Shown here: positions 1 to 64,000 of the stretch, piece by piece
How positions within the stretch are numbered: position 1 is the first letter of the stretch
Layout of the letters: every line of letters starts with the position of its first letter
Assembly (NCBI GenBank): GCA_965205265.1
Contig: CBDBGH010000003.1
Coordinates: forward strand, 4,768,001-4,832,000
Length of the DNA stretch: 64,000 nucleotides
DNA from: Alphaproteobacteria bacterium
GTDB lineage: Bacteria; Pseudomonadota; Alphaproteobacteria; Bin95
Direction: 5' to 3'
Program-made: the position numbers and the translations under genes
Notes under the pieces: model-generated
Told to the model about the DNA's origin: nothing
Database searches by the model: none
What the model saw: the letters and a program-made list of their open reading frames with translations, nothing else

Positions 1-1769
1 GCTCGACGGCGCCGGTGGCGGCAGCGCCCTTGGGCGCCGGGTTGATGGTCGCCCCGCTGTCGCGTCAGGCCGGGCCCTGGGCGTCCGGGGCCGTGCTGTT
101 CAGGACGGAGGACGGGAAGCTGTGGCCGTTCCAGCCGGGATCGAGCCGCCAGATCACCTGGAACGACATCTATGTCGGGACACCCGGAAGCGGCAAGTCG
201 GTCATGATGAACGCCCTCAATCTCGGCCTGGTACTCGGACAGTCCGGGGCGTCGAGATTGCCGCGGATCGGCATTATCGATATCGGGATGACGAGTTCCG
301 GCCTGATAGACCTGCTCCAGGGGGCGCTGCCGCCGACCCGGCGCGACGAGGTCGTGTTCCGGCGCCTGCGCAATGACGTGGCGAACGCGATCAATCCGAT
401 GGATACGCAGCTGGGCATGAGGGCGCCCCTGGCCACGGAACGCCAGTTCCTGGTGAATTTCCTGTCGGTTGTCCTGTCCGAGGACGGTCCGCAGGGGGTA
501 AGGCCGCCGAGCGGTCCGATGATGGGCCTGATCTCGGCCGCGGTGGAGGCGGTGTATCGGTTGAAGAGCGACAGGAGTATCCCGAACCGCTATGCGAGCG
601 GTCTGGACCTGCGCGTGGACCGGGTTCTGGCGGAGGAGGGGTTCAGGTTCGAGACCGGGGCAAAGGCGTCCACATGGTGGGACGCCGTCGATTTCCTGAT
701 GGTGAAGGGGCGTCTGACGGAGGCGGCGCTGGCGCAGCGTTTTGCGGTGCCGCTGATAGGGGATCTGAACGGCGTGGCCGCCGACGACGGGATCAAGACG
801 CTTTACGAGTCGGCGGTTGACGAGAGGTCGGGCCAGAGGGTGATCGAGAGCTTCAACCGGTCGATGTCGGAGGTGGTGCGCGATTTCCCGCTGTTGTCGC
901 GCCCGACGAGATTCTCGGTGTCGGGGGCATCGATCATCGCCCTGGATCTCCAGGATGTGACGAGCCGGGCGGCCGGGGCGTCGAAACAGACGGCGATGAT
1001 GTACATGCTCGCCCGCCAGATTCTGACGCGCGATTTCTTCCTCGACGAGCTGGAATTCGCGAATGCGGTCGAGGAGCGCGTGATGCCGGAACCCTACCTG
1101 GAGCACCATCGGGCGCAGGCCCGGGCATTGAAGTCCATACAGAAGCGGCTGTGTGTCGATGAATGGCACCGCACGGGCGGCGTTCCGGGCATTGTCGAGC
1201 AATTCGTCCAGGACATGCGCGAGGGCCGGAAACACAATGTGCAGATTGCCGTGGCCTCGCAGTTCCTTGGGGACTTCAGCAAGGAGATGACGGGGGCCGC
1301 GAGTTCGGTTTTCGTCCACAATGCACCGACGGAAGCGGCCGTCCAGGACCTCGACAACGAGTTCAACCTCTCCGCGGTGGAGAAGACGACAGTCAGCCGG
1401 CTGAACGGGCCGTCTGCCCAGGGGGCGCCGTTCTTCCTGGTCGCGCGCATTCGCGAGGGCCAGATCAGGCAGAAGCTGCGGCTCACCCTGGGCCCGGTGG
1501 AGATATGGGCGCTGTCCACGACCGCAGAGGACGTGGCGTTGCGTCGCCTGCTCTACGAGAGGGTGGGTCCGCGCCGGGCGCGTGAATTGCTCGCCGTGCG
1601 GTTCCCGAACGGCTCGGCGGTCCCCGAACTCGAGAACCGCAAGGTGCAGCTTGAGGAATCCGGCCGGCGGGTGGACAGCGCGAGCGAGCGCGGGCTGGTC
1701 GAGGAGCTGGCGGCCGAGCTGGAGGCCCTGGCGGTGCGCGCGATGGATCTCTCGACGGAAGCCGCCTGA
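1..1769 (+). CDS. icmB: Type IVB secretion ATPase IcmB/DotO (TraU, VirB4-like), 5' truncated by the window edge
   Basis: Walker A GTPGSGKS followed by IGIIDIG; Walker B CVDEWH; REGRKHNVQIAVASQ; LTLGPVEIWALSTTAED typical of IcmB/TraU. Confidence 0.88.
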   Translation, partial: STAPVAAAPLGAGLMVAPLSRQAGPWASGAVLFRTEDGKLWPFQPGSSRQITWNDIYVGTPGSGKSVMMNALNLGLVLGQSGASRLPRIGIIDIGMTSSGLIDLLQGALPPTRRDEVVFRRLRNDVANAINPMDTQLGMRAPLATERQFLVNFLSVVLSEDGPQGVRPPSGPMMGLISAAVEAVYRLKSDRSIPNRYASGLDLRVDRVLAEEGFRFETGAKASTWWDAVDFLMVKGRLTEAALAQRFAVPLIGDLNGVAADDGIKTLYESAVDERSGQRVIESFNRSMSEVVRDFPLLSRPTRFSVSGASIIALDLQDVTSRAAGASKQTAMMYMLARQILTRDFFLDELEFANAVEERVMPEPYLEHHRAQARALKSIQKRLCVDEWHRTGGVPGIVEQFVQDMREGRKHNVQIAVASQFLGDFSKEMTGAASSVFVHNAPTEAAVQDLDNEFNLSAVEKTTVSRLNGPSAQGAPFFLVARIREGQIRQKLRLTLGPVEIWALSTTAEDVALRRLLYERVGPRRARELLAVRFPNGSAVPELENRKVQLEESGRRVDSASERGLVEELAAELEALAVRAMDLSTEAA

Positions 1770-2127
1770 GGGGCGCGGCCCCTGCACCTGTTTCCCCGGC
1801 GAATTCGCCGACGTCCTCGATTGGCAGGCCGGTCGGCGGACGGCCGGGCGACAACGGCGCTCACAGGGGCGGCCCGGGGACCTGGCCCGGCGCTGGCGGG
1901 TCCGCGGCCGCTCGTCGGCCGGGCAGTGATGCGACAATGGGGGCGCTGTGCGCCGACGGCCGGCGGATGCCCGCTATGCAAGGGCCGGATTTTTTTTGTG
2001 TTTTGAATTTTCACGCGGCGCGTACAGGTTGTCAGCGGACCTTGCAGCAGTCGCGGGCGTCTGTCCAACGCCCGCGATGGGTACCTCTGAAACCAGTGAA
2101 ATGAAGGGACACAGGAGAACCAGCATC

Positions 2128-3531
2128 ATGGCACGAGACAATGTCTTTTCCAACTTCGGCGGCGCCGGCCGCGGCAATCGCGGCGGCGGGAGGTCGCCCC
2201 GGGAGCCGGGATTCGGCCAGTCGGTGCTCTTGAAACTCGCCTCGGTCGACGAGGAGAGCAACACGCTTTCAGGCACGGTGATCGGCGGCAACCGCCATGG
2301 CGAGGAGGTCGAGGGCGTCAGCTTTATCGGGCGCACGAAGCCGAAGCACCTCCTGAAGAAGAACGCGCAGAGCTATATCGACCCGGCCCTCATCGAGGGC
2401 GGCAACGTCCACATGATCGTCGACCGGCTCGAGAAGAAGGACGGCAACGTCACGGCCCGGTGGATGCGCAAGGCCGGCGAGCATGTCGAGTACTCGACGC
2501 CCGACCACCCGAAGTGGATGGCCCTCGTTCCGATGAAGACGCCGTGGGCGGCCGACGACGACGAGCCGGAAGTGCCGCGTTACGGCGTGATGACGGTGGA
2601 TGTCGGCGGCGGCGCCGCGGCGCAGTCCATCGGGGATTTCCGCGAGGCCTTCGTGGCCGCGGCCAGCCAGCGCGGCGGGTTCGGCGCCGTGCATATGGTG
2701 ATGCACGGCGAGGCGGGCCGGCGTACCCAGATCGAGTATGCGCCGACAGGCGAACAGGCCGGGGTGCCGGGGAAGACTCCGGAGGAGCGGTTCGCGAGCT
2801 TCATGGAAGGCGTCGGCGGGGAGAAGGAGATCGCCGAGAGCTTCTCGAAGGGCTACACGATCACCGTGACGCCGCTGTCGATGCGCACGCTGTCGAAGTT
2901 CGAGACCACCCGCCTGATCGAGAGCGACAACCGGATGTCGGGCTTCACGCTGCCGTCGCACGGGTGGCGCCTTTCGTCCGAGATGCGCCGGGCGAAGGAG
3001 GAGGACCGCCAGAAGGTCAACGAGAACTTCCTGGCCTGGGCCGAGAAGAAGGGCTTCCGGGATGTGGAAAGCCTGCAGTCGGCCGAGAACCGTGTGGTCG
3101 AGCGCTTCGCGGCCGAGCACGGCGCGAAACTGCCGCGCATCGGCAATATCGGCTACCTGCCGGCCGGTTACGCGCTGCGTGACGCCGACGAGGACGGCCG
3201 CCCGCCGGCCCTGGTCACGAAGCTCGTGCCGACCGCGAGCCCGATCCCGGCGAACTTCGTGCCGGTCATCGGCGACGAGAAGGCGATGAGCCGGTACTAC
3301 GAGGCGTACCGCGATGCGGCGCGTGTGCTGCTCGCTGCCCCGGGCGTCGAGGCGGCCGTTGCGGAAACGGCGGCCGAGCGCGCAGCCGAGGTCGAGGCGG
3401 CCGAGGCGGCCGAGGTCGACGAGACGCTGAACGAGTTCGACGAGATGCTCAATGCAGCGGATTTCGGCCTGCCGGAAAACGAGGATCCGGGAGAGCCGGA
3501 CCCGTCTGACGAAGAACGCCCGGAGATGTGA
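2128..3531 (+). CDS. Hypothetical protein with acidic C-terminal tail
   Basis: Long ORF, AGGAG RBS before ATG 2128; ends DPGEPDPSDEERPEM. Confidence 0.7.
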   Translation: MARDNVFSNFGGAGRGNRGGGRSPREPGFGQSVLLKLASVDEESNTLSGTVIGGNRHGEEVEGVSFIGRTKPKHLLKKNAQSYIDPALIEGGNVHMIVDRLEKKDGNVTARWMRKAGEHVEYSTPDHPKWMALVPMKTPWAADDDEPEVPRYGVMTVDVGGGAAAQSIGDFREAFVAAASQRGGFGAVHMVMHGEAGRRTQIEYAPTGEQAGVPGKTPEERFASFMEGVGGEKEIAESFSKGYTITVTPLSMRTLSKFETTRLIESDNRMSGFTLPSHGWRLSSEMRRAKEEDRQKVNENFLAWAEKKGFRDVESLQSAENRVVERFAAEHGAKLPRIGNIGYLPAGYALRDADEDGRPPALVTKLVPTASPIPANFVPVIGDEKAMSRYYEAYRDAARVLLAAPGVEAAVAETAAERAAEVEAAEAAEVDETLNEFDEMLNAADFGLPENEDPGEPDPSDEERPEM

Positions 3532-3538
3532 TCCGGGC

Positions 3539-3577
3539 GCCCGGTCCGGCCCCGGCCGGACCGGGCCCTGTTTCCTT
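3539..3577 (+). terminator. Probable intrinsic terminator hairpin
   Basis: 12-bp stem GCCCGGTCCGGC/GCCGGACCGGGC just after the stop codon, followed by a weak T-tract (CCTGTTTCCTT). Confidence 0.5.
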
Positions 3578-3671
3578 GGCGCCGTCCCTCGGCGCAGGTC
3601 CCCGTTTTTGACATCAGGCTGCATCTGTCGGAAGGTTTCAGGCGGCGCCCAGGGGGGTTAGGAGGCCGACG

Positions 3672-6600
3672 ATGGAAAAGGTCGTTAGCTGGATCGAGTT
3701 CCCGGGCACGAGTGCCGTAATGAGGCTTGCCGCCCTGCCTCCCGGGGGGAACGGGCGTTCGCGTTTTGCGATGATCCTGACGCCCGGAGACGACCCGCCC
3801 GGGGGACTGGCCGCGGCAGCCGAGGGTTTCGGGTTTACCCCGCTGCCAGGCGGCAGGAATTGGCGCTATTACGGTCAGGCGGGTCGCCGCCTGCCGAAAA
3901 ACACCGATCTGGTCGAGGCCCTGCCGGGCGCGATTTCCGTAGGCGTTCCGCAAGCGGAAATGTACGCCAGCGACCGCTTCGTGGACCTGCGCCGGCAGCA
4001 GGCCCGGCGCCGGCCGCGGCGCGAGGCGGCGGCCGATGACGGCCAGCAGCCGAACCGGAAGGATCTCGAGGAGCTGGGGCGCAACCATCACGGCGACCTG
4101 GTGGTGCGCGACAGGGAAGGCAGGTTCTACCGAGTAACCGGCGAGGGCGAGCGCAATCCGCGCTACGTGATGGAGAAGCCGACCGATCCGGGCCCGCTTT
4201 TCCTGCGCCTGCGCGAGGAGCGCGATGTCGCCGGTCTCGCGGCCGGGCTGCTGAAGGAAATGATGCTCGGCGACAACCGTCACATGTCGGTCGCCGATAT
4301 AGACAGGCGGGCGGAAGTGGCCCTCGACCCCGCCGGACGTGACGATATTCCGAATCTCAGTCCGGCCGAGCTTGCCAGAATGCTGGCGGTCGATCTTCAC
4401 CGGCGTATCGTGCTGGGGATTGCCGCGGACGGCGATCCGGGCAGTCGGCGCACGCAGCTCCGTGACGGACTGAAAATTGCGGAACGGTCGTCAAGGGCGA
4501 TCGGCGGGCGGCTGCCGGACGAGGAGTCCCTGGTCTCATCGCCGGAAGTTACCGTTCTGCTGCGTCATGCGCTCGGTGCGGCCGAACGGCTGGAGGTGAC
4601 CGGTTCGCAACGCCTGGCCGACGCTCTTGCGGGCCTGGGCGGCGGCGGCGAGCGCGCCGACCCGGACGCCCAGGTGATCGACTTGACCGGAACCGGCGGG
4701 GTCGATGTGGTCGGCCGGGTCATGGCGGCCATCGCTCGCCGGGATGCCGGTGGCGTCACCGCCGTCCTCGTGCCCGGCACGCCGGAGGACATGGTCGCCG
4801 ACAATGTGCGCGAGGAGGTCGGTAAATTCTACGGCGTCGAGGCCGTTGCGGAAATTGTGCCGGGGCTGGCATCGGGAGATCCGGAAGGAGAACCGGTAAC
4901 GCTGCTGATGTTCGGGGAACGCCGCCCGGAAGAGGTCGAATTCCTTCCGGAGGCGGCGCAGCGAACATACAAGGCGGAAGGTCTCGACAGTCTTGAGGCT
5001 CTTGCCGTCGAAATACAACGCTCGCGCGGCAGGTTGCGCGAATGGTTCGCCGGCCTCGAGGCGTCGCCGGAAGAGCGGGCGCTGGAGGATTCGGAGGCCT
5101 ATGTCGGCTACCGGCCGATGAGCAAGGTCTCCGAACCGTTTTCGATGATCCCCAGAAGTGTGGAAGGGGCTGTCGTCCGGGCGCAGGAAAGGGTCGCGCG
5201 CTTTTACAGCGATGTCGGCGGCATCGACAACGGTGTCGCGAGGGAATTGGGGCTGACGCGCGAGGAGTTGGGGAACCGGCTCACGGCGGAGCAGGTCGAT
5301 GCGGTCGGTATGGTCCTGGAGGCCGCAAGCCGCGGACGCGGCTTCCTGCTCGGGGATTCGACCGGGATAGGAAAGGGGCGCACGCTTCAGGCGATCGCCC
5401 GGGCGCATTTGCGCAATAACGGGCGGGTGCTCGTGCTGACGGAATCCCCGGATACGAATATCCCGGACGTCTTCCGGGACCTCGGCGCGGTCGGCTTGCC
5501 GGAGGGCAGGCAGGCCGGCGTTCTGGCGACGACCCAGCCGTTCGATTGGTCGAATGTCAACGAGGCGGGCGACCCCGAGGAACAGGAGATGGTGCCGCTG
5601 GGTCCTGTTGCGCGCCGTCAACTGATGGAGGCGGCCTGGGCGGGCCGCGAGGATGTCTGGCCGGACGGGATCGACTACCTCGCCACTACGTACAGCGTGC
5701 TGTCGAGCAATATGGAGATGCCGGGCCCGGCCCCGGACGACGCCGAGGAGATCAATGAGGCGTCGAGGCCGCCGGCATACAAGAAGCGCGTAAACCGCAA
5801 GCCGAAGAATGTCGATCCGGACAATCCGCTGAACGTGACGCCGCAGATGGTCTGGGCGCAGCGCGTGGTGGAACAATGCGAGCGTGAAGGCCGCCCGTTG
5901 ATGGTCATCCTGGATGAGGCCCATGACGCCCTCAATCCGAGATCGGCGACCGGGCGGGTGATCCGCATCCTGAAGAACGGGGCCAGCGCGCCGCCGGTCT
6001 ATTCGACGGCGACGTCGTTGCGGGAACCGAGAGGCGTCGACCTGTACGACCGGCTGTTGCCGGGCGACATGTCCGTGCCGGAGGTCGGGCTGATGCTCGA
6101 CACGGTGATCGGCGGGGGCGAGGCGGCGCAGGAAAGCCTGACGACGATGTTGACGGAAGACGGCGTGCTGTTGCGGCGCGAGCACGATCTTTCGCAGCTG
6201 GAATTTGCGGTTCATGTCCCTTCGGATGCGGAAATCGCGCGTTGCGAGGACGTGATGGCCCAGGTGGGCCTGATCGTCGAGGACATGATGGCCGCCTACC
6301 AGAAGCTCAAGGCTCCCGACGGCCCGACCTTCCGGCATTTCCAGCGAGGCGGGGCCGATCTCGACTTCGACGATATCCTTACCGAGTGGTCGACCAACCT
6401 GTTGGGGGTCGGTTCGCCGATCTCGGCATTGAACGGGGCGGCGCTGAACGCCTTGCGGGCGCCGATGGTGGTCGATGCCGCGCTTGGCCACCTTGCCGAG
6501 GGCCATAAGCCCCTGATCGCCTTCCAGAGCACCAATGAGTCCGTTCTGCGGGAGATTTACGACGCCGACGGGGTCAATGAGGATATGCCGATGACGTTCT

Positions 6601-9020
6601 CGCGGACAGCGGCCCGCGTCCATGAACGGCTCTACAAGGTGCGTGACCTCGATGGCGAGGTGCTCGACGGCAGGGATGTGGATGAGGAGCTGGTAGAGAT
6701 TTCCGATCGCATCCGGGCCAGGATTGCGGAGCTTCCGGACAACCTCCCGGTGTCCCCTGTCGACTTTGTCCGCGACGCCATAGAAGAGGCGGGTTATTCG
6801 TTCGGCGAGATTTCGGGCCGGGCCCTTCAGGTATCCGACGGGAATGTGGTCCCCCGTCGGCGCCCGCGCGGGCGCGATGTCGCGGCCGCGTTCAACAATG
6901 GCGATCTGGATGTCTTGGCATTCAATTCAGCCGGTGCGACCGGTACGAGCTACCATGCGTCGAGGGATTTCAGGGACCAGCGCCGTCGGGTCTTCATCGA
7001 ATATGAGGCCCCGCCCGATGTCCTGAAATATGTCCAGTCGCTCGGGCGCGGGAACCGCTACGGCCAGGTGGTTTCGCCGAAGATGGTGAGCATCGTCGCC
7101 GGCCTGGCTCCCGAATTGAGGCTGATGCAGCAGCGCAACCGCAAGCTGCGCCGGATGGGAGCCTCGGTCGATGCCAACCGCGAGCATCCCTATCTCGCGC
7201 GCAATGTGCCCGACCTTCTCAACAGGGTCGGCGACGAGGCGACGCTGCGGGTGCTCTCGATGGACCCGGCCCGGACGCATCGCCTGAGGCTCGGAGAATA
7301 TCTGACCGAGGGCGACGAATATGGCGGGGATGTGGACGGTTCGGCTCTGGAGAAGGCCCTGCGCGACAACATCACCAACAAGGTGCTCGCGCGGCTCGTC
7401 GTGCTGCAGCCGGACGAACAGCGCGACATAATGTCGAGGATCGAGGCGGAGTTCCAGGCGCTGGTAGGCGAACTGAATGCGCGCAACATGAACCCGCTCA
7501 CGATCCGGACGGTCCCGGGCCAGTTCGAGGTGAAGGGGGCCCATATCTACGAAGGCGACATGGCCGCGAATGACGACGAGCTGGACATTTCGTCCCTGCA
7601 GGCGCCGATCTGGGTGGAAACGGGATTGCAGCACCTGAACCGGGACGCCATGCCGGTGTCGCGGGTAATGGAGAATATCGAGCGGTCCCAGGTGGAGACG
7701 CCGACAGGGTTCCTGCAGTATGCGGACCGCCTTGAGCAGATCATGCCGGCGCTGCTGCTCGACCAGACAGGGACAACGCTTGAGGAGGCTCTCGACGATC
7801 CGGAGGGGCAGTCGCCGAAGTTTGCCGCCTTGCACCGGCGCTATACGGGGATGGTCGATCTGCTGCGCCGGATCCGTCCCGGGGTCGGAATCCGGATTTT
7901 CGAGGATGCCGGGACAACGCTGCCGGATGTGGACGGGTTCGTGACCCGGGTGATTCTGCCGTCGCGGTCCTCTGACGGCATGGTGTCGAGCCCGTCGAGC
8001 TACAGCATCGAGATCCTCGAGCCCGGCATGGAGATGCCGGCGCGATATACGCTGTCGACGCTTCTGCGCTGTCATCGTGCGGCGGTCGACCCGGGATTCT
8101 CGGAGGGGCCGTCGAAGAAGGCCGAGGAGGCGTTCGAGGCCGCCGCCAAGTCGCGGCGGCGACGCCCGCACCAGTTCATGACCGGCAATCTGCTCCACGG
8201 CATCCGGATTGCCAAGGAGAACAGGCTCGGCGCCGTCGTGGCCGTGGCGGGAGAGGACGGCAAGACGCGCCGGGGAATCATGGTCGAGCAGAGCCGGGTC
8301 ATGCTGGAGCATTTGCCGGTCCAGATGCCGGATGGCGAAACGGCGGCCGCGACAGTGCTGCTCAACGGCCTTCTCGACCCCGGCGCCCGTTTCGCGTGTT
8401 GGGAGGGCCGCCTGCAGCGGGACGCCAATATCAAAGGCTTCTACGAACCTGCAAGCGGCCGTATGGCGTTCGATGTTCCGGGCCGCAACGGCAAGATGCG
8501 GAATTGGTGGGAAGACCATCCGAAGACCCACCGGGCGCTGTTCGGGGGCCCGTTCGAGCCGGTTCGGGGCGAGCGGGCGTCCTGGCAGGGGATTGATGTC
8601 GGGGAAGCCACCCGAGCGGGGCTGATCGGGATCTTCAACGAGATGGTGAGCAGCCAGGGCCTTCAGGCCGATGCCGGCGCCCGCGCGATCATGCGCGAGG
8701 CGCAGACGGTCGTGCGGGCGGCCCGGCGCGAGGGGCGCGACTGGACCATGGAGGAACTGCAGGCGAAGGCCGATGAGATCAACGCGGCCCGCGCGGCAGC
8801 CGATGCGGCGGCCGTGGAGGCGGCGGCCGATGACGATCCGGGCGAGCAGGCCCGGCCGGACCCGGCGCCCCAGGCGGCCGCGCCTCCACCGCCTCCACCG
8901 CCTCCACCGCCTCCACCGCCTCCACGGGCGCCCCGCGAGGAGCCGGAGCCGGCCCGGGGCGGGCGTGTGCGGGAAGTGGAGCTTCCCGACGAGCTGGGCG
9001 AGATTCTGGATGTCGCTTGA
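3672..9020 (+). CDS. Strawberry-notch-like SF2 helicase/NTPase (AAA_34 plus helicase C-terminal domain)
   Basis: LTAEQVDAV...GFLLGDSTGIGKGR (motif I), ILDEAH (motif II), NSAGATGTSYHA and QSLGRGNRYGQ; GGAGG RBS. Confidence 0.88.
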   Translation: MEKVVSWIEFPGTSAVMRLAALPPGGNGRSRFAMILTPGDDPPGGLAAAAEGFGFTPLPGGRNWRYYGQAGRRLPKNTDLVEALPGAISVGVPQAEMYASDRFVDLRRQQARRRPRREAAADDGQQPNRKDLEELGRNHHGDLVVRDREGRFYRVTGEGERNPRYVMEKPTDPGPLFLRLREERDVAGLAAGLLKEMMLGDNRHMSVADIDRRAEVALDPAGRDDIPNLSPAELARMLAVDLHRRIVLGIAADGDPGSRRTQLRDGLKIAERSSRAIGGRLPDEESLVSSPEVTVLLRHALGAAERLEVTGSQRLADALAGLGGGGERADPDAQVIDLTGTGGVDVVGRVMAAIARRDAGGVTAVLVPGTPEDMVADNVREEVGKFYGVEAVAEIVPGLASGDPEGEPVTLLMFGERRPEEVEFLPEAAQRTYKAEGLDSLEALAVEIQRSRGRLREWFAGLEASPEERALEDSEAYVGYRPMSKVSEPFSMIPRSVEGAVVRAQERVARFYSDVGGIDNGVARELGLTREELGNRLTAEQVDAVGMVLEAASRGRGFLLGDSTGIGKGRTLQAIARAHLRNNGRVLVLTESPDTNIPDVFRDLGAVGLPEGRQAGVLATTQPFDWSNVNEAGDPEEQEMVPLGPVARRQLMEAAWAGREDVWPDGIDYLATTYSVLSSNMEMPGPAPDDAEEINEASRPPAYKKRVNRKPKNVDPDNPLNVTPQMVWAQRVVEQCEREGRPLMVILDEAHDALNPRSATGRVIRILKNGASAPPVYSTATSLREPRGVDLYDRLLPGDMSVPEVGLMLDTVIGGGEAAQESLTTMLTEDGVLLRREHDLSQLEFAVHVPSDAEIARCEDVMAQVGLIVEDMMAAYQKLKAPDGPTFRHFQRGGADLDFDDILTEWSTNLLGVGSPISALNGAALNALRAPMVVDAALGHLAEGHKPLIAFQSTNESVLREIYDADGVNEDMPMTFSRTAARVHERLYKVRDLDGEVLDGRDVDEELVEISDRIRARIAELPDNLPVSPVDFVRDAIEEAGYSFGEISGRALQVSDGNVVPRRRPRGRDVAAAFNNGDLDVLAFNSAGATGTSYHASRDFRDQRRRVFIEYEAPPDVLKYVQSLGRGNRYGQVVSPKMVSIVAGLAPELRLMQQRNRKLRRMGASVDANREHPYLARNVPDLLNRVGDEATLRVLSMDPARTHRLRLGEYLTEGDEYGGDVDGSALEKALRDNITNKVLARLVVLQPDEQRDIMSRIEAEFQALVGELNARNMNPLTIRTVPGQFEVKGAHIYEGDMAANDDELDISSLQAPIWVETGLQHLNRDAMPVSRVMENIERSQVETPTGFLQYADRLEQIMPALLLDQTGTTLEEALDDPEGQSPKFAALHRRYTGMVDLLRRIRPGVGIRIFEDAGTTLPDVDGFVTRVILPSRSSDGMVSSPSSYSIEILEPGMEMPARYTLSTLLRCHRAAVDPGFSEGPSKKAEEAFEAAAKSRRRRPHQFMTGNLLHGIRIAKENRLGAVVAVAGEDGKTRRGIMVEQSRVMLEHLPVQMPDGETAAATVLLNGLLDPGARFACWEGRLQRDANIKGFYEPASGRMAFDVPGRNGKMRNWWEDHPKTHRALFGGPFEPVRGERASWQGIDVGEATRAGLIGIFNEMVSSQGLQADAGARAIMREAQTVVRAARREGRDWTMEELQAKADEINAARAAADAAAVEAAADDDPGEQARPDPAPQAAAPPPPPPPPPPPPPPRAPREEPEPARGGRVREVELPDELGEILDVA
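8881..8925 (+). repeat. (CGCCTCCAC)x5 tandem repeat encoding poly-proline
   Basis: Five exact 9-bp units, in frame, near the helicase C-terminus. Confidence 0.95.
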
Positions 9021-11220
9021 CAAAACGGTCGGCACGGGCGGCGCCGGGGCTGTATTCCGGGAGACGGACACGGCGAGTCATATCCTGCTGCTGCGGGAGG
9101 AGGGCGACACCGGCGCGGGCGTCCTGTTCAGCCTGACGGAAGAACTGCCCTTTGCGCGCAGTGTGGAATTGGCCGGTTATGTCAACGCAAGGAACTATCT
9201 GGCCGATGTTCTGGGTCTTGATGGTGAAGACGGGACCCTGCGGGCGGAGATAGCCAGGCTGGTTCTGTGCCATATCGAGTCGCTGAACCTCGGTCCGCCG
9301 GGCGCGAGCGCCGAGCGGGGCCAGGAGAACTGGAACGACTTGCTCGGTGAGGATGCCGGGGAAGACGGCCTCATGAAGATCGAGGACCGCACCATGCAGG
9401 TCGATTCGGAGGTGTTCGAACGGGGTTGGGGGTCCCTTGCGCGCCCGGCCACGGAAAGCGGAACCGTTGTGCCAACCCCGTCCTACTGGGACAGCCGTTT
9501 GTCGGTCAGTCGGCCTCTGGACAGCTTCAGGGCGTTCAGGATGCTTCGCCAGGTGGCGGACAGGACCGGCGAGCCGGTCGCGCGGAAGATGCTGGAGGCC
9601 GTCGAGAAGCTCGATCTCGACAGCGCCTCGGAGGCGTTGAGGGCGGTCGGTGCGGCCGGGACCGGTGCGGCGAAGTATTACGGCGAGGAAGCGCCGGATT
9701 CCGCCGACCGTCGTCAGGCGGCCGGCACCTATCCGCTGTTCGCCGGCATGATTGCGCGCAGCACGACGCTCCAGAAGGCTGTAGCCGAGCGCGAACCGCT
9801 GCAGGCGGCGGTCCAGAAGATGACGGGACTGGCCCCTGCCGCGTTGCGTCGTCTGGCGAAAGTGGACCGTCCGCCACCCGCGGACCCGGTATTCGGGATC
9901 CATGAAGCGGCGCGGGGTGAAGATGCGCTCGGAATCGAACGCCGCCGGCTCTACGCGGTCTCGGGCCGTGCCGACATCGAGGATGCGATTCCGATGCTTT
10001 CGAAGCTCGATCCGTCCTGGGCGCCCGACAGCAACGAGGCGTGGGAGGCCTTCACCACGATCCTGGGGTCGGGGGTTCTCTCCCTGTCGATGATTATGGA
10101 CCGTCCGGCCGACGAGATTGTGAAGACATCGAAGGGGAACTGGACCGGATGGCTGAAGGCGCTCGCGAAGGACGCCGGCTACAACGACGAGAATCCGGTT
10201 GACCGGCGTCGGCTTTCATTGGCCATGTCGGACGCCGTTCAGGGAATCTATGAATTGTCCCAGCGCGTGCTGCTGCCACTGGCCCTGTCGTCGATCGAGC
10301 AACGCAAATTCGAAACGCCGTATGCCAGCGCCACCTATCTGGAAGCGGCGTTTCATGCGGGACTGTCGGTGGTTTGCGGGTCCGCGAAAAATCCCCTCGG
10401 GGCCCTGCTGGCCTTTTCGCGGAGCTATGTGTCGAGGATCGGCCATATAGAGGAGGCGGTCGCCGAAATAAACAAGGATATGGAAGCGCGGGGGATAACA
10501 AACGAAGCCTATCCGCCGGGCACCTGGCCGGCGATGTTTCGCGGCACGTTCGAACATAACGGCGTCGAGATCAGATGCATTACGTCCCGTGACGATCTCG
10601 TGAAGGAGGGCAGGGAGATGCATCATTGCGTCGGGGGCTATGTGGATGCCGGCGAGTCCGGGAAGTCGCATTTCCTGTCGGTGCGCGGACCCGGGCCGGA
10701 AGACAGGTCAACCCTACAATTCGAAGGCGAGGTGGAGCAGTATCTGCGAAAGCGGCAGCATTTCAGCTATTACAACGGCGATGTGACGCCGGCGCACGCT
10801 GCAGCCGTTCAGGCGCTGCGGCAGGCCATCACGAGCAAGATCCTGCCGCTCGATCCCAAATTGGCGGAATGGCGCCAGGAGGCGGCGGCCGGGAACCTGG
10901 AGCGGATGCGCCAGGATCGTTGGGGATGGGTGTGCAACATGGTCCGCCCGCAGGAGGGCGTGCCGGAGAAGCTGTGGCACGAATGGCGGGGGATTATCGG
11001 CGGTCGGGCCGCGAAGGCCGACAAACCGGGAATTCTCTACACGGATCCAAAGGTTCGCGACATGGTGAGGGTCCTGTCCCCGGTCGCCGCTTCGGTCATG
11101 GAGGATGAAGCCCGAAAGAGGGCCGAGGCCAGGGCAAGGGAGAAGGAAGAGGCCCTTCGGGCGGCCTCCGGAACAGAGCCCGCGCCGGCCGGCGAGGATG
11201 CGGCGCCCGCGCCGGCGTAA
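9010..11220 (+). CDS. PcfJ-domain protein
   Basis: LVKEGREMHHCVGGY...FLSVR...RSTL motif; ATG 9010 overlaps the helicase 3' end. Confidence 0.75.
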   Translation: MSLDKTVGTGGAGAVFRETDTASHILLLREEGDTGAGVLFSLTEELPFARSVELAGYVNARNYLADVLGLDGEDGTLRAEIARLVLCHIESLNLGPPGASAERGQENWNDLLGEDAGEDGLMKIEDRTMQVDSEVFERGWGSLARPATESGTVVPTPSYWDSRLSVSRPLDSFRAFRMLRQVADRTGEPVARKMLEAVEKLDLDSASEALRAVGAAGTGAAKYYGEEAPDSADRRQAAGTYPLFAGMIARSTTLQKAVAEREPLQAAVQKMTGLAPAALRRLAKVDRPPPADPVFGIHEAARGEDALGIERRRLYAVSGRADIEDAIPMLSKLDPSWAPDSNEAWEAFTTILGSGVLSLSMIMDRPADEIVKTSKGNWTGWLKALAKDAGYNDENPVDRRRLSLAMSDAVQGIYELSQRVLLPLALSSIEQRKFETPYASATYLEAAFHAGLSVVCGSAKNPLGALLAFSRSYVSRIGHIEEAVAEINKDMEARGITNEAYPPGTWPAMFRGTFEHNGVEIRCITSRDDLVKEGREMHHCVGGYVDAGESGKSHFLSVRGPGPEDRSTLQFEGEVEQYLRKRQHFSYYNGDVTPAHAAAVQALRQAITSKILPLDPKLAEWRQEAAAGNLERMRQDRWGWVCNMVRPQEGVPEKLWHEWRGIIGGRAAKADKPGILYTDPKVRDMVRVLSPVAASVMEDEARKRAEARAREKEEALRAASGTEPAPAGEDAAPAPA

Positions 11221-12589
11221 GGGGGAACGAATGGGCTATACCGGAGAGCAGGAAGAGGTCATCCACGCCGCGAGCCGAAGCGGGCAGAGCGTTCGCGTCA
11301 AGGCCTTCGCGGGAGCCGGAAAGACCACCACGCTAAAGGGTGTGGCCCGGGAGCGCGACGAGCCCGGCCTCTATCTCGCCTTCAACCGTTCGATCGCCCA
11401 GGAGGCGCGGCCGAAATTCGCCGGCACGGGCGTCAGGGCGCGCACGACGCATGGCGCGGTCTATAACGCGATGCGCGAGCATATCGCGGAAACCATCCCG
11501 GGCCGGACACGCTGCGTGATCGATGCCGGCGTTCTGCCGGGCTACATGATGTCCGGGCTCTCGAAAGGCTGGAACCGGTTCCGGCTTGCCGCGGCAGTGG
11601 CGCAGAGCGTGGCGAAATGGTGCGCGAGCGCCGACCCGGAACTCGGCGCGGAGCATGTGGCGGAGGCCATCAGGGACATGGAGGGCGACCCGGAATGGAT
11701 GCCGCCGGGCAGCGCGCGTGACAGGGCCCAGCGGGCCCTGAACGAGCTGCCGGGCCGTCTGGCGCCTGTGGCGCAGAAGTTTCTGGCCAAATGCGTCGGG
11801 GAAAACAAGTTCACGCATGACATGTATCTGAAATGCGCGGAGCTGCGCTCGGATATAGCGGCGGAGGCGTTCCAGGGAGCCCGGTATCTGATGGTGGACG
11901 AGGCTCAGGACCTCAATCCGGTCCAGCGTTCCCTCATCGAGAAGTCCGGTCTCCCGGTGATTGCGGTCGGCGACGCCTACCAGCAGATCTATTCCTGGCG
12001 GGGGAGCCAGAACGCCCTTGACCACCTTCCCGGGGAGGAACTCTATCTGACGGGCTCGTTCCGTTTCGGCGACAATGTCGCCGAACTCGGCAGGAGGATT
12101 CTGGCCTCCAGGCCCGACGGCGGTCCGGCGCAACGTCTCGAGGGGCTGGGGCCTCCGTCGGTCGAGGGGCTGGAAGGCCCGAAAATGGGCCTGGTGTGCC
12201 GCACCAATGGCGGGGCCATCGAGGCGGCGGAGATGGTGGTCGCGAGATACCCGAAAATCCCGTTCTTCCTCGATAATTTCTCGCATGTCCTCCAGGAGGT
12301 CGAGTCGCTCGAGGCCTTGCGGCAGAAGGACCGCAAGGCGATCGTCTCGGAGCGCGTGAAGCGGTTCGAGACCTGGAACGAGGCGCTCGACGAGGCCGAG
12401 TATGGCGGCGACCCGGAGTTCACGCGCCTGGTCAAGCTGGTCGCCGATGACGGTGTCGGGCGGGTGAAGAAGATCGATGCGCTGCGCGGCAAGGACGAGT
12501 CCGCCGCACTGGTCAAGATATGCACGGGCCACAGGGCCAAGGGGCTGGAGTGGCCGTCGGTCAGGATGTGGGAGGACTTCCAGACCTTT

Positions 12590-14505
12590 CCTGACTTCGA
12601 CGGTTGATTCGCATAAGTAGTTGATATTGCCTGGTTCTCATTTCGGCTAGGCACTACATCCGGCATTTCTTCGAGCCGTGCTTCGTCGACGGTCAGGCGA
12701 GTTGATACGGGGTGATCGTCAGGGGCAGCCCCATGGTTGCGTAAATCTGCTCCGCCGCCGGTGTCGGCTTCGAGGGGATGACGTAGCGGTTGCCCGATTG
12801 CCGACAGCGCAGCAGGGAGCACTGGCGGTGGACGAGGGCGGAGCGGATGACCTCCGGGGACATCCGCCGCTTCTGGATGGCGACGCGGTACGCAAGGTGT
12901 CGAACGCAGGCGAAGGCCAGGAAGGCGATGGCGATGTGAGCGCGGATCCGGTCCGGGTTCCAGTGCCAGATGGGACGTATCTTCAGGTCGTGTTTGGTGA
13001 TCCGGAAGCTCTCCTCGACCTGCCAGAGCCCCTGGTAGTGAGCCATCACTTCGGTGACGCGCGCGTCGCGCAGATTGGTGATGACGCCGGTGAGCCCGTC
13101 CCATCGTGCGGCCTCGGCGATCTTCTCCGGGTTCACCGTGAGCCGTGCGTCGCCCTCGACGGCGATGAAGCGCTTCGCCCCGTGATTGGAGAGCAGTTCC
13201 CTGGGATTGTCGCTGCGGGCCAGCCTGTCGAGCAGGCGTTCCACCTGATGGCGGCGCTCGTGCGCGTCCTTGCGTGCGCGCTGGGGGCAGAAGACGACGA
13301 TCAGGCGACGGCCCTTGTACTCCCACTCGCCGACCCGGCGGTCCTGTGAGCCCTCCAGCGGGGCATAGGTCCCGGGGTCGAGAACCTGCCCCAGCAGCGC
13401 GAGCGGCAGCTTGCGCAGCCGCGCGCCGACGACATACTCGCCGCCGATGGCGTCCATGGCGTCGAGGTTGTCGGCGCTCAGCATGCCCCGGTCGGCCACG
13501 CATACCGTGCGCTCCACCTGGTGGCGGCGCTGCATGTCCTGCAGGACCGGGACCATGCTGTGTCCCTCGTAGGTGGCGCCGGGGAAGACCTCGTAGCTGA
13601 TCGGCAGCCCTTCGCGCGTCACCATCAGCGCCAGCAGAACCTGCGAGTCCTTGTGTTTGCCGTCCTTGCTGAAGCCGTGCTGGCGAAGCTCGTCCTCGGC
13701 GGCCGTCTCGAAGTAGAGCGTGGTGCAATCGAAGAAGAGGATCGCGACCGGCTCCGGCAGCAGCGACCGGCTCGCCTCGCCGACGCGCGTGCGCAGTCGC
13801 TCGATCACCGTCGCGTCGAGCTGATCCATCATCCGGTAGACCTTCTCGAGCGGAAGACTCACGCCGAAGTCCTCCTCGAGCCGGCGCACGCTGCCCCGCT
13901 TGCTGTCGGGGTTGGCTACCCGCGCCATCACCACATGGAACAGCGCGTCATGGGAGGCCCGGTAGCGCGAGCGCGGCAGCAGCGCGTCGAGGCCCAGCAG
14001 CCGGTAGATCTCGCCATAGACCTCGTGGATGCCTGTGATCAGGCGCTGCTCCTCTTCAAGCTGCTTGAGGTCGACCGGGAGTTCCTCCTTGCCGTCCCCC
14101 CGGCGGCCGACACGGATCGCCTGCTCAGCGATCTTCTCGGGCGCAAACAATGCCGGCTGACGCTCGTCCTCCAGCTTCGCCTTGACGTACTCGCCGAGCT
14201 GCCTCAGGCGCTCGAGCTCGTCCTCGTCCATGGCCACGCCGACATGGCGGACGATGCGCTGTCGGACCTTGCCGCCGTCGCGCACGGCCTCGACGATCTG
14301 GACCGAGCGTCGCGGGCTGTTGGGGGAGGTCTTGATGCGCACGAACATGGGGGGAGTGTAGCGCGTGGCGGAGGCATTGACAGTCTCAAAGATTTACTAG
14401 GCACTACAACGCAGCTTGACCGCACCGCAACTGCCAACTCATTGGCTTTACTGAAAACTCCAGACGCGAGATCGGTCAGAAGTCAGCCCAACCGTCGAAG
14501 TCAGG
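12590..14505 (-). mobile_element. IS1634-family insertion sequence, copy 1 (1916 bp)
   Basis: 17-bp terminal inverted repeats CCTGACTTCGACGGTTG/CAACCGTCGAAGTCAGG; 6-bp target duplication ACCTTT (12584-12589, 14506-14511). Confidence 0.95.
12693..14348 (-). CDS. tnp: IS1634-family DDE transposase
   Basis: FFDCTTLYFE, GFSKDGK, VADRGM, Y..LWQVEESFRITK, RPIWHW...RIRAH. Confidence 0.95.
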   Translation of the reverse strand: MFVRIKTSPNSPRRSVQIVEAVRDGGKVRQRIVRHVGVAMDEDELERLRQLGEYVKAKLEDERQPALFAPEKIAEQAIRVGRRGDGKEELPVDLKQLEEEQRLITGIHEVYGEIYRLLGLDALLPRSRYRASHDALFHVVMARVANPDSKRGSVRRLEEDFGVSLPLEKVYRMMDQLDATVIERLRTRVGEASRSLLPEPVAILFFDCTTLYFETAAEDELRQHGFSKDGKHKDSQVLLALMVTREGLPISYEVFPGATYEGHSMVPVLQDMQRRHQVERTVCVADRGMLSADNLDAMDAIGGEYVVGARLRKLPLALLGQVLDPGTYAPLEGSQDRRVGEWEYKGRRLIVVFCPQRARKDAHERRHQVERLLDRLARSDNPRELLSNHGAKRFIAVEGDARLTVNPEKIAEAARWDGLTGVITNLRDARVTEVMAHYQGLWQVEESFRITKHDLKIRPIWHWNPDRIRAHIAIAFLAFACVRHLAYRVAIQKRRMSPEVIRSALVHRQCSLLRCRQSGNRYVIPSKPTPAAEQIYATMGLPLTITPYQLA

Positions 14506-14660
14506 ACCTTTGAGAAGCTCGATCTGGACTATGAGAAGGCCCGCGCGCGCGGGCCGGCGGTCGCCCAGAGGGCGCTCGAGGAGTGGAACCTCGCCTATGT
14601 GGCCGCGACCCGGGCCATGCAGGTGACGCGCATGCCGCCCGAGCTGGAGCGCGAGATCGC

Positions 14661-14891
14661 TCAGGTCGGGGCGCGGAAGCCGGCCCGCGAGGAAATCGTG
14701 GCTGCTGCGATGTAGCCCGGCCGCCCGCGCATGTTCCTGTTGAACAGCTCGTCGGCACAGCACTCGGCGAGACCGTGAAACAGGGCGTAGTAGGCCGTGC
14801 TCACGGCCCGCCGAAGGTCCGACTCGAGCGGTCTGCCCGGGCCGGTAGGAAGGAGGCGCTCGGCAGAGGTGAGGAGGTCAGACGGTCTCAG
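14661..14891 (-). pseudogene. Truncated HEPN-domain (toxin-like) gene, not in the ORF track
   Basis: Manual translation from CTG 14891 gives RPSDLLTSAERLL...ESDLRRAVSTAYYALFHGLAECCADEL; after about 14716 it runs into the antisense strand of the UvrD 3' end. Confidence 0.7.
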
Positions 14892-15189
14892 GGGTCAGGT
14901 CCCTGGCGTCGGCCCTGGCGACGAGGTGCGTGTTGGGGAACGCGTCGATGCCCATGTCCCACAGGATGTCCTGGATGCGGGTGCGCAGGCTGTGTTTGGC
15001 GGGGAGAGCAAGGTCGCAAGGGTCGCCGTCGTAGATCGCCCAGACCTCGACCATGTCGCTGCCGCTCCATGAGGTGCGCGGCTTGATCCAGATGTCGGTG
15101 AAATCGACGCCGGGATGAAGGGTGGCGACGGCGTCCCTGATCGCGGCTTCGACGTCTCGGAGGCGTGTGTCCGTTTTCAAGTGAGGCAC
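14878..15189 (-). CDS. Small protein, probable nucleotidyltransferase-fold antitoxin partner of the HEPN gene
   Basis: 103 aa; stop overlaps the HEPN start; acidic beta-strand pattern GSDMVEVWAIYD. Confidence 0.5.
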   Translation of the reverse strand: MPHLKTDTRLRDVEAAIRDAVATLHPGVDFTDIWIKPRTSWSGSDMVEVWAIYDGDPCDLALPAKHSLRTRIQDILWDMGIDAFPNTHLVARADARDLTPETV

Positions 15190-15448
15190 CCTGCCGCTTC
15201 GTCGGCGGCTTCGTCGGCGGTTCGACTCGTCCGCGACAGGATTAAATCAGGGCTGGCGATCAGGGGCAACCTCACGGCCGGCACGCTTTCTGCTCCAGGA
15301 CGGCAATGGGAATTGCCGGTCCGGAAAAATTCGAGTTTCCCCAATTTTCACGCATTGCGGGGGGCGGCTTCCCCAAGCGCCGTCTATAATTTTGCGATGG
15401 GGTGGCTGTAGCCGGTTTTCGATAAGTCGTGGCGGGAGCACGGAGAGG

Positions 15449-16075
15449 ATGATCGCGCGGAAGCGTCGGGGGATGAGGGCGGTCTGGTTTGCGTTCCTGA
15501 TGGCAGCTTCAGCGATGGCCCCGGGAGAAGGGGCAGGGCAGGAGTCGAAGGAGCCGGAAAGGATTGTGGAACAGGTCGACACCGATGTGTTGAGGCCCTG
15601 TCCGCAGGACAAGATTGCGAGGCTGCTCCGGACGGCGGTGACACCCGGTCAGATCAGCGCGGCGCTTGCCCTGGAGCGCGAGACGCTGAAGTTCTGCGCG
15701 CAGCGGCAGGCCTTGGTGCTCAGGCTGTTCGAACTGGAAAGCAGGATACGGGACAAGACACCGGAACTGGTCGTCGTGCCGGAGCCGAAAGTCATCATCA
15801 AGGAGGTGCCGGTCGAGAGGATCGTGGAGGTGCCGACCCCGGTGACCTCGAAGGCCCCCGCGGTGAATGTGGCCGATATGGGGTTTTTTTCGGTCTTCGG
15901 CTCCGCCGCGAAGCCGAAGGCCGGCATAACGCTCGGTGACGGATCCCGGGTGTTTGTCGGCGTTGGCGACGATGTCGCCGGGATTGGAAAGGTGGAGAGC
16001 ATTTCCATTAATCCGGCGGAAGTCCGGGTATCGGGAGCATTGAAGAACCCGCTTCCGCTTCGCAAGGGGCAGTAG
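15449..16075 (+). CDS. Type IVb pilus biogenesis protein, PilP-like
   Basis: Signal peptide, coiled coil, C-terminal beta domain (SVFG...VGVGDDV...KVESIS); lies directly before the pilus ATPase. Confidence 0.55.
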   Translation: MIARKRRGMRAVWFAFLMAASAMAPGEGAGQESKEPERIVEQVDTDVLRPCPQDKIARLLRTAVTPGQISAALALERETLKFCAQRQALVLRLFELESRIRDKTPELVVVPEPKVIIKEVPVERIVEVPTPVTSKAPAVNVADMGFFSVFGSAAKPKAGITLGDGSRVFVGVGDDVAGIGKVESISINPAEVRVSGALKNPLPLRKGQ

Positions 16076-16078
16076 CAA

Positions 16079-17794
16079 ATGAGCGTGCAGGAGCATTGGG
16101 AGGAGCTGAAGGACGCTTTCCTGCGGGTAATCGGACGCCCGCGCTCGACGGTGCGCCTGATTCGTCGTCACGAGCTGATAGACGAGGAATTCATGTCGAT
16201 GTGCGCGCCCTGGTCGGACGGGCGCGTGATGATCCTGAAAGGGTTCGGCAACAACGACAAGCTGCATGCGGTCCTGAACGAACTCGTGGCGGCCGGGGAG
16301 GTCGCCCGACCGGTCAAGAAAGAGGAGACCACGGCGGAGGAACTGCGGAATGTCTGGGCCGGACGTCCGGTCCAGTTTGACGAAGGGGACCCGGAGATCC
16401 GGAAACGGATCAAGGCGATCTTCACGGATGCCGCGGATGCGAAGGCCTCGGACGTGATGTTCGAGCTCTCCGACGAGGCCTGCGACGTCTTCGTGATAGC
16501 GAATGACAAGAAATTGCGCCTGGGCGAGCGCATGACCGTCGCCATGGGCGAGCGTATGATGGGGTTCCTGTTCCACATCAGGGATGCCGGGTCGGCCCAG
16601 ACCAGCTATCAGCGCGGTTCGTTCCAGGGGTTCAGTCTGCGCAACCGCAAGGGTTTCCCGTTGCCGGAGATAATTTCCGGCCTGCGATGCCAGCGCGGTC
16701 CGCACGAGCCGGAACGCGACCACATGTTCTGCCGGATTTTCTATCGGAACCAGATTCCGGAGAACATTACGCTGGAGTCGCTGGGTTTCAGTCGGGATCA
16801 GGCGGATATTTTCGCGGAGATCCGGCAGAGCCTGCAGGGTGCCGTGTTCATCGGCGGAACGACCGGCGACGGAAAATCGACGACGCTGGCGGCGAACATG
16901 CAGCTCCAGTTCAATGAGAACAACGGGGAGGTGAATCTCGTAACGGTGGAGGATCCGGTCGAGTATCCGATCCCCGGGGCGGTGCAGATCGCCGTGCCCA
17001 CGACGGGCTCGGGCGAGGAGCGCGCCAAGCATTATGTCCAGGCGCTGATGCACTTCTGCCGGGTCCACCCGGCCTCGGGAATGGTGAGCGAGATACGGGA
17101 CGGTGACGCCGCCCGGCAGGTCCTGCAGTTCGTCGATTCCGGCCACCAGGTGTGGACGACCATTCACGTTTCCAACGCCAATTCGATCCTGTTCCGGCTT
17201 ATCGACCTGGGCGTGAATCCGGGCGAGGTCTGCAAACCCGGCAACATCGCCCTGCTGGCCCAGCAGACGCTGGTTCCGATGCTTTGCCACAGTTGCCGTC
17301 TCGACGAGTCGACGGTCCCGGTGCCCAACCGTCTGGCGGATATCCTGAAAGACTGGAAGAAGGTCTATTACCGCAACCCGAAGGGTTGCACGGTATGCAC
17401 GCCAAAGGATGCCAAGGCGACGAAGGCCGCCGCCTGGGCGGGTTACCAGCGTCCGAAAGTCATCGCGGAGATGATTCGGCCGGATGCGGGCTATCTGGAA
17501 TTCGTGCGCGACCGCAACGCGAGCGGGGCCCTGGACTACTGGATCAGCGAGATGAAGGGCCTGCCGCTCGACGCGCAGATCTGGAGAGAGATTTTTCTCG
17601 GCAATGTCGACCCGATCGACGGCACGAGAAAGGGGGCGACCTATCGTGAAGGCAGGGCCTATGGGGATCGGGTCAGGCGCGAATATCTCCGGGTGTGGAA
17701 GGAGTCGGGGCACGAACCTGAGGCCCTCGGCCAGTTCCTGCGGCCGTCCGGTCTTGTGGCGGAGGAGGAAAAGGGCCGCAGCGCGGCGGCCTGA
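16079..17794 (+). CDS. pilQ: Type IV pilus assembly ATPase (PilQ/GspE family)
   Basis: ASDVMFE, GGTTGDGKSTT, TVEDPVEY, SEIRD, SGHQVWTTIH, CxxC motifs. Confidence 0.85.
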   Translation: MSVQEHWEELKDAFLRVIGRPRSTVRLIRRHELIDEEFMSMCAPWSDGRVMILKGFGNNDKLHAVLNELVAAGEVARPVKKEETTAEELRNVWAGRPVQFDEGDPEIRKRIKAIFTDAADAKASDVMFELSDEACDVFVIANDKKLRLGERMTVAMGERMMGFLFHIRDAGSAQTSYQRGSFQGFSLRNRKGFPLPEIISGLRCQRGPHEPERDHMFCRIFYRNQIPENITLESLGFSRDQADIFAEIRQSLQGAVFIGGTTGDGKSTTLAANMQLQFNENNGEVNLVTVEDPVEYPIPGAVQIAVPTTGSGEERAKHYVQALMHFCRVHPASGMVSEIRDGDAARQVLQFVDSGHQVWTTIHVSNANSILFRLIDLGVNPGEVCKPGNIALLAQQTLVPMLCHSCRLDESTVPVPNRLADILKDWKKVYYRNPKGCTVCTPKDAKATKAAAWAGYQRPKVIAEMIRPDAGYLEFVRDRNASGALDYWISEMKGLPLDAQIWREIFLGNVDPIDGTRKGATYREGRAYGDRVRREYLRVWKESGHEPEALGQFLRPSGLVAEEEKGRSAAA

Positions 17795-17800
17795 AGCGTC

Positions 17801-18841
17801 ATGGTGAAATCGATCCAGAAACTTCTGGCGGCGGGGACCGACCAGCGCATAGACACGTTCTACATGATCGAGGGGCTTTTGCTGGCGGGCATAGACCTCT
17901 CGCGCGTGCTGAACACGGTCTCCAGGGCCGCGGCCGCCCGGTCCGACAATTCGACCGTGGCCATGATGGAGTACTGGCAGGATGCGCTGGCCAATTCCCG
18001 GTTCCCGGAGGAAATGACCTACTGGGCGCCATCAAGCGAGGCGGTGGTGTTCCAGGGCTATGGCCTGGGCCGGATATCGGCTGCCGAACTGTTCAACGGG
18101 GCAGCAAGGATCGCCACCCTGAAGGCGAAACTCATCAGCGAGGTGATGAAGGCGTGCATCATGCCGATCCTTCTGACGGTGGGCTGCTTCGTCATGTTGT
18201 GGATGGCGGGCGGCAACATGTTGCCGGCCCTGGAATCGATTTCCGACCGCTCGTCCTGGGGTCTGATGACGATCATTGTCACGGACGTCTCGAAGTGGGT
18301 GTATGCCAACACCATTCTGGTCGTGGCGATAATCGGCGCGGTCATTGCGCTTTTCTGGGTCGTCACGGTGGCATATGCCGGGCCGGGCCGACGGGCGATG
18401 GACCGCCTGCCGCCGTTCTCGATCTACAAGCTGGTGACCGGCTGCTCCTTCCTGATCGTGGTGCTGGAGTTCGTCCGGGTCGGCCAGGAACTGTCCAGCC
18501 GGTTCTTCACGCGGCTGGAGGAGACTTCCTCTCCTTATGTGAGGTCGCGGATCCGGGCCGTGCGGGCGAACATGGCCAGGGGAGACCAGTTCGGCGCCGC
18601 GATGAAGGCTTCCGGGAACAATTTCCCCGATGCCGGTCTGATCGCTGTCGCCGAGGCGCTTGACGGGACGCCCGACTGGAATGTGGAACTCGGGAAATTC
18701 ATGGAGCGGTGGATCGAGCGTTCGGAGCGCACGCTGAAGTCCCGCCTGGGACTCATGCGGAACATATTGTTCGTGGTGGTTGCGGTGATTCTGGGATCGC
18801 TGGTCTCGGCGATGTTCGACGTCATGTCGCAGGTGCAGTGA
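17801..18841 (+). CDS. pilR: Type IV pilus inner-membrane platform protein (PilR/GspF family)
   Basis: Three hydrophobic segments; PPFSIYK and G..FPD motifs; follows pilQ. Confidence 0.8.
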   Translation: MVKSIQKLLAAGTDQRIDTFYMIEGLLLAGIDLSRVLNTVSRAAAARSDNSTVAMMEYWQDALANSRFPEEMTYWAPSSEAVVFQGYGLGRISAAELFNGAARIATLKAKLISEVMKACIMPILLTVGCFVMLWMAGGNMLPALESISDRSSWGLMTIIVTDVSKWVYANTILVVAIIGAVIALFWVVTVAYAGPGRRAMDRLPPFSIYKLVTGCSFLIVVLEFVRVGQELSSRFFTRLEETSSPYVRSRIRAVRANMARGDQFGAAMKASGNNFPDAGLIAVAEALDGTPDWNVELGKFMERWIERSERTLKSRLGLMRNILFVVVAVILGSLVSAMFDVMSQVQ

Positions 18842-18872
18842 AGAAGTGGCGGGCACAGGAAGCCGGGGTCCG

Positions 18873-19190
18873 ATGATCGAGAAGAAAGTGCTTTTGGGAG
18901 CCGCCTGCGCCGCGGCGCTGGTCTGCGCGTCCGTATCCGGCGCGCAGGCGCAGGAAAAGGACTTCAACGATGCCTGGCGGGAGATGCTTGACCTCAAAGG
19001 CCGCATGCAGAGCGACATCCGTGTGCTGACGGAGATGGTCGGTGCAATGGAAGCGGTGCTCGCCGCCCACGAGCTGGAGCCGCGGGCACCGGGCTACAAT
19101 GCGCTGGCCATGCGCCCGGGCGTCTGCCGCGAAGAACGCATGGCCGTATGGTGCAGGACGTTCTACAGGCGGGTCGGGGCTGTCGAGTGA
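18873..19190 (+). CDS. Secreted hypothetical protein
   Basis: Signal peptide (AQAQ); within the pil operon. Confidence 0.6.
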   Translation: MIEKKVLLGAACAAALVCASVSGAQAQEKDFNDAWREMLDLKGRMQSDIRVLTEMVGAMEAVLAAHELEPRAPGYNALAMRPGVCREERMAVWCRTFYRRVGAVE

Positions 19191-19693
19191 CGGTCTGGCT
19201 GCAGGGGGCGGCCGTTTTCGGAATAGCGGTTTCGGCATGGCGGGTCATGGCCACGGACGCCCGGCATTGCCGGATATCGTTGTTCTGGATCGCCATGCTG
19301 ACCTTGTTCGGCGCGGTGTGGTGGGGCGCATCCGGCCCCTTGCCCGGGTCGCTGGCAGGCGGGGCGGGGGTCGGTCTCGTCATGGGAGTCCTTGCCGGGT
19401 TTCTCCCCATCCTCATGGCCCATTTTCTGGGGCGTCCGTGGCCGATGATGACGGGCGACATCCTGCTTCTGGGGGCGCTGGGATGCGTGACGGGGCCCTG
19501 GGCCTTTCCCCTGGCCCTGGCGGCAGGCTGCGCAGGCGCGCTGGCCCACCGTTCCTGCGTGCAGCGGAAGCGCGGGCGGCCGTTCGCGAAAGGGTATTTG
19601 CCGTTCGCACCGGGCTTCGCGGCCGGGGTGATGACGCTCTTCGCGATGCAGGTCGCGGGCATCGTTCCCATGCGTTCGCTGGGACTGCTGTAG
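19187..19693 (+). CDS. Prepilin peptidase (A24 family, PilU-like)
   Basis: ATDARHCRI, GDILLLGALG, LPFAPG; hydrophobic; GTG overlaps the upstream stop. Confidence 0.8.
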   Translation: MTVWLQGAAVFGIAVSAWRVMATDARHCRISLFWIAMLTLFGAVWWGASGPLPGSLAGGAGVGLVMGVLAGFLPILMAHFLGRPWPMMTGDILLLGALGCVTGPWAFPLALAAGCAGALAHRSCVQRKRGRPFAKGYLPFAPGFAAGVMTLFAMQVAGIVPMRSLGLL

Positions 19694-19704
19694 CCGGGAA
19701 GACA

Positions 19705-19745
19705 ATGACAATCCGATTGTCATGAAAATCGGATAATGCTATGCA
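19705..19745 (+). promoter_or_regulatory. Operator/promoter site 1 (paired CAATCSGATTG boxes) upstream of gapR
   Basis: CAATCCGATTG 19709-19719 and AAATCGGATAA 19726-19736; TTGTCA-17-TATGCA. Confidence 0.7.
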
Positions 19746-19796
19746 TGCGGCGTGAGACAGGGAAAACCGGCGAAAGGCCGGAGAGAGAGGTCACGG

Positions 19797-20042
19797 ATGG
19801 CGGACGAGGGCGGTGTGACGGCGGAGGCGCTCAAGGCGTTTATCGAACGCGTGGAGCGCCTCGAGGAGGAGAAGGCGGGTCTGTCGGCGGATATTCGGGA
19901 GGTCTATGCGGAAGCGAAGGCGAACGGTTTCGACGTGAAAACCATGCGTCAGATCGTGCGGCTGCGGAAGATGGACAGCGCCGACCGGTCGGAGCAGGAG
20001 GCCCTGCTTGAACTCTATATGCGCGCGGTCGGTATGAAATGA
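19797..20042 (+). CDS. gapR: GapR/DUF2312 (UPF0335) nucleoid-associated protein
   Basis: [49 protein letters not shown] matches the family consensus. Confidence 0.92.
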
Positions 20043-20305
20043 GAGCGGCCGCGGCCCGGCTCGCCGGCAGGACCTTGAAAGGGCTGTCCGGGCGGCCCGT
20101 GGAGGCGCTGTCGACGGCCTGGCTGCTGACCCTGGTGGCCGGACATGTGGGCGAGGAAGGGACCCCGACCGGTCTGGGGCTGCGCTGGCTTCTTCTGGTT
20201 GTGGCCGGATTCCTGATCGGGACCGCGTGGGCGGGCTGGTTGCGGCAGCGGGCAGCCGAACGCGGAAGAGAGCGCCGGAAGGCGCTCCTGGGCGCCGCTG
20301 AGTAA
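20039..20305 (+). CDS. Small membrane protein
   Basis: ATGA overlap with gapR; two hydrophobic segments. Confidence 0.55.
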
Positions 20306-20353
20306 GTCCGGCAGCCGCATTCGTCGCTGCGGTTGCATGGGCGAGAGAGGATC

Positions 20354-20677
20354 ATGTCGTTGAGAGCGATATTGCAGGGTGCCGGGATACCGGTGGCGCT
20401 TGCGGGTGCGACGGTGATGGCTGCCGGGTCCGGTGGCGACACGCGGCAGATTGCCGGTATCGCCGTGTCCCTTCTTGCCCTTCTTGGCAGCGGCCTGATC
20501 TGGGCGGGTGCGGCGCTTGGCGGATGGTGGCGGCGTGCGCCGCCACGAGGGCCGGTACAGCGCGATGCGCCTGAGGGAAGAGGCCTAGCGGTTCGACAGG
20601 ACGGGGTCGAACGGAAGGTCCCGGTCACGCGAGATGAACAGGTCGAGCGCGTTGCGGATCAGCGCTGTCCTGGATGA
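20354..20677 (+). CDS. Small membrane protein
   Basis: GAGG RBS; two hydrophobic segments; 3' end overlaps the opposite-strand gene. Confidence 0.45.
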   Translation: MSLRAILQGAGIPVALAGATVMAAGSGGDTRQIAGIAVSLLALLGSGLIWAGAALGGWWRRAPPRGPVQRDAPEGRGLAVRQDGVERKVPVTRDEQVERVADQRCPG

Positions 20678-20977
20678 TCGCCCGCCCGTGTTTTCGTCAT
20701 TGGTAATGCGGCGGTCGAGCCGGTCGATCTGGTCGACAAAGAGGTCTATGCCTGTCGTTACGGAAGCCCGGCGTCCAGGCTGGTGAGGGGGCGTGTCCGG
20801 GTTGTTGAGAAAGTCGTCGATCGCCCGGCGGACAAGGGCCGCCCGGGAGTAGGGCATGCCCTGGTGTTCGAGCCGGTCGAGAATCCGGTCGATGGCCTGA
20901 AGCTGATCATCGTAGATCAGTAGTCCGCAACGCTTTTTTTCACGGGCTGCGCGTGCAGGCCGTCTGGAAGACGTCAT
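20585..20977 (-). CDS. Tandem ribbon-helix-helix (CopG-like) DNA-binding protein
   Basis: Two repeats: GLLIYDDQLQAIDR...SRAALVRRAIDDFL and GIDLFVDQIDRLDR...SRTALIRNALDLFI; divergent from dotD. Confidence 0.7.
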   Translation of the reverse strand: MTSSRRPARAAREKKRCGLLIYDDQLQAIDRILDRLEHQGMPYSRAALVRRAIDDFLNNPDTPPHQPGRRASVTTGIDLFVDQIDRLDRRITNDENTGGRSSRTALIRNALDLFISRDRDLPFDPVLSNR

Positions 20978-21069
20978 TCCGAGTTTCCCCATATCTTTGA
21001 TATGGCGGCGGCTGAAGTTTCAATGCAATGCATTATCATCCCCGGCGTGGCGGGGAAAGGAAAAACCCG

Positions 21070-21573
21070 ATGAAGCGAATTCGGCTGCTCCTGTGCTTGT
21101 CGTGCCTGGCGGCCCTGGGAGGCTGCGAGCTTCTCCGGGAAAAACCGGCAATGGAGCCGGCGCAGTCGGCGGAGGGGCTGGCGATCGATCGGGTGATCGC
21201 GTCCGCCATGGAGCGGGCGTCGGAGGCCAACAGCAAGGTCGCGGGCGCGGAGGCGGCGATCATCGCCCCGGAGCGGGCCGGCCCGGGGCAGGAAGTTCCG
21301 CCCGGCGTGAGAGTGCCTCCGGAAATCAGCCAGTCCGTCGATATAGACTGGCAGGGTCCTGTCGAGCCGATGCTGGCGGCACTTGCGGACCGGGCCGGGT
21401 ACGAGTTCCGCGTGGTCGGCGCGGCGCCGGCGACACCGGTGACCGTGAATATCGTTCGCGAACGCACGCCGCTGGTGGAGATCCTGCGCGAAACCGGCAT
21501 CACGATCCACGAACATGGCGACGTGGCGCTGTCTCTCGCCGCTCGCCGGATAGAACTGCGGTACGGTCCGTGA
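21070..21573 (+). CDS. dotD: DotD/TraH lipoprotein
   Basis: Lipobox LGGC; IDWQGPVEPMLAALADRAGYEF; C-terminal RRIELRY. Confidence 0.85.
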   Translation: MKRIRLLLCLSCLAALGGCELLREKPAMEPAQSAEGLAIDRVIASAMERASEANSKVAGAEAAIIAPERAGPGQEVPPGVRVPPEISQSVDIDWQGPVEPMLAALADRAGYEFRVVGAAPATPVTVNIVRERTPLVEILRETGITIHEHGDVALSLAARRIELRYGP

Positions 21574-21602
21574 GGGCCGGACCCGGAAGGAGGTACCCGC
21601 TG

Positions 21603-22538
21603 ATGAATGTCAGCCAGATGCGATGCGTGCGGGTCGGCGTTGCCGTCATGGCCGCGGGTTTTCTTCTGACGGCGTGCGAGACGTCGCGGAAGACGCACTA
21701 TATCGAGCCGAAGATGTCGCCGACGTTGATCGGCGGGCCGGACGTGCTGGTCCGCGATGCGCCGCCGCTGCGGCTCGACCAGGTCGAGATCGGTCTCGAA
21801 ATGGAGGTGCCGGAGCCGATCCCGGCCCTGCGGCGCCAGCAGATGACGGAAGCGGCGCAGGCCTACGGCGCCCAGCGCGGTTACGACCGCAAGGCGTGGG
21901 AAATCGAGAATGCGCTCGAGAGGCGGGCGTCCGGGCTGTCGCAGGTCTTCGATTTCGGGCGCGTGGTCAGCGCGGGTCCGCAGCGGGTCGGCTATGTGAT
22001 CCCTCCGGTGGTGCAGCGCAGTTTCGAGGCGTTCCAGGGCGACGGCATGGAAGCGAGCGCGGCCGACGAGTATCTCGTCGTGCGTGAGCCCGGCAGGATC
22101 CGGGCCGTCGTGCCCAGCTGGCGCGACTGGCTGCTGATGGACCGCCCGGAGCCGAGGCTGCCGCCGAGAAGCCTGCTTCCGAAGACGAAGGAGGAGGAGG
22201 CCCTGTTCCGGCGCGAGTTCCGGGCCGGCTGGAACGCCGGCGAGGAACAGGCCGTGGCCGAGTTGACGGAACGCTTCGCGCGCCTGGGCCGCGACTATGA
22301 GGGCATGCTGCAATACCGGCGCCTGGTTGCGCTCGGCATGATGGACAGCATGGTGATGGACCAGGCCGACTGGGGAGTGACGGTCAACAAGGAGACGGAG
22401 ACGATGCGCATCGGGGCGCGGACGGTGAAGATCGTCGAGGCCGCGGCGTTCCAGGGAGACATCAGGCGCTGGCGGCCGGTTCCGGTCTGGAACGGTCCGC
22501 CGCAGTCCTCGCGCCGCCTGTCTCATCGCGGGAGCTGA
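21603..22538 (+). CDS. dotC: DotC/TraI lipoprotein
   Basis: Lipobox LTAC; EAAQAYGAQRG, FDFG, VIPPVV, PSWRDWL, RLGRDYEGMLQY. Confidence 0.88.
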   Translation: MNVSQMRCVRVGVAVMAAGFLLTACETSRKTHYIEPKMSPTLIGGPDVLVRDAPPLRLDQVEIGLEMEVPEPIPALRRQQMTEAAQAYGAQRGYDRKAWEIENALERRASGLSQVFDFGRVVSAGPQRVGYVIPPVVQRSFEAFQGDGMEASAADEYLVVREPGRIRAVVPSWRDWLLMDRPEPRLPPRSLLPKTKEEEALFRREFRAGWNAGEEQAVAELTERFARLGRDYEGMLQYRRLVALGMMDSMVMDQADWGVTVNKETETMRIGARTVKIVEAAAFQGDIRRWRPVPVWNGPPQSSRRLSHRGS

Positions 22539-22554
22539 CGCAGAGCCTGTCGCC

Positions 22555-23907
22555 ATGTGGGGCAAATTGTTTGAGGAACGGGGTGAGGCCGTGGTCTCAG
22601 ATGTCGATGAGGGACGGCTCTCGCCTGCGTCCGGCGTCCGTCATGGAGCCGAAGGCCTGCGGAGCATGGAACGGTTCCGCAAGGTGGAACCGGGCGTCGA
22701 GGAGGCCCGGAGGATCGAGGTGAACCGCACCCTGCCGTTTCAGGAGGTGTTCGACGAGGAGCCGACGCGCCTGAATTCGGCCGACCTGCGAACCCTGCTG
22801 CTGTCCTGCGTGTTCTCCGGGGCTTCGGACATCACGGTGCAGACGGACAGGCATGTCCGGGCGGAGATCCACGGCCATCTCTATCTGATGACCAGAAGGC
22901 CGCTGGGAGATGCCGAGGTCCGCGACATCCTTGTGGAATCCTATGGAGGTCCGGCCGCCGGGTCGGTTGCCGATCCCGAGCTGAAAAGCATGAAGGTGCT
23001 GGACTACAGTTACGAGATCAGGCTTCTCGACGGGCGCCGCCAGCGGTTCCGGTGCAATGCCACCGGTGTCCATGCGTCAGGCGATTTCGGCATCGAAATC
23101 ACGTTCCGGGCCCTTCCGTGGGAGACCCCGGATATCTCGACGGTAGGGCTGGGCCAGGACATGCTGGCGGCGATGATGCCGCGCGATGGCCTTGTCGTGG
23201 TCGCGGGTGCGACCGGGCACGGCAAATCCACGACGCTGGCCGCCGTGATCCGGGAGCTGCTGCAGGACAGCGAGCGCCCGAAAAAGATCGTGGATATCCA
23301 GGCGCCGATCGAGTTCACGTTCGAGGATATCTGGCACTCTCCCTCGGAGAGTCGGCACTGTTTGTCGACGATCGGCCAGTCCGAGGTCGGGCGGCATATC
23401 AGGACCTTTGCGGAGGGCGTGCGCTCGGCGCTGCGCCGGAAGCCGCACGTCATCTGCGTGGGCGAGGCCCGCGACTACGAGACGATTTCGGCGAGTCTGG
23501 AGGCGGCGATAACGGGGCACCTCGTCTATACGACCACGCATGCGGGTTCGGTGTCCGACGTCATGCGCCGACTTCTCGCGGTGTTCCCGTCGGCCGAGCG
23601 CGAGGCCCGGGCCTACGACCTGATTTCGGCCGTGCGGATGATGATGGTGCAGGTCCTGGCGCCGAGGCGTGCCCAGGCCGGCGGCGGGCGCATCCCGGTC
23701 CGTGAGTTCCTCGTGGTCACGGAAACGTTGCGCGAGGAGATGCTGTCGCAGGCTCCGCAGCAGTGGCCGGCAATCCTGGTGAGCGAAATGAACAAGCCGG
23801 GCGACGTGACAAGGGAAAGCCTGACCGATCATGCCGGGCGCCTGTTCGAGGCAGGCCAGATCACCGCGGATGACAGACGACGCCTGACGAGAGGAGCGTT
23901 CGGGTAG
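22555..23907 (+). CDS. dotB: DotB/TraJ secretion ATPase
   Basis: ASDITVQT, RFRCNAT, GATGHGKSTT, PIEF, LRRKP..I.VGEARD, TGHLVYTTTH. Confidence 0.9.
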   Translation: MWGKLFEERGEAVVSDVDEGRLSPASGVRHGAEGLRSMERFRKVEPGVEEARRIEVNRTLPFQEVFDEEPTRLNSADLRTLLLSCVFSGASDITVQTDRHVRAEIHGHLYLMTRRPLGDAEVRDILVESYGGPAAGSVADPELKSMKVLDYSYEIRLLDGRRQRFRCNATGVHASGDFGIEITFRALPWETPDISTVGLGQDMLAAMMPRDGLVVVAGATGHGKSTTLAAVIRELLQDSERPKKIVDIQAPIEFTFEDIWHSPSESRHCLSTIGQSEVGRHIRTFAEGVRSALRRKPHVICVGEARDYETISASLEAAITGHLVYTTTHAGSVSDVMRRLLAVFPSAEREARAYDLISAVRMMMVQVLAPRRAQAGGGRIPVREFLVVTETLREEMLSQAPQQWPAILVSEMNKPGDVTRESLTDHAGRLFEAGQITADDRRRLTRGAFG

Positions 23908-24330
23908 ATGTGGCGTTTCGACGATGCGGCGTTTTTCCGGGACACGCAGATTCCGGCGCGATTCCTGCTGTTCGACAGCAAGCTCACGGCGGTTGTGTTT
24001 CTGGTGCTCGTGCATTTCCGTATCTGGACGATCGCAACGATGGTCATCGTTCTTGCGGTGTTCACATGGGTGGAATGGCGCGGCATGCGCGTCGACAACG
24101 CCGTGAGACGGGTCCGGTCGCTGTTTGCCGGACGGTTGCGGCATGCGCGCGGTCCGGCGATGCGCCGGCGGGTGTCGGACATAACGTGGCAGGCGAGCCT
24201 GCCGCTGTCGGCGTTCGGCCTGGCCGAAGCTGCCGTGGAAGGTGCGGGGAACGGGGAAGCGCAGGCCGTCGCCCGCCGGCGCTGGCGGTGGAGGCCATGG
24301 CGGCGACCGAAAGGGGAAGCGGCGGCATGA
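23908..24330 (+). CDS. icmT: IcmT/TraK family protein
   Basis: FRDTQIPARFLLFD...VLVHFRIWT motif; follows dotB as in Dot/IncI loci. Confidence 0.8.
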   Translation: MWRFDDAAFFRDTQIPARFLLFDSKLTAVVFLVLVHFRIWTIATMVIVLAVFTWVEWRGMRVDNAVRRVRSLFAGRLRHARGPAMRRRVSDITWQASLPLSAFGLAEAAVEGAGNGEAQAVARRRWRWRPWRRPKGEAAA

Positions 24331-25061
24331 AAAGCCTGCGGGAAACGTTTATGGAGCATGCGCCGCGGCTGGCCGAGCGAACGCCGGCGGACGGTGGCGA
24401 GGATGCAGGAGGGAGGGGCCCGGAGTGGGACAGTTACAGCGAGGTCCTGAGGGAAATGGCCGAGGAGGCGGATCCGGGCGACGGGGACTTCGCCACCTTC
24501 CCGCATTCGGCCGCCGAAGAGCCCGAGGGCGACGCCCGGCCCGGCCTTGCGGGGCTGGTAAGCCGCATGCCGGAAATGGAGGACCTCGACAGGGAGAACG
24601 AGCGCAACAGGGAATTCTATCTTCTGGAGCTTCCCGCCTCTGCCACGGGCGGGGCGCCTGACACGGTGGAGATACGGGTGGATATCGGCCAGACCGTCTT
24701 TGCGGTCTTCGGGACCGACGGGGTGTGCGAGCAGCGGTTTGCGGTGGACAGCGGATGGGCTGTCTGCTGCCGGTATCCGATAAGCAGCGACGGCCGGATC
24801 ATCCGCCTGAAGCGGACCGGGGAGATCGAGGCGGCCGTTTGCGGGCGGCTCGCGGCATATGGGGATCCCGTCGATACAGGCGACCTGACAGCGTTCCTGG
24901 ACGGGCACATTGCCCGTATCGTGTCGTTCGGGCTGGACAGGATGATCGTGTCGGCCCTGCGCTATCGCGATGTGGTGGTGCGTGGGCCGGAGTGGCTGCG
25001 TCCGGCCATGGAAGGCACGCGGGCGCTGTTGCCGCATTTGCGGATTGGCGAAGGTTTTTGA
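24327..25061 (+). CDS. Hypothetical protein
   Basis: ATGA overlap with icmT; open frame of 244 aa. Confidence 0.6.
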   Translation: MKSLRETFMEHAPRLAERTPADGGEDAGGRGPEWDSYSEVLREMAEEADPGDGDFATFPHSAAEEPEGDARPGLAGLVSRMPEMEDLDRENERNREFYLLELPASATGGAPDTVEIRVDIGQTVFAVFGTDGVCEQRFAVDSGWAVCCRYPISSDGRIIRLKRTGEIEAAVCGRLAAYGDPVDTGDLTAFLDGHIARIVSFGLDRMIVSALRYRDVVVRGPEWLRPAMEGTRALLPHLRIGEGF

Positions 25062-25068
25062 GGACGGC

Positions 25069-25356
25069 ATGCGCGCGGAACGCATATTCATCGCGGCCGC
25101 CGCCATTTCGGCGGTCTTCGCCGGAATGGCGGCGGCCGCGCCCTCGGCGCGGGCCGAGTTCTACTGGGAGGGTCTTCTGCCCTTCGTTCGGCACGACGTC
25201 GAGCTGACGGTGCGCGGCATGGAATGCGGGAGAAATTGTCCCCGACAGGGGCCGGGGAAGGAAGAAACGCGTCCCCCGCCCCTGCCGGGCGAAGGCGCGC
25301 TGGATTGGCTGATCGGTCCCGATGGCGGGGCGGCGCGAGACAAGAGGAGCAGGTAG
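25069..25356 (+). CDS. Secreted hypothetical protein
   Basis: Signal peptide (ARA-E); GAGG RBS. Confidence 0.5.
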   Translation: MRAERIFIAAAAISAVFAGMAAAAPSARAEFYWEGLLPFVRHDVELTVRGMECGRNCPRQGPGKEETRPPPLPGEGALDWLIGPDGGAARDKRSR

Positions 25357-25358
25357 CC

Positions 25359-25799
25359 ATGGCCGAAACCGCAAGGCGGAGTCAGGAACGCGGCGGCTTC
25401 TCCGAGCGCATGAGAGGGTGGCTGGGCGGGGCGGGGACGGACCCGGTGTCCGGAAACGACGGCCTGGACGAGATCGAGGAGATCCCGTTCGGCCCGCCGG
25501 GTTTCCTGTCGGAGGCGCAGGCCGGAGGCGACGAGTTGCCGCCGGAGGCTGCGGAGGCCCTGGAGCAGGCGATGCTGGGCGGACTGCGGGAACCGGACCG
25601 GGCGCCGTCTCCGCTGGAGAGGCAGACCGAGGCGGAGATGTTCAGCGATTCGGAACTGTTTATGGAAGCGTGCGAGAAATTCAGGATGGCGAGCGAGGCG
25701 TTCTACGATGCCGGGGAACTGTTGAGGAAGTTCGCCGAACGGCAGGCGGTGCCGAGCCCGGACGTTCGCGGTGCCGGGAAGGAGCCCCGGGCGGAATGA
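25359..25799 (+). CDS. Acidic hypothetical protein
   Basis: GGAG/AGGT upstream; lies in the same operon. Confidence 0.55.
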   Translation: MAETARRSQERGGFSERMRGWLGGAGTDPVSGNDGLDEIEEIPFGPPGFLSEAQAGGDELPPEAAEALEQAMLGGLREPDRAPSPLERQTEAEMFSDSELFMEACEKFRMASEAFYDAGELLRKFAERQAVPSPDVRGAGKEPRAE

Positions 25800-25993
25800 G
25801 GCGCCGCGCCGCAAGGCTGGAGAGGGGTGCCGGCGACGCGGCGCCCGGGCCGGATCCTGAATAATCCGGTGACTAATAGGTTCGTTATATCAATCACTTG
25901 CGGGTTTTTCACAATTTTCATGCCTCTGGAGATTGAGGCGCTTGCGGGATAGGCGGATTGTGCCCGGTGAATTGTTGCCCGGGAGATGGCGGA

Positions 25994-26428
25994 ATGTTGT
26001 TCGAGACGGGTCATCAGCCACAGGGAATGGAGATTGCGGCGCAGTCCCTGATGGAGCGGGAGGATGGATGGCCGTTGCCGAGGGTCGCGGTGACGAGCGA
26101 CCAGGTTGCGGAGGAGGACAGTCTGGTGTCGGCGCTGCTGGAGCATACGCTGGAGTTGACGGACGCGGATCTCGACGATCCGGCGGCCTGCCGTGAGGTC
26201 CTGCTTGCCTGTTATGCGCTCAGGGCGCAGTCAAGGTTGCGGTTCTTCCTGTCGCTCATCCGAGTGGACGCCGACCGTTACGCCGCCATCGTCGCTACCG
26301 TCGACGGGGTCATAAGGCTCGGGGCCGTCGCCCCGGTCGCCGAACTCATGCGCCTCATCCTGCTCCAGGACATCATGGAGCCGGGGCGGCGCAGACGGGT
26401 CGCCGGCCGGCTGCAGCGGGCGGCGTAG
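25994..26428 (+). CDS. Probable IcmW-like T4BSS adaptor
   Basis: About 144 aa; blocks LMEREDGW, RAQSRLRFFLSLIRVD and LMRLILLQDIMEPGR parallel the IcmW blocks FMESVENW, GRGLRLLQAIDTV and RLRLLSRVF (recalled from memory). Confidence 0.55.
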   Translation: MLFETGHQPQGMEIAAQSLMEREDGWPLPRVAVTSDQVAEEDSLVSALLEHTLELTDADLDDPAACREVLLACYALRAQSRLRFFLSLIRVDADRYAAIVATVDGVIRLGAVAPVAELMRLILLQDIMEPGRRRRVAGRLQRAA

Positions 26429-28402
26429 CTCTCCGGGCGCAGGCCTTATACCGGTCCAGTCGAACGTCGGTTCCGACCCGCCGGCCAGGGGAGGCCCGGG
26501 AAGAGGCACTTCCTCGGCCGGCTGGGCGTCCGGAGACCCGTCGGTTCCTGTCGGGGCAGGCGCTCCGGAATCGGAAGCCAGGGCTCCCGGGGCGGGGCCG
26601 CCGATGGCTTGCCCGGATGTCGGCGGACTGCCCCCGGGAGCCTGACGGGGCGGGGCCGCCGCAGGCGGCGGTTCCAGTTCCGCCGCGAGAAGATCGGCAA
26701 GCCGGCCCCGCAGGGCGTCGGGCAATTCCTCGAAGAGGCGCTCGAGCCGGGCTCGCATGGCCTCTTCCAGGGACTCCTGGCCGGATTCCGCGGGGGTCTC
26801 GATCAGCCGGGCTATCAGGCGGGCCGTGCGCGGGTTGCGGAAGCTGTCGGCAATGCGGCGGAAGGCCCGCTCGGCCTGGGGAGTGAGTTCCGGAAGGTCG
26901 AAAGGGGAGGGCTGGAAGACAATCCCGTCCTCGATGGCCCGGCTCGCATGCTGCGCATAGGTCGAGGGTCGGCCCAGCTCCTCGATGGCAAGGCCCTCGA
27001 CAAGGATCGTGTCGAGCGGCCATGGCCGGGCTCCGGTGGTCATCATGCGTCCCCAGCGCGGCTGGGGGCCCTCTTCGATTTCCCATTCGATATCCGCAAG
27101 CAGCGCGGAGTCTTCCGGGGACATCTGTCCGTCATCGGCGGGCGCCCAGGTTCCGGGGCTGACGCGGGCCTCCATGCAACCCTCGAGAAGCCGACGGGTG
27201 GCCATGACGGGGACGGACTCCCTGGCGGACACAGGGGTCGAAAAGTCAGGAGGGCGTTTCAGCACGGGGCCAGCGGAAGCCGGCGGAAAGGCGGGGAGGA
27301 TCGGCGGGTGGCTGTCCCGTGCGGGATGGCTGCGGCCCGGGAACCGGGCGGCCCGGGACAGGGTGTCATGGAGCTGGCGCTCCGGGTCGCCCTCGACGCC
27401 GGCCGTGTAGGCGAGCGCAAGCACGGACGGGATGAGGCTCTCGTCGATCAGACGGCCCTCCGTGCGGGGATAGGAGATATCGCCGGCCATGTAGGCGTCC
27501 TGCATCGCCTGCATGCAGTGCTGCACGGCGACGCCATGCTGGCGGCCCGCATGAACGAGGAGGTCGGCGGTGTGATAGGGCGGCGTCGTGCCGTAGCGCG
27601 GCGCGACGGCGGCGCCGGCAGCCCGGAGCGGCGAGACGGTCCCGGGCACGGGCCGACCCTCGAAACGGCGGACCAGGTCAAGCAGGCCTGTCGGCGGCGG
27701 ACCGTGCAGCACCAGGCGGGCGCGGGCCAGTCGTCCGGGACGGCCGGACTGGCGACAGGCCAGGAAGATCTCGCCGGTCTCCGGCAGGAGCGTCCCCGGC
27801 CCGGCCATGCGCCATTGCGCGACCATGCCGAGAAGCCCGGCGCGCACGCGCCCGCAGGCGATGCCGGTGCGCCGGGTCAACAGGGCGCCGATCCAGCGGT
27901 CGAGGGCCGCCCTGAAGCGCCCTTCCACGGCCCGGTGCTCAAGGCTGCCGGCGCCGCCGGCGATGGCGATGGGCCCTGCCTCCAGGCCGGCGGACAGTGC
28001 CCTTTCCCATGCGGTTCGTGTAATGGCCGCGGGAAAGACGCGGTGGAGGCGGCTGACGGCCTCGGGCGCGAGGCGCTGCACCGCGAGAGCGGCGTCGAGG
28101 GCAATGACGTCGCCCTCGGCGTCGTTGTCCGTGGCGAGCACGACGGTGGCGCGCGGATAGTCGCGCAGGGCGCTGTGCAGGCGTTTCTCGAAGCGTGCGG
28201 CATGAGCGAGAGGCCGGCGGCCGGGTTCGCGGAGACGGCCCGGTTCGGGCCGCAGGCCTATCGGGAAGACGCCGGGGAACCCGGCCAGATGGCCCTGCGT
28301 GGGTATCGTGCGGGCGATGTGCCCGAGATCCTCGTTGAGGATTCGGTCGATGGCCCCGGTCTTGCCGGGGGCTTCGACGATGACGAGAAGCGCACTGTTC
28401 AT
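26231..28402 (-). CDS. topA: Type IA DNA topoisomerase (divergent)
   Basis: TOPRIM VIVEAPGK and ATDNDAEGDVIA; CGRV; catalytic ISYPRTE; LGRPSTYA; long Pro-rich tail. Confidence 0.85.
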   Translation of the reverse strand: MNSALLVIVEAPGKTGAIDRILNEDLGHIARTIPTQGHLAGFPGVFPIGLRPEPGRLREPGRRPLAHAARFEKRLHSALRDYPRATVVLATDNDAEGDVIALDAALAVQRLAPEAVSRLHRVFPAAITRTAWERALSAGLEAGPIAIAGGAGSLEHRAVEGRFRAALDRWIGALLTRRTGIACGRVRAGLLGMVAQWRMAGPGTLLPETGEIFLACRQSGRPGRLARARLVLHGPPPTGLLDLVRRFEGRPVPGTVSPLRAAGAAVAPRYGTTPPYHTADLLVHAGRQHGVAVQHCMQAMQDAYMAGDISYPRTEGRLIDESLIPSVLALAYTAGVEGDPERQLHDTLSRAARFPGRSHPARDSHPPILPAFPPASAGPVLKRPPDFSTPVSARESVPVMATRRLLEGCMEARVSPGTWAPADDGQMSPEDSALLADIEWEIEEGPQPRWGRMMTTGARPWPLDTILVEGLAIEELGRPSTYAQHASRAIEDGIVFQPSPFDLPELTPQAERAFRRIADSFRNPRTARLIARLIETPAESGQESLEEAMRARLERLFEELPDALRGRLADLLAAELEPPPAAAPPRQAPGGSPPTSGQAIGGPAPGALASDSGAPAPTGTDGSPDAQPAEEVPLPGPPLAGGSEPTFDWTGIRPAPGELRRPLQPAGDPSAPPRLHDVLEQDEAHEFGDRGDGPEPYDPVDGSDDGGVTVGVHSDERQEEPQP

Positions 28403-28514
28403 GCGAACCGTATATAGGAGAATGTCGCCTGCGGGCGAGAGCCGGTTCGGGTTTTCATGCGAACGCCCTAGACTGGCGGCGCGCGGTCGTGAGGATCCGG
28501 AAGGGAGCGGTGCG

Positions 28515-29330
28515 ATGGGCCGGGAGATCGAGATCGACGGATACAGGGCTGCGGTGGAACGCGACCCGGAGTGCTCGGCGCCCTGGAAGAGGGGATGGCA
28601 ATTCCCGCCGGTTCTCCTGTTCAGGGGGTCGATGCCGCCCGGGAAATTCCCGGAGGGCCCGGCGACCCGCCGGTTCCCGGGCGGCAGCGACCCGTGGAGC
28701 CAGTTCGGCGAGCATGGTGACCGGGACCTGGAGGGCCCTCTCGGCGTGATCGACGAAGCGCGGCTCGAGGACCCTGTACTGGCGAACGCCGTGCTTGAGG
28801 CTGCCGGTGTTTACGACGAGGACTTCGAGGATTTTCTCGAGGCCGAGGGGTTCTGTCTCGACCGGGGCCGCAGCTACCCCGATGCGATCACGGGGGTTGT
28901 CGCGGAGACTCTGGCGGATTTCCGGCCGGGGGTCTGGTCCCTGGGCGTGGGCGAGTATCTGGACCGCCTGGCGGCGATCTACGACGCAGTCGGCGTCCCG
29001 AACGCCCGGTTCCCGCTCGAAACGGGTGCGGGGCGCAGCGAGGCGCTGATGGTGCTTACGGAGAACTGGCTCTCGCAGAATGCGGGAGCGAAGCCGAATA
29101 TCGAACGCCTCCTGCGCGTCGAGGCGAACTCGGCCCGCCGGGAGATCGAGCGGTATGTCAACGGCGAGGTCTTCCGGGCCTGGGTGGTCACGCCGGAAGG
29201 CGGCAAGTTCCTCTGCGCCGGGATCTATGGCGAGGAGGAGATCGAGGACAGGGTCCGCGATATGGTCGGGTATCTGAAGAACCAGGGCCGGGAGGCCGGG
29301 CCTTTGGCCGGTGCCGGCCTGGAGCCCTGA
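28515..29330 (+). CDS. Cargo paralog family A, member 1
   Basis: DPECSAPW...PPVLLF at the N-terminus; YVNGEVF...CAGIYGEEE at the C-terminus. Confidence 0.7.
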   Translation: MGREIEIDGYRAAVERDPECSAPWKRGWQFPPVLLFRGSMPPGKFPEGPATRRFPGGSDPWSQFGEHGDRDLEGPLGVIDEARLEDPVLANAVLEAAGVYDEDFEDFLEAEGFCLDRGRSYPDAITGVVAETLADFRPGVWSLGVGEYLDRLAAIYDAVGVPNARFPLETGAGRSEALMVLTENWLSQNAGAKPNIERLLRVEANSARREIERYVNGEVFRAWVVTPEGGKFLCAGIYGEEEIEDRVRDMVGYLKNQGREAGPLAGAGLEP

Positions 29331-29345
29331 GCGGGGAGTCGGGCG

Positions 29346-30182
29346 ATGAACGGAACGCCGCTGGAATTCAGCTGGCCGGAGCGGTCGGAGATCGAGGAAG
29401 CGCTGATCCTGGAAAGGGCGCTCGGGATCGGGCCGTTCGAGGTCCTCGTTTGCCAGGACCTGAACGCGGAGCCCGGCCGGAGGAACGACGACACGGACCC
29501 GCCGACCCTGGTGCTGCACGACGGACGGTGGGAATCGCCCGGAGGATATGCGCTCGGCGCACCGTTCGAGACGATCCCCGATCCCGGCGACCTCCCCAGG
29601 GAGCGGATGGAGAGGGTGATGGCGGCGCTCGGCGTGGACGGGGAAGAGTATGCCGATTTCCTGGAGCGGTCCGGGATCGACGGCAGTGCGCCCTTCTCGC
29701 AGACGGAGATGTTCGAGGAGTTCGTGGACTGCCTGCTGGTCGATCTGCGCGGTGTCCCGGCGTTGAAGACGCCGGGCGCGTCCTGCGACGAGTATCTGGA
29801 TGCGCTGAAAGGCGTCTATGAGGCTCTCGGGCTGCCGGCCGGGCGCTTCTCGGTGACGGACAGGTGGCAACGGCACAAGACCGAGTGCCTGGTGGTGTTG
29901 ACGGCCGGGTGGGCGGCCCGGACGTTCGAGGACCGCAAGCTGCCGTCAGGCCAGCTGGAGACGGAGATCCGGATGCTGCGCGAGAGGATGACGCAGCAGG
30001 TCAACGGAGAGATCTACCGCGTGGAGATCAGGGACGCCGATACCGGGGATTCCCTGGATGTCGTGGGTGGCCTCTGGGGCGTTGGGGATGTTGAGGAGCA
30101 TCTGCGCGAAAACCTCCCGGAACTGGCCGAAACGCTTGTGCAACGGCGTGCACCGGAAGGTCTGTCCGACCCCGGCTTATAA
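29346..30182 (+). CDS. Cargo paralog family A, member 2
   Basis: EYLDAL..VYEALGLPAGRF; VNGEIYRVEI...VGGLWG. Confidence 0.7.
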   Translation: MNGTPLEFSWPERSEIEEALILERALGIGPFEVLVCQDLNAEPGRRNDDTDPPTLVLHDGRWESPGGYALGAPFETIPDPGDLPRERMERVMAALGVDGEEYADFLERSGIDGSAPFSQTEMFEEFVDCLLVDLRGVPALKTPGASCDEYLDALKGVYEALGLPAGRFSVTDRWQRHKTECLVVLTAGWAARTFEDRKLPSGQLETEIRMLRERMTQQVNGEIYRVEIRDADTGDSLDVVGGLWGVGDVEEHLRENLPELAETLVQRRAPEGLSDPGL

Positions 30183-30236
30183 CGATTTGCTTGACATTGC
30201 AATCCGATTGGCATAGTAATCGGATAGCTGTATGCA
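30183..30236 (+). promoter_or_regulatory. Operator/promoter site 2 upstream of the DUF5131 operon
   Basis: CAATCCGATTG 30200-30210 and TAATCGGATAG 30217-30227; TTGACA-17-TAGTAA and TTGGCA-17-TATGCA. Confidence 0.7.
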
Positions 30237-30255
30237 AGCTGCGGGGAGGCGGCCC

Positions 30256-30474
30256 ATGGACGCTCCGGCCTTTCAGTGCATGACGTGCCGTGCGCCCATA
30301 TCCGAGGAGCGGTTGCGCGAGCGGATGAAGAATCCGCCGGGGCAGTGCGACAATTGCGGCGGCGTGGCGATTCTCCAGGCCGACGGAGGAGAGAGGCTGA
30401 AGGAAATCGCCTCGGAGGTCGGCGTCGGGGTAATGGACGTCGATATGGGCCGTTTCAGGTGGCCGGCATCATGA
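30256..30474 (+). CDS. Small zinc-ribbon protein
   Basis: CMTC...CDNC; GGAGG RBS. Confidence 0.6.
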   Translation: MDAPAFQCMTCRAPISEERLRERMKNPPGQCDNCGGVAILQADGGERLKEIASEVGVGVMDVDMGRFRWPAS

Positions 30475-31304
30475 TTCCTTCCAAGGAAGAGGTTCTTGCG
30501 GTCACGCCGGCGGCGCTTGTCGGCTGGGCGAGGCGAACGGGATGGCGTCACAGGGAGCGGTTCAGATACGCGGAGGTGTTTGCGCATAATGGTGAGGACG
30601 AAACCGTCGTCCTGCCCTGGAAGCGCGATATCGGCGACTATGCGAGCCGGGTCTGGGATGCCGTGAAGATCTTCGCGGCCCAGGCGGAAACCCACGAGCT
30701 GTTCGTGCTGCGCGAACTTCTGGCGGCCGACCGCGACCTGCTGAATGTCGCGGTGACGCGGCAGTCCTCGCGGTCCGGGAATGAGCCGGGAAGCCGGGAG
30801 ATTCTGGACGGTGTCCGTGTGCTGCTCGGCCGCGGCGACGGGGAGGAGGATCCCGTATGGTGGTCCTCGGATGCCGTCGTGGCGCGGCGCGGCCGTTTCT
30901 CGGTGTCGGTCCTGGCGCCTGCAGAGGCAGGAAGCGACCATGACGGCCTTCCGCGCGGCCGGGCTGTCCCGGACCTGATGGCGAAGCTCGGGGCCGCCAG
31001 ACATGCGGTGGACCGCTTCAAGCGGGACCTTCTTCCGGGAGACCCGCTTGAGCCTTCGGTCGCAACGGCCCGGGAAAGGGGTGTCACCGCCGATATGTTC
31101 AGGGTCCTGCGCGAGATGACCCTGGATTTCGGACAGGTCGCCTTCAGCATGGAGGGGGGCTGGAATGTCGCGGCGGAGCCACCGGCGAACGAGGTGGTGT
31201 TCCCGTCCGAGGACTCGCCGCTTCTGGCGATGGCGGAGAGGTGTCTCATGTCTGGGCCTCGGGAGGCGGGGGCCGACGGAGGTCCGGCGCCGGAAGGGCC
31301 GTGA
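30471..31304 (+). CDS. Hypothetical protein
   Basis: ATGA overlap; ALVGWARRTGW...VLP....GDYASRV pattern; ends PAPEGP. Confidence 0.65.
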   Translation: MIPSKEEVLAVTPAALVGWARRTGWRHRERFRYAEVFAHNGEDETVVLPWKRDIGDYASRVWDAVKIFAAQAETHELFVLRELLAADRDLLNVAVTRQSSRSGNEPGSREILDGVRVLLGRGDGEEDPVWWSSDAVVARRGRFSVSVLAPAEAGSDHDGLPRGRAVPDLMAKLGAARHAVDRFKRDLLPGDPLEPSVATARERGVTADMFRVLREMTLDFGQVAFSMEGGWNVAAEPPANEVVFPSEDSPLLAMAERCLMSGPREAGADGGPAPEGP

Positions 31305-31308
31305 CGCG

Positions 31309-32505
31309 ATGGCGGACAGCACGAAAATCGAGTGGACGGACGCGACCTGGAATCCGGTGATCGGCTGCCGGGTGCTCACCCCTGGCTGCACGAACTGCTA
31401 TGCCATGCGGCTCGCCGGAGGGCGGTTCCGGAACCATTCGAGCCGGTCCGGGCTGACGAGCAAGAGCCGAGCCGGTCCTGTCTGGACCGGCGAGGTGCGC
31501 TGGAACGAGGCGCGGTACGAGGAGCCGCTGCGCTGGCGGCGGCCCCGGCGGATCTTTGTCGTGGCCCACGGGGACCTGTTCTATGCGCCCCGGAGGTGGA
31601 TCGTGCGGGTCTGGGCGGCGATGACGCTCGCTCCGCAACATTGCTTCCAGGTGCTGACGAAGCGGTCGGCCCGCATGCGGCGGATCCTGAACGACCCGGA
31701 TTTCAGGCGCGAGGTCGAGGAGGAATGCGCCGCCCTGATCCGGCTGCGCAAGCTGCCGGGGAAGGCGCCTGGCCTGCATCCCTCGCGATGGACGGATCCG
31801 GAGGACGGCGTGCCGGAAGCGGCCTCCTGGCCGCCGGACAATATCCATGTCGGGATTTCGGCCGAGGACCAGCCCCGGCTTGAGGAACGCTGGCCCGACC
31901 TGGCGCTGGCGGATGTCGCCCTGCGTTTCATCAGCGCCGAGCCGCTGCTCGGGCGTCTGGATATTACCAGGGTGTCGATCGGCGAAAGACTCGTCGATAT
32001 CCGCGTGCCGGCCTTCGGGCTCCCGCCGGTCGAGTGGATCATCGCCGGCGGCGAGAGCCAGACCGGAGCCCGCCCGATGCATCCGTCCTGGGTGAGGGAG
32101 CTGCGGGACCGGTGCGCGCCTGTCGCGCTGCCCTTTTTCTTCAAGCAGTGGGGCGACTGGTTGCCGGGGGAATACGTCGCGTCGGACAGTCCCGGGGACC
32201 GTTTCGGCTACAATCTCAGGCAGGACGGCGTCAGGGGGGACTGGGACGACTGGGAAGACGGCCCGCTCGGGCCGGGCCGCTACGCCTGCTGGGACTCCGG
32301 CGGCGGCGTCCACTACGATGTGTCGCGGGATCGCAAGAAGCGGGCCGCGTTTCTGGAACGCTACGGGCGGCCGACAGCCTGGGCCTTCCGTGTCGGGAAG
32401 AAGAAGGCCGAACGCCTGTTGGACGGGCGGTTGCACGACGCCATGCCGCCGATGCCTGACCCGTTCCCGATGCCTGACCCGTTCCCGATGCGTGAGGCCG
32501 CGTGA
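31309..32505 (+). CDS. DUF5131 / phage Gp37-Gp68 family protein (radical-SAM-like), copy 1
   Basis: TKIEWTDATWNPVIGC......CTNCYA, GDLF, QVLTKR, SAEPLLG, WIIAGGES, FFFKQWG. Confidence 0.92.
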   Translation: MADSTKIEWTDATWNPVIGCRVLTPGCTNCYAMRLAGGRFRNHSSRSGLTSKSRAGPVWTGEVRWNEARYEEPLRWRRPRRIFVVAHGDLFYAPRRWIVRVWAAMTLAPQHCFQVLTKRSARMRRILNDPDFRREVEEECAALIRLRKLPGKAPGLHPSRWTDPEDGVPEAASWPPDNIHVGISAEDQPRLEERWPDLALADVALRFISAEPLLGRLDITRVSIGERLVDIRVPAFGLPPVEWIIAGGESQTGARPMHPSWVRELRDRCAPVALPFFFKQWGDWLPGEYVASDSPGDRFGYNLRQDGVRGDWDDWEDGPLGPGRYACWDSGGGVHYDVSRDRKKRAAFLERYGRPTAWAFRVGKKKAERLLDGRLHDAMPPMPDPFPMPDPFPMREAA

Positions 32506-33530
32506 GCGCCCGGGGTGAATCCGATGCGGGGGCCGCTGCCATGAAGGCGACCGTCTGGAATCCGGTGACGGGCTGTTCGGTCGTCTCGCCGGGATGCGAG
32601 AATTGCGATGCGATGAGGCTGGCCGGAAGGGCGGGGGCCCAGCCGGCGGCCCGGGCCGGGCTCACCCGTCCGGGCAAGACGGGTCCGGTGTGGAACGGCG
32701 CGCTGCGGCTGAACAGGGAGTCGGTCAACGACCCCCTGGTGACCTGGAGGAAGCCGCGCTGGATTGTCGTGAATGCCCATGGCGATCTTTTCCATGAGAC
32801 GATTCCGCACAAATGGATCGACCTGGTGTTTTCCGTCATGGCGATGGCGCGCCGGCACTGGTTCTATGTCTGCACGAAGCGCCCGGAGCGGATGCACAGA
32901 TATCTTGCGGAGCCCCGGGTGAGGCGCACGGTGGCGGAAGGCCCGCCTCTCCTGATCGAGCGCATGGAAAACATCATCGACGCCCGGTGGGAAGTCCGTC
33001 GGACGACCTGGCCCTGGGCGCATGAGGAAAGCGAGCGCTGGCCGCTCCGCAACCTCTGTCTGGCGGTCTCGGTGGAGGACCGGGAACGCCTGACGCGCCT
33101 GGACTGGCTTCGCGGGACCGAGGCGGCGGCCCGGGCCCTGGTGCTGGAGCCCCTGCTCGAGGACCCCGGTGTCCTGAACCTGGACGGACTCCATTGGGTG
33201 GTTCTCGGAGGGGAAACCGGACCGCAAGCGCGCCCGATGCACCCCGATTGGGTGCGATCGGTCCGGGACCAGTGCCTGGAGGCCGGGGTGCCGTTCTATT
33301 TCCGCCAGTGGGGCAATTGGGGCGGTCCCTGGGCCCCCGGCCCCGGACGGTCCGGCAGGCGGAACGCCTGGAAGCTCGAGACCCTGAACCACAAGCCCCT
33401 TCCGGGCAATGCCGGCCTCTACATGATGCGGGTCGGCAAGAAGCGTGCGGGCCGCGAACTCGACGGCAGGACGCATGACGACCTGCCGACGGTATGGGGA
33501 CCGGCGCAGGCCGGGCGGGCCGCGCCGTGA
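32502..33530 (+). CDS. DUF5131 family protein, copy 2
   Basis: WNPVTGCSVVSPGCENCDA, GDLFHE, TKRPERM, EPLL, WVVLGGETG, FRQWG. Confidence 0.9.
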   Translation: MSARGESDAGAAAMKATVWNPVTGCSVVSPGCENCDAMRLAGRAGAQPAARAGLTRPGKTGPVWNGALRLNRESVNDPLVTWRKPRWIVVNAHGDLFHETIPHKWIDLVFSVMAMARRHWFYVCTKRPERMHRYLAEPRVRRTVAEGPPLLIERMENIIDARWEVRRTTWPWAHEESERWPLRNLCLAVSVEDRERLTRLDWLRGTEAAARALVLEPLLEDPGVLNLDGLHWVVLGGETGPQARPMHPDWVRSVRDQCLEAGVPFYFRQWGNWGGPWAPGPGRSGRRNAWKLETLNHKPLPGNAGLYMMRVGKKRAGRELDGRTHDDLPTVWGPAQAGRAAP

Positions 33531-34633
33531 GCGAGGGGTTCAGGCCGCAAGACGGCAATCCCGCCATCTGGCGTCCGCTGCATGCGGGCGAGGACGGGAT
33601 GGACGCGACGGTGCGGAAAAGCGCTTCGATACATCTGCCGCGGTCGATCCCGGGGACCAGGCTGCTTGAGGTGTCCCCGGAGATCGATCCGTTCGACCGG
33701 CGCGTTGCGGACGATCTGCGCGACCGGATATGGGGGACGATGCTTGCCTGCCAGGAGCACCGGTTCCTGGTGACGACCGCGCATACGGACCGCATGGCGG
33801 CGTATCTGGAGGCTGGCCCGCGGCGGTTCTGGCGCGACTATGCGGCGGACGTTCCGGCCAATGCCTTCCGCGGAATTCCCGCAGGCGGCGACGACGGGAT
33901 CGGCGACGGTGCGCTGCCGGGCAATATCTGGCTCGGAGCCCGCGTATCGAATACGGCCGACCTCAGGGCCCGGGCTCCGGCCCTTCTGGGCCTGGAGGCG
34001 CCTGTAAGGGTCCTGAAGGCCGTTCCGCTGACGGGCAATCTCTGCGTGCCGACGGGATATTCGACGGTATCTCTCGAGACCTTCGCAACGAGCCCTTGCG
34101 ATATGGACGGTGCGAGGGCGATGCATCCGCACTGGCGGCACGAACAGGGCAGCTACAACATGCTGGCCGGGACCTGGTGGGCGGCGGTCGGCGATCCCGA
34201 TTTCGAGTCCTCTTCAGTGGAGGAGGAATTGCCGCGCATCCACTGGATCCTCGCCGGCGGCTCGTCGGGCCCGGACAGCGAGCCGGTGCATCCCGACTGG
34301 GTCCGAGGCCTGCGGGACCTCTGTGCGGGTTACGGCATTCCGTTCCTGTTCCAGGGTTGGGGCGACTGGACCTGGGACGAGGAGGCGACGTTCGAGGAGG
34401 CGGCCCGTGTGGCCGGCGGTCGCGACCATGTCCACTACAGCTGCGGCAGGACGGCAATCCGTTCGGCGCCCGGGCCGCGCGAGGGTCCGGAAAAGCCCTT
34501 CGGCGCAGGCCTCGATGGCGAGGAGCATGCCGGTCTGCCGTCGGCAGACGCCGATTTCCGGGACACGGAACGCCCGGCGATGGCGCTCGGCGTCCGGGAC
34601 CGCGTCCACCGACCGGAGGAGCCGGAACTTTAG
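33527..34633 (+). CDS. Degenerate DUF5131 family protein, copy 3 (lacks the Cys triad)
   Basis: Keeps NIWLG, WILAGGSSGP..PVHPDWVRGLRDLC and FLFQGWG, but has no CxxxxxxCxxC. Confidence 0.75.
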   Translation: MSEGFRPQDGNPAIWRPLHAGEDGMDATVRKSASIHLPRSIPGTRLLEVSPEIDPFDRRVADDLRDRIWGTMLACQEHRFLVTTAHTDRMAAYLEAGPRRFWRDYAADVPANAFRGIPAGGDDGIGDGALPGNIWLGARVSNTADLRARAPALLGLEAPVRVLKAVPLTGNLCVPTGYSTVSLETFATSPCDMDGARAMHPHWRHEQGSYNMLAGTWWAAVGDPDFESSSVEEELPRIHWILAGGSSGPDSEPVHPDWVRGLRDLCAGYGIPFLFQGWGDWTWDEEATFEEAARVAGGRDHVHYSCGRTAIRSAPGPREGPEKPFGAGLDGEEHAGLPSADADFRDTERPAMALGVRDRVHRPEEPEL

Positions 34634-34752
34634 CGAAGGCTGCTTGAGGGCTCCCGTGTGTTAGCGACGGTTAGGAAGGGCGTTTATTTGCTGGCGCGGA
34701 ACGGCCGGTTTGTGCGGCTTGCGAGCAGCGTCGCATGGGTTAGGTGTTGCGT

Positions 34753-35646
34753 TCATCTGATTGGGCGGTCATCGGTTTCGAGCGGCTCGCCGTCGCGGTC
34801 ACGGATGAGCATGTCGTTCCAGTCCTGGTTTTCGAGGGCCGGTCGCATTCGGACGATTCTTGTGTCGTTGTCTTGCATGCGGCGGGCGGCGTGATCGCCG
34901 TATCGTGTAGCGTCCCAGGCACAGAAGATACGGCGCGGGTTCCAGGCCTCGACCCATTTGGGGATTCTGGCCGTGATGGCGCCGGTGGAGACGACGGCGC
35001 ATTTGCTGCGTTTTTCCGGGACGAGGTGGAGGGAGAGGATCGACAGGGCGTCGAGGGCGCTGCCGGTGAGGATGACGGTGCCGGGCCAGTCGGGCTCCCA
35101 TGACATCCAGAAGCCGCCGTCTGCGGCCGGCTCCTGCGCTGCGGGGAGGGTCTCTATGCCGACCACCTTGCTGGCGGCGTTTCGGCGGAGGAACACGGGA
35201 TTGCCGCGCCGGTCGGCACGGATCAGGCCGAGGCCTCGGCATAGCTCGACGAGCGCGTCGGCGAGGCCGCGCTGCTCGATGAGGTATTGCCGCAGCGCCG
35301 GCCAGCGAGGGTCCTGGCACGAGGGCTCCGCCTCACAGCGACTGTTCGGGAGCCGTGAGTGGCGCGGCAGTTGGGCGAGGAAGTCGAGGGCTTCGGTCGT
35401 TGGGCATCCGAGCGCATGAACCGCCAGCTGGATGGCCCCGGCGCCTCCCTCTCCGCGCAGATGGTCGTAGAACATGAAGCGGTTGATGGAGAGGACCGAA
35501 CCGGCTCGTCTCCAGCGCGCGGCATCGGCGGGATCGCGGCGATAGCCGAGGGCGTGGACCACGTCTTCGAGGGGGCAGCTTCGCAGCCCCTCGGCCCGCA
35601 GGCGGCGATCCCATGGATGCAGATGCTGCACGGCTGGCTCAGGCAT
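34753..35646 (-). CDS. DUF3991/TOPRIM-like (primase-derived) passenger protein
   Basis: [41 protein letters not shown]; start overlaps the istB stop. Confidence 0.7.
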
Positions 35647-36424
35647 CCCCCGTGTCTTGCGCCGTGCTCTTGCCCGCTCCTTTTGCCGATCGCCGCCGGC
35701 GGCGATCGGCGCTGCGCTGCTTCTGGCGTTCCTCGGCCTCCTTGCGGCGGTATGAGTCGCCGTCGATGGCGAGGATCTCGGCATTGTGGACGAGCCGGTC
35801 GACAAGGGCCACGAGGCAGGCGGCGTTGGGGAAGGCCTCGCTCCACTCGGCGAAGGGGCGGTTTGTGGTGATGATGGTGGAGCGCTGCTGGCTGCGGCTT
35901 GAGACGATATTGAACAGCAGGTCGGCATGACGGTTGGAGTAGGAGAGATATCCGACTTCGTCGATGACCAGGAGGTGCTGGCGGGCGTAGAAGCGCAGCC
36001 TGCGCTGGAGCATTGTGTCGGAGTCGATGGCGGCGAGCTCGCCGAGCAGGCTGGCGGCGGTTGCGAAGCGCACGGTGTGGCCTTCGAGGACGGCGCGGTG
36101 TGCGATATTGGCGGCGATTGTGGACTTGCCGACGCCGTTGGGGCCGATGAGGACGACATTGGCGCCCTCGCGGAGGAAGTTGAGGGTCATGAGGTCCTCG
36201 ACGGCCATGCGGTCGCATCGCCTTGGCCAGTCCCAGTCGAAGTCGGCGAGCGGCTTGAACTGTCCGAGGCGGGCGGCGGTGAGGCGTCGCCTGAGGCTTC
36301 GGCTTCGCCTCTCTTCCTCTTCCCATGCGATCAGGGGCGGGAGCCAGTCGCGCTCCGCAACCTCGCTCCAGTGGGCGAGGAGGCCGTGCAGTCCGAGCGC
36401 CGTGGCGCGGTCCTTGAGGGTCAT
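35639..36424 (-). CDS. istB: IS21 helper ATPase IstB
   Basis: [36 protein letters not shown]. Confidence 0.95.
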
Positions 36425-37926
36425 TCTTCGCTGTCCTCCTCGTGGTGGCTTGCGAGCCCGTCGTATCCGCCGAGGTCGTGATCGCGGACCGCGATATCGC
36501 GCAGTCTTGGATCGCCGGGCAGGTCGATGGGGATGGGTGGTGGCTCGTTGCGCTGTTCGCGCCGCCGGTTCAGGCTGAAGCGCACCGCATTGGGATGGGG
36601 GACGCCGCGCTCAAGGGCTTCATCGATGGCGGCTTCGAGTTCGACGGCTCCGTAGTCGTCGAGCAGGCGCAGCAGGGAGGCGACGGTTGTGCCGATATTG
36701 CCGCCGCGCCTGGCGGTCTCGGCAAGCAGGCGCTCGCTGTCGGGGGCGGCCTGGAGAAGGCGGCTCTGCCCGCGCAGGCGGTGGGCGTGACGTTTGAGCC
36801 TGACCAGCTCCTCGATGTGCTCGGGGGTCTCGATGCGGGCCGCCTTGTCGAAGCTGCGCGGATGACGGGCGACGGTGTCGGCGCCGTCGAGGATGCGTAC
36901 CTCCTCCAGTGTCGCGACCACGGTGAGGGTGCGCCGCGTATGGGTATGCGGGACGCTATAGTCATTGAGGTCGAACCTGGCGTAGGGGGTCTTGCCGATC
37001 CTGACCTCGACCCTCTCGTCGACGGGGGGCCGGTCGTCGGGCAGCGCCATCAGGGAGCCGCGCTCGCGCTCGAAGGCCTCGCGCACGGTGAGGGAGCGGT
37101 CGTCCGGCCAGCGACGGTCGGCGGCGACGCCGTCGCACCAGGCGCGGGCCCGGGCGTTCAGGTCGTCGAGGTCGCGCCAGGCGCGGGCGGCGAAGAAGTT
37201 GTCGCGCACATAGCGTATGGCGCGCTCCACGCGCCCCTTCTCGTTGCCGCGCGCGACCGCGACCGGCTTGGGCAGGAAGCGGTAGCGGGCGGCGAAGTCG
37301 AGGAGCCGGGGGTTGAACCGGATGGCGTCGCCCTGGCGCTCCAGCACGACGCTCTTCAGGTTGTCGTACCATAGCTCGCGGGGCACGCCCTGCCAGGCCT
37401 CGAAGGCCTCGACATGGCCGCGCAGGAAGTTGTCCATCGCGGCATTGAGGTAGAAGTGCAGGAAGATGCGGCGCGAGTAGCTCAGCACCATCACGAAGCC
37501 CATCAGCGGGCGCTCCGCGCGCCCGATCCTCACCTTGCCGAAGTGGGCCCAGTCCACCTGGGCCAGCTCGCCGGGCAGGGTCTTGAGGCGCAGATAGGCC
37601 TCGGCCACAGGCCGCGGGCGCTCCGGCGCGATCATGCGCCGGAAGTGGCTCTGGCTGCCCCGGTAGCCGCGCTCGACCGCCATCTGGTAGAGCCGGCTGG
37701 CTGGCAGCCTGGGCCAGACCGCCAGGGTCTGGCGGATGAAGGGCCGGAACGGATCGATCATCGAAGCCCTGCGCCGCCTCTCACGCGCGGGCGCCCCGGC
37801 GGCCGCTACCGCGCGCTCGACCGTGCCGTGGTGGACGCCGAGCTGGCGCGCGATCGTGCCGATCCTCCACTTCTCGGCAAAATACAGCCGCTGGATCTCG
37901 GCACGGGTCTGCTTGTCGATCGCCAT
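36421..37926 (-). CDS. istA: IS21 transposase IstA
   Basis: N-terminal HTH; PGELAQVDW, YDNLK, EKGRVER. Confidence 0.95.
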   Translation of the reverse strand: MAIDKQTRAEIQRLYFAEKWRIGTIARQLGVHHGTVERAVAAAGAPARERRRRASMIDPFRPFIRQTLAVWPRLPASRLYQMAVERGYRGSQSHFRRMIAPERPRPVAEAYLRLKTLPGELAQVDWAHFGKVRIGRAERPLMGFVMVLSYSRRIFLHFYLNAAMDNFLRGHVEAFEAWQGVPRELWYDNLKSVVLERQGDAIRFNPRLLDFAARYRFLPKPVAVARGNEKGRVERAIRYVRDNFFAARAWRDLDDLNARARAWCDGVAADRRWPDDRSLTVREAFERERGSLMALPDDRPPVDERVEVRIGKTPYARFDLNDYSVPHTHTRRTLTVVATLEEVRILDGADTVARHPRSFDKAARIETPEHIEELVRLKRHAHRLRGQSRLLQAAPDSERLLAETARRGGNIGTTVASLLRLLDDYGAVELEAAIDEALERGVPHPNAVRFSLNRRREQRNEPPPIPIDLPGDPRLRDIAVRDHDLGGYDGLASHHEEDSEE

Positions 37927-37927
37927 C

Positions 37928-38362
37928 TCACTCCCTTCGCGCCTGGCGCAGGCCCGGATAGACCGCCAGGCCGCAGAACCGACCGCAGCGCTCGCAGCGG
38001 AACACCCGGGCGGGACGGTCGGGCCCGAAGGGCCGGGTTCCGGACCGCCCCGCCGGTATGCGCGCCACATCAGGACGCCGGCGCGCGACGGTCAAAGGGT
38101 GATGCGTCACTTTCTGCGCGATGGCCCGAACTGCCGGCTGCCGCACACGGCGCCGTTCGCGGTAGCGCCGCTGGCGCTCGGCATGCTTGTGACGGCCCCG
38201 GCGGCTGTTCTGGTAGCGCTGCCCCGCAAGGCGCACCGACCGACGCCGCGCCCGCCCGCTGCAACGCGGCGAACAGTAGATATGGCCAGAGTCGCAGCGC
38301 CGGCAGAGAACCACCTGGCGGCGGCACAGGGCGCAGGTGAACAGGCGGGCGGCGTTCCTCAT
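37928..38362 (-). CDS. Basic Cys-rich zinc-binding protein upstream of istA
   Basis: CALC...CRRCDSGHIYCSPRC and C-terminal CERCGRFC; lies inside the IS ends. Confidence 0.7.
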   Translation of the reverse strand: MRNAARLFTCALCRRQVVLCRRCDSGHIYCSPRCSGRARRRSVRLAGQRYQNSRRGRHKHAERQRRYRERRRVRQPAVRAIAQKVTHHPLTVARRRPDVARIPAGRSGTRPFGPDRPARVFRCERCGRFCGLAVYPGLRQARRE

Positions 38363-38591
38363 CGCGACCGATGAGAACGGGGTGGACCCACGCCCGGACG
38401 CGCACGATACTGCGCTTCCGGGCCGCGCCTTGCATGGCTCGGGGGGTGCGGCGCCGGTCGTTGCCACCAAGCCAACGGGGCCGGCGCCGCATCGTTCTCA
38501 GAAGCCCCAGTCTACCCCCTGCCGCAGCCCGGGAACGGCCAACCCGGTCGCCAGGACGTCGCCGCCCTCCGGGAGGCGAAAATCTCAACGC

Positions 38592-38648
38592 GACGGGGGC
38601 CGAGGACTCCGGTCGGGCTACGCCCTCCTTCCGTCCTCGGCCCCCGTC
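38592..38648. repeat. 16-bp perfect inverted repeat with an inner hairpin in the IS21 leader
   Basis: GACGGGGGCCGAGGAC...GTCCTCGGCCCCCGTC enclosing GGGC-TAC-GCCC. Confidence 0.85.
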
Positions 38649-38788
38649 ATAAACCCGGCCGCGCCTGTCTCACGCTGTTTGTCGTGCGCACCACAAAAGC
38701 GCGCTACGCCAGCAAATATGCGCCCTTTATGATAATCACCGACACCCGTGTGAAGGATCGCACGGCAATCAGTGCAGGGGAACGAACG

Positions 38789-39421
38789 ATGAGCTATGCC
38801 CGGGCAAAACTAGGGCCGACCTTCATAGGCGTGGCTGTGGGCCTGGCAATCGTAGCAGGCGTTGTGGCGGTGGGGGCGGGGCTGCTATGGGTCATGGGCG
38901 CGTTCACCCAGGCAACGTCCGCGTCTTCGGGGGGGTATTCAATGTTCATTAGCGAGGCTCCGCGCCAGGAAGTGGCCGGGACCGCCCTATCCCCCGCGGC
39001 GTCGTCTGTCACTCTTTCCTGGTCGGATTACCCGTTCAGACCGAGAGGGACGAAACTCATCAGGGTGGGCGACCAATGGAACGCCTATCTCGATTCATGG
39101 AGTCCGGTTCACTGGTATCGCGTGGAGCTGGAGGCGGGGAAGGCCTATGCGGTCGATCTGGCTGTGGCCGGAGACGAAAGCGCGGAGGCCGGGGGCGACG
39201 TGGAAGACGGGCCCCGGCTGGACGCAGTCTGGGATCTTCGGGGCAATCGGGTGTCGGGAGAAGTTCGGAGCGCGACCCGCCCCATGTTGAAGCTGGGCAG
39301 GAACGCCACTCTCGAGAGCCTGACGAAACGAGTGCAACAGCTGATTGTCGTGCCGGAAATGGGCGGCTTCCACTTCATTCCGGTGACGACAAGCGTGGAA
39401 CTCGCCAGCGGCGGAGAATGA
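38789..39421 (+). CDS. Membrane-anchored protein with a PPC-like beta domain
   Basis: N-terminal TM segment; HWYRVELEAGKAYAVDL; paralog of 54579-55172. Confidence 0.6.
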   Translation: MSYARAKLGPTFIGVAVGLAIVAGVVAVGAGLLWVMGAFTQATSASSGGYSMFISEAPRQEVAGTALSPAASSVTLSWSDYPFRPRGTKLIRVGDQWNAYLDSWSPVHWYRVELEAGKAYAVDLAVAGDESAEAGGDVEDGPRLDAVWDLRGNRVSGEVRSATRPMLKLGRNATLESLTKRVQQLIVVPEMGGFHFIPVTTSVELASGGE

Positions 39422-39477
39422 ACGCCGGTATTCCGACGGCCTGAGGATGACCGGCCGTGCCGGTCCGCGGCAAATCG

Positions 39478-39488
39478 CAATCCGATTG
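39478..39488. promoter_or_regulatory. Single CAATCCGATTG box (site 3)
   Basis: Exact consensus box in intergenic DNA between convergent genes. Confidence 0.45.
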
Positions 39489-39646
39489 AAGCCTCGTAAT
39501 TGCTTTTGCCGGAGACGCGCAGGTTTACCTGGCTGGCGCTGCGGCGGTCGGCGCTGCGCTGGTGATGCTGGCTCTTGCGGGCCGGTGTGCGAGGGCCTGA
39601 CAATCGGGGCTTGCGGTTCTGGGATGAACCAGTGGAACCCGCTCTT

Positions 39647-40450
39647 TCACGGTTCCGGTGAACCGCGACTGCCACGCCCGAACACCGTGTTCAGCATCAC
39701 CTCGGTGTCACGGTAGTCGGGCGCCTCAATCCTTGCGATCTCGGTTCTCTCGAACGCAAGATCGGGGTTTGCGCGCGCGGCATGCCGGGGCGGCAGGCGT
39801 TCGATCTCTTCCGGATCGAACTTCCGCACGACGCGTTTGCGAGCAAGGGCGACCCCGCCGGTGTGTCTGGCCGGCCAGGTCGTCATCCCCAGCCCGTCCT
39901 CTTCAAGCCACTGCGCGGCTTCGCGCGTGCTCGTGCCCAGCATTCGCTTGTGCCCGTACTTCCATTGCCCGACGCTTTGCACGGCATTCCTGCGGCAATC
40001 CCGGCGCCGGTCCTCAAGCGCGACGATGGCGCCCGCCTCGTCGGGCACCGCGAAGGCCCGGGCATCGAACATGGCAGTGCCGGCGCGCGCCGCATGTCCG
40101 CCGTTGAGGGATGCGATGCTTGCGTTGAAGGAGGTCGTCATGGCCGCAGCGGTCAGGCTGACGAGCTTTTGCAGCTTTCCGCCGAACGGCGGTTGTGCCT
40201 TGCCCTGTGCCCGGAGCACCAGGGTCACCTCGTCGCTCTGCGTATAGGCATGGAGAGCCCCGGTCATACCGAGCGCCGCCTCTGCCGCGGCGACCATGGC
40301 GTCTCTCAGCGAGTCGTCGAACGGGCGCCGGAGCCCCTTTGTCCAGCGGTGGAACCCCCGGCCGTCGAGCCGGACGATCCAGGGGGCGTCGGCGGGCAAT
40401 CTTCTGGCCCACCGGCGTTCCCATTCCTTGGAGAGTGCGTCGTCATGCAC
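39647..40450 (-). CDS. Thg1-like protein (tRNA-His guanylyltransferase / 3'-5' nucleotidyltransferase)
   Basis: IVRLDGRGFH..T....RPFD, YTQSDEVTL, FGGKLQKLVS, FDAR, R..DC.RNAV. Confidence 0.92.
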   Translation of the reverse strand: MHDDALSKEWERRWARRLPADAPWIVRLDGRGFHRWTKGLRRPFDDSLRDAMVAAAEAALGMTGALHAYTQSDEVTLVLRAQGKAQPPFGGKLQKLVSLTAAAMTTSFNASIASLNGGHAARAGTAMFDARAFAVPDEAGAIVALEDRRRDCRRNAVQSVGQWKYGHKRMLGTSTREAAQWLEEDGLGMTTWPARHTGGVALARKRVVRKFDPEEIERLPPRHAARANPDLAFERTEIARIEAPDYRDTEVMLNTVFGRGSRGSPEP

Positions 40451-40493
40451 GGCGGGTGTCCCCCGGGTTCCCTGAAGGAGCGTTGCCAGAAAG

Positions 40494-40540
40494 CCGATAT
40501 GTCCATCCGATTGTCATGTCAATCCGATTGCGCACGAATG
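40494..40540. promoter_or_regulatory. Operator/promoter site 4 between the divergent Thg1-like and family A genes
   Basis: CCATCCGATTG 40503-40513 and CAATCCGATTG 40520-40530; on the minus strand TTGACA-17-TATCGG faces the Thg1-like gene. Confidence 0.65.
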
Positions 40541-40672
40541 GCAAGTCGGGCAGTCGGGACAGTCCGAACCCCCGTGTGACGTGGAGAGTTTTCCGGTTTT
40601 CACGGAAAGCCCGTAGCCTTGGTTCGCGCGCGCTGGGGCGCGTCGTGAACGCGCGGGAGCCGGAGTGGGCGG

Positions 40673-43433
40673 ATGTCTGTCGATGAAGAGGCGCCGGTAA
40701 CGGCCTTCATGCTGGAGCCAGGGGATGCGATCTTCATCGAGGGCGAAGAGGCCGACTACCGGGTGGAGGTCGATTTCGACCCGGAGGTTGCCCCGCCATG
40801 GGAAGGGGTCAGTGACTTTGTGCCGGTTCTGCTCTTCGAGGGGACCCGGGATGTCAGCGTGCGGCAGGTCGGCAGCGATGAGGCAGGGAACCTGAAGGCG
40901 GGCGGCCTGGACATGGTTCCCGTCGAAACCGTCCTGGAGCACCGTGAGGCTTTGCTGGAGTGGGCCGGCGCCAGCCGGAAGGAGGCCCGGGAGTGCGCCA
41001 GGCTAACTGGTGCCAGTGTAGCCGGTGAAAGTCCGGCAGGAAGGAGAAGGTGAGCCACCACTTCCACCCCGAGTCATGGGCCGTCGCTCGCGAGGGCGGG
41101 GGTCAAGCGTTGACAGGGGCGCGTGCGGACAGGGCTATCGAGCACCGAAAGATCCTTAGTCCGGGATGCCGAGACCTTTTCCTCGGTCGAAGGCAGCATC
41201 CGACCCACCGTTATGGCGAGGGGGGTCGGAGTCCCGCGGTGTCCAAGAACCCATGCACGTACGTAAGCACTGCACCGGGACCTGGGAGGTCTCCATGCCA
41301 TCCCGCTGTCGTGGCAGGATCGCAAAGGAAAGGAGTAGTCCGTAACCGATGATGAACGGCATGGAGAAGTCAGACTCGGCCATAGTAGCCGTGAAGCCGG
41401 CGAACAAAGGGGCGTCAGCCTCGGCGGAGCCGGTGGAGCCAAGGGCCGAGCCCAAGGGGAATCCGGAAGGCCAAAGCACGCGCCGGACGCAGAACCGGGA
41501 AAGCGTGTCACAGGCGGCCGACCGGATACGGCAGTTTGTACAAAGGGAACGCAAGGTGCGTCTCACGACGCTCCTTCACCATGTCACGGTCGATGCGCTT
41601 CGCTGGGCGTTCTTCGAGCTAAAGAAGAACGCGGCGGCGGGCGCGGATGGCATGACGTGGCGGATGTACGGGAAGGAACTGGAAGGCCGCTTGGCCGACC
41701 TGCACGACCGCGTGCATTCGGGAGCGTACCGGGCGACGCCATCGCGACGGGTGAACATCCCGAAGCCGGATGGCGGTACACGACCGCTCGGCGTCGCGGC
41801 CATCGAGGACAAGATCGTCCAGAAGGTCGTGGCGGAGATAATCCTGACGCCGATCTACGAGGCGGAGTTCCTGGGGTTCAGCTACGGGTTCCGGCCCGGT
41901 CGTGGGGCGCACAATGCGCTCGATGCGATCGCGGTCGGCATCGACAAGTTCAAGATCAACTGGGTGGTCGATTGCGACATCCGCAAATTCTTCGACACGG
42001 TGTCGAGGGACTGGCTGGTCCGGTTCCTTGAACACCGCATCGCGGACAAGCGGGTCATCAGGCTGATCATCAAGTGGCTGAACGCCGGCGTCATGGAAGA
42101 TGGAGAGAGGCGGGACGACCTGCGGGGGACCCCGCAGGGATCGGTGATTTCGCCGATCCTGGCGAACGTCTACCTGCATTACGTCCTCGATCTCTGGTTC
42201 CATAAGAAGTGGCGCAGCCACGAGGTCTACGGCGACGCGATCATCGTGCGGTACGCCGACGACTTCGTGGTTGGTTTCCAGCACAAGCAGGACGCGGAGC
42301 GATTTCTGGATGCCCTGAAGGAGCGGTTCGGAAGCTTCGAACTGGAACTGCATCCCGACAAGACCCGGCTCATCGAGTTCGGGCGATTTGCCCCTAGAAA
42401 CCGTCGGCGACGAGGGCAGGGCAAACCGGAGACTTTCGACTTTCTGGGCTTCACGCACTACTGCACGGAGACCAGAGGCGGGCGTTTCCAGTTGGGGCGC
42501 AAGCCGGTTGCGGAGCGGATGGCCCGCACACTGAAGCGGATAAAGGAAGCGCTATGCAGCCGAATGCATGACAACGCCGAAGAAACGGCGAGGTGGCTGG
42601 GCAAGGTGCTTGACGGATGGCTGAACTACTTTGCCGTCCCGATGAGCCACCGATACCTGAGCCGCTTCGCCTCGCGCCTGAAGCGGATGTGGATCGCGAT
42701 CACGCGCCGCAGATCGCAACGGGACCGCTTCGGCTGGGCACAGGTCGACAAGTTGACGACCAAGTACTGGCCCAAGGTGGAAATCCGGCACCCGTGGCCG
42801 AACCGACGACTTGCCGTCAGCGTGTATGGGAACAGCGCAACCCGAGGGAGGAGCCGGATGCCTTAGCGGGCACGTCCGGATCTGTGCGGGGGGCGCCGGG
42901 CAACCGGCGTCCCTACCGCGATGGCGGTTCCCGACGGCGACGGTGAAGCGCTGCGGGATTTCCTAGCAGGCAAGATCGATGAAAAGCGGATGCGGATGCT
43001 GAAGGAGGTTGTCAAGCAACCATATGGGGAGATCGATGACTATTTCCTCCTTCTGGAGCGCATGTTTCGGACGGTGGGGATCCCGGCCAGACGGTTTCAG
43101 GTCTCTTCGGAAGGGTATCTCATTGCGTCCTGTCTGATGGCGCTGACGCCGGGATGGCAGGAGTCGGCTCTAGGTGAGTACAGGCCGTGGAACGCCGTCT
43201 CGAGCCCGGACAGGGTTCTGACGGAGAAGTTCGAGACATTCCGCGAGCAGTATCTCGAGTACCGCCAGCGCGGCATCTACATGGTCGAGATCTCGGACGC
43301 CGACACGGAGGAGATCATCGAGGCCGGCGGGAATTTCCGCGATATGGAGGAAGCCGCCGCGTATGCGTCGCGGTTGATTCGGGACTGTGAAGCGCGCGAC
43401 GCGAAGGAGAGGGAGGCGGGCCCGGAGCCCTGA
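40673..43433 (+). CDS. Cargo paralog family A, member 3, split by a group II intron (exons 40673-40992 and 42923-43433)
   Basis: Exon join GA|G gives ...KEARE-AVPDGD... and a 276-aa ORF colinear with the 279-aa neighbour at 43518. Confidence 0.85.
40993..42922 (+). mobile_element. Group II intron (1930 nt)
   Basis: 5' GTGCG; domain V GAGCCGGATGCCTTAGCGGGCACGTCCGGATC; domain VI ending CCCTACCGCGAT. Confidence 0.92.
41349..42866 (+). CDS. ltrA: Group II intron reverse transcriptase/maturase without an endonuclease domain
   Basis: IPKPDGGTRPLG, FSYGFRPGR, DIRKFFD, GTPQG, RYADD, FDFLGF, GWLNYF. Confidence 0.95.
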   Translation: MMNGMEKSDSAIVAVKPANKGASASAEPVEPRAEPKGNPEGQSTRRTQNRESVSQAADRIRQFVQRERKVRLTTLLHHVTVDALRWAFFELKKNAAAGADGMTWRMYGKELEGRLADLHDRVHSGAYRATPSRRVNIPKPDGGTRPLGVAAIEDKIVQKVVAEIILTPIYEAEFLGFSYGFRPGRGAHNALDAIAVGIDKFKINWVVDCDIRKFFDTVSRDWLVRFLEHRIADKRVIRLIIKWLNAGVMEDGERRDDLRGTPQGSVISPILANVYLHYVLDLWFHKKWRSHEVYGDAIIVRYADDFVVGFQHKQDAERFLDALKERFGSFELELHPDKTRLIEFGRFAPRNRRRRGQGKPETFDFLGFTHYCTETRGGRFQLGRKPVAERMARTLKRIKEALCSRMHDNAEETARWLGKVLDGWLNYFAVPMSHRYLSRFASRLKRMWIAITRRRSQRDRFGWAQVDKLTTKYWPKVEIRHPWPNRRLAVSVYGNSATRGRSRMP

Positions 43434-43517
43434 CGGGCAGCCCCCGAGGCCGGGGCTGAATGCGCGAATGTTGGTGGATAGCTCGCTGGAGGCAGCGGGC
43501 GGATCGAGGAGGCCGAT

Positions 43518-44357
43518 ATGGCTGACGAGACGGTGAAAGGCCCGGTGACGGCGGACATGCTGGAGCCTGGGAAGGAAATCCAGGTCGGCGATTGCCGGGT
43601 GCGGTTCGACTACGATATGGACATCGAGGCGCCCTGGGAGGAAACGCCCTCCGACTTCCTTCCGGTACTGCTGTTCGAGACCAACCGGAGGATGGAATGC
43701 TTCCAGATCGGTGCCGGGCGCCACGAAGACTGGCTCGCCGGCGGTGGCCTCGACATGGTTCCCCTGGACGTCATCGCGTCGCATCGCGAAAGCTTGCTGG
43801 GTCTGGTCTGCGACAACCGGGAGGAGCTGGAGGAACTGCAGGAATACGATTCCGAGTACAGGCAGGTGTACCGGGGCGGCGACTACGACGAAAGGGAGAT
43901 GCTTCGGGAGTTCCTCTGGAAGAAGCTCGAGGAAAAGCGCCCGGACCCGAAATACGGGGAGTATGAGCGGCCGCATGAGGCGATGCGGGACTGGTTCGGG
44001 CGTCTTGAGGGACTGTTCTGCGAGGTCGGGATCCCGGCGGAGGAATTCCGGGTGACGACGGCCCGGGAGGTGACGTCCTGCCTGGCGGTGCTTACGCCGA
44101 AGTGGCATGCGGAGGCACCCGGCGCCGCCGAACGTCCGTCTCCGGACGGTCTGCTGCACAAGAAGGTGGCTGAGTTTTCCGAGGTGTACAGGAAATATCG
44201 CAACGGCGAGGTTTATCTGGTGGATGTGTTTTCCGAGGCTGGCGACATCCCGGTCGACGCCTGCGGCGGTTTCTATGATCGTGAGGAGGCCGCGGCTTTC
44301 GCCTCCGAGACGGTCCAGGGTTTCGAGGCCGACGCGGAGGCCGATCCCGAGCCGTGA
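43518..44357 (+). CDS. Cargo paralog family A, member 4
   Basis: VTADMLEPG...APWE..SDFLPVLLF; YRNGEVY...CGGFY; ends DPEP. Confidence 0.75.
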   Translation: MADETVKGPVTADMLEPGKEIQVGDCRVRFDYDMDIEAPWEETPSDFLPVLLFETNRRMECFQIGAGRHEDWLAGGGLDMVPLDVIASHRESLLGLVCDNREELEELQEYDSEYRQVYRGGDYDEREMLREFLWKKLEEKRPDPKYGEYERPHEAMRDWFGRLEGLFCEVGIPAEEFRVTTAREVTSCLAVLTPKWHAEAPGAAERPSPDGLLHKKVAEFSEVYRKYRNGEVYLVDVFSEAGDIPVDACGGFYDREEAAAFASETVQGFEADAEADPEP

Positions 44358-44543
44358 TCCGGCCCGGCTGCGGCACCTCCCGATCTCATCGTCCAGGCCG
44401 GGACTGCGGCCGCGCTGACGAGCAGGGGTTTCTCGCGGCGGTGCCCTCCACCCTGAAGGACGCGGCCTCTCCAGCCCGGTCCTTCCCTCCGTTCGTCAGC
44501 GTCTCCCGGTGTTTCCGGGCCTTCACGAATGGCGTATAGAATT

Positions 44544-45870
44544 CCTGACTTCGACGGTTGGGCTGACTTCTGACCGATCTCGCGTCTGGAGTTTTCAGTA
44601 AAGCCAATGAGTTGGCAGTTGCGGTGCGGTCAAGCTGCGTTGTAGTGCCTAGTAAATCTTTGAGACTGTCAATGCCTCCGCCACGCGCTACACTCCCCCC
44701 ATGTTCGTGCGCATCAAGACCTCCCCCAACAGCCCGCGACGCTCGGTCCAGATCGTCGAGGCCGTGCGCGACGGCGGCAAGGTCCGACAGCGCATCGTCC
44801 GCCATGTCGGCGTGGCCATGGACGAGGACGAGCTCGAGCGCCTGAGGCAGCTCGGCGAGTACGTCAAGGCGAAGCTGGAGGACGAGCGTCAGCCGGCATT
44901 GTTTGCGCCCGAGAAGATCGCTGAGCAGGCGATCCGTGTCGGCCGCCGGGGGGACGGCAAGGAGGAACTCCCGGTCGACCTCAAGCAGCTTGAAGAGGAG
45001 CAGCGCCTGATCACAGGCATCCACGAGGTCTATGGCGAGATCTCCTGCTGGGCCTCGACGCGCTGCTGCCGCGCTCGCGCTACCGGGCCTCCCATGACGC
45101 GCTGTTCCATGTGGTGATGGCGCGGGTAGCCAACCCCGACAGCAAGCGGGGCAGCGTGCGCCGGCTAGGAGGACTTCGGCGTGAGTCTTCCGCTCGAGAA
45201 GGTCTACCGGATGATGGATCAGCTCGACGCGACCCGAAATACGGGGAGTATGAGCGGCCGCATGAGGCGATGCGGGACTGGTTCGGGCGTCTTGAGGGAC
45301 TGTTCTGCGAGGTCGGGATCCCGGCGGAGGAATTCCGGGTGACGACGGCCCGGGAGGTGCTGGGGCAGGTTCTCGCTCGTCCTGCCTGGCGGTGCTTACG
45401 CCGAAGTGGCATGCGGAGGCACCCGGCGCCGCCGAACGTCCGTCTCCGGACGGTCTGCTGCACAAGAAGGTGGCTGAGTTTTCCGAGGTGTACATCGCCT
45501 TCCTGGCCTTCGCCTGCGGAAATATCGCAACGGCGAGGTTTATCTGGTGGATGTGTTTTCCGAGGCTGGCGACATCCCGGTCGACGCCTGCGGCGGTTTC
45601 TATGATCGTGAGGAGGCCGCGGCTTTCGCCTCCGAGACGGTCCAGGGTTTCGAGGCCGACGCGGAGGCCGATCCCGAGCCGTGATCCGGCCCGGCTGCGG
45701 CACCTCCCGATCTCATCGTCCAGGCCGGGACTGCGGCCGCGCTGACGAGCAGGGGTTTCTCGCGGCGGTGCCCTCCACCCTGAAGGACGCGGCCTCTCCA
45801 GCCCGGTCCTTCCCTCCGTTCGTCAGCGTCTCCCGGTGTTTCCGGGCCTTCACGAATGGCGTATAGAATT
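44544..45870 (+). other. Mosaic of a partial IS1634 and a second copy of the family A4 3' region; probable assembly chimera
   Basis: IS 5' part (44544 to about 45230, with small deletions) joins sequence matching 43944-44543, which is interrupted by short IS-derived patches. Confidence 0.8.
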
Positions 45871-47786
45871 CCTGACTTCGACGGTTGGGCTGACTTCTGA
45901 CCGATCTCGCGTCTGGAGTTTTCAGTAAAGCCAATGAGTTGGCAGTTGCGGTGCGGTCAAGCTGCGTTGTAGTGCCTAGTAAATCTTTGAGACTGTCAAT
46001 GCCTCCGCCACGCGCTACACTCCCCCCATGTTCGTGCGCATCAAGACCTCCCCCAACAGCCCGCGACGCTCGGTCCAGATCGTCGAGGCCGTGCGCGACG
46101 GCGGCAAGGTCCGACAGCGCATCGTCCGCCATGTCGGCGTGGCCATGGACGAGGACGAGCTCGAGCGCCTGAGGCAGCTCGGCGAGTACGTCAAGGCGAA
46201 GCTGGAGGACGAGCGTCAGCCGGCATTGTTTGCGCCCGAGAAGATCGCTGAGCAGGCGATCCGTGTCGGCCGCCGGGGGGACGGCAAGGAGGAACTCCCG
46301 GTCGACCTCAAGCAGCTTGAAGAGGAGCAGCGCCTGATCACAGGCATCCACGAGGTCTATGGCGAGATCTACCGGCTGCTGGGCCTCGACGCGCTGCTGC
46401 CGCGCTCGCGCTACCGGGCCTCCCATGACGCGCTGTTCCATGTGGTGATGGCGCGGGTAGCCAACCCCGACAGCAAGCGGGGCAGCGTGCGCCGGCTCGA
46501 GGAGGACTTCGGCGTGAGTCTTCCGCTCGAGAAGGTCTACCGGATGATGGATCAGCTCGACGCGACGGTGATCGAGCGACTGCGCACGCGCGTCGGCGAG
46601 GCGAGCCGGTCGCTGCTGCCGGAGCCGGTCGCGATCCTCTTCTTCGATTGCACCACGCTCTACTTCGAGACGGCCGCCGAGGACGAGCTTCGCCAGCACG
46701 GCTTCAGCAAGGACGGCAAACACAAGGACTCGCAGGTTCTGCTGGCGCTGATGGTGACGCGCGAAGGGCTGCCGATCAGCTACGAGGTCTTCCCCGGCGC
46801 CACCTACGAGGGACACAGCATGGTCCCGGTCCTGCAGGACATGCAGCGCCGCCACCAGGTGGAGCGCACGGTATGCGTGGCCGACCGGGGCATGCTGAGC
46901 GCCGACAACCTCGACGCCATGGACGCCATCGGCGGCGAGTATGTCGTCGGCGCGCGGCTGCGCAAGCTGCCGCTCGCGCTGCTGGGGCAGGTTCTCGACC
47001 CCGGGACCTATGCCCCGCTGGAGGGCTCACAGGACCGCCGGGTCGGCGAGTGGGAGTACAAGGGCCGTCGCCTGATCGTCGTCTTCTGCCCCCAGCGCGC
47101 ACGCAAGGACGCGCACGAGCGCCGCCATCAGGTGGAACGCCTGCTCGACAGGCTGGCCCGCAGCGACAATCCCAGGGAACTGCTCTCCAATCACGGGGCG
47201 AAGCGCTTCATCGCCGTCGAGGGCGACGCACGGCTCACGGTGAACCCGGAGAAGATCGCCGAGGCCGCACGATGGGACGGGCTCACCGGCGTCATCACCA
47301 ATCTGCGCGACGCGCGCGTCACCGAAGTGATGGCTCACTACCAGGGGCTCTGGCAGGTCGAGGAGAGCTTCCGGATCACCAAACACGACCTGAAGATACG
47401 TCCCATCTGGCACTGGAACCCGGACCGGATCCGCGCTCACATCGCCATCGCCTTCCTGGCCTTCGCCTGCGTTCGACACCTTGCGTACCGCGTCGCCATC
47501 CAGAAGCGGCGGATGTCCCCGGAGGTCATCCGCTCCGCCCTCGTCCACCGCCAGTGCTCCCTGCTGCGCTGTCGGCAATCGGGCAACCGCTACGTCATCC
47601 CCTCGAAGCCGACACCGGCGGCGGAGCAGATTTACGCAACCATGGGGCTGCCCCTGACGATCACCCCGTATCAACTCGCCTGACCGTCGACGAAGCACGG
47701 CTCGAAGAAATGCCGGATGTAGTGCCTAGCCGAAATGAGAACCAGGCAATATCAACTACTTATGCGAATCAACCGTCGAAGTCAGG
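45871..47786 (+). mobile_element. IS1634-family insertion sequence, copy 2 (1916 bp)
   Basis: Same inverted repeats and same transposase as copy 1; flanked by a 287-bp direct repeat. Confidence 0.93.
46028..47683 (+). CDS. tnp: IS1634-family transposase
   Basis: Protein identical to 12693-14348. Confidence 0.95.
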   Translation: MFVRIKTSPNSPRRSVQIVEAVRDGGKVRQRIVRHVGVAMDEDELERLRQLGEYVKAKLEDERQPALFAPEKIAEQAIRVGRRGDGKEELPVDLKQLEEEQRLITGIHEVYGEIYRLLGLDALLPRSRYRASHDALFHVVMARVANPDSKRGSVRRLEEDFGVSLPLEKVYRMMDQLDATVIERLRTRVGEASRSLLPEPVAILFFDCTTLYFETAAEDELRQHGFSKDGKHKDSQVLLALMVTREGLPISYEVFPGATYEGHSMVPVLQDMQRRHQVERTVCVADRGMLSADNLDAMDAIGGEYVVGARLRKLPLALLGQVLDPGTYAPLEGSQDRRVGEWEYKGRRLIVVFCPQRARKDAHERRHQVERLLDRLARSDNPRELLSNHGAKRFIAVEGDARLTVNPEKIAEAARWDGLTGVITNLRDARVTEVMAHYQGLWQVEESFRITKHDLKIRPIWHWNPDRIRAHIAIAFLAFACVRHLAYRVAIQKRRMSPEVIRSALVHRQCSLLRCRQSGNRYVIPSKPTPAAEQIYATMGLPLTITPYQLA

Positions 47787-48073
47787 ACGCCTGCGGCGGT
47801 TTCTATGATCGTGAGGAGGCCGCGGCTTTCGCCTCCGAGACGGTCCAGGGTTTCGAGGCCGACGCGGAGGCCGATCCCGAGCCGTGATCCGGCCCGGCTG
47901 CGGCACCTCCCGATCTCATCGTCCAGGCCGGGACTGCGGCCGCGCTGACGAGCAGGGGTTTCTCGCGGCGGTGCCCTCCACCCTGAAGGACGCGGCCTCT
48001 CCAGCCCGGTCCTTCCCTCCGTTCGTCAGCGTCTCCCGGTGTTTCCGGGCCTTCACGAATGGCGTATAGAATT
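47787..48073 (+). repeat. 287-bp direct repeat (also at 45584-45870 and 44257-44543)
   Basis: ACGCCTGCGG...GTATAGAATT abuts both ends of IS1634 copy 2. Confidence 0.9.
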
Positions 48074-48142
48074 CTGCCGGACGGAATGCCCCGGGGTGTC
48101 GGGCGGTGGGCGGTGCACAGCCGAAGCGGGCAGAAATTATGC

Positions 48143-48180
48143 CGTCTTGATTGACATAACAATCGGATTATGCTAATAAT
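48143..48180 (+). promoter_or_regulatory. Operator/promoter site 5
   Basis: TTGACA-17-TAATAA with CAATCGGATTA 48160-48170 in the spacer. Confidence 0.7.
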
Positions 48181-48214
48181 AGGGACCTGCTCCTGCATGC
48201 CGGAAGTTCCTGTC

Positions 48215-49256
48215 ATGACCTCCTCGACGATGTTCCTGGAAAGAACGGGTGACGATGTATTCGTGGTGCATGGCGGCATCTGCGACGGCGCGCGGATCCG
48301 CGTCGAGCGCCGGCCGGTCGCGGAGGAAGACAGCCGCTCGTCCTATAGGGGCAATGGCCGCCCAAGCAAGGATGGCTGGCGTGTGGTCGGTGGAGGAAAG
48401 GCGAGCATCCAGGATATCGAGGCGGGCGTGGATCTGTGCCCGGTAATCGACACGCCCGAGCCGCAGAATCATCATTCGGCCAACGATGCGCGCGGCGCGC
48501 TCGAGCAGTATTTCGGGCTCGAGGCGGTCGTGCAGACGATCGAGCGGTCGAACTATCCGCCCCTGCTCTCGCGCTTCTGCCTGGAATCGGTCCGGACGGT
48601 GCGGCCGGACTATCCGGACCCGCCTGCGCGGGTCCAGAGATGGCCGTCGGGAGAGTGGACGGACGAGTTTGACGGCGTCTGGCGGATCTGGGCCGGGGGG
48701 GCTGAAGCACCTTCGGGCCGCACCGAACGCGACGGCGCGCATCGCGGCCCTGGAGTTCGCCGTGAAGCGGGCCGCCGGCGACGCCGAGTGCCATGGCTGG
48801 TTCGCCGAGCACTGGCAGGCTTTCGAGCGGTTCCCCTGGTATGAGGAGCTGCCCGAGGTCAGCGGTGTGCAGATTGTCGGCAATGCCCGCAAGCGGGCCG
48901 AGGAGCCGGGCGTGCATGTGCTCCGGCGCCTGACGGTGGAGATCACGGCGAAAGGGCTTCAGGAACGCCGGCGGATGCGTGTTCCGATGTGGCTCGTTAA
49001 CCACAGGACCCTTCTGGTGGAGAGCGGCTTCGATCCGGCGGTCGAGGATGTGGCCGGGCTCATCCGGGCCTGGTCTTCGGATGGCGGCTACGGGCGTGAC
49101 TACGAGGCGGAGGCGGTCAAGCTTCTGGGGCAGGCCGGCGAGCGTGCCATCCACGCGGAGATGGAGCGCAAGTTCACCGAGGAACTGTCCCGTCGGGTCG
49201 GACCGGACCTCGAGGTGACGGTCTCCATCAGGCCGAAAGAGACAGGGGATGGGTGA
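48215..49256 (+). pseudogene. Hypothetical gene frameshifted at a G7 tract (48695-48701)
   Basis: Removing one G joins ...VWRIWAGG to LKHLRAAP..., giving one ORF that ends at 49256. Confidence 0.55.
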
Positions 49257-49557
49257 GGCTCCGGAAAGCCATATCCCGCCCGTGATCGGGATCGGCGGGC
49301 ATTACTGGCATGCGCCGCCGGAGCCCGGGGACCGTGTCTTCCGCCGGACGACGCGCGGCTTCCTGGAGCGGCATCCCGAAGTGGTCCCGGTCTGGCTGGA
49401 AGCCCGATGCGATGCCTGTGGCTATGCCGAGCGCCTGTATTGCGACGACGAGGTCTGGGACGGGTGCGAAGGCTCGCTGGGCCATTCGCCATGCGGACGG
49501 CGCCCGGTCCCCTACAGGCCGGTCGGGGAAGGCCGGTCAGGGCAGGAGGCACGATGA
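49249..49557 (+). CDS. Small Cys-containing protein
   Basis: Overlapping start and stop with neighbours; CDAC...C...C. Confidence 0.55.
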   Translation: MGEAPESHIPPVIGIGGHYWHAPPEPGDRVFRRTTRGFLERHPEVVPVWLEARCDACGYAERLYCDDEVWDGCEGSLGHSPCGRRPVPYRPVGEGRSGQEAR

Positions 49558-49736
49558 GGCGGTTTCTGCATGAAGTCACGTCGCCCTACCAGCTCATGAG
49601 TCCGTCCGGGTGGTTCCTGGTCTTCATGACGGCGTCCTTTGACGCCCAGTGGCCGATAACCAGGTGGCTGTTCCTGGCCGTCACGGTCCTGTTGGCGGTG
49701 GACCGGCTGCTGGGGGTCCATGAGGAGCGGGACTGA
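49554..49736 (+). CDS. Small membrane protein
   Basis: GGAGG RBS; ATGA overlap; two hydrophobic segments. Confidence 0.55.
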   Translation: MRRFLHEVTSPYQLMSPSGWFLVFMTASFDAQWPITRWLFLAVTVLLAVDRLLGVHEERD

Positions 49737-49993
49737 TGCCGGAATATGCAAGGGACAGCGCTGGCAGGGCGCATGTGCTGCGCCCGCCCCAGCCATGGAT
49801 CGGCCTGCCTCTGCAGCAGCGGTTCCGGTTCTGCGACCGGGATGGAGCCGGTGGAAAGGATGTCGGAGATTTCACGCTTCGCGGGAATAATGACGAGCCC
49901 TGTTCCGGGCCGGCGACCTGCCTCGAATGCAGGATGGCCGTCCAGGGGATATCAGGGATGCGATCAAGGGCGTGCGCTGGGCGCGCAGTGTAG
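49736..49993 (+). CDS. Small putative zinc-binding protein
   Basis: TGATG coupling; H...C...TCLEC. Confidence 0.5.
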   Translation: MPEYARDSAGRAHVLRPPQPWIGLPLQQRFRFCDRDGAGGKDVGDFTLRGNNDEPCSGPATCLECRMAVQGISGMRSRACAGRAV

Positions 49994-50006
49994 CGGGGTT
50001 CGGACT

Positions 50007-50213
50007 ATGAGCGGACGGATGGTGCATTTCCGGAGCCCGGAGAGCAGCCGCACGGCCTGCGGTGTCCGGGTCGCGATCGGCGAGGGCGACAGCGCAGTGG
50101 TCGTGCGCGCCCGCGGGCGCATCCGCTGCACGGACAACCGCGAGGACGTGACATGCCGGCGCTGCCTGTCCAGTCGGCCCGACGGGTGGACCCGGTGGAA
50201 GGAGGGCGACTGA
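50007..50213 (+). CDS. Small putative zinc-binding protein
   Basis: VHF...TACG...VTCRRC. Confidence 0.55.
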   Translation: MSGRMVHFRSPESSRTACGVRVAIGEGDSAVVVRARGRIRCTDNREDVTCRRCLSSRPDGWTRWKEGD

Positions 50214-50247
50214 TCGGCAGTGCCCGGAGAGGCGAGGAAGTCTTGCG

Positions 50248-51174
50248 ATGAAGACGAGGACGAGAGAGAAAGCCCCGCCAGCGGTAACGGCGGACATGCT
50301 GGTTCTCGATGAGGAGATCGATGTCGGGGAGTATGGCGTTCGCTTGTGCAGGCCGCCGGAGGAACCGCCTCCCTGGGAAGTCGATCCGACCTGGCCGCCT
50401 GCGGTGATAATCGACAGGAATTTAAGACTGGTGCAGATCGGAGAAGATCCCGTTGACTGGAGAACGGGGGGGCTGGAGGCGGTGCCGCCCTCGCGCTTCG
50501 GGAGGGTTCGCTATTGGATTGCCGATGCGCTCAATTGCCCTTTCGAGGGGTTCGGGGATGATATCGACGAGATGTTGCGAATGGAGATTGAGGATGCCTA
50601 TCGGAAAAGGCATCCTGATCTTCCTGCCGGCGCCTTCGTGGATGATGATGAGGTTTTGCGGGAGCATTTTGTGATCCATATGAAGGGTTTTTTTCCGGAT
50701 TACGGAGAAGGAACGAAGAAATGGAAACAATCTGATCGTGTTCGCGCGGCAGAAGACTATATCGAAATTCTTGAGGATGTTTTGAAAGCCCAGAATGAAG
50801 AGGCCTGCTACTTCAGGGTGCAGGAGGGAAACGGCTCTGTGACGCTGGGCATGTTCGTGTTGTCGGATTCCTGGCAGGCCAAGGTCTTCGGGCCGGATGG
50901 TGAAGACAGGCGGAAAGATTGGGCTTTTGTCAGGCCTATCCGGGACAGATTCGAAGACGGTGAGTTCGCCAGGTTCCTGAACAAGGGCCAGTTCAGCATT
51001 ACCGTGACGGATAAGGTCTATGGTGGGGTCGCCACCTCGTGCTGGAATTGCGCCAGTCCTGAAGAAGCGGCGGCGTTTGTGTCCGACTGGATGGAAATGG
51101 CCTCTGGAGGGCCGAGCGGCACGGCCGCCAGCCCAAATCCTGACGCCGACCATCAGGAGATGACATTGTCGTAA
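50248..51174 (+). CDS. Cargo paralog family A, member 5 (divergent, more AT-rich)
   Basis: VTADML..DEEIDVG...PPWE, GGLEAVP, CWNC.S.EEAAAFVS. Confidence 0.65.
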   Translation: MKTRTREKAPPAVTADMLVLDEEIDVGEYGVRLCRPPEEPPPWEVDPTWPPAVIIDRNLRLVQIGEDPVDWRTGGLEAVPPSRFGRVRYWIADALNCPFEGFGDDIDEMLRMEIEDAYRKRHPDLPAGAFVDDDEVLREHFVIHMKGFFPDYGEGTKKWKQSDRVRAAEDYIEILEDVLKAQNEEACYFRVQEGNGSVTLGMFVLSDSWQAKVFGPDGEDRRKDWAFVRPIRDRFEDGEFARFLNKGQFSITVTDKVYGGVATSCWNCASPEEAAAFVSDWMEMASGGPSGTAASPNPDADHQEMTLS

Positions 51175-51250
51175 CCGTCGATCCGGTTTTTGCTCTTTCA
51201 CGCAGAGCCTGGATATTTTGCGAAAAGGAGAATGAGGTGGATCGGAAGAA

Positions 51251-52150
51251 ATGAGTGCAGCAAAAAACGGAGAGACGGCGCCTCTCCATGTCATTTCCTT
51301 AGGTGCGGGCGTGCAGAGCACGACGCTCGCACTCATGGCGGCCCATGGCGAGATCACGCCAATGCCGCATGCGGCGGTGTTCGCCGATACGGGAGCGGAG
51401 CCGCCCGAGGTCTATGAGCATCTCAACTGGCTGAAGGGCGCCAATGTGCTGCCGTTCCCGATCCATATCGTCCGCTATTCGGATATGGTGGAGGACCTCG
51501 AAAAAACGGCCAATGGCGAGACCGAGGTGGCCCGGCGAACCGGGGGTTACGTCGCGGCCCCGTTCCACACACTGAACGTCGACGGCTCGAAGGGGTTGCT
51601 ACGGCGTGAATGCACCCAGAACTACAAGATCCGCGAGATCGAATATGCGCTGAAGGATATCCTCGGGCGCCCGCGCGGCGTGGCCATACGGTCGCGGACG
51701 CCGCTGGTAATACAGTGGATCGGGATTTCCGCCGACGAGGTCCAGCGGGTCAACTGGAAGGGGCCCGCCTGGGCCGGCAAACGGTACCCGTTCCTGTCGC
51801 GGGCGATGAAGGACGACCCGCAGGACCTCTGGATGAACCGCCGGGACTGCGAGGCCTGGCTGCTCAAGCACGACTATCCTGTTCCGCCGAAGTCGGCCTG
51901 CACGTTCTGCCCTTATCGCTCGAACGCCGACTGGCGCTGGCTCAGGGACAACTCGCCCGAAGGCTGGATTCAGGCGATCGAGATCGACCGGACGATCCGC
52001 GGCATGCCCGAGAAGTCGCAGGCCGGGCTGCGCCTGGGCGGCAAGCTCTTCGTCCACGGGTCGTGCAAGCCGCTCGATGAGGTCGATCTGGACGAGGCGG
52101 ACCAGTTCAACCTCTGGGATGCAGAGTGCGAGGGCATGTGCGGCGTGTAG
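51251..52150 (+). CDS. Phage/plasmid-type PAPS-reductase-like (PP-loop, Cys-rich) protein
   Basis: ISLGAGVQST, FADTGAE, RECTQNYKI, WIGISADE, PPKSACTFCPY, terminal ECEGMCGV. Confidence 0.75.
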   Translation: MSAAKNGETAPLHVISLGAGVQSTTLALMAAHGEITPMPHAAVFADTGAEPPEVYEHLNWLKGANVLPFPIHIVRYSDMVEDLEKTANGETEVARRTGGYVAAPFHTLNVDGSKGLLRRECTQNYKIREIEYALKDILGRPRGVAIRSRTPLVIQWIGISADEVQRVNWKGPAWAGKRYPFLSRAMKDDPQDLWMNRRDCEAWLLKHDYPVPPKSACTFCPYRSNADWRWLRDNSPEGWIQAIEIDRTIRGMPEKSQAGLRLGGKLFVHGSCKPLDEVDLDEADQFNLWDAECEGMCGV

Positions 52151-52177
52151 CCGGCAGAGCGGGAGCGGGGTGACGGA

Positions 52178-52387
52178 ATGGGGCGACGGAAACAGCGGGA
52201 AGAGCGAGAGATCCGGGCCGTGGTCACGGTGAGGGCGCCTGCTCCCCACGCCGCGCGGATCCGCGCCTGCTGGCTGTCCGCGCTCGAGAAGATGGTTGCC
52301 AGGACGCTCGGCGTCGGACATGGCGATATCCGGGTCATATTGACGGCGGCCCCGCGCGGCGCCGCCGTCGGGAGGTATCGCGGGTGA
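52178..52387 (+). CDS. Small hypothetical protein
   Basis: Lies in the operon; stop overlaps the next GTG. Confidence 0.45.
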   Translation: MGRRKQREEREIRAVVTVRAPAPHAARIRACWLSALEKMVARTLGVGHGDIRVILTAAPRGAAVGRYRG

Positions 52388-52995
52388 TCTTTCTGGAAAA
52401 GAGAAGCGAGTGGGCCACAAACGGGCTGGCTGTCGCCTTCCTTCTGGTTGTGGCCCTGCCCGGGGTCGGGCCGGACAGCGCCGCTGCGTTGACGGGAGCG
52501 TTCAACGTCGGGTTGCTGAGCCTGGTCGGGTTGGTCTTCGTCCAGAATGTGATGAGCGTGTTGCTGGAAACGGAGCGTGACGGTCTCGTCCTGGGCCAAT
52601 GGTATTCGAGCACCTGGGCGCCGTTGAGGGTCGTCCTTGTTGTCGCAGCCCTCGCCCCGGTGCCCGGGGCGGGAGGGTTGAGTGGGGTTCAGGTCCTGGC
52701 CGGCCATGCTGCCGGCATTGGCGGCGGGGAGATGTCGGCCGCCGCCTCCGCCGCGATCCTCTGGGGCCTGTGGGGGCTGGCGGGCGCCGCTTGGATTGTC
52801 TGGTCGGTGAGGTCCGGCCTGACAATCCGGTCGGCCGTTCTTCATCTGAGGGGCGTGCGCAGCCGTTTGTCCGAGAGTCCGCGGTGGTGGCTTCTGGTCC
52901 CTGCTTTCCTTGTTTCCATCTGGTTGGTGGGGGGGATAGCGGTTACAGCACTAGCCATGTTTTTTGCCATTCCTCACCCAGGGACCGGAGGGTGA
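52384..52995 (+). CDS. Membrane protein resembling the N-terminal part of DotA/TraY
   Basis: FNVGLL...ETERDGLVLGQWYSSTWAPLRVVL...PVPG.GGLSGVQ matches the DotA/TraY N-terminal signature. Confidence 0.6.
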   Translation: MIFLEKRSEWATNGLAVAFLLVVALPGVGPDSAAALTGAFNVGLLSLVGLVFVQNVMSVLLETERDGLVLGQWYSSTWAPLRVVLVVAALAPVPGAGGLSGVQVLAGHAAGIGGGEMSAAASAAILWGLWGLAGAAWIVWSVRSGLTIRSAVLHLRGVRSRLSESPRWWLLVPAFLVSIWLVGGIAVTALAMFFAIPHPGTGG

Positions 52996-53000
52996 CGGCG

Positions 53001-53603
53001 ATGGAGACCGCCCATGACATGACCTGGCTTGAGCGGGAGCTGGTGCCGCCGTCATGGAGCGGGCTGGATATCGCGCACCGCGTGGCGGGGCCTGAGGACA
53101 AGGTCCACCGGCGCCTGCGCGAGGCGGTGTCCGTTCCCGTCAGGCGCCATCTCTGGGTTCCGGAAGACGCGGTGGAGTTCACGCCGGCGCTCTCGGACGT
53201 GGTCTATGGCGACGGGCGGGCCCTGCTCGCCATCACGACCATCCATGACCGCCCGCGCTATTGGCTGGTGCGCATCGACAGCTCCTGGCCGCTCTGGCTC
53301 GATCCCGGGCTTCCGGGCGGGGACGATGAGGAGATGGCGGACTATTGCGAACACATCACCGAGAATCTTCGTCTCGAATTCGGGGACGGGGAGCCGAGGT
53401 GGGATGAAGACGAGTGGGAGGACGAGGAGGATCCGGTGGCCCGGGAATACGGCCTCCCCTATCCGTCCATCGATCTGAGGGACGGCTACTCCTGGCGGCG
53501 GGAATCCTGGCCGGAGGCCGGGTTCGACGGTGTGCCGCATCCGTATGACCCGCATATCCGCATCCTGCCGGAGACGCAACCGGCGGTGGAGCCGGGGCCG
53601 TGA
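53001..53603 (+). CDS. Cargo paralog family B, member 1
   Basis: RVAGPED..HRRLREA, LSDVVYGDG.ALL, WLVRID, HI.ENL..EFGDG shared with the next gene. Confidence 0.75.
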   Translation: METAHDMTWLERELVPPSWSGLDIAHRVAGPEDKVHRRLREAVSVPVRRHLWVPEDAVEFTPALSDVVYGDGRALLAITTIHDRPRYWLVRIDSSWPLWLDPGLPGGDDEEMADYCEHITENLRLEFGDGEPRWDEDEWEDEEDPVAREYGLPYPSIDLRDGYSWRRESWPEAGFDGVPHPYDPHIRILPETQPAVEPGP

Positions 53604-54241
53604 CGGATCTGGCCGCTCTCTACCCTCCGCTGAAGGAAGGCATGCTGCTTTCCCCGTCCTATCACAGTGGATTCGACTTCGCGCAGCGCGTGGCCGGGCC
53701 GGAGGACGAGATCCACCGCCGGTTGCGCGAGGCGCTCCCGGTGCGGAGCAAGTATCCGGAAGGGGGCGTCGGCTGGAATGCCGGGCCCGGGGATGAAGGG
53801 TTCATGCCGGTGCTTTCCGATGTCGTCTATGGCGACGGTGGCGCCCTGCTTTCCATCACGACATTCTACGACGATCCGGCCCGCTGGCTGGTGCGCATCG
53901 ACACCGGTTGGTGGGACAATCTGTGGGATGAGGAGGCCGACGGGTCCGTGCAGGGGCAGCACACGGTCGGCGACTACATGAGCCACATCCTCGAGAACCT
54001 GGCGATCGAGTTCGGCGACGGGCAGCCGCATGAGCCGCATCATGACGAGGAAGAGGACGATCATGACCGACTGGTGCGGGAATCGGGAGAGCCCTATCCG
54101 GCGATCGACCCGCGCGGCGGCGGCGGCTGGCGGCGCGTGGACTGGCCGGAGGCCGGGTTCGAACGCGTGATCCACCCGTGGAACCCGGAGATCTTCATCC
54201 TGAAGGAAGACGGGCCGGCCGTATCGCCGACATGGCTGTAG
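53600..54241 (+). CDS. Cargo paralog family B, member 2
   Basis: GTGA overlap; colinear with the preceding gene. Confidence 0.75.
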   Translation: MTDLAALYPPLKEGMLLSPSYHSGFDFAQRVAGPEDEIHRRLREALPVRSKYPEGGVGWNAGPGDEGFMPVLSDVVYGDGGALLSITTFYDDPARWLVRIDTGWWDNLWDEEADGSVQGQHTVGDYMSHILENLAIEFGDGQPHEPHHDEEEDDHDRLVRESGEPYPAIDPRGGGGWRRVDWPEAGFERVIHPWNPEIFILKEDGPAVSPTWL

Positions 54242-54491
54242 ATTCAGCCATGCGCCGGGCATAGAGCCAGACGCGATGCCCCGCGCCAAAGGCCCCCCGA
54301 ACATGCAAGGATTGCGGCGCGCCGCTCGACCGGCCCCGCGTGCGCCTGTGCGACGGATGCCGATGGGTGAAGAGGATTGCGAAGGGGGAGGCCTGGCAGG
54401 CCTCGAGGGATTTCGTGAATGCGGTGGCCCATGGCCGGCATGTAGAGCGCGGGCGCATGGACCGGGCTTACCGCGACACGGTCGGTCCACC

Positions 54492-54544
54492 TTGCGGGAT
54501 TGAAACATAATCGGATTGCCATGACAATCGGTTACGCATATAGT
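54492..54544 (+). promoter_or_regulatory. Operator/promoter site 6
   Basis: TAATCGGATTG 54508-54518 and CAATCGGTTAC 54525-54535; TTGCCA-17-TATAGT. Confidence 0.72.
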
Positions 54545-54578
54545 GTTGTCGTTCGGAATGTTGGCCGGAGGCCGAAGG

Positions 54579-55172
54579 ATGGTGTTCGCGGAGGAGCGTT
54601 TCGACCGCAGGGCGGACCGGAGAGGGCTGCTGGTATTTCTCGGGCTGGTCAGCCTTCTGCTCGGCTGCGTCGGGCTGGGTATGTCCATGGATGTGGACCG
54701 GGACCGCGGGGCGGCTGCCGGGAAGGCGGCCCGGGCGGTCCCCTCCGGATTTTCCTTTTCCGTGCGTGAGGCTTCTGCCCTCCCATTGGAATTCGAGAAG
54801 GCCCATTACCTTGTAGCCGGAGGCAGTCCGCTGGGGCGGGAGGACATCGACCTCTCGCAGCCGGCGCACTGGTTCAGGGTGAAACTGTATCCTGACGAGA
54901 AGTACTGGATCGACCTGGAAGGCGATGACGCGGCGGTCACGGGTGTCTGGAACGCTCACGGGGAGCAGGTGCTGAACGCGGCCGCCCTGCAGGCCGGCAT
55001 CGCGGCTGTGGGCGCTCGCCTGACGGCGGATGCCGAAGGCGGTATCCGGATCGAGCGCCGCGATGTCCTGCGGGTCGAGTTTACGCCGTCCGAACGCGGC
55101 TACTACTATATCGAGCTGACCCCGGCGCCGGCCGGGGCGGGCGAAAGCCCGGAAAGCGGGGCCCGCCGATGA
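54579..55172 (+). CDS. Membrane-anchored protein with a PPC-like beta domain
   Basis: TM segment; HWFRVKLYPDEKYWIDLEG...FTPSERGYYYIE. Confidence 0.62.
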   Translation: MVFAEERFDRRADRRGLLVFLGLVSLLLGCVGLGMSMDVDRDRGAAAGKAARAVPSGFSFSVREASALPLEFEKAHYLVAGGSPLGREDIDLSQPAHWFRVKLYPDEKYWIDLEGDDAAVTGVWNAHGEQVLNAAALQAGIAAVGARLTADAEGGIRIERRDVLRVEFTPSERGYYYIELTPAPAGAGESPESGARR

Positions 55173-55666
55173 AGGCCCTGACCCTGTGGCAGCCTTGGGC
55201 GTCATTGATCGCGCTGGGCGTCAAACCCTTCGAATTCAGGGGATGGAAGCCGCCGGCGAAGGCGGTCGGCACCAGGATCGCCGTCCATGCCGCCAGCCGC
55301 CGGGCGCGCCGGATCGAGATCGCCTGGCTCGTGAGCGAGCTTGAGCGCGGGGAAAACGGCCGCGTGGCGCTGCACCGGGAGGCCCTGGAGCTGCTCAGGG
55401 GGACCGGGCCGGGCGACTGGCCCCTGTCCTGCATTGTCTGCACCGCTGTTCTCGGCGAGCCGCTCGGCGGCCTTGAGGCCGCCCGGTCGATGGGAGCGGA
55501 GATCAATGACAGCGACCGGGAAGGCACGTTCAACTGGGCCTGGCCGATGAACGACATCGTCGCGGTGCCGAGCCTGCCGTGCCGGGGCGCCTACGGCCTC
55601 TGGCCGGTGCCGGCGGACCTGGCGAGGGAGATCGGCGAGCTTGCTGCCGGGCGCGGGCCATCATGA
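55169..55666 (+). CDS. ASCH-domain protein
   Basis: MKALTLWQPWASLIALGVK..E.RGW, IAVHA, P.RGAYGLW. Confidence 0.85.
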   Translation: MKALTLWQPWASLIALGVKPFEFRGWKPPAKAVGTRIAVHAASRRARRIEIAWLVSELERGENGRVALHREALELLRGTGPGDWPLSCIVCTAVLGEPLGGLEAARSMGAEINDSDREGTFNWAWPMNDIVAVPSLPCRGAYGLWPVPADLAREIGELAAGRGPS

Positions 55667-55697
55667 TCCCCGCGATCCGGGAGAGGAAGGAGACGCG

Positions 55698-56663
55698 ATG
55701 GACAGGGTGACCGAAGGATGGGTGTCGGTGTCGCGCCTGACCGTGATATGCGGCTGCTGTTTGCTGTTCTCAGGCGACGGGTTCTGGAACCTGTCGGGCG
55801 CCGTCGGCGTCATTCTGGCGGGGATCATGATGACGTGGCAGTCCGCCTGGCTGGAGAGAGGCGTGCTGCTGCTGGTTTCCTACCTGGTGGCGCTCGCGTG
55901 TTGCGCGATGCTTGTGGGGGAATTCCTGGAATTCGCCGACACACGCCAATGGGGAGCGGTCTTTCGGGAGAGAGTCGGGGCGGTCCTTGCCGTGTCGGTG
56001 TGTGGAGGGATGCTGTTCGGTCTGGTCTCCACAAGGATGCGCGTTCCCGATCGCCTGCGGCATGCAGGGGGAGCCGTGCTGGCTCTTTTCCTGGTGTCTG
56101 CAATGGTCCTGACGGTGGCGGAACTGCCATTGTCCGCCACCGTTCCGGTAGAGCGCGGGGATCTGGATATCCCGCACGAATGGACAAATCTGCTGACCGC
56201 AGGGATCGTCGCGGGAGGCGTGATCGGGTTCGGAACGGCCATGGTGGCGAGGCGCCGGGACGATGCCCTGGCGGCGCTCGTCGGCGGAATCGGGATGCGG
56301 GTCGGGGCGGCCGTTGCCCTGGCGGGCGTCTTCTGGGGCTGTGTGCTTGTGGTTGCCGGAATGGATGGGGTTGCGGAATTGCCGGCGCAAGCGCTGTTCG
56401 CGGTGATGACGATCATGGGGGCCTGGGTTTCGGTCCTGCTGAGCGCGGTGCTGGACGGCTTTGCCCTGGCGAGGAGCGGAATCCTGTGGAAGCGCCGGGG
56501 GAAAAGTGCCTCCGGTCGTCGCCGACACGGTAAATCTCTGTCTGGCGGAGTGGAACGGACGGGCGAGGATGCCCGCATTGTCGTGACGCCCAGGGTGGGC
56601 GGACGACACCGACACCATATCGCGGTGGCGACGGGAAGCGGCGCCAATGGAGGTGAACGGTAA
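55698..56663 (+). CDS. Multi-pass membrane protein (family C)
   Basis: AGGAG RBS; many TM segments; SAVLDGFALARSGILW shared with 60492-61139. Confidence 0.65.
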   Translation: MDRVTEGWVSVSRLTVICGCCLLFSGDGFWNLSGAVGVILAGIMMTWQSAWLERGVLLLVSYLVALACCAMLVGEFLEFADTRQWGAVFRERVGAVLAVSVCGGMLFGLVSTRMRVPDRLRHAGGAVLALFLVSAMVLTVAELPLSATVPVERGDLDIPHEWTNLLTAGIVAGGVIGFGTAMVARRRDDALAALVGGIGMRVGAAVALAGVFWGCVLVVAGMDGVAELPAQALFAVMTIMGAWVSVLLSAVLDGFALARSGILWKRRGKSASGRRRHGKSLSGGVERTGEDARIVVTPRVGGRHRHHIAVATGSGANGGER

Positions 56664-56953
56664 TGGAGAACCGCGGATCCGGGTTCCACAGGCGTTCGGA
56701 GAAGAGCGACGATGTTCTGTCCATCGTCATCAAGCAGGAATCGGACAACCGTCCGGTGGCGGTATTGCGCGCCGAGCTCGATGAGGCGGAGTGCGACGAG
56801 GTCGTGCGGCTGCTGAACCGGGGTCTGCGCTTCGAGGAGCTTCTGTCCTTTCTTCGCGACGATCTCTGCGATCTTGGCGAGGCGGTCGGCGCGGACCGGT
56901 GGATCGAGAAGCGCAGGCGCGCGCTTGTCGCCGCGATGGAAGCTTTGGAATGA
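56663..56953 (+). CDS. Hypothetical protein
   Basis: GGAGG RBS; TAATG coupling. Confidence 0.55.
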   Translation: MENRGSGFHRRSEKSDDVLSIVIKQESDNRPVAVLRAELDEAECDEVVRLLNRGLRFEELLSFLRDDLCDLGEAVGADRWIEKRRRALVAAMEALE

Positions 56954-57014
56954 CGGTCGGCAGAGCACCGGCGTCTGAAAAGGGAAAGAACAGAAGGGAA
57001 AGGAAATCCAGGGA

Positions 57015-57584
57015 ATGAGCGCAATGAAGTCAATGAAGTCTGGAGTGGGTCTGGCCGCTGCGCTGCTTGGACTCGTGAGCCTGGTCCCGGGCGGCGCGTC
57101 AGCCGACGAACGGGGTTTGGTGGAGGTCTCTCCCGCGGTCGTCGGGGAGCCTGCCGTCAAACCGGGCAAAGCGCTGCCGGCGATGCGCTGCCGCCACCGG
57201 GCGATCATGCTGGGCAACGGGAGCGTGACGCCGGATTTGCCGGGGCTCTCGGTCGCAAAGGGGTTCGTGACGTCGTTGGCCTTTTCCGATGCGGCTGGAA
57301 GGCCCCTTGAGGTGCTCGAGGCCGTGACGACGGATCGGGTCCGTGCGGAACACACAATGGGAGTGCTGCATCTGCTCCCCCAAGCGCCGGACAACAGCAA
57401 TGTCTCGGTCGTGGTGGGCACGGACGACATCATGGCCGAATATCCTCCCCGTTTGGTGGTTGTCGAACTTGTTGTTGCCAGGGGTATGGTCGATTGCCGG
57501 GTCGATCTGCTCCTGCCGCCGCGAGAAACGGTGAAGGCCGCCATCCCGGGCTCCCCGGATAACCGGAGTCGGCCGGGAGGCTGA
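57015..57584 (+). CDS. Secreted protein resembling the central domain of DotH/IcmK
   Basis: Signal peptide; P.LSVAKGFVTSLAFSDAAGRPL...NVSV...VVELV...VDCRVDL resembles IcmK PPVIRLAQGFVSSLVFLDSTGAPW...VDYRVDL (recalled). Confidence 0.6.
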   Translation: MSAMKSMKSGVGLAAALLGLVSLVPGGASADERGLVEVSPAVVGEPAVKPGKALPAMRCRHRAIMLGNGSVTPDLPGLSVAKGFVTSLAFSDAAGRPLEVLEAVTTDRVRAEHTMGVLHLLPQAPDNSNVSVVVGTDDIMAEYPPRLVVVELVVARGMVDCRVDLLLPPRETVKAAIPGSPDNRSRPGG

Positions 57585-57670
57585 TGGCCCTCGCGACGGT
57601 GAATCGGTCCGGACGGCGGCGTACTCCGCCGTCCGGACCCTGTCGGAAAGCATCAGCAGGAGAAAAACCG

Positions 57671-58033
57671 ATGCTGACGAGCTACGATCCCAGCGCAGCG
57701 AAATCCATGGATACCGTCCATGTTGTCGAGCTGACATTCATGTCCTGGGACCACAAGGCGGTGCATACCGCGCGGGTCGGCGGCAATTGCCCCGGCGTTC
57801 CCGAGTGCATCGATGTCGCGATCGACCAGATCATCGACAAGCTGCCGACCCGGCTGAAGAACGAGGACGGCAGCGAATATGACTGCCCGCCAACTCTGGT
57901 CCTAGCCGACGAGACCGGGGAGAACATGCTTCTGATCGACGAGAATGCGGATCCGGAAAAGTACTTCGAAGACCTGCTGAAGGAGGTTCTCGTCGGGGTC
58001 CGCATCGTCGGGCTCGAGCCGGTGGAAAGCTGA
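57671..58033 (+). CDS. Acidic hypothetical protein
   Basis: AGGAG RBS. Confidence 0.6.
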   Translation: MLTSYDPSAAKSMDTVHVVELTFMSWDHKAVHTARVGGNCPGVPECIDVAIDQIIDKLPTRLKNEDGSEYDCPPTLVLADETGENMLLIDENADPEKYFEDLLKEVLVGVRIVGLEPVES

Positions 58034-58037
58034 GGCG

Positions 58038-58532
58038 GTGTTCCCGCTCTCCCGCAAGGTCGAGAGATCCGGACCGTTTGCGGCGGGGCTGGGGGCCGCC
58101 GTCATTTACGGGGCGGTGATGGCGCTGCTCTCGGATGCGCTCGGGAAACCGGCCGCCTCCAGGCCTCCGACGGAGGGGCACTGGTTGGCGCTGGCGAGCG
58201 TTTTCATCTGCGGGTTGTTTTCGATCAGTTCATCGCGGAGGAACCGGCGAACCGTCGCCGTGATGGAGGGAACCGGCGTCATGCGCTTCGCCGACAGGAC
58301 CGGTTACCGGAAAGATATCGTTGACTATGTGGATCAGGAGAGAAGCATGGGCGTCTGCCTGCTCCTGTATTCGTTCGTTGTGGCAGCCTGGGCTGTCACA
58401 GCCGGGACCGTCCTGCTGCCGATGGAAGCCGGAATTCTCGGTGCGGTGGTATGGATGGGGCTCACCGGGTACCGCAATTCGACGCTGACCCAGAGGCTGG
58501 TGGAGCGGCTGACGGAGGAAGTACGGGGATGA
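58038..58532 (+). CDS. Membrane protein (family D)
   Basis: Four TM segments; VTAGTVLLPM...LGAVVW resembles 59053-59532. Confidence 0.6.
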   Translation: MFPLSRKVERSGPFAAGLGAAVIYGAVMALLSDALGKPAASRPPTEGHWLALASVFICGLFSISSSRRNRRTVAVMEGTGVMRFADRTGYRKDIVDYVDQERSMGVCLLLYSFVVAAWAVTAGTVLLPMEAGILGAVVWMGLTGYRNSTLTQRLVERLTEEVRG

Positions 58533-59056
58533 ACGTCAACCACGATCTATCATATGGCGACTCGGGTTGCGAAGACACTCTGGACACGGTCGGGGTAATG
58601 GTCGGCATGATCTTCGCGATTGTCGCGCCCTACTGTGTTCTTGGTTTTGCCCTTGAGGCAGTCATTCCTTTTGTCTCCCGGTATATTTCCGGAGAAATAA
58701 ATCCGCCCGTTTCGCTGATCGTCGTTTTGGCGATTGTGGGCGTCGTGGTGCTCTATTTGGCTAGTTTTATTGGTGCCCAATTATTGGCGCCTCTTGGTCC
58801 TTTGTTGGTCAAGATCACGCGAGTCGTCGATCCTGACCGCCGAGTTGCCAAGCGGACGTTCAAGTATGGCTGTATCGTCGCCGCGATTGTCAGCGTTATT
58901 GCGTTGCTCTTGCGCGGCTACAACATCGTCGTCCCGACCTTCGAGCTGTCTTTCGACCAGGCGGTCCTGTTCGGCTTGGTGCCACCGGTGCTTGGCGGGT
59001 TTGTCGGGATTGCGATTGCCGTCGCGTTCAACCGTTTGAGGCCCCGGCCTCAATGA
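58529..59056 (+). CDS. Membrane protein (AT-richer)
   Basis: ATGA overlap; four TM segments. Confidence 0.6.
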   Translation: MNVNHDLSYGDSGCEDTLDTVGVMVGMIFAIVAPYCVLGFALEAVIPFVSRYISGEINPPVSLIVVLAIVGVVVLYLASFIGAQLLAPLGPLLVKITRVVDPDRRVAKRTFKYGCIVAAIVSVIALLLRGYNIVVPTFELSFDQAVLFGLVPPVLGGFVGIAIAVAFNRLRPRPQ

Positions 59057-59532
59057 ACATGCAGGCGCTGCGGTACCGGTACGGTCCCTGCCTTGCAGGG
59101 GTTGCGGCAACCATTCTATGCGCCTTGCCACTTCTCCTCTTGCCGGCCCCGCAGGCCGCGACAGTCGGCTTTATCCTGCTGGGGGGCTGTATCCTCTTCG
59201 GGTTTCTCCAGGTGATTATGATGATCCGGGAACGGCCGGTACTCAGGATCGTGAACACTCCGGAGGCTCGCCGGGTGGAGGAGGAACTCGGAATCCGAGG
59301 CCATGTCGAAGCTGTTTCGAAAGACCGGGTCGTCTCGAGCGTCGCGCTTTGCATCGCGGCCCTGGCCTATTCGGTAACGGTCGACGGGACCTTCCTCTCC
59401 CCCATGCTGCCGATGGGCGTAGGGGCGCTCATCTGGTGCCATGCGGGCGCCAGACTTCATCTGTCGCTCAATCACCGGACCCTGGAACACTGGTCCAGGA
59501 AACTCGCATCGGACAAGTCCGAAGCCCCGTAA
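59053..59532 (+). CDS. Membrane protein (family D)
   Basis: ATGA overlap; VDGTFLSPM...VGALIW. Confidence 0.6.
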   Translation: MNMQALRYRYGPCLAGVAATILCALPLLLLPAPQAATVGFILLGGCILFGFLQVIMMIRERPVLRIVNTPEARRVEEELGIRGHVEAVSKDRVVSSVALCIAALAYSVTVDGTFLSPMLPMGVGALIWCHAGARLHLSLNHRTLEHWSRKLASDKSEAP

Positions 59533-59560
59533 TCGTGGAAGGAGCATTACGGTCGTGAAC

Positions 59561-60499
59561 ATGGAACAGAAGACAAAGGCGGGGCCTTGCGGCTTTCATG
59601 GCCGGATCCTCGAACTCGCAGGGTCTCTGGGATTCCTGATGGCCCTGCACGAGGTGCAGGGCCTGTTCCTGCCGGTTGTGCCGTCGGTCAGGCGGCGCCT
59701 TACCGACGTGCTGGTGAACCAGGCGGAGGCGTCGTGGATCGCCAGGATGGAATCCTGGGCTGCTGACCGCAGTGGAGCGCAGCTGACGGCGGAGGAGAGG
59801 ACAGGGTTTGCCTTGGCCGCCGGGAACGCGGAAGTCCAGTGGCTGAACGAGATGCTCGATGACCGGGAGGCGCCGATCCGGGCGGTGAGCCATGCCGTGC
59901 GCGACCGGATGCAGGTGCATCGGCTGAGAACGGATGCGTTGAGCCATCTCGGAATGGAAGAACAGTGGCGGTCGGACGCGGAGCGGGAAAGCCGCCTCGA
60001 ATTCGTCTGCGAGTGCCTGGTTCACGGGCTGCGTCCAGCGACGGCCTCGCCGTGGACAGGGGAGGGCGTGGAAAGTCGGCTCTCGACCTGGGTGCGCGAC
60101 ATTGCGTCAGGTCTCTGGCCGCACAGCGGAGAGGGCGGATTCACCGATCAGGACAGCGCGATCCTGAAGGTCGCTGGCAACGACCGGGACCTGCTGGTGG
60201 ATACAGGCAGGGCTGTCGCACGCATGCGGGGTCTGGGCCGACTGGAACCGAGGGGCGAACTCCAGATGCTGGGCCTGGACCACATTGCGGTAATCCTGGG
60301 CGGCCGCCCTGCGTCCACCGCGGATGAATTCGGACAGGAAGTGTTCGCCGCGCTCCCGGCATATCCGGCCAGGACCATGGCGCTCATGAATCGTCGGCGC
60401 GAGCTGTTCAAGGTCTGGGCCCGGCAGACCGGCGTCGAATTTAGCGGTCCGTTCGGAGGCCCCCGAAAACCGGTTCTCGAAGCGCTTGCCGATGCCTGA
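59561..60499 (+). CDS. Hypothetical protein
   Basis: 312-aa ORF with AAGGAG upstream. Confidence 0.6.
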   Translation: MEQKTKAGPCGFHGRILELAGSLGFLMALHEVQGLFLPVVPSVRRRLTDVLVNQAEASWIARMESWAADRSGAQLTAEERTGFALAAGNAEVQWLNEMLDDREAPIRAVSHAVRDRMQVHRLRTDALSHLGMEEQWRSDAERESRLEFVCECLVHGLRPATASPWTGEGVESRLSTWVRDIASGLWPHSGEGGFTDQDSAILKVAGNDRDLLVDTGRAVARMRGLGRLEPRGELQMLGLDHIAVILGGRPASTADEFGQEVFAALPAYPARTMALMNRRRELFKVWARQTGVEFSGPFGGPRKPVLEALADA

Positions 60500-61139
60500 C
60501 GCTGAAGTGCCTATGGAGGAAGGGCTCTGGTGCGTCGATGAGGTCGAGGCAGCAATCCGCTTGGGCATGGCGGCAACCTGCTTCGCCTTCGCGGGCCTCG
60601 ACTACTGGAGCTGGATTCTCCCGGTCCTCGTGGTCCTGTCGGGCGCCTGGTGGCGCGTGGCGCGAGGCGGGGATTTCTTCGAGACGGCACAGTGCATGCT
60701 GGCTTCATTCCTGCTGGCCGTCTGCGCCTACTCGATGATGAAGATTCTCCTGTATCTGGAGGAAGAGGGGGTTGCGGATTTCTGGCCAGGAGCAGACTTG
60801 ATGGCAAGCGGGGCTCTGGCCGGCGGTCTGGTGGCCGGATTTCTCTCGAGGTTCTGGCCCCGGCATTGGACGCACATGGCGCTGTCGGCATGCCGGGCGG
60901 TGACAGGGGGAGCCGTCGTCGTCCTCGCGGCCGCAGTGGTTCCGGCGACGGTGTTTTCGTTTGTCCTGGGGGAAATGCCGCCGACAGTATCCGGTCTGGA
61001 GTTCCTGTTCGTCGTGGTTCCGGTGTCGTGGGCAACCGTCAGGGTTCTGGCCAGTGCGTGGGCGGACGGTTTCTTGCTGGGGCGGGGCACCATCCTGTGG
61101 ACCAGGAATGCCAGTCCGGCCCAACTGCCTCCACCATGA
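60492..61139 (+). CDS. Multi-pass membrane protein (family C)
   Basis: SAWADGFLLGRGTILW and GALAGG shared with 55698-56663. Confidence 0.6.
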   Translation: MPDAEVPMEEGLWCVDEVEAAIRLGMAATCFAFAGLDYWSWILPVLVVLSGAWWRVARGGDFFETAQCMLASFLLAVCAYSMMKILLYLEEEGVADFWPGADLMASGALAGGLVAGFLSRFWPRHWTHMALSACRAVTGGAVVVLAAAVVPATVFSFVLGEMPPTVSGLEFLFVVVPVSWATVRVLASAWADGFLLGRGTILWTRNASPAQLPPP

Positions 61140-61206
61140 CCGGGAGGGCGGAAGATATCCCGGGTCCCGAGGTTCCAATCACATCCAGACAAGAAAGCCT
61201 TCGAGT

Positions 61207-62058
61207 ATGACAAGTCCCGCTTCAACGCCCCTTGCCGGGCCGCACATTTCGACGACAGTGAAATGGTATGACCCGGCGAAGGGCTACGGGTTCCTGATTC
61301 CCGATGACGGTTCGGCTGACATTCACTGCCGAATTTCGACATTGAGCGCCGTCGGCCTGGGCACGCTTCTCTCCGGGGCGAGGGTCGTGTGCGAGACGGT
61401 GGAGACCCAGCGCGGGCGTGAGGTCTCGCGGATCCTGAACATCGACTTCTCGGCGGCGGCGCCAGCGGCGGCCTCTTCCACGCGCGCCTCAGGCAACGGG
61501 CGTCCTGCCAACGAGCGGGGCATGGTTTCGGCCGGCGCCGACGGGACGGTCCGCGAGGTCCGGGCGTTCGTCAAATGGTTCGACACCGTCAAGGGCTACG
61601 GCTTCCTGCAGCCCGACGACATGTCTGCGGACCTGTTCTGCCATGTGAGCGCCTTGCAGGGGTCCGGCCAGGACACGCTGCCGGAGGGCGCGGCCGTAAC
61701 CTGCATGGTCGTCCGGGGCGACCGGGGTCCCCAGGTATCGAGAATCCTCTCGGTCGAGCCGCCGGTCGCCGTTTCCGGCGCGGCGGACCGCAACGGGTCC
61801 TTCGCTGCCCGGGAGCCGGTCCCGCAGACGGACGGTCTCGGGGCAACAGACATGGAGGTATCGGGCACGGTCAAGTTCTTCGATCCGGTGAAGGGGTTCG
61901 GCTTCGTCGTGCCGGACGAGGATGGGCCCGAGGTGTTTGTTCATGCCAGCGTGCTGTTCCGTTCCGGCATGACCGATCTGGAACCGGGGCAGCGGGTCTT
62001 GGTGTTTGCGGAAAGCGTGCCGCGCGGACTTCAGGCTACGGGCATAGAGCCACTCTGA
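61207..62058 (+). CDS. Cold-shock protein with three CSD domains
   Basis: VKWYDPAKGYGFL, VKWFDTVKGYGFL and VKFFDPVKGFGFV, each followed by an RNP2-like motif. Confidence 0.9.
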   Translation: MTSPASTPLAGPHISTTVKWYDPAKGYGFLIPDDGSADIHCRISTLSAVGLGTLLSGARVVCETVETQRGREVSRILNIDFSAAAPAAASSTRASGNGRPANERGMVSAGADGTVREVRAFVKWFDTVKGYGFLQPDDMSADLFCHVSALQGSGQDTLPEGAAVTCMVVRGDRGPQVSRILSVEPPVAVSGAADRNGSFAAREPVPQTDGLGATDMEVSGTVKFFDPVKGFGFVVPDEDGPEVFVHASVLFRSGMTDLEPGQRVLVFAESVPRGLQATGIEPL

Positions 62059-62078
62059 AGGCATTACGGGCGAGCGTG

Positions 62079-63272
62079 ATGAAGGAATTCGGAATGATGG
62101 AAGATCGGGATTTGCGGCTCTCGCTCGCCCGGAGCGCGCTGGTGCTGGGCGTCGTCCTGATGTTGAGCCGGCACCATGGGACCGACTGGATCCTGATTCA
62201 GGCGGGGTCGTACCTGCTGTGGATGATCTCGGTTCTGTTCATGGAGGCGGGCCGGAACCGGGAGAAACGCGAAGGTCCGGGGCGCTGGCCCCGGTCGGTG
62301 GCTCTGTGGGGAAGGATTTTCGAATTCCTGACGCGGCGCGACATGCGTGTAACCGGCTGCCTTGTCATCTTCGGCATCGAGGTGCTGCGGGAAAATGTAA
62401 TTCTGATGGGGGGATGGGATTTTCCCCTGGAATCCGGATCGGGGCCCCTGGAGACGGCCTGCGCTGCGCTGGCCGTGCTTCTGACAGTGCTTGCGGGCGC
62501 GAGGGACGGAGAGCTTGTCGCCCGGGCGTTGCGCCGTCATGGATGGCGCGTCCCGCTTGTCGTGTCCGGCGGGAGGGGGCGACGGAAGGAGAGAGCGGAA
62601 TACTGGGTTGGCGGTTCCGTGAACGCGATGGCGTGCGAGGCGCCTGCAGCCCGTCTGGAACTGGAAGCGTCCCTCATCTGGAGCCTGATCCTGTCGGGCA
62701 TCGCATTTACGGCGCTGGCGCCGGCGGGCCCGCAAGAGGCGCTGGTCCATCTGGCGGTTGTATATCTGGTCGCGGCGGCTGCGGCCCAGGGTGCCAGGTG
62801 GACTCTTGCCTGGACCCGGGCGGCAAGACCGCGCTTGAACCGGTGGTTCGGGGAACTGGTCGAGTTGTCCGGCCACTGGGACATCCGGCCGCTGGCCGCG
62901 CCGGTTGCCCTGGGCGCCCTGGTGGCGGTTGCGGCCATGATGGCCGACGTTGTGGCGATATTGGAAGCGAGGCCTCCTCCGACGGAGAATGCGGACAAGG
63001 AAGCCCTGATGAGAGCGCAGATGGATTCTCGGCTATGGCTGTCCGCTTGGTCTGCGGCGGTTCACGATGCCGACAGGGCCTATGCGTTCCTGGTCAACGG
63101 AATGCCTGTCCTTGTTGCCTTCTCCGGTTGGCACGACAGCATGTGGAGAGCCGCGGCAGTGAGTGAGACCGGTTCTTCGGATTGGCGGGCCTGGCGGCGC
63201 CGCCAACGCGACATGCGTTGGCGCAGATGGTTGCGTCTCGGTCCGGAACCGGAGGGAGCAGGCCATGCATGA
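62079..63272 (+). CDS. Multi-pass membrane protein
   Basis: Several hydrophobic segments; lies in the operon. Confidence 0.6.
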   Translation: MKEFGMMEDRDLRLSLARSALVLGVVLMLSRHHGTDWILIQAGSYLLWMISVLFMEAGRNREKREGPGRWPRSVALWGRIFEFLTRRDMRVTGCLVIFGIEVLRENVILMGGWDFPLESGSGPLETACAALAVLLTVLAGARDGELVARALRRHGWRVPLVVSGGRGRRKERAEYWVGGSVNAMACEAPAARLELEASLIWSLILSGIAFTALAPAGPQEALVHLAVVYLVAAAAAQGARWTLAWTRAARPRLNRWFGELVELSGHWDIRPLAAPVALGALVAVAAMMADVVAILEARPPPTENADKEALMRAQMDSRLWLSAWSAAVHDADRAYAFLVNGMPVLVAFSGWHDSMWRAAAVSETGSSDWRAWRRRQRDMRWRRWLRLGPEPEGAGHA

Positions 63273-63516
63273 GGTGCCCGCCAGCGGCCGCGAGCAGGAT
63301 TACCGGGATGCCGTGAAGCTGCTTTTCAGACTCCAGGAGATGCTCCGGGCCGTCCCGCTCGAGATTCTTTTCGACGAATGCGGAGTATGCCCCGAGAAGT
63401 TCGGCGAGCTCATGGGCGAGCACGCGCGCTATCTGGTGACAGAAAAGGGTCTGGTTGCCGAGGCGCTCGACTCGTGGACACCATATCCGGAGGAAATTCA
63501 GGGACCCGGACCGTAA
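63265..63516 (+). CDS. Small acidic protein
   Basis: GGAG RBS; ends EEIQGPGP. Confidence 0.55.
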   Translation: MHEVPASGREQDYRDAVKLLFRLQEMLRAVPLEILFDECGVCPEKFGELMGEHARYLVTEKGLVAEALDSWTPYPEEIQGPGP

Positions 63517-63707
63517 TCCGGCTTTCCCCATAAATCTGCTCGCGGCCTGAACGGGAATGCCGGCTTCGATGGTAGTTTGACGGGCGCTGTCGGGCCCGCA
63601 TCGGGAAAGGAATTCTCCGTGCGGCGGAGAACGAGACCCGGGTGGCGGGCGGACGAGTGGAGAGCATTCTCTGTTCCATCCGGAACCCCTGAAGGAGAGC
63701 AGCCGTC

Positions 63708-64000
63708 ATGAACGACGCAGGGACGTTGCCGCGGTCGATGGCCGTCTCGGCGCCGCTGGTTGGCGTCGCGATGCTTGCCGGGGCAGGGTTGACGCCGGTC
63801 TGGACCGCGGTTCTGGCCTATGGCGTCGGCCTTTTGTCCGGGGCCTTGGTGCCGGTGCCGGACAGCGGAGGGCGGGGCGAGGAGTGGAGGCGCCGCCTGG
63901 TCGAGGGTGTGGGCCGTTTCGATGCCGGAGGCGGGCTGTGGATCGTCTGGGGCCTTGTGCTCCTCGGGCTCGGGGCGTCCCTGATCCCGGGACTGGGCGT
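63708..64000 (+). CDS. Membrane protein, 3' truncated by the window edge
   Basis: AAGGAG RBS, ATG 63708, hydrophobic N-terminus, no stop seen before the window end. Confidence 0.5.
   Translation, partial: MNDAGTLPRSMAVSAPLVGVAMLAGAGLTPVWTAVLAYGVGLLSGALVPVPDSGGRGEEWRRRLVEGVGRFDAGGGLWIVWGLVLLGLGASLIPGLG

Follow-up and report, generated by a model that had tools for sequence, protein, structure and literature searches.

Many proteins encoded on a ~587-kb integrative element of an alphaproteobacterium end in a common tail, and this tail is a real, selected, amino-acid-level feature confined to the element, where it forms a module appended to many unrelated domains. We lean towards reading it as a candidate recruitment signal for the coupling complex of the element's own type IVB secretion system, through which the tailed cargo would be passed to another cell.

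The tail in the window

The window, i.e. the whole stretch of DNA that was analysed, comprises 64,000 nt of one strand (Alphaproteobacteria bacterium, GCA_965205265.1, CBDBGH010000003.1:4768001-4832000). Genes were called with our own codon-usage caller (5234 in the genome), and each C-terminus was set by the stop codon alone. A first-pass annotation of the window had listed nine proteins ending in P-[EGQ]-[PLM]-stop, and all nine were recovered as given, along with three near matches and the RYGP terminus of DotD. The tail was also correctly placed beyond the conserved domains, e.g. in the third DUF5131 paralogue and in the topoisomerase. Two of its descriptions held in part: the bearers had been called unrelated, and the tail does occur on many other unrelated domains, but A1–A4 are paralogues of one another; the motif is real, but too narrow as worded, with S, G, E, A, T or Q found at position -2. 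The tailed proteins and near matches of the window are as follows.

2128..3531 (+): 467-aa protein of no known family, tail EERPEM (gene call)
8965..11220 (+): PcfJ-like protein, near match AAPAPA (gene call, Pfam)
26231..28402 (-): divergent Toprim/topoisomerase protein of 723 aa, tail QEEPQP (Pfam matches stop at residue 371)
28515..29330 (+): A-family paralogue A1, near match AGLEP (gene call, family comparison)
29346..30182 (+): A-family paralogue A2, tail LSDPGL (gene call; relative P0275 ends ETGLEPG)
30459..31304 (+): 281-aa protein, near match PAPEGP (gene call)
33494..34633 (+): third DUF5131 paralogue, tail PEEPEL (Pfam domain stops at residue 349 of 379)
39647..40399 (-): Thg1-like protein, tail RGSPEP (gene call, Pfam)
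40673..43433 (+): A-family gene A3, interrupted by a group II intron (RT/maturase 41349-42866; 3' part 42921-43433, tail EAGPEP)
43518..44357 (+): A-family paralogue A4, tail EADPEP (relative P0274, 56% identical, ends DAEADPEP)
45547..45684 (+): duplicated 3' fragment of A4, 45 aa, with tail and downstream DNA as in A4; a tenth strict match, beside an IS at 46028-47683
52992..53603 (+): B1, 203 aa, no known family, tail AVEPGP (gene call, no Pfam match)
63265..63516 (+): 83-aa protein, tail IQGPGP (gene call)

The protein at 2128-3531 had no match in Pfam or NCBIfam, and none by tblastn against plasmids.

Enrichment on the element

The strict motif (P-[EGQ]-[PLM]-stop) is found in 10 of the 67 genes overlapping the window and in 29 of 5167 elsewhere, 23 of these 29 lying within C3:4.85-5.30 Mb; the plasmid-sized contigs C1 and C2 have none (0/178 and 0/46 genes). 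For gene counts, we defined the island as C3:4,768,000-5,320,000 (560 genes), leaving 4674 genes as the rest of the genome. The comparison of terminal motifs between element and remaining genome that the first-pass annotation had proposed showed clear enrichment, with 33/560 island genes against 6/4674 (odds ratio 49, p 7e-27), while 1.2 C-terminal matches would be expected from the internal frequency of the tripeptides. A wider, composite tail (P-x-P within the last six residues, or P-x-L/M-stop) occurs in 118/560 versus 99/4674 genes (odds ratio 12, p 1e-60), and LP[ES]P within the last 12 residues in 21 island proteins versus one elsewhere. With high-confidence genes alone (score at least 60, at least 200 aa), the motif is present in 16/250 versus 5/2966.

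Character of the tail

The strongest feature is proline at -1 and -3, present in 21-22% of the island proteins as against 7%, with an overall proline content of 5.6% in both sets; many tails extend 1-3 residues past the P-x-P. Position-specific enrichment is limited to the last ~12 residues. The tails are acidic and contain few arginines; at -8, -6 and -5 the residues found most often are E/D, the enrichment in Glu/Asp is modest (about -5 to -11), and a long Glu run is absent. Over the last 16 residues the net charge is -1.74 in tailed proteins and +0.15 otherwise, in agreement with the acidity, like that of known Dot/Icm signals, that had been ascribed to the tail.

In an AlphaFold model, secondary structure ends at residue 139 of 168: the domain has pLDDT >95, and the final stretch of ~28 residues, which is unstructured, drops to a pLDDT of 62. 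In alignments of DUF6878 paralogues, which are ~30-37% identical, few columns are nearly invariant, and these include the tail prolines. The island copies of Uma2 and RNase H exceed their chromosomal paralogues by 15-19 residues, which bear the tail, and the ORF of the canonical DUF6878 protein stops at the domain, with no tail, in six of seven other genomes (the seventh gave no call).

Proteins carrying the tail

Tailed proteins include ankyrin-repeat, pentapeptide-repeat and DUF6878 proteins, nucleases, Fic, Macro/NADAR, Thg1 and topoisomerase. The composite pattern is failed by 28 of the 47 pentapeptide, 8 of the 28 ankyrin and 12 of the 27 DUF6878 proteins. It is absent from all 58 members of the IS, intron-associated and integrase families and occurs in one of the 19 type IVB or pilus proteins, which bears out the earlier observation that machinery, pilus, GapR and transposase proteins lack the tail. 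TM-like segments were found in 9/118 tailed versus 84/404 untailed island proteins (p 6e-4); since tailed proteins are poor in both signal-peptide-like and TM-like segments, they are mostly cytoplasmic, as expected from the claim that the tail marks soluble, cargo-like proteins. The cargo leans towards nucleic-acid enzymes (RNA repair, ADP-ribose removal, nucleases, a methylase), which would suit establishment or anti-defence functions inside a recipient; the 28 ankyrin and 47 pentapeptide paralogues would equally suit effectors against eukaryotic or rival cells. The pentapeptide-repeat proteins are possibly DNA mimics.

The element and its type IVB system

A direct repeat of ~2.2 kb (177 + 1992 identical bases) with an integrase gene inside is present at 4,734,317 and 5,320,871, its copies being 586,554 bp apart and delimiting the element, which has in this way the integrase and flanking direct repeats of an integrative conjugative element (ICE). 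Based on Pfam and NCBIfam, genes for TraQ, DotG/TraO, DotH/TraN, DotI/TraM, DotD/TraH, DotC/TraI, DotB/TraJ, IcmT/TraK, DotA/TraY, TrbC/DotL and TrbA/DotM were recognised, and the element encodes an IncI-like (MPF_I) type IVB core set together with thin-pilus genes. The presence of a Dot/Icm-like (IncI/MPF_I) system on the same element as the tailed proteins, as previously proposed, is supported by these assignments, those of the DotL-DotM coupling complex included. The TrbC/DotL-like (1163 aa) and DotM/IcmP-like (591 aa) proteins are encoded at C3:4,924,915-4,930,259, the coupling protein being 32-36% identical to plasmid TrbC/DotL proteins. Machinery genes within the window, all untailed, are:

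1..1769 (+): 3' part of a 1022-aa VirB4/TraC-like ATPase, in the DotO/TraU position (weak match)
16079..18841 (+): thin-pilus ATPase (T2SSE) and platform protein (T2SSF) (Pfam, NCBIfam)
21070..24330 (+): DotD, TraI/DotC, DotB/TraJ and IcmT/TraK (Pfam, NCBIfam)

An NCBIfam scan of 71 proteins encoded around the type IVB genes gave no match to IcmS/IcmW, the adaptor pair of one class of Dot/Icm substrates, and divergent adaptors are possible. No Pfam relaxase family was matched among the scanned island proteins (65 + 150 + 150 + 135); a TrwC relaxase and TrwB are encoded just left of the left repeat, i.e. outside the element (L028). The island also encodes a ClpS paralogue, and a paralogue of prfB (RF2) that is 70% identical to chromosomal prfB.

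Relatives on other replicons

Among foreign DUF6878 relatives, the tail is found in 15 of the 24 best-scoring sequences versus 2 of the 105 ranking next, and several of the tailed ones occur together on metagenome contigs of 302,850 bp and 188,107 bp. It is likewise kept in the relatives P0003 (78% identity), P0274 and P0275. None of the 13 proteins closest to the Thg1-like protein (55-64% identity) has it, their termini being FGWRD.., and related elements therefore need not use the tail.

On the Methylorubrum AM1 megaplasmid, 9 of the 33 genes within 43 kb around a DotL-like gene are tailed, and on Bosea pANAM02 6 of 31, compared with 2/37 and 6/46 in the flanks, which serve here as the reference in place of a genome-wide base rate. 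In AM1, an array of about 11 paralogues, mostly ending GP[RK]P, lies near the homologous coupling protein; it is unrelated to DUF6878 (hhalign probability 0.5%), and further nearby proteins are tailed, e.g. one ending EEDAAPGPRP. Both plasmids that combine the nearest coupling proteins with similar tails are classed in PLSDB as non-mobilizable. The recurrence in AM1 and Bosea suggests that the tail is no one-off.

Possible functions of the tail

On balance, we think that the tail may serve to recruit proteins to the type IVB coupling complex. An unstructured, net-acidic C-terminal extension ending in P-x-P, less often P-x-L/M, at the carboxyl end would allow soluble cytoplasmic cargo to be recognised by a DotL/TrbC-like ATPase and its DotM/TrbA-like partner, and the cargo would then pass through an IncI-like Dot/Icm channel into another cell. 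DotM/DotL recognition, translocation and the target cell are the steps that we infer; as target, a recipient or rival bacterium would be somewhat ahead of a eukaryotic host. Delivery during conjugation, which the first-pass annotation had put forward, may apply, and the nucleic-acid enzymes among the cargo would suit it; set against it are the absence of a Pfam relaxase match and of an IcmS/IcmW match among the proteins scanned, the non-mobilizable typing of the two plasmids, and the ankyrin and pentapeptide paralogues, which would suit effectors just as well. The DotM of Legionella binds acidic, Glu-rich C-terminal peptides, and the authors of that work suggest that DotM of other species may have co-evolved toward different tails (PMC5802825). 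More tentatively, and short of an even chance, an undescribed class of type IVB signal (an acidic linker with P-x-P at the free end) may mark an arsenal of >100 proteins, a like tail (GP[RK]P) serving homologous DotL/DotM systems on other alphaproteobacterial megaplasmids.

Another possible explanation is that the tail is a linear motif for a partner outside secretion, such as a PDZ peptidase, a chaperone or a protease adaptor, which holds, matures or degrades the proteins in the donor. PDZ domains bind free C-termini, and PDZ peptidases near type IVB genes, both in the island (an M48 peptidase amid the type IVB and pilus genes, L027:4664-5593) and in AM1 (an M50 peptidase directly adjoining the GP[RK]P array), fit this explanation, as would the ClpS paralogue. 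However, in M48/M50 peptidases the PDZ domain is usually on the periplasmic side while the tailed proteins are mostly cytoplasmic, and ClpS reads N-termini; we consider such a partner unlikely. It is less probable still that the tail acts in translation, with proline before the stop slowing termination and so tuning or coupling cargo expression, perhaps with the element's own RF2 paralogue. Slow termination after proline is known in E. coli and terminal proline codons are frequent in tailed genes, but this leaves unexplained the proline at -3, the acidic stretch, the P-x-L/M variants and the tails running on past P-x-P, and stop codon usage in tailed genes (TGA/TAG/TAA 40/9/5) resembles that of untailed island genes (319/114/35).

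The tail could also have no common function, being the product of descent within a few expanded families and of Pro/Ala/Gly-rich extensions arisen by stop-codon drift in GC-rich DNA. The pentapeptide, ankyrin and DUF6878 families do supply 54 of the 118 composite tails, and A1–A4 are paralogues; yet the other 64 tails lie outside these three families. A P.[PLM]-stop member is present in 37 of 357 single-linkage families and in 24 of 309 singleton families (per-gene background 0.79%, p 1.5e-16), proline is fixed at -1/-3 despite paralogue identities of only about 30%, acidic, Arg-poor tails are unlike random GC-rich read-through, and just 0.13% of genes elsewhere in this genome, which has 68% GC, end in the strict motif. 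Both the singleton and the conservation tests already disfavour this explanation, which we regard as very improbable. Least credible is a DNA element over the stop codon (terminator hairpin, recombination site or cassette boundary) with the tail as its by-product: 8 of the 73 tailed genes have an inverted repeat of at least 7 bp across the stop, e.g. 5297623-5297994, whereas the other 65 lack one and untailed island genes have it in 23/449 (p 0.06). Fixed bases are limited to the first two of each proline codon, variation is seen at the wobble bases and at position -2, and the 18 bases downstream of the stop are unconserved and contain no DNA motif; this codon-level variation has already largely refuted such an origin.

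To our knowledge, the protein substrates of type IV systems beyond Legionella, Coxiella, Bartonella, Agrobacterium and Xanthomonas are largely unknown, whether moved with or without DNA, partly because no simple signal is available. With a tail that is enriched ~50-fold on a single element, the substrates of an IncI-like system would become predictable from sequence. If an undescribed signal class of this kind does serve the other megaplasmids too, genome sequence could be enough to list the substrates of an entire clade of 'conjugative' MPF_I systems. The cargo suggests an unusually large toolkit for establishment or counter-defence (RNA-repair enzymes, Macro/NADAR, nucleases, Fic). The alternative would be a set of effectors in an alphaproteobacterium with a genome of free-living size.

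Comparison with known systems

The Dot/Icm signals of Legionella and Coxiella, like the island tail, occupy the last ~20-30 residues and are unstructured and net acidic. DotL and DotM homologues are, moreover, encoded alongside the island's tailed proteins. In contrast to the Legionella E-block, a Glu run at -10 to -17, the island tail is defined by terminal proline at -1/-3, and its modest Glu/Asp enrichment is nearer the terminus, at -5 to -11; the island machine is of the IncI/MPF_I plasmid kind, without recognised IcmS/IcmW among the proteins scanned, and the tailed proteins are candidate rather than established substrates. Both signals tag many unrelated soluble proteins, ankyrin-repeat proteins included (PMC5802825).

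A Pro-Glu-Pro tripeptide close to the C-terminus is also typical of PEP-CTERM/exosortase substrates. Those proteins begin with a signal peptide, and their PEP precedes a TM helix and a cluster of basic residues. We rejected a PEP-CTERM sorting signal for the island, where PEP forms the last three residues, no helix follows and few tailed proteins have TM-like segments.

Protein transfer by a conjugative system is exemplified by the IncI1 Sog primase. In the case of the F plasmid (ParA, ParB, SSB, PsiB; the 'conjutome'), element-encoded DNA-metabolism and establishment proteins are moved into the recipient by the element's own type IV system, as they would be for the island (PMC8406263, PMC11288057). 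The passages cited mention no simple terminal motif common to those substrates, whereas the island has >100 proteins with one motif. Unlike conjugative systems, the island has no recognised relaxase among its scanned proteins. For the bacteria-killing type IVB system of Pseudomonas putida IsoF, we know of no shared tail or large repertoire. It is, like that of the island, a type IVB system outside the Legionellales; it delivers a protein effector into other bacteria, and a single toxic effector is mentioned in the cited account (PMC9519443). The Rickettsiales amplified genetic element (RAGE), with its F/Ti-like type IV system and no P-x-P tail among the features described in the passages cited, is, like some other ICEs, integrative and conjugative with an expanded ankyrin-repeat cargo, and shares with the present element integration and the many ankyrin-repeat genes (PMC10732058).

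Distribution of the C-terminal tail in the genome

The genome (5.70 Mb, approx. 68% GC, three contigs), in which the window occupies C3:4,768,001–4,832,000, was annotated with a codon log-odds model trained on 797 long open reading frames (ORFs), and the greedy choice of non-overlapping ORFs yielded 5234 genes. Errors in start choice are irrelevant to the tail counts, because the C-terminus is set by the stop codon alone. Host RpoD was 56–65% identical to the alphaproteobacterial matches listed (80), with Rhodospirillales-like records among the closest of them. The nine C-termini ending in P-[EGQ]-[PLM]-stop (the strict motif) that the first-pass annotation had pointed out, its three near matches and the ending of DotD were all recovered in the called genes exactly as first read. 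Of the 67 genes lying wholly or partly in the window, 10 had the strict motif; the tenth is a duplicate of the 3' end of A4 (an A-family paralogue), 45 aa long and adjoining an IS. The motif was also present in 29 of the 5167 remaining genes, 23 of which lie just downstream of the window at 4.85–5.30 Mb of the same contig (C3, CBDBGH010000003.1); the two small contigs had none. In a 100-kb profile, the excess of tails starts at the window and stops near 5.32 Mb.

The enrichment expected from the earlier claim was pronounced: the strict motif occurred in 33 of 560 genes at C3:4,768,000–5,320,000 (the island) vs 6 of 4674 elsewhere (odds ratio 49). The corresponding counts were 54/560 and 25/4674 for P-x-P-stop, 103/560 and 87/4674 for P-x-P in the last six residues, and 21/560 and 1/4674 for LP[ES]P in the last twelve. 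Proline reaches 21–22% at positions −1 and −3 in island proteins, compared with about 7%, with an overall proline content of 5.6% in both sets, and the internal frequency of the tripeptide would predict 1.2 terminal matches. A gene-calling artefact was ruled out, as the enrichment was unchanged in long high-scoring genes. Below, 118 island proteins with P-x-P in the last six residues or P-x-L/M-stop are referred to as tailed.

Composition and modularity of the tail

The composition was taken from 73 distinct proteins ending in P-x-[PLM]-stop, which have S, G, E, A, T or Q at −2, chiefly G, E, A or S at −4, and an abundance of D, E and A from −5 to −10. Their last 16 residues have a mean net charge of −1.74 (n = 73) vs +0.15 elsewhere in the genome. 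Another motif further upstream, [AS]-P-[LVI] at −28 to −7, occurs in DUF6878 proteins and in the array of Methylorubrum extorquens AM1 described below, but proved not to be general (5/118 tailed vs 16/404 untailed proteins).

Several families carry the tail beyond the end of the conserved domain. Outside the island, DUF6878 was matched in seven other genomes of the class; in the six in which the ORF was read (the seventh is locus L042), it stops with the domain and has no tail. Island Uma2 nucleases and RNase H align to within 2–12 residues of the ends of their chromosomal paralogues, and beyond the alignment run on for 15–19 residues that hold the tail. The 13 closest relatives of the Thg1-like protein among the matches listed (55–64% identical, all metagenomic) end in FGWRD.. 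without a tail, and the pattern was found in only 3 of 120 Thg1-like proteins listed, the island's own counted; judged from these sequences, the tail of this protein is a local acquisition. The AlphaFold model of a DUF6878 paralogue (mean pLDDT 92) is confident up to the last strand (residue 139), past which it lacks secondary structure and pLDDT drops to 62.

Proteins that carry the tail

Tailed proteins of the island (tailed/total where a family is counted)
Ankyrin family: 20/28
Pentapeptide family: 19/47
DUF6878 family: 15/27
A-family: 4/7
Uma2 family: 4/6
Single tailed proteins: Fic, SNase, RNase H, Macro+NADAR, DUF2958, NTP_transf_8, Pol-beta nucleotidyltransferase, DUF3085, HTH_3, SocA/Panacea, D12 methylase, RecD2
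Tailed proteins of the window: topoisomerase-like, Thg1-like, DUF5131, PcfJ

The first-pass annotation had also held that transposase, pilus and Dot/Icm proteins lack the tail. This holds for all 58 island members of the IS, IstB, TnpB, DUF3991, UPF0236 and integrase families (0/58) and for 18 of the 19 type IVB and pilus proteins, and fails for one, an fn3 protein ending in APAPR. Transmembrane-like segments were found in 9/118 tailed vs 84/404 untailed island proteins and 1188/4674 proteins of the rest of the genome; the tailed proteins are thus mostly soluble and cytoplasmic.

The integrative element

The island belongs to a very large element, of which the following features are referred to here:

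G000:C3:4,734,317–5,323,042, the element in this genome (G000), containing the window
L005:14110–17598 (−), DotL/TrbC-like coupling ATPase
L006:2518–4992, full-length DotA/TraY
52384–52992 of the window (+), 203-aa ORF matching only the N-terminal ~100 residues of DotA/TraY
L018:15302–15376 (+), tRNA-Ile (anticodon TAT), adjoining a Rep3-type initiator gene (L018:13889–15091)

A direct repeat of ~2.2 kb (177 + 1992 identical bases), integrase gene included, lies at 4,734,317 and 5,320,871, a spacing of 586,554 bp. To our knowledge, the element ranks among the largest integrative elements, and further integrases near 5.157–5.162 Mb suggest that it may be composite. Between the repeats sits an IncI-like (MPF_I) type IVB system comprising TraQ, DotG/TraO, DotH, DotI, DotD, DotC/TraI, DotB/TraJ, IcmT/TraK, DotA/TraY, a 1022-aa TraC-like ATPase, thin-pilus genes, the coupling ATPase and a DotM/IcmP-like protein. 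The 203-aa ORF, directly upstream of the tailed B1 gene, is a fragment or short paralogue of DotA/TraY. No relaxase was recognised by Pfam among the proteins of the element that were scanned; TrwC and TrwB are encoded just left of the left repeat.

The coupling protein is 32–36% identical to MPF_I plasmid homologues of Methylorubrum, Rhizobium, Xanthomonas, Thalassospira and Bosea. It has an insertion of ~303 residues (~138–440) immediately after the Walker A lysine (GTTGSGK|ALPLD...VTTHN|TELL), a probable intein, since the Bosea homologue is without it; the AM1 homologue (L140:19770–23720, 1317 aa) matches LAGLIDADG_3 at residues 378–426. Searches of 40 relatives did not find the DotM protein, and a related-locus search with DotM found no close relative in genome contigs; of 400 further genomes of the class, 27 gave a match to Pfam DotM_C, a tally in which the unpublished genome G064 is included, and all 27 measure 1.1–4.1 Mb. 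When the cytoplasmic domain of DotM (residues 235–470) was modelled in complex with the C-terminal 41 residues of a DUF6878 protein, the prediction gave no verdict either way (score 0.00).

The island encodes second copies of DnaA (39% identical to the chromosomal copy), RpoD (60%), DnaG (55%), a GyrB/ParE-like protein (78%), RecJ (76%), RNase H (69%) and ClpS (91%), and further DnaB, DciA, class II ribonucleotide reductase, ThyX and LexA. This duplication of housekeeping genes accounts for the 7.3% 'contamination' figure of the genome. The frameshift site of the island prfB, about 200 bases upstream (C3:5,227,9xx), reads CTT TAG C, that of the chromosomal prfB being the usual CTT TGA C; the UAG of the island site would be read by RF1, not RF2. 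Also present are a Cas9 locus with Cas1/Cas2, GSU0053/GSU0054-type cas genes, three Slam (SlipAM) proteins, several HipA, Fic and AbiE modules, and RNA ligases. The island also has a heavy IS load: a 551-aa DDE transposase IS (window 12693–14348 (−) and 46028–47683 (+)) has at least 12 identical copies, and IS21-like units of a 501-aa transposase, IstB and a 292-aa DUF3991 protein are repeated. Identical copies of a group II intron (RT/maturase of 505 aa) split A3 (window 40673–43433) and a DUF350 gene (L001:8344–11161), and in both genes the upstream exon frame continues to an identical ...SPAGRRR ending.

Tails in other replicons

The DUF6878 paralogues were used as a profile for an exhaustive search, which yielded 2219 matches, and the tail was present in 15 of the 24 best-scoring foreign relatives listed vs 2 of the next 105 listed, with endings such as DPAVEPQP, DLPEPTPS, GLPEPRPDGL, DDMAPGP and EADAPSL. 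Ten tailed foreign proteins were traced, all to metagenome assemblies, three of them on one contig of 302,850 bp and two on another of 188,107 bp. One relative, 78% identical to an island paralogue, ends in LPSPSPGD (LPGPSPGA in the island copy). A relative of A4 (56% identity) ends, like A4, in DAEADPEP, and one of A2 in ETGLEPG. Word-indexed searches returned only two foreign relatives for DUF6878 and two for the A-family, and neither A4 nor the 467-aa protein of the window had a tblastn match in PLSDB plasmids.

The AM1 megaplasmid (locus L140) has 33 called genes in a 43-kb stretch around its DotL-like gene; nine of them fit the pattern, compared with 2/37 and 6/46 in the 50-kb flanks, the only comparison made for these local gene counts. 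Seven of the nine belong to one paralogue array just upstream of the DotL-like gene:

L140:5659–16474 (−), about 11 paralogues of ~350 aa with 21–48% mutual identity

Most array proteins end in GPRP, GPKP, APKP or PGPVP; they have no Pfam match and are unrelated to DUF6878 (hhalign probability 0.5%). Matches in the flanks include other proteins, ending in EEDAAPGPRP, SLGPRPGG and DPAPGPR. On Bosea pANAM02, 6 of 31 annotated proteins near the coupling gene, again a local count, fit the pattern (e.g. APGPR, APGPRIK). Both records are non-mobilizable by PLSDB typing. The AM1 and Bosea tails lend support but are no proof.

Alternative explanations of the tail

The 560 island proteins fall into 357 families (all-against-all BLASTP, single linkage), and the three large ones according to Pfam (47 pentapeptide-repeat, 28 ankyrin-repeat and 27 DUF6878 proteins) contribute 54 of the 118 tails, the other 64 lying outside them. 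As a P-x-[PLM] ending was present in 24 of 309 singleton families (per-gene background 0.79%, p = 1.5e-16), paralogy alone was rejected as the source of the tails. The paralogues are old (median identity 30–37%), yet a very small number of columns in the DUF6878 alignments are nearly invariant, and these include the tail prolines together with a Trp and a Gly of the fold. In the nucleotide sequence, conservation is confined to the CC of the two Pro codons and does not extend to their wobble bases, to the codon between them or to the 18 bases 3' of the stop. Neutral descent of the endings, disfavoured by both the singletons and this codon and downstream logo, is highly improbable. A DNA element lying across the stop codon is scarcely credible, given the unconserved wobble and downstream bases and the low rate of inverted repeats across the stop (8/73 tailed vs 23/449 untailed genes), and a DNA-level origin was rejected. 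Taken together, these tests of chance, paralogy and DNA show that the tail is a feature selected at the protein level.

Selection on the protein could also reflect a reader other than a secretion system. PDZ domains bind free C-termini, which makes two peptidases candidate readers of the tail: an M48+PDZ peptidase (L027:4664–5593 (+)) adjoining the type IVB genes of the island, and an M50+PDZ peptidase (L140:4507–5598 (−)) adjoining the AM1 array of GP[RK]P-ending proteins. We consider binding by such a partner unlikely. A role of Pro-stop in translation termination, tied to the RF2 (prfB) paralogue of the island (L021:8875–9858 (+), 70% identical to the chromosomal copy), seems quite improbable.

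A putative type IVB recruitment signal

The best-supported reading, to which we give slightly better than even chances, is that the tail would recruit its bearers to the type IVB coupling complex, one subunit of which would read it. Tailed proteins would presumably leave the cell, and either bacteria (recipients or rivals) or eukaryotes may be their target. We favour recruitment because the tail is C-terminal, flexible, acidic and modular, is kept under selection, and recurs beside homologous coupling proteins; it is also limited to soluble, cargo-like proteins of an element in which a Dot/Icm-like channel is the sole recognisable route for cytoplasmic proteins.

Legionella DotM is reported to bind acidic, Glu-rich C-terminal peptides, and the authors of that work propose that, in other species, DotM may have evolved together with tails of another kind (PMC5802825). 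Conjugative systems are reported to carry element-encoded proteins into recipients (PMC8406263, PMC11288057), and one type IVB system to kill bacteria (PMC9519443). At the level of titles and abstracts, no type IV secretion signal described as a C-terminal P-x-P was found in the literature. Type IVB signals at the C-terminus have precedents, but we know of none for the present motif, for its scale, with more than 100 proteins from at least 37 families, or for its setting in an integrative element of ~587 kb.

Follow-up and report, generated by a model that had tools for sequence, protein, structure and literature searches.

The question raised by this locus is whether a short palindrome that recurs between its genes, CAATCSGATTG, marks the promoters of one regulon and, if so, which protein reads it. 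The window, meaning the whole 64,000-nt stretch analyzed here (C3:4,768,001-4,832,000), falls wholly within a conjugative mega-element of ~586 kb, bounded by 2.17-kb direct repeats with integrase genes (C3:4,734,317-4,736,479 and 5,320,871-5,323,041). An earlier note on this DNA had treated the element as a plasmid; it is indeed mobile and conjugative, but it is an insertion in the chromosome. The window holds type IVB transfer parts (DotD, TraI/DotC, and two T2SSE ATPases), and DotH, DotI, TrbI, DotM, and a coupling protein are encoded in the element outside the window. The transfer system predicted from these proteins is Dot/Icm-like type IVB. Furthermore, the element encodes its own DnaA, DnaB, DnaG, RpoD, RecQ, and ParA paralogs, together with DciA and GyrB/ParE-like proteins.

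Exact boxes occur four times in the window, starting at 19709, 30200, 39478, and 40520, against 0.05 expected, and none of 100 shuffles reached four. Boxes with one mismatch start at 40503, 48160, and 54508, and the remaining partner boxes are weaker, with two mismatches at 30217 and three each at 19726 and 54525. Since single boxes with up to two mismatches were not above chance in the window (19 versus 16.0 expected; 23 of 100 shuffles reached 19), these weak partners count solely through their exact 17-bp distance from a strong box. The inner unit of a pair, GATTG-N6-CAATC with at most one mismatch, was found eight times in the window versus 1.57 expected, a number that 0 of 100 shuffles reached. 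The same scan unveiled a half-site at 48149, upstream of the apparently single box at 48160, and a three-part array at the 30200 site. All the box coordinates reported previously were recovered, the -35 and -10 hexamers quoted with them are present in the sequence, and all six window sites fall between called genes, as had been claimed. The motif had not been recognized as a described box, and our full-text literature searches by sequence found no description of it either.

The genes next to these sites are diverse. The pair at 19709..19736 (plus strand; boxes 19709-19719 and 19726-19736) overlaps a promoter on the same strand composed of TTGTCA (19717-19722), 17 nt, and TATGCA (19740-19745), and the first gene downstream is a gapR paralog (19752..20042, plus strand; Pfam GapR_DNA-bd, E = 2.4e-35). 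The array at 30189..30227 (plus strand) consists of a half-site GCTTG at 30189, the exact box at 30200, and the box at 30217, with the plus-strand hexamers TTGACA at 30191, TTGGCA at 30208, and TATGCA at 30231; downstream of it lie three DUF5131 genes (31309..34633, plus strand; Pfam PF07505, E = 3.5e-73, 9.3e-73, and 9.2e-32). The pair at 40503..40530, with one and zero mismatches and a perfect inner unit at 40509-40524, reads TTGACA on the minus strand and sits between a divergent Thg1-like gene running leftward from it (39647..40450, minus strand; Pfam Thg1, E = 6.4e-25) and an operon starting at 40673 on the plus strand. At 48149..48170 (plus strand), the inner unit GATTGACATAACAATC and box 48160 are found inside the promoter TTGACA-18-AATAAT (48151-48180). 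The pair at 54508..54535 (plus strand; one and three mismatches) has a perfect inner unit at 54514-54529 and overlaps the promoter TTGCCA-17-TATAGT (54516-54544, plus strand), and the next gene starts at 54543. Pfam searches bore out the gapR, DUF5131, and Thg1-like genes named in the earlier note, the last of them on the minus strand. They gave no match at E <= 0.001 for the ASCH domain that had been placed downstream of 54508.

Across the genome, the spacing of the boxes is highly non-random. Box pairs numbered 21 at offset 17 versus 0-2 at every other offset from 8 to 44, and a looser cut gave 35 pairs at 17 bp versus 0-1 at eight control offsets. The best-conserved core among the pairs is CSGATTG-N6-CAATCSG, a 20-bp palindrome within a 28-bp box pair that is itself palindromic. 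Its inner half-sites are near-invariant (G7, T9, and C22 in 70 of 70 oriented pairs and T10 in 69), and the outer half-sites are looser (48-68 of 70). The box and its 17-bp pairing are real, but the conserved unit is this inner palindrome and not the single 11-mer originally proposed. Since each 11-bp CAATCSGATTG holds two overlapping half-sites, boxes placed 17 bp apart form arrays of one to four cores, and the palindromic nature of the core argues for a dimeric binder.

The boxes are also strongly confined to the element. Eighteen of the 20 exact boxes in the genome lie within 467 kb, and 34 of the 35 pairs fall in the ~586-kb element. Multi-box clusters number 30 inside it versus 1 in the remaining ~4.9 Mb of the contig, and neither plasmid-sized contig (C1 or C2) carries a box pair. 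Of these 30 clusters, 27 are located between called genes and 3 overlap called gene ends, in a region that is ~19% intergenic according to a first, cruder set of gene calls. Thus, when motif frequency is compared inside genes and on the chromosome, the boxes are mainly intergenic and almost absent outside the element, and the dispersed regulon first suggested by six sites extends to about 40 clusters. These data support the boxes as an operator that belongs to a single mobile element, scattered between its genes and embedded in its promoters: one short palindrome present at many of these promoters and rare elsewhere.

The relation to promoters is equally regular. The core is centered near -29.5 of sigma-70-like promoters, overlapping the core promoter, and the last three letters of box 1 supply the TTG of the -35 hexamer. 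Counted from the first box of the 70 oriented pairs, TAnnnT hexamers peak at +31, +26, and +33 (12, 11, and 5 pairs, respectively), with 0-2 at most other offsets. This hexamer is present at the expected place (+26 to +34) in 21 of the 35 pairs and, in its strict form, missing from it in 14; in 16 of the 35, it comes together with the start of a gene in the same orientation no more than 450 nt away. A consensus promoter scan of positions 39000-58999 returned 48151-48180 (11/12) and 54516-54544 (10/12) as its two best sites, both on operators. The gapR (19717) and DUF5131 (30208) promoters, whose TATGCA is without the final T, were not listed by the consensus scan; of the four paired sites in the window, its filter accepted two. 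The earlier statement that the boxes are built into promoters holds for most sites, but the lone exact box at 39478..39488 (no strand assigned) lies between two convergent gene ends, without partner or promoter-like context. The position over the -35 hexamer and spacer fits repression, as the earlier note had argued. Genes under box-bearing promoters include parA, dnaB, dnaG, recQ, two C5 methylases, gapR, DUF5131, Fic, and HipA, so the operator serves cargo, as previously claimed, but replication and partition genes (dnaB, dnaG, parA, recQ) as well.

A global repressor is probably the correct reading and the likeliest one, with binding and repression inferred from the sequence pattern. We consider it rather probable that the boxes are operators of one dimeric DNA-binding protein repressing about 30-40 sigma-70-type promoters across the ~586-kb element. 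One sequence-specific dimeric, probably higher-order, protein would bind CSGATTG-N6-CAATCSG and, once bound, would occupy the -35 hexamer and the spacer, leading to joint repression of these promoters. That the protein is instead an activator, the regulon being switched on by a signal, seems very unlikely. Several poor -10 hexamers (TATGCA, ACGAAT) would fit promoters needing help, and box position alone leaves the sign of regulation unproven, but the core lies near -29.5, the spacer is 17 nt, and most -35 hexamers are good, which points away from activation. Promoter-overlapping activators usually bind near -41.5, and those of the MerR type act on 19-20-nt spacers. It is hardly credible that no regulator is involved and that the boxes are part of a copied promoter cassette, or fold into hairpins once the DNA is transferred as a single strand, in the manner of Frpo-type promoters. 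Promoters of that type, which occur in leading regions, have a long imperfect hairpin that includes the -35 as well as the -10. The boxes do travel with promoters, a conserved promoter-leader unit stands before different genes, and the 28-bp pair is palindromic. However, copies differ in their flanks and 6-nt spacers but retain the half-sites and the 17-bp register, boxes per site vary from 1 to 5, and both orientations occur; moreover, the palindrome is 28 nt long and stops short of the -10, which would lie outside a hairpin of that length.

The global repressor is presumably encoded by the element, where no classical repressor family was found adjoining the operators. Our domain scan covered the called element proteins of at least 50 aa, apart from 19 genes split across locus borders. 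The DNA-binding domains that it returned were only of the Xre/HigA-like, AbiEi, AlpA, HTH_17, RHH, LexA, and DnaA types, none of them tied to the motif. A binder of the KorB/KorA type was rejected, as no ParB_N or KorA-like domain appeared among the scanned proteins. The motif is not an SOS (LexA) box, given that the region upstream of the element's LexA paralog carries GAAC-N7-GAAC, which we take to be the alphaproteobacterial SOS box, and not the motif. It is not an altered DnaA box either: the DnaA paralog and a DnaA_C-only protein both keep GRDHTTV, presumably the residues of DnaA DNA recognition, for which we assume the DnaA box TTATCCACA. The tandem ribbon-helix-helix (RHH) protein P0001 (135 aa; 20585..20992, minus strand, divergent from dotD; weak RHH_1 match, E = 0.0042), put forward previously as a possible repressor, looks more like what we take to be an accessory protein of transfer of the TraY type, and none of 16 genus genomes encodes a relative.

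The best single element-encoded candidate, and a tentative one, is a putative ParG/omega-like RHH protein of 110 aa encoded directly after parA. The ParA has 230 aa and is of the small Walker type without an N-terminal DNA-binding domain (Pfam CbiA, AAA_31, VirC1, MipZ). Five boxes from C3:4,982,715 to 4,982,799 make up the densest array in the genome, which overlaps the parA promoter TTGACC-18-TACAAT; parA starts 26 nt downstream, at 4,982,825. A small Walker-type ParA with a repeat array directly upstream of its gene are features of type Ib partition. The 110-aa protein shows a strand-helix-helix pattern, and its single-sequence model (mean pLDDT 60) has two helices after an unstructured stretch. 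Its homodimer model scored 0.55 versus 0.00 for the best of three controls, with an interface formed by residues 54-64 and the last helix. At least 93% of contacts were shared between runs, with a partner pLDDT of at least 70. Among proteins with structures solved as pairs, 21 of 30 reached this mark, compared with 0 of 23 among those solved as single chains; since many RHH dimers have solved structures, the pass shows likeness only. It is possible, although doubtful, that this partition protein is the binder, with the five-box array acting as a type Ib centromere and the dispersed copies giving global repression. This reading would fall within the main one as a narrower form of it, with precedents in omega on pSM19035 and KorB on RK2. 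Against it, the protein has no Pfam match, RHH included, and is an orphan in a collection of 5.8 billion protein clusters. Neither RHH candidate has a relative in the 36 family genomes or the 16 genus genomes, though 11 of the 36 carry the core palindrome, and a metagenome scan with ParA as query found no relatives. Also, 11-bp palindromes 17 bp apart are unlike the omega heptads or the ParG tetramer boxes. We regard a factor other than any named candidate as likelier to be the binder than each of those named.

The distribution of the core in other species bears on where the binder is encoded. The core palindrome is present at a few promoters in 8 of the 16 other genus genomes and, in a sister genus, in 3 of 10 genomes, whereas a reversed-pattern control gave 0 matches in all 37 genomes. 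In four species, an upstream region has diverged but keeps the boxes as its best-conserved block. The core is kept at the same place in six of eight upstream regions of AAA+ genes (seven genomes), with promoters TTGTCA-17-TAGGTT. A conserved promoter, with the core inside it, and a ~300-nt leader precede a 400-aa AAA+ gene in G002, G010, G012, G015, and G016 and likewise in the genome under study (G000), where a second copy lies at 3.63 Mb; this promoter is also found before other genes. Since 8 of the 16 genus species carry the core and lack both RHH candidates, the idea of one element-encoded repressor stands as regards an element-specific operator in a position fitting repression, but encoding by the element is not secure. 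It is rather unlikely, nonetheless, that the binder comes from outside the mega-element, as a genus-common factor or a factor of a small AAA+/nucleotidyltransferase module whose responsive promoters the element multiplied. A core-genome factor would have no target in the other eight genus genomes, as these hold no core site. Modeling gave only plain helices for the N-terminal part of the AAA+ protein, and no DNA-binding fold could be recognized in this low-confidence model (mean pLDDT 58.6). In the AAA+ copy carried by the element itself, an in-frame TGA interrupts the gene, and no shared DNA-binding gene was found near core sites in the loci compared.

A more far-reaching version of the global repressor, which we consider unlikely, is that one master protein silences the element, itself almost the size of a chromosome, and is also ParA's centromere-binding partner, so that ~40 promoters would fire on entry to a cell lacking that protein. 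If true, promoters of replication, partition, and DNA methylation genes would fire together with that of a nucleoid protein of the GapR type, and the element would boot like a second genome. The number of boxes in the overlapping 17-bp arrays would set occupancy, and hence repression strength, promoter by promoter.

Among known systems, RK2 (IncP-1), of about 60 kb, offers one comparison, although the present element is about ten times larger and integrated. According to the portions of the literature available, KorA and KorB of RK2 form a global regulon coordinating replication, partition, and transfer (PMC11790492, PMC4889941). As far as these portions go, both systems have short palindromic operators recurring at numerous promoters of a single conjugative element, and one RK2 regulator doubles as a partition protein, for which the ParG-like RHH protein would be the candidate parallel. 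The box differs in sequence from the RK2 operators given in the part of the source available, namely the OB core TTTAGCGGCTAAA and OA GTTTAGCTAAAC (PMC11790492). No ParB_N-domain counterpart of KorB was found among the scanned element proteins. The sites here form 17-bp arrays within the core promoter, with no sign of a long-distance sliding clamp. In type Ib partition systems, omega (pSM19035, Inc18) and ParG (TP228) are RHH proteins that bind the centromere and also act as promoter repressors. The element shares with them a small Walker ParA, a small RHH-like downstream protein, and a repeat array upstream of parA with the same repeats elsewhere, but it has 11-bp palindromes 17 bp apart instead of contiguous 7-bp or 4-bp units and about 40 target clusters instead of three, and its ParG-like protein is a candidate binder only.

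Several repressors that recognize separate sets of sites operate in R388, whereas a single motif dominates in the element. In the available part of its description, negative feedback keeps R388 genes down, and their transcription overshoots after conjugation (PMC3937220). By analogy, and within the limits of that partial source, such a burst on entry is what the earlier note proposed for this element. The C proteins of restriction-modification systems bind as two dimers to two adjacent palindromic boxes over the -35 region of one operon. The element likewise has two adjoining short palindromes over the -35 region, but its boxes serve a regulon and no C-protein-like gene is tied to the sites. 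These features point to one DNA-binding protein, probably a repressor, that would control the whole mega-element, and the regulon appears to resemble the KorA/KorB, omega, and R388 networks in kind while differing from them in operator sequence and in its 17-bp arrays.

The operator regulon proposed from the window is real and element-specific, and it is far larger than first seen. In the source genome (GC content of 68%), all 20 exact copies of the 11-bp box CAATCSGATTG lie on contig C3, 18 of them between C3:4,787,709 and 5,254,458. Across the whole genome, an offset of 17 bp gave 21 box pairs, compared with zero to two at any other offset from 8 to 44 bp, and with a looser cut there were 35 pairs at 17 bp against zero or one at eight control offsets. 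All but one of these 35 pairs, among them a perfect one at C3:5,254,441, fall between C3:4,787,709 and 5,319,296, the remaining pair being at 3,633,819, and the genome-wide pair search found none on the two smaller contigs. Clusters of one to five boxes number 41 in the 4.74- to 5.36-Mb part of C3, 30 of them multi-box, vs 34 in the remainder of the contig, where a single cluster is multi-box. All 41 are inside a segment of ~586.5 kb between direct repeats. The earlier note had described an element-wide regulon of exclusively intergenic boxes, built into promoters. The element specificity and the placement in promoters hold, and 27 of the 30 multi-box clusters are between called genes, with the other three overlapping called gene ends. 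The window (C3:4,768,001-4,832,000) is part of a contig of 5.46 Mb, not of a plasmid.

A motif search of the window bore out the coordinates of every box reported from it. Exact boxes are found at 19709, 30200, 39478 and 40520 (four vs 0.05 expected; four or more in 0/100 shuffles), one-mismatch boxes at 40503, 48160 and 54508, and partner boxes at 30217, with two mismatches, and at 19726 and 54525, with three each. Single degenerate boxes with up to two mismatches are not significant alone in the window (19 vs 16.0 expected; 23/100 shuffles reach 19), and the weak boxes gain their credibility from the 17-bp register. The inner unit GATTG-N6-CAATC, with at most one mismatch, occurs eight times in the window vs 1.57 expected, and these matches give the seemingly single box at 48160 a partner half-site at 48149. 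At 39478, a lone box stands between convergent gene ends, without promoter context.

Position counts over the 35 pairs in both orientations (70 in all) revealed near-invariant inner half-sites (G7, T9 and C22 in 70/70; T10 in 69/70) and looser outer ones (48 to 68 of 70), which defines the conserved core as CSGATTG-N6-CAATCSG. The 11-bp box is therefore two overlapping half-sites, and the 17-bp register chains cores, whose 6-nt spacer tends to TCATGA (~55% per position). The terminal TTG of the left half-site forms the first bases of a -35-like hexamer. Among the 70 oriented pairs, TAnnnT hexamers peak at +31 (12), +26 (11), +33 (5) and +48 (5), most other offsets having zero to two; 21 of the 35 pairs have one at +26 to +34 and 14 have no such hexamer, and in 16 a TAnnnT hexamer is accompanied by a co-oriented gene start within 450 nt. 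A consensus promoter scan of positions 39000-58999 had its two best matches at operators, 48151-48180 and 54516-54544. Scanning of this kind did not pick up the promoters of gapR and DUF5131, in which the TATGCA is missing its final T. Given a 17-nt spacer, the core is centered near -29.5, which, set against the activator positions of general knowledge, would be the position of a repressor rather than of an activator. The predicted regulon is most likely repressive.

The segment bearing the clusters is a mobile mega-element, delimited by near-identical 2.17-kb direct repeats with integrase genes (C3:4,734,317-4,736,479 and 5,320,871-5,323,041). Its genes include those of a Dot/Icm-like type IVB transfer system, of which DotD, TraI/DotC and a pair of T2SSE ATPases are encoded in the window and DotM, a coupling protein, DotH, DotI and TrbI in the rest of the element. 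Its paralogs of host genes include DnaA (39% identical to the host copy), RpoD (61%), DnaG (55%), DnaB (43%), RecQ (47%), a GyrB/ParE-like protein (78%), RecJ (76%) and LexA (L024:11196-11879 (-), i.e., C3:5,303,196-5,303,879; 63% identical to the copy at C3:193,354), as well as DciA, ClpS and RNase H. The presence of such a segment would account for the 7.3% "contamination" assigned to the genome. The element also encodes a class II ribonucleotide reductase, ThyX, a release factor, several Fic and HipA proteins, and Cas9, Cas1 and Cas2 with a type I-U-like pair (GSU0053/GSU0054), at L015:12124-18463 and L011:13984-17323. Among its many insertion sequences, one with a 551-aa DDE_Tnp_1 transposase is found at window positions 12693-14348 (-) and 46028-47683 (+), with identical copies in stretches L002, L004, L007 and L008 and many within the element; insertion sequences of the IS21 (IstA/IstB) and IS605/TnpB types also occur. 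Pentapeptide-repeat and ankyrin-repeat proteins are unusually many, amounting to dozens (L003, L019, L021 and other parts of the element), and DUF6878 has more than 15 paralogs. By analogy, these proteins and the type IVB system together recall the effector sets of intracellular bacteria.

The first genes downstream of operators comprise gapR, a DUF5131 triplet, a Thg1-like gene, two C5 DNA methylases, DnaG, DnaB, RecQ, an RNA ligase, ParA, two Fic proteins, HipA, ankyrin and pentapeptide proteins, a Band 7 protein and an AAA_21 ATPase; thus, the regulon spans replication and partition besides cargo. A group II intron-type reverse transcriptase (RVT_1) is present in two copies, at window positions 41433-42866 (+) and at L001:9338-10768, the latter also having a maturase domain. 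One copy is part of the operon that follows the 40503 operator.

The densest array of the genome, with five boxes, is just upstream of a gene for a 230-aa Walker ParA, after which comes the gene for a putative ParG-like RHH protein of 110 aa (C3:4,983,535-4,983,867). By analogy, this is the layout of a type Ib partition cassette, and it suggests that the 110-aa candidate could be both centromere binder and global repressor. The single-sequence model of this protein is weak (mean pLDDT of 60), with two helices after an unstructured stretch. Its homodimer model scored 0.55 vs 0.00 for the best of three controls, which shows likeness only, because RHH dimers are already known; the mark used is reached by 21/30 proteins solved as pairs and 0/23 solved as single chains. 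At least 93% of the contacts agree between runs, the pLDDT of the partner is at least 70, and the modeled interface takes in residues 54-64 together with the last helix, as expected for an RHH dimer. Counting against the 110-aa protein as the binder, the core palindrome is present in genomes without it. No relative was found in 36 family genomes or in a large protein collection, and a metagenome scan with ParA produced 593 pattern matches, none of them confirmed.

Other proteins of the element were weighed as binders. The tandem RHH protein (20585..20992, -), which the earlier note had listed among candidate repressors, has a relative in 0/16 genus genomes. The LexA paralog was rejected, having its own SOS-type box; this GAAC-N7-GAAC box is in its promoter, so the element may be wired to the SOS response, judging from sequence. 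The DnaA paralog and a DnaA_C protein are unlikely, as both keep the canonical recognition segment, and the 120-aa HTH_3 protein belongs to a HigA-like family that is ubiquitous (17/17 genomes) and hence uninformative. An AAA+ protein was considered as its own regulator; a low-confidence model of its N-terminal part had no visible DNA-binding fold. The operator patterns generally known for sigma-54, IHF, CcrM (GANTC), CtrA and HipB fit the motif poorly. Since the best candidate, the 110-aa protein, is without relatives, the binder will likely turn out to have a new DNA-recognition specificity.

Box pairs with up to three mismatches occur in 5 of the 61 relatives searched, the source genome counted, that is, in 4/16 other species of the genus and 0/44 genomes outside it (reversed control, 0). 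The exact 20-bp core is more widespread, being present in 8/16 genus species, 0/10 genomes of one sister genus and 3/10 of another (control, 0). In other genomes it is mostly part of one promoter type, AATTGCCGATTG-N6-CAATCGGTTTGGCATAGGTT, followed by a conserved leader of ~300 nt and then a gene for a 400-aa AAA+ protein. Six of eight AAA+ upstream regions keep the core, one has a half-site in the spacer and one is without any; the same promoter type stands before other genes in three further loci. The leader (L153:1150-1500; similar in L154, L155, L156, L158 and L159) has hairpin-like blocks kept across species and no Rfam match, and it may be an undescribed cis-regulatory RNA. The AAA+ copy of the element (L008:1637-3145; C3:4,973,637-4,975,148) is interrupted by an in-frame TGA at the precise position where four homologues share a conserved Trp, and its N-terminal part contains an inserted HigA-like helix-turn-helix domain, 71% identical to the separate 120-aa protein of the element. 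In one compared genome, G012, a four-box array in the 17-bp register (L035:14410-14943) adjoins a low-GC insertion and is located 220 nt downstream of the gene for an 83-aa CopG-type RHH protein; no relative of the 83-aa protein was found in the source genome. Sequencing runs of two other organisms appear to contain near-identical copies.

A scan of a contig collection with AATCSGATTG-N6-CAATCSG matched at least 112 stretches. The 80 loci inspected comprised one G012 locus, some ten terminator hairpins of Bacteroidota type and, in phyla unrelated to each other, single matches apparently due to chance; the scan yields nothing firm on the wider distribution of the motif. In low-GC (29 to 50%) MAG contigs, mostly labeled Bacteroidota, the same 26-nt palindrome is the stem of A-tract/T-tract terminator hairpins (L053, L058, L060, L062, L074, L075, L093, L101, L111 and L112). 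These hairpins resemble the operator by chance, and scans of public genomes for the motif would be misled by them.

The motif had not been recognized in the earlier note as a described box, and a search of the full-text literature by sequence, with subscription journals outside its scope, returned nothing relevant; within the literature searched, it appears undescribed. It is a practical marker, which in the source genome outlines the element from sequence alone. If one motif governs an integrated 586-kb element with paralogs of the core machinery of replication and transcription, it would give straightforward access to the question of how mobile elements of very large size are kept quiet in their host, and mutation of a single protein or type of box would reveal how they start up after transfer. 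That the genes would be silenced in the donor and fire on entry to a new host is a reasonable hypothesis. Global repressor circuits are known from plasmids of 30 to 90 kb, and omega and ParG of type Ib partition systems provide a further parallel. In its function, the regulon resembles the KorA/KorB regulon of RK2 (PMC11790492, PMC4889941) and the negative-feedback network of R388 (PMC3937220). It is not of the KorB family: the scanned element proteins included none with ParB_N, and the operator differs from that given for KorB (PMC11790492). Membership in the RHH partition class is, by analogy, plausible.
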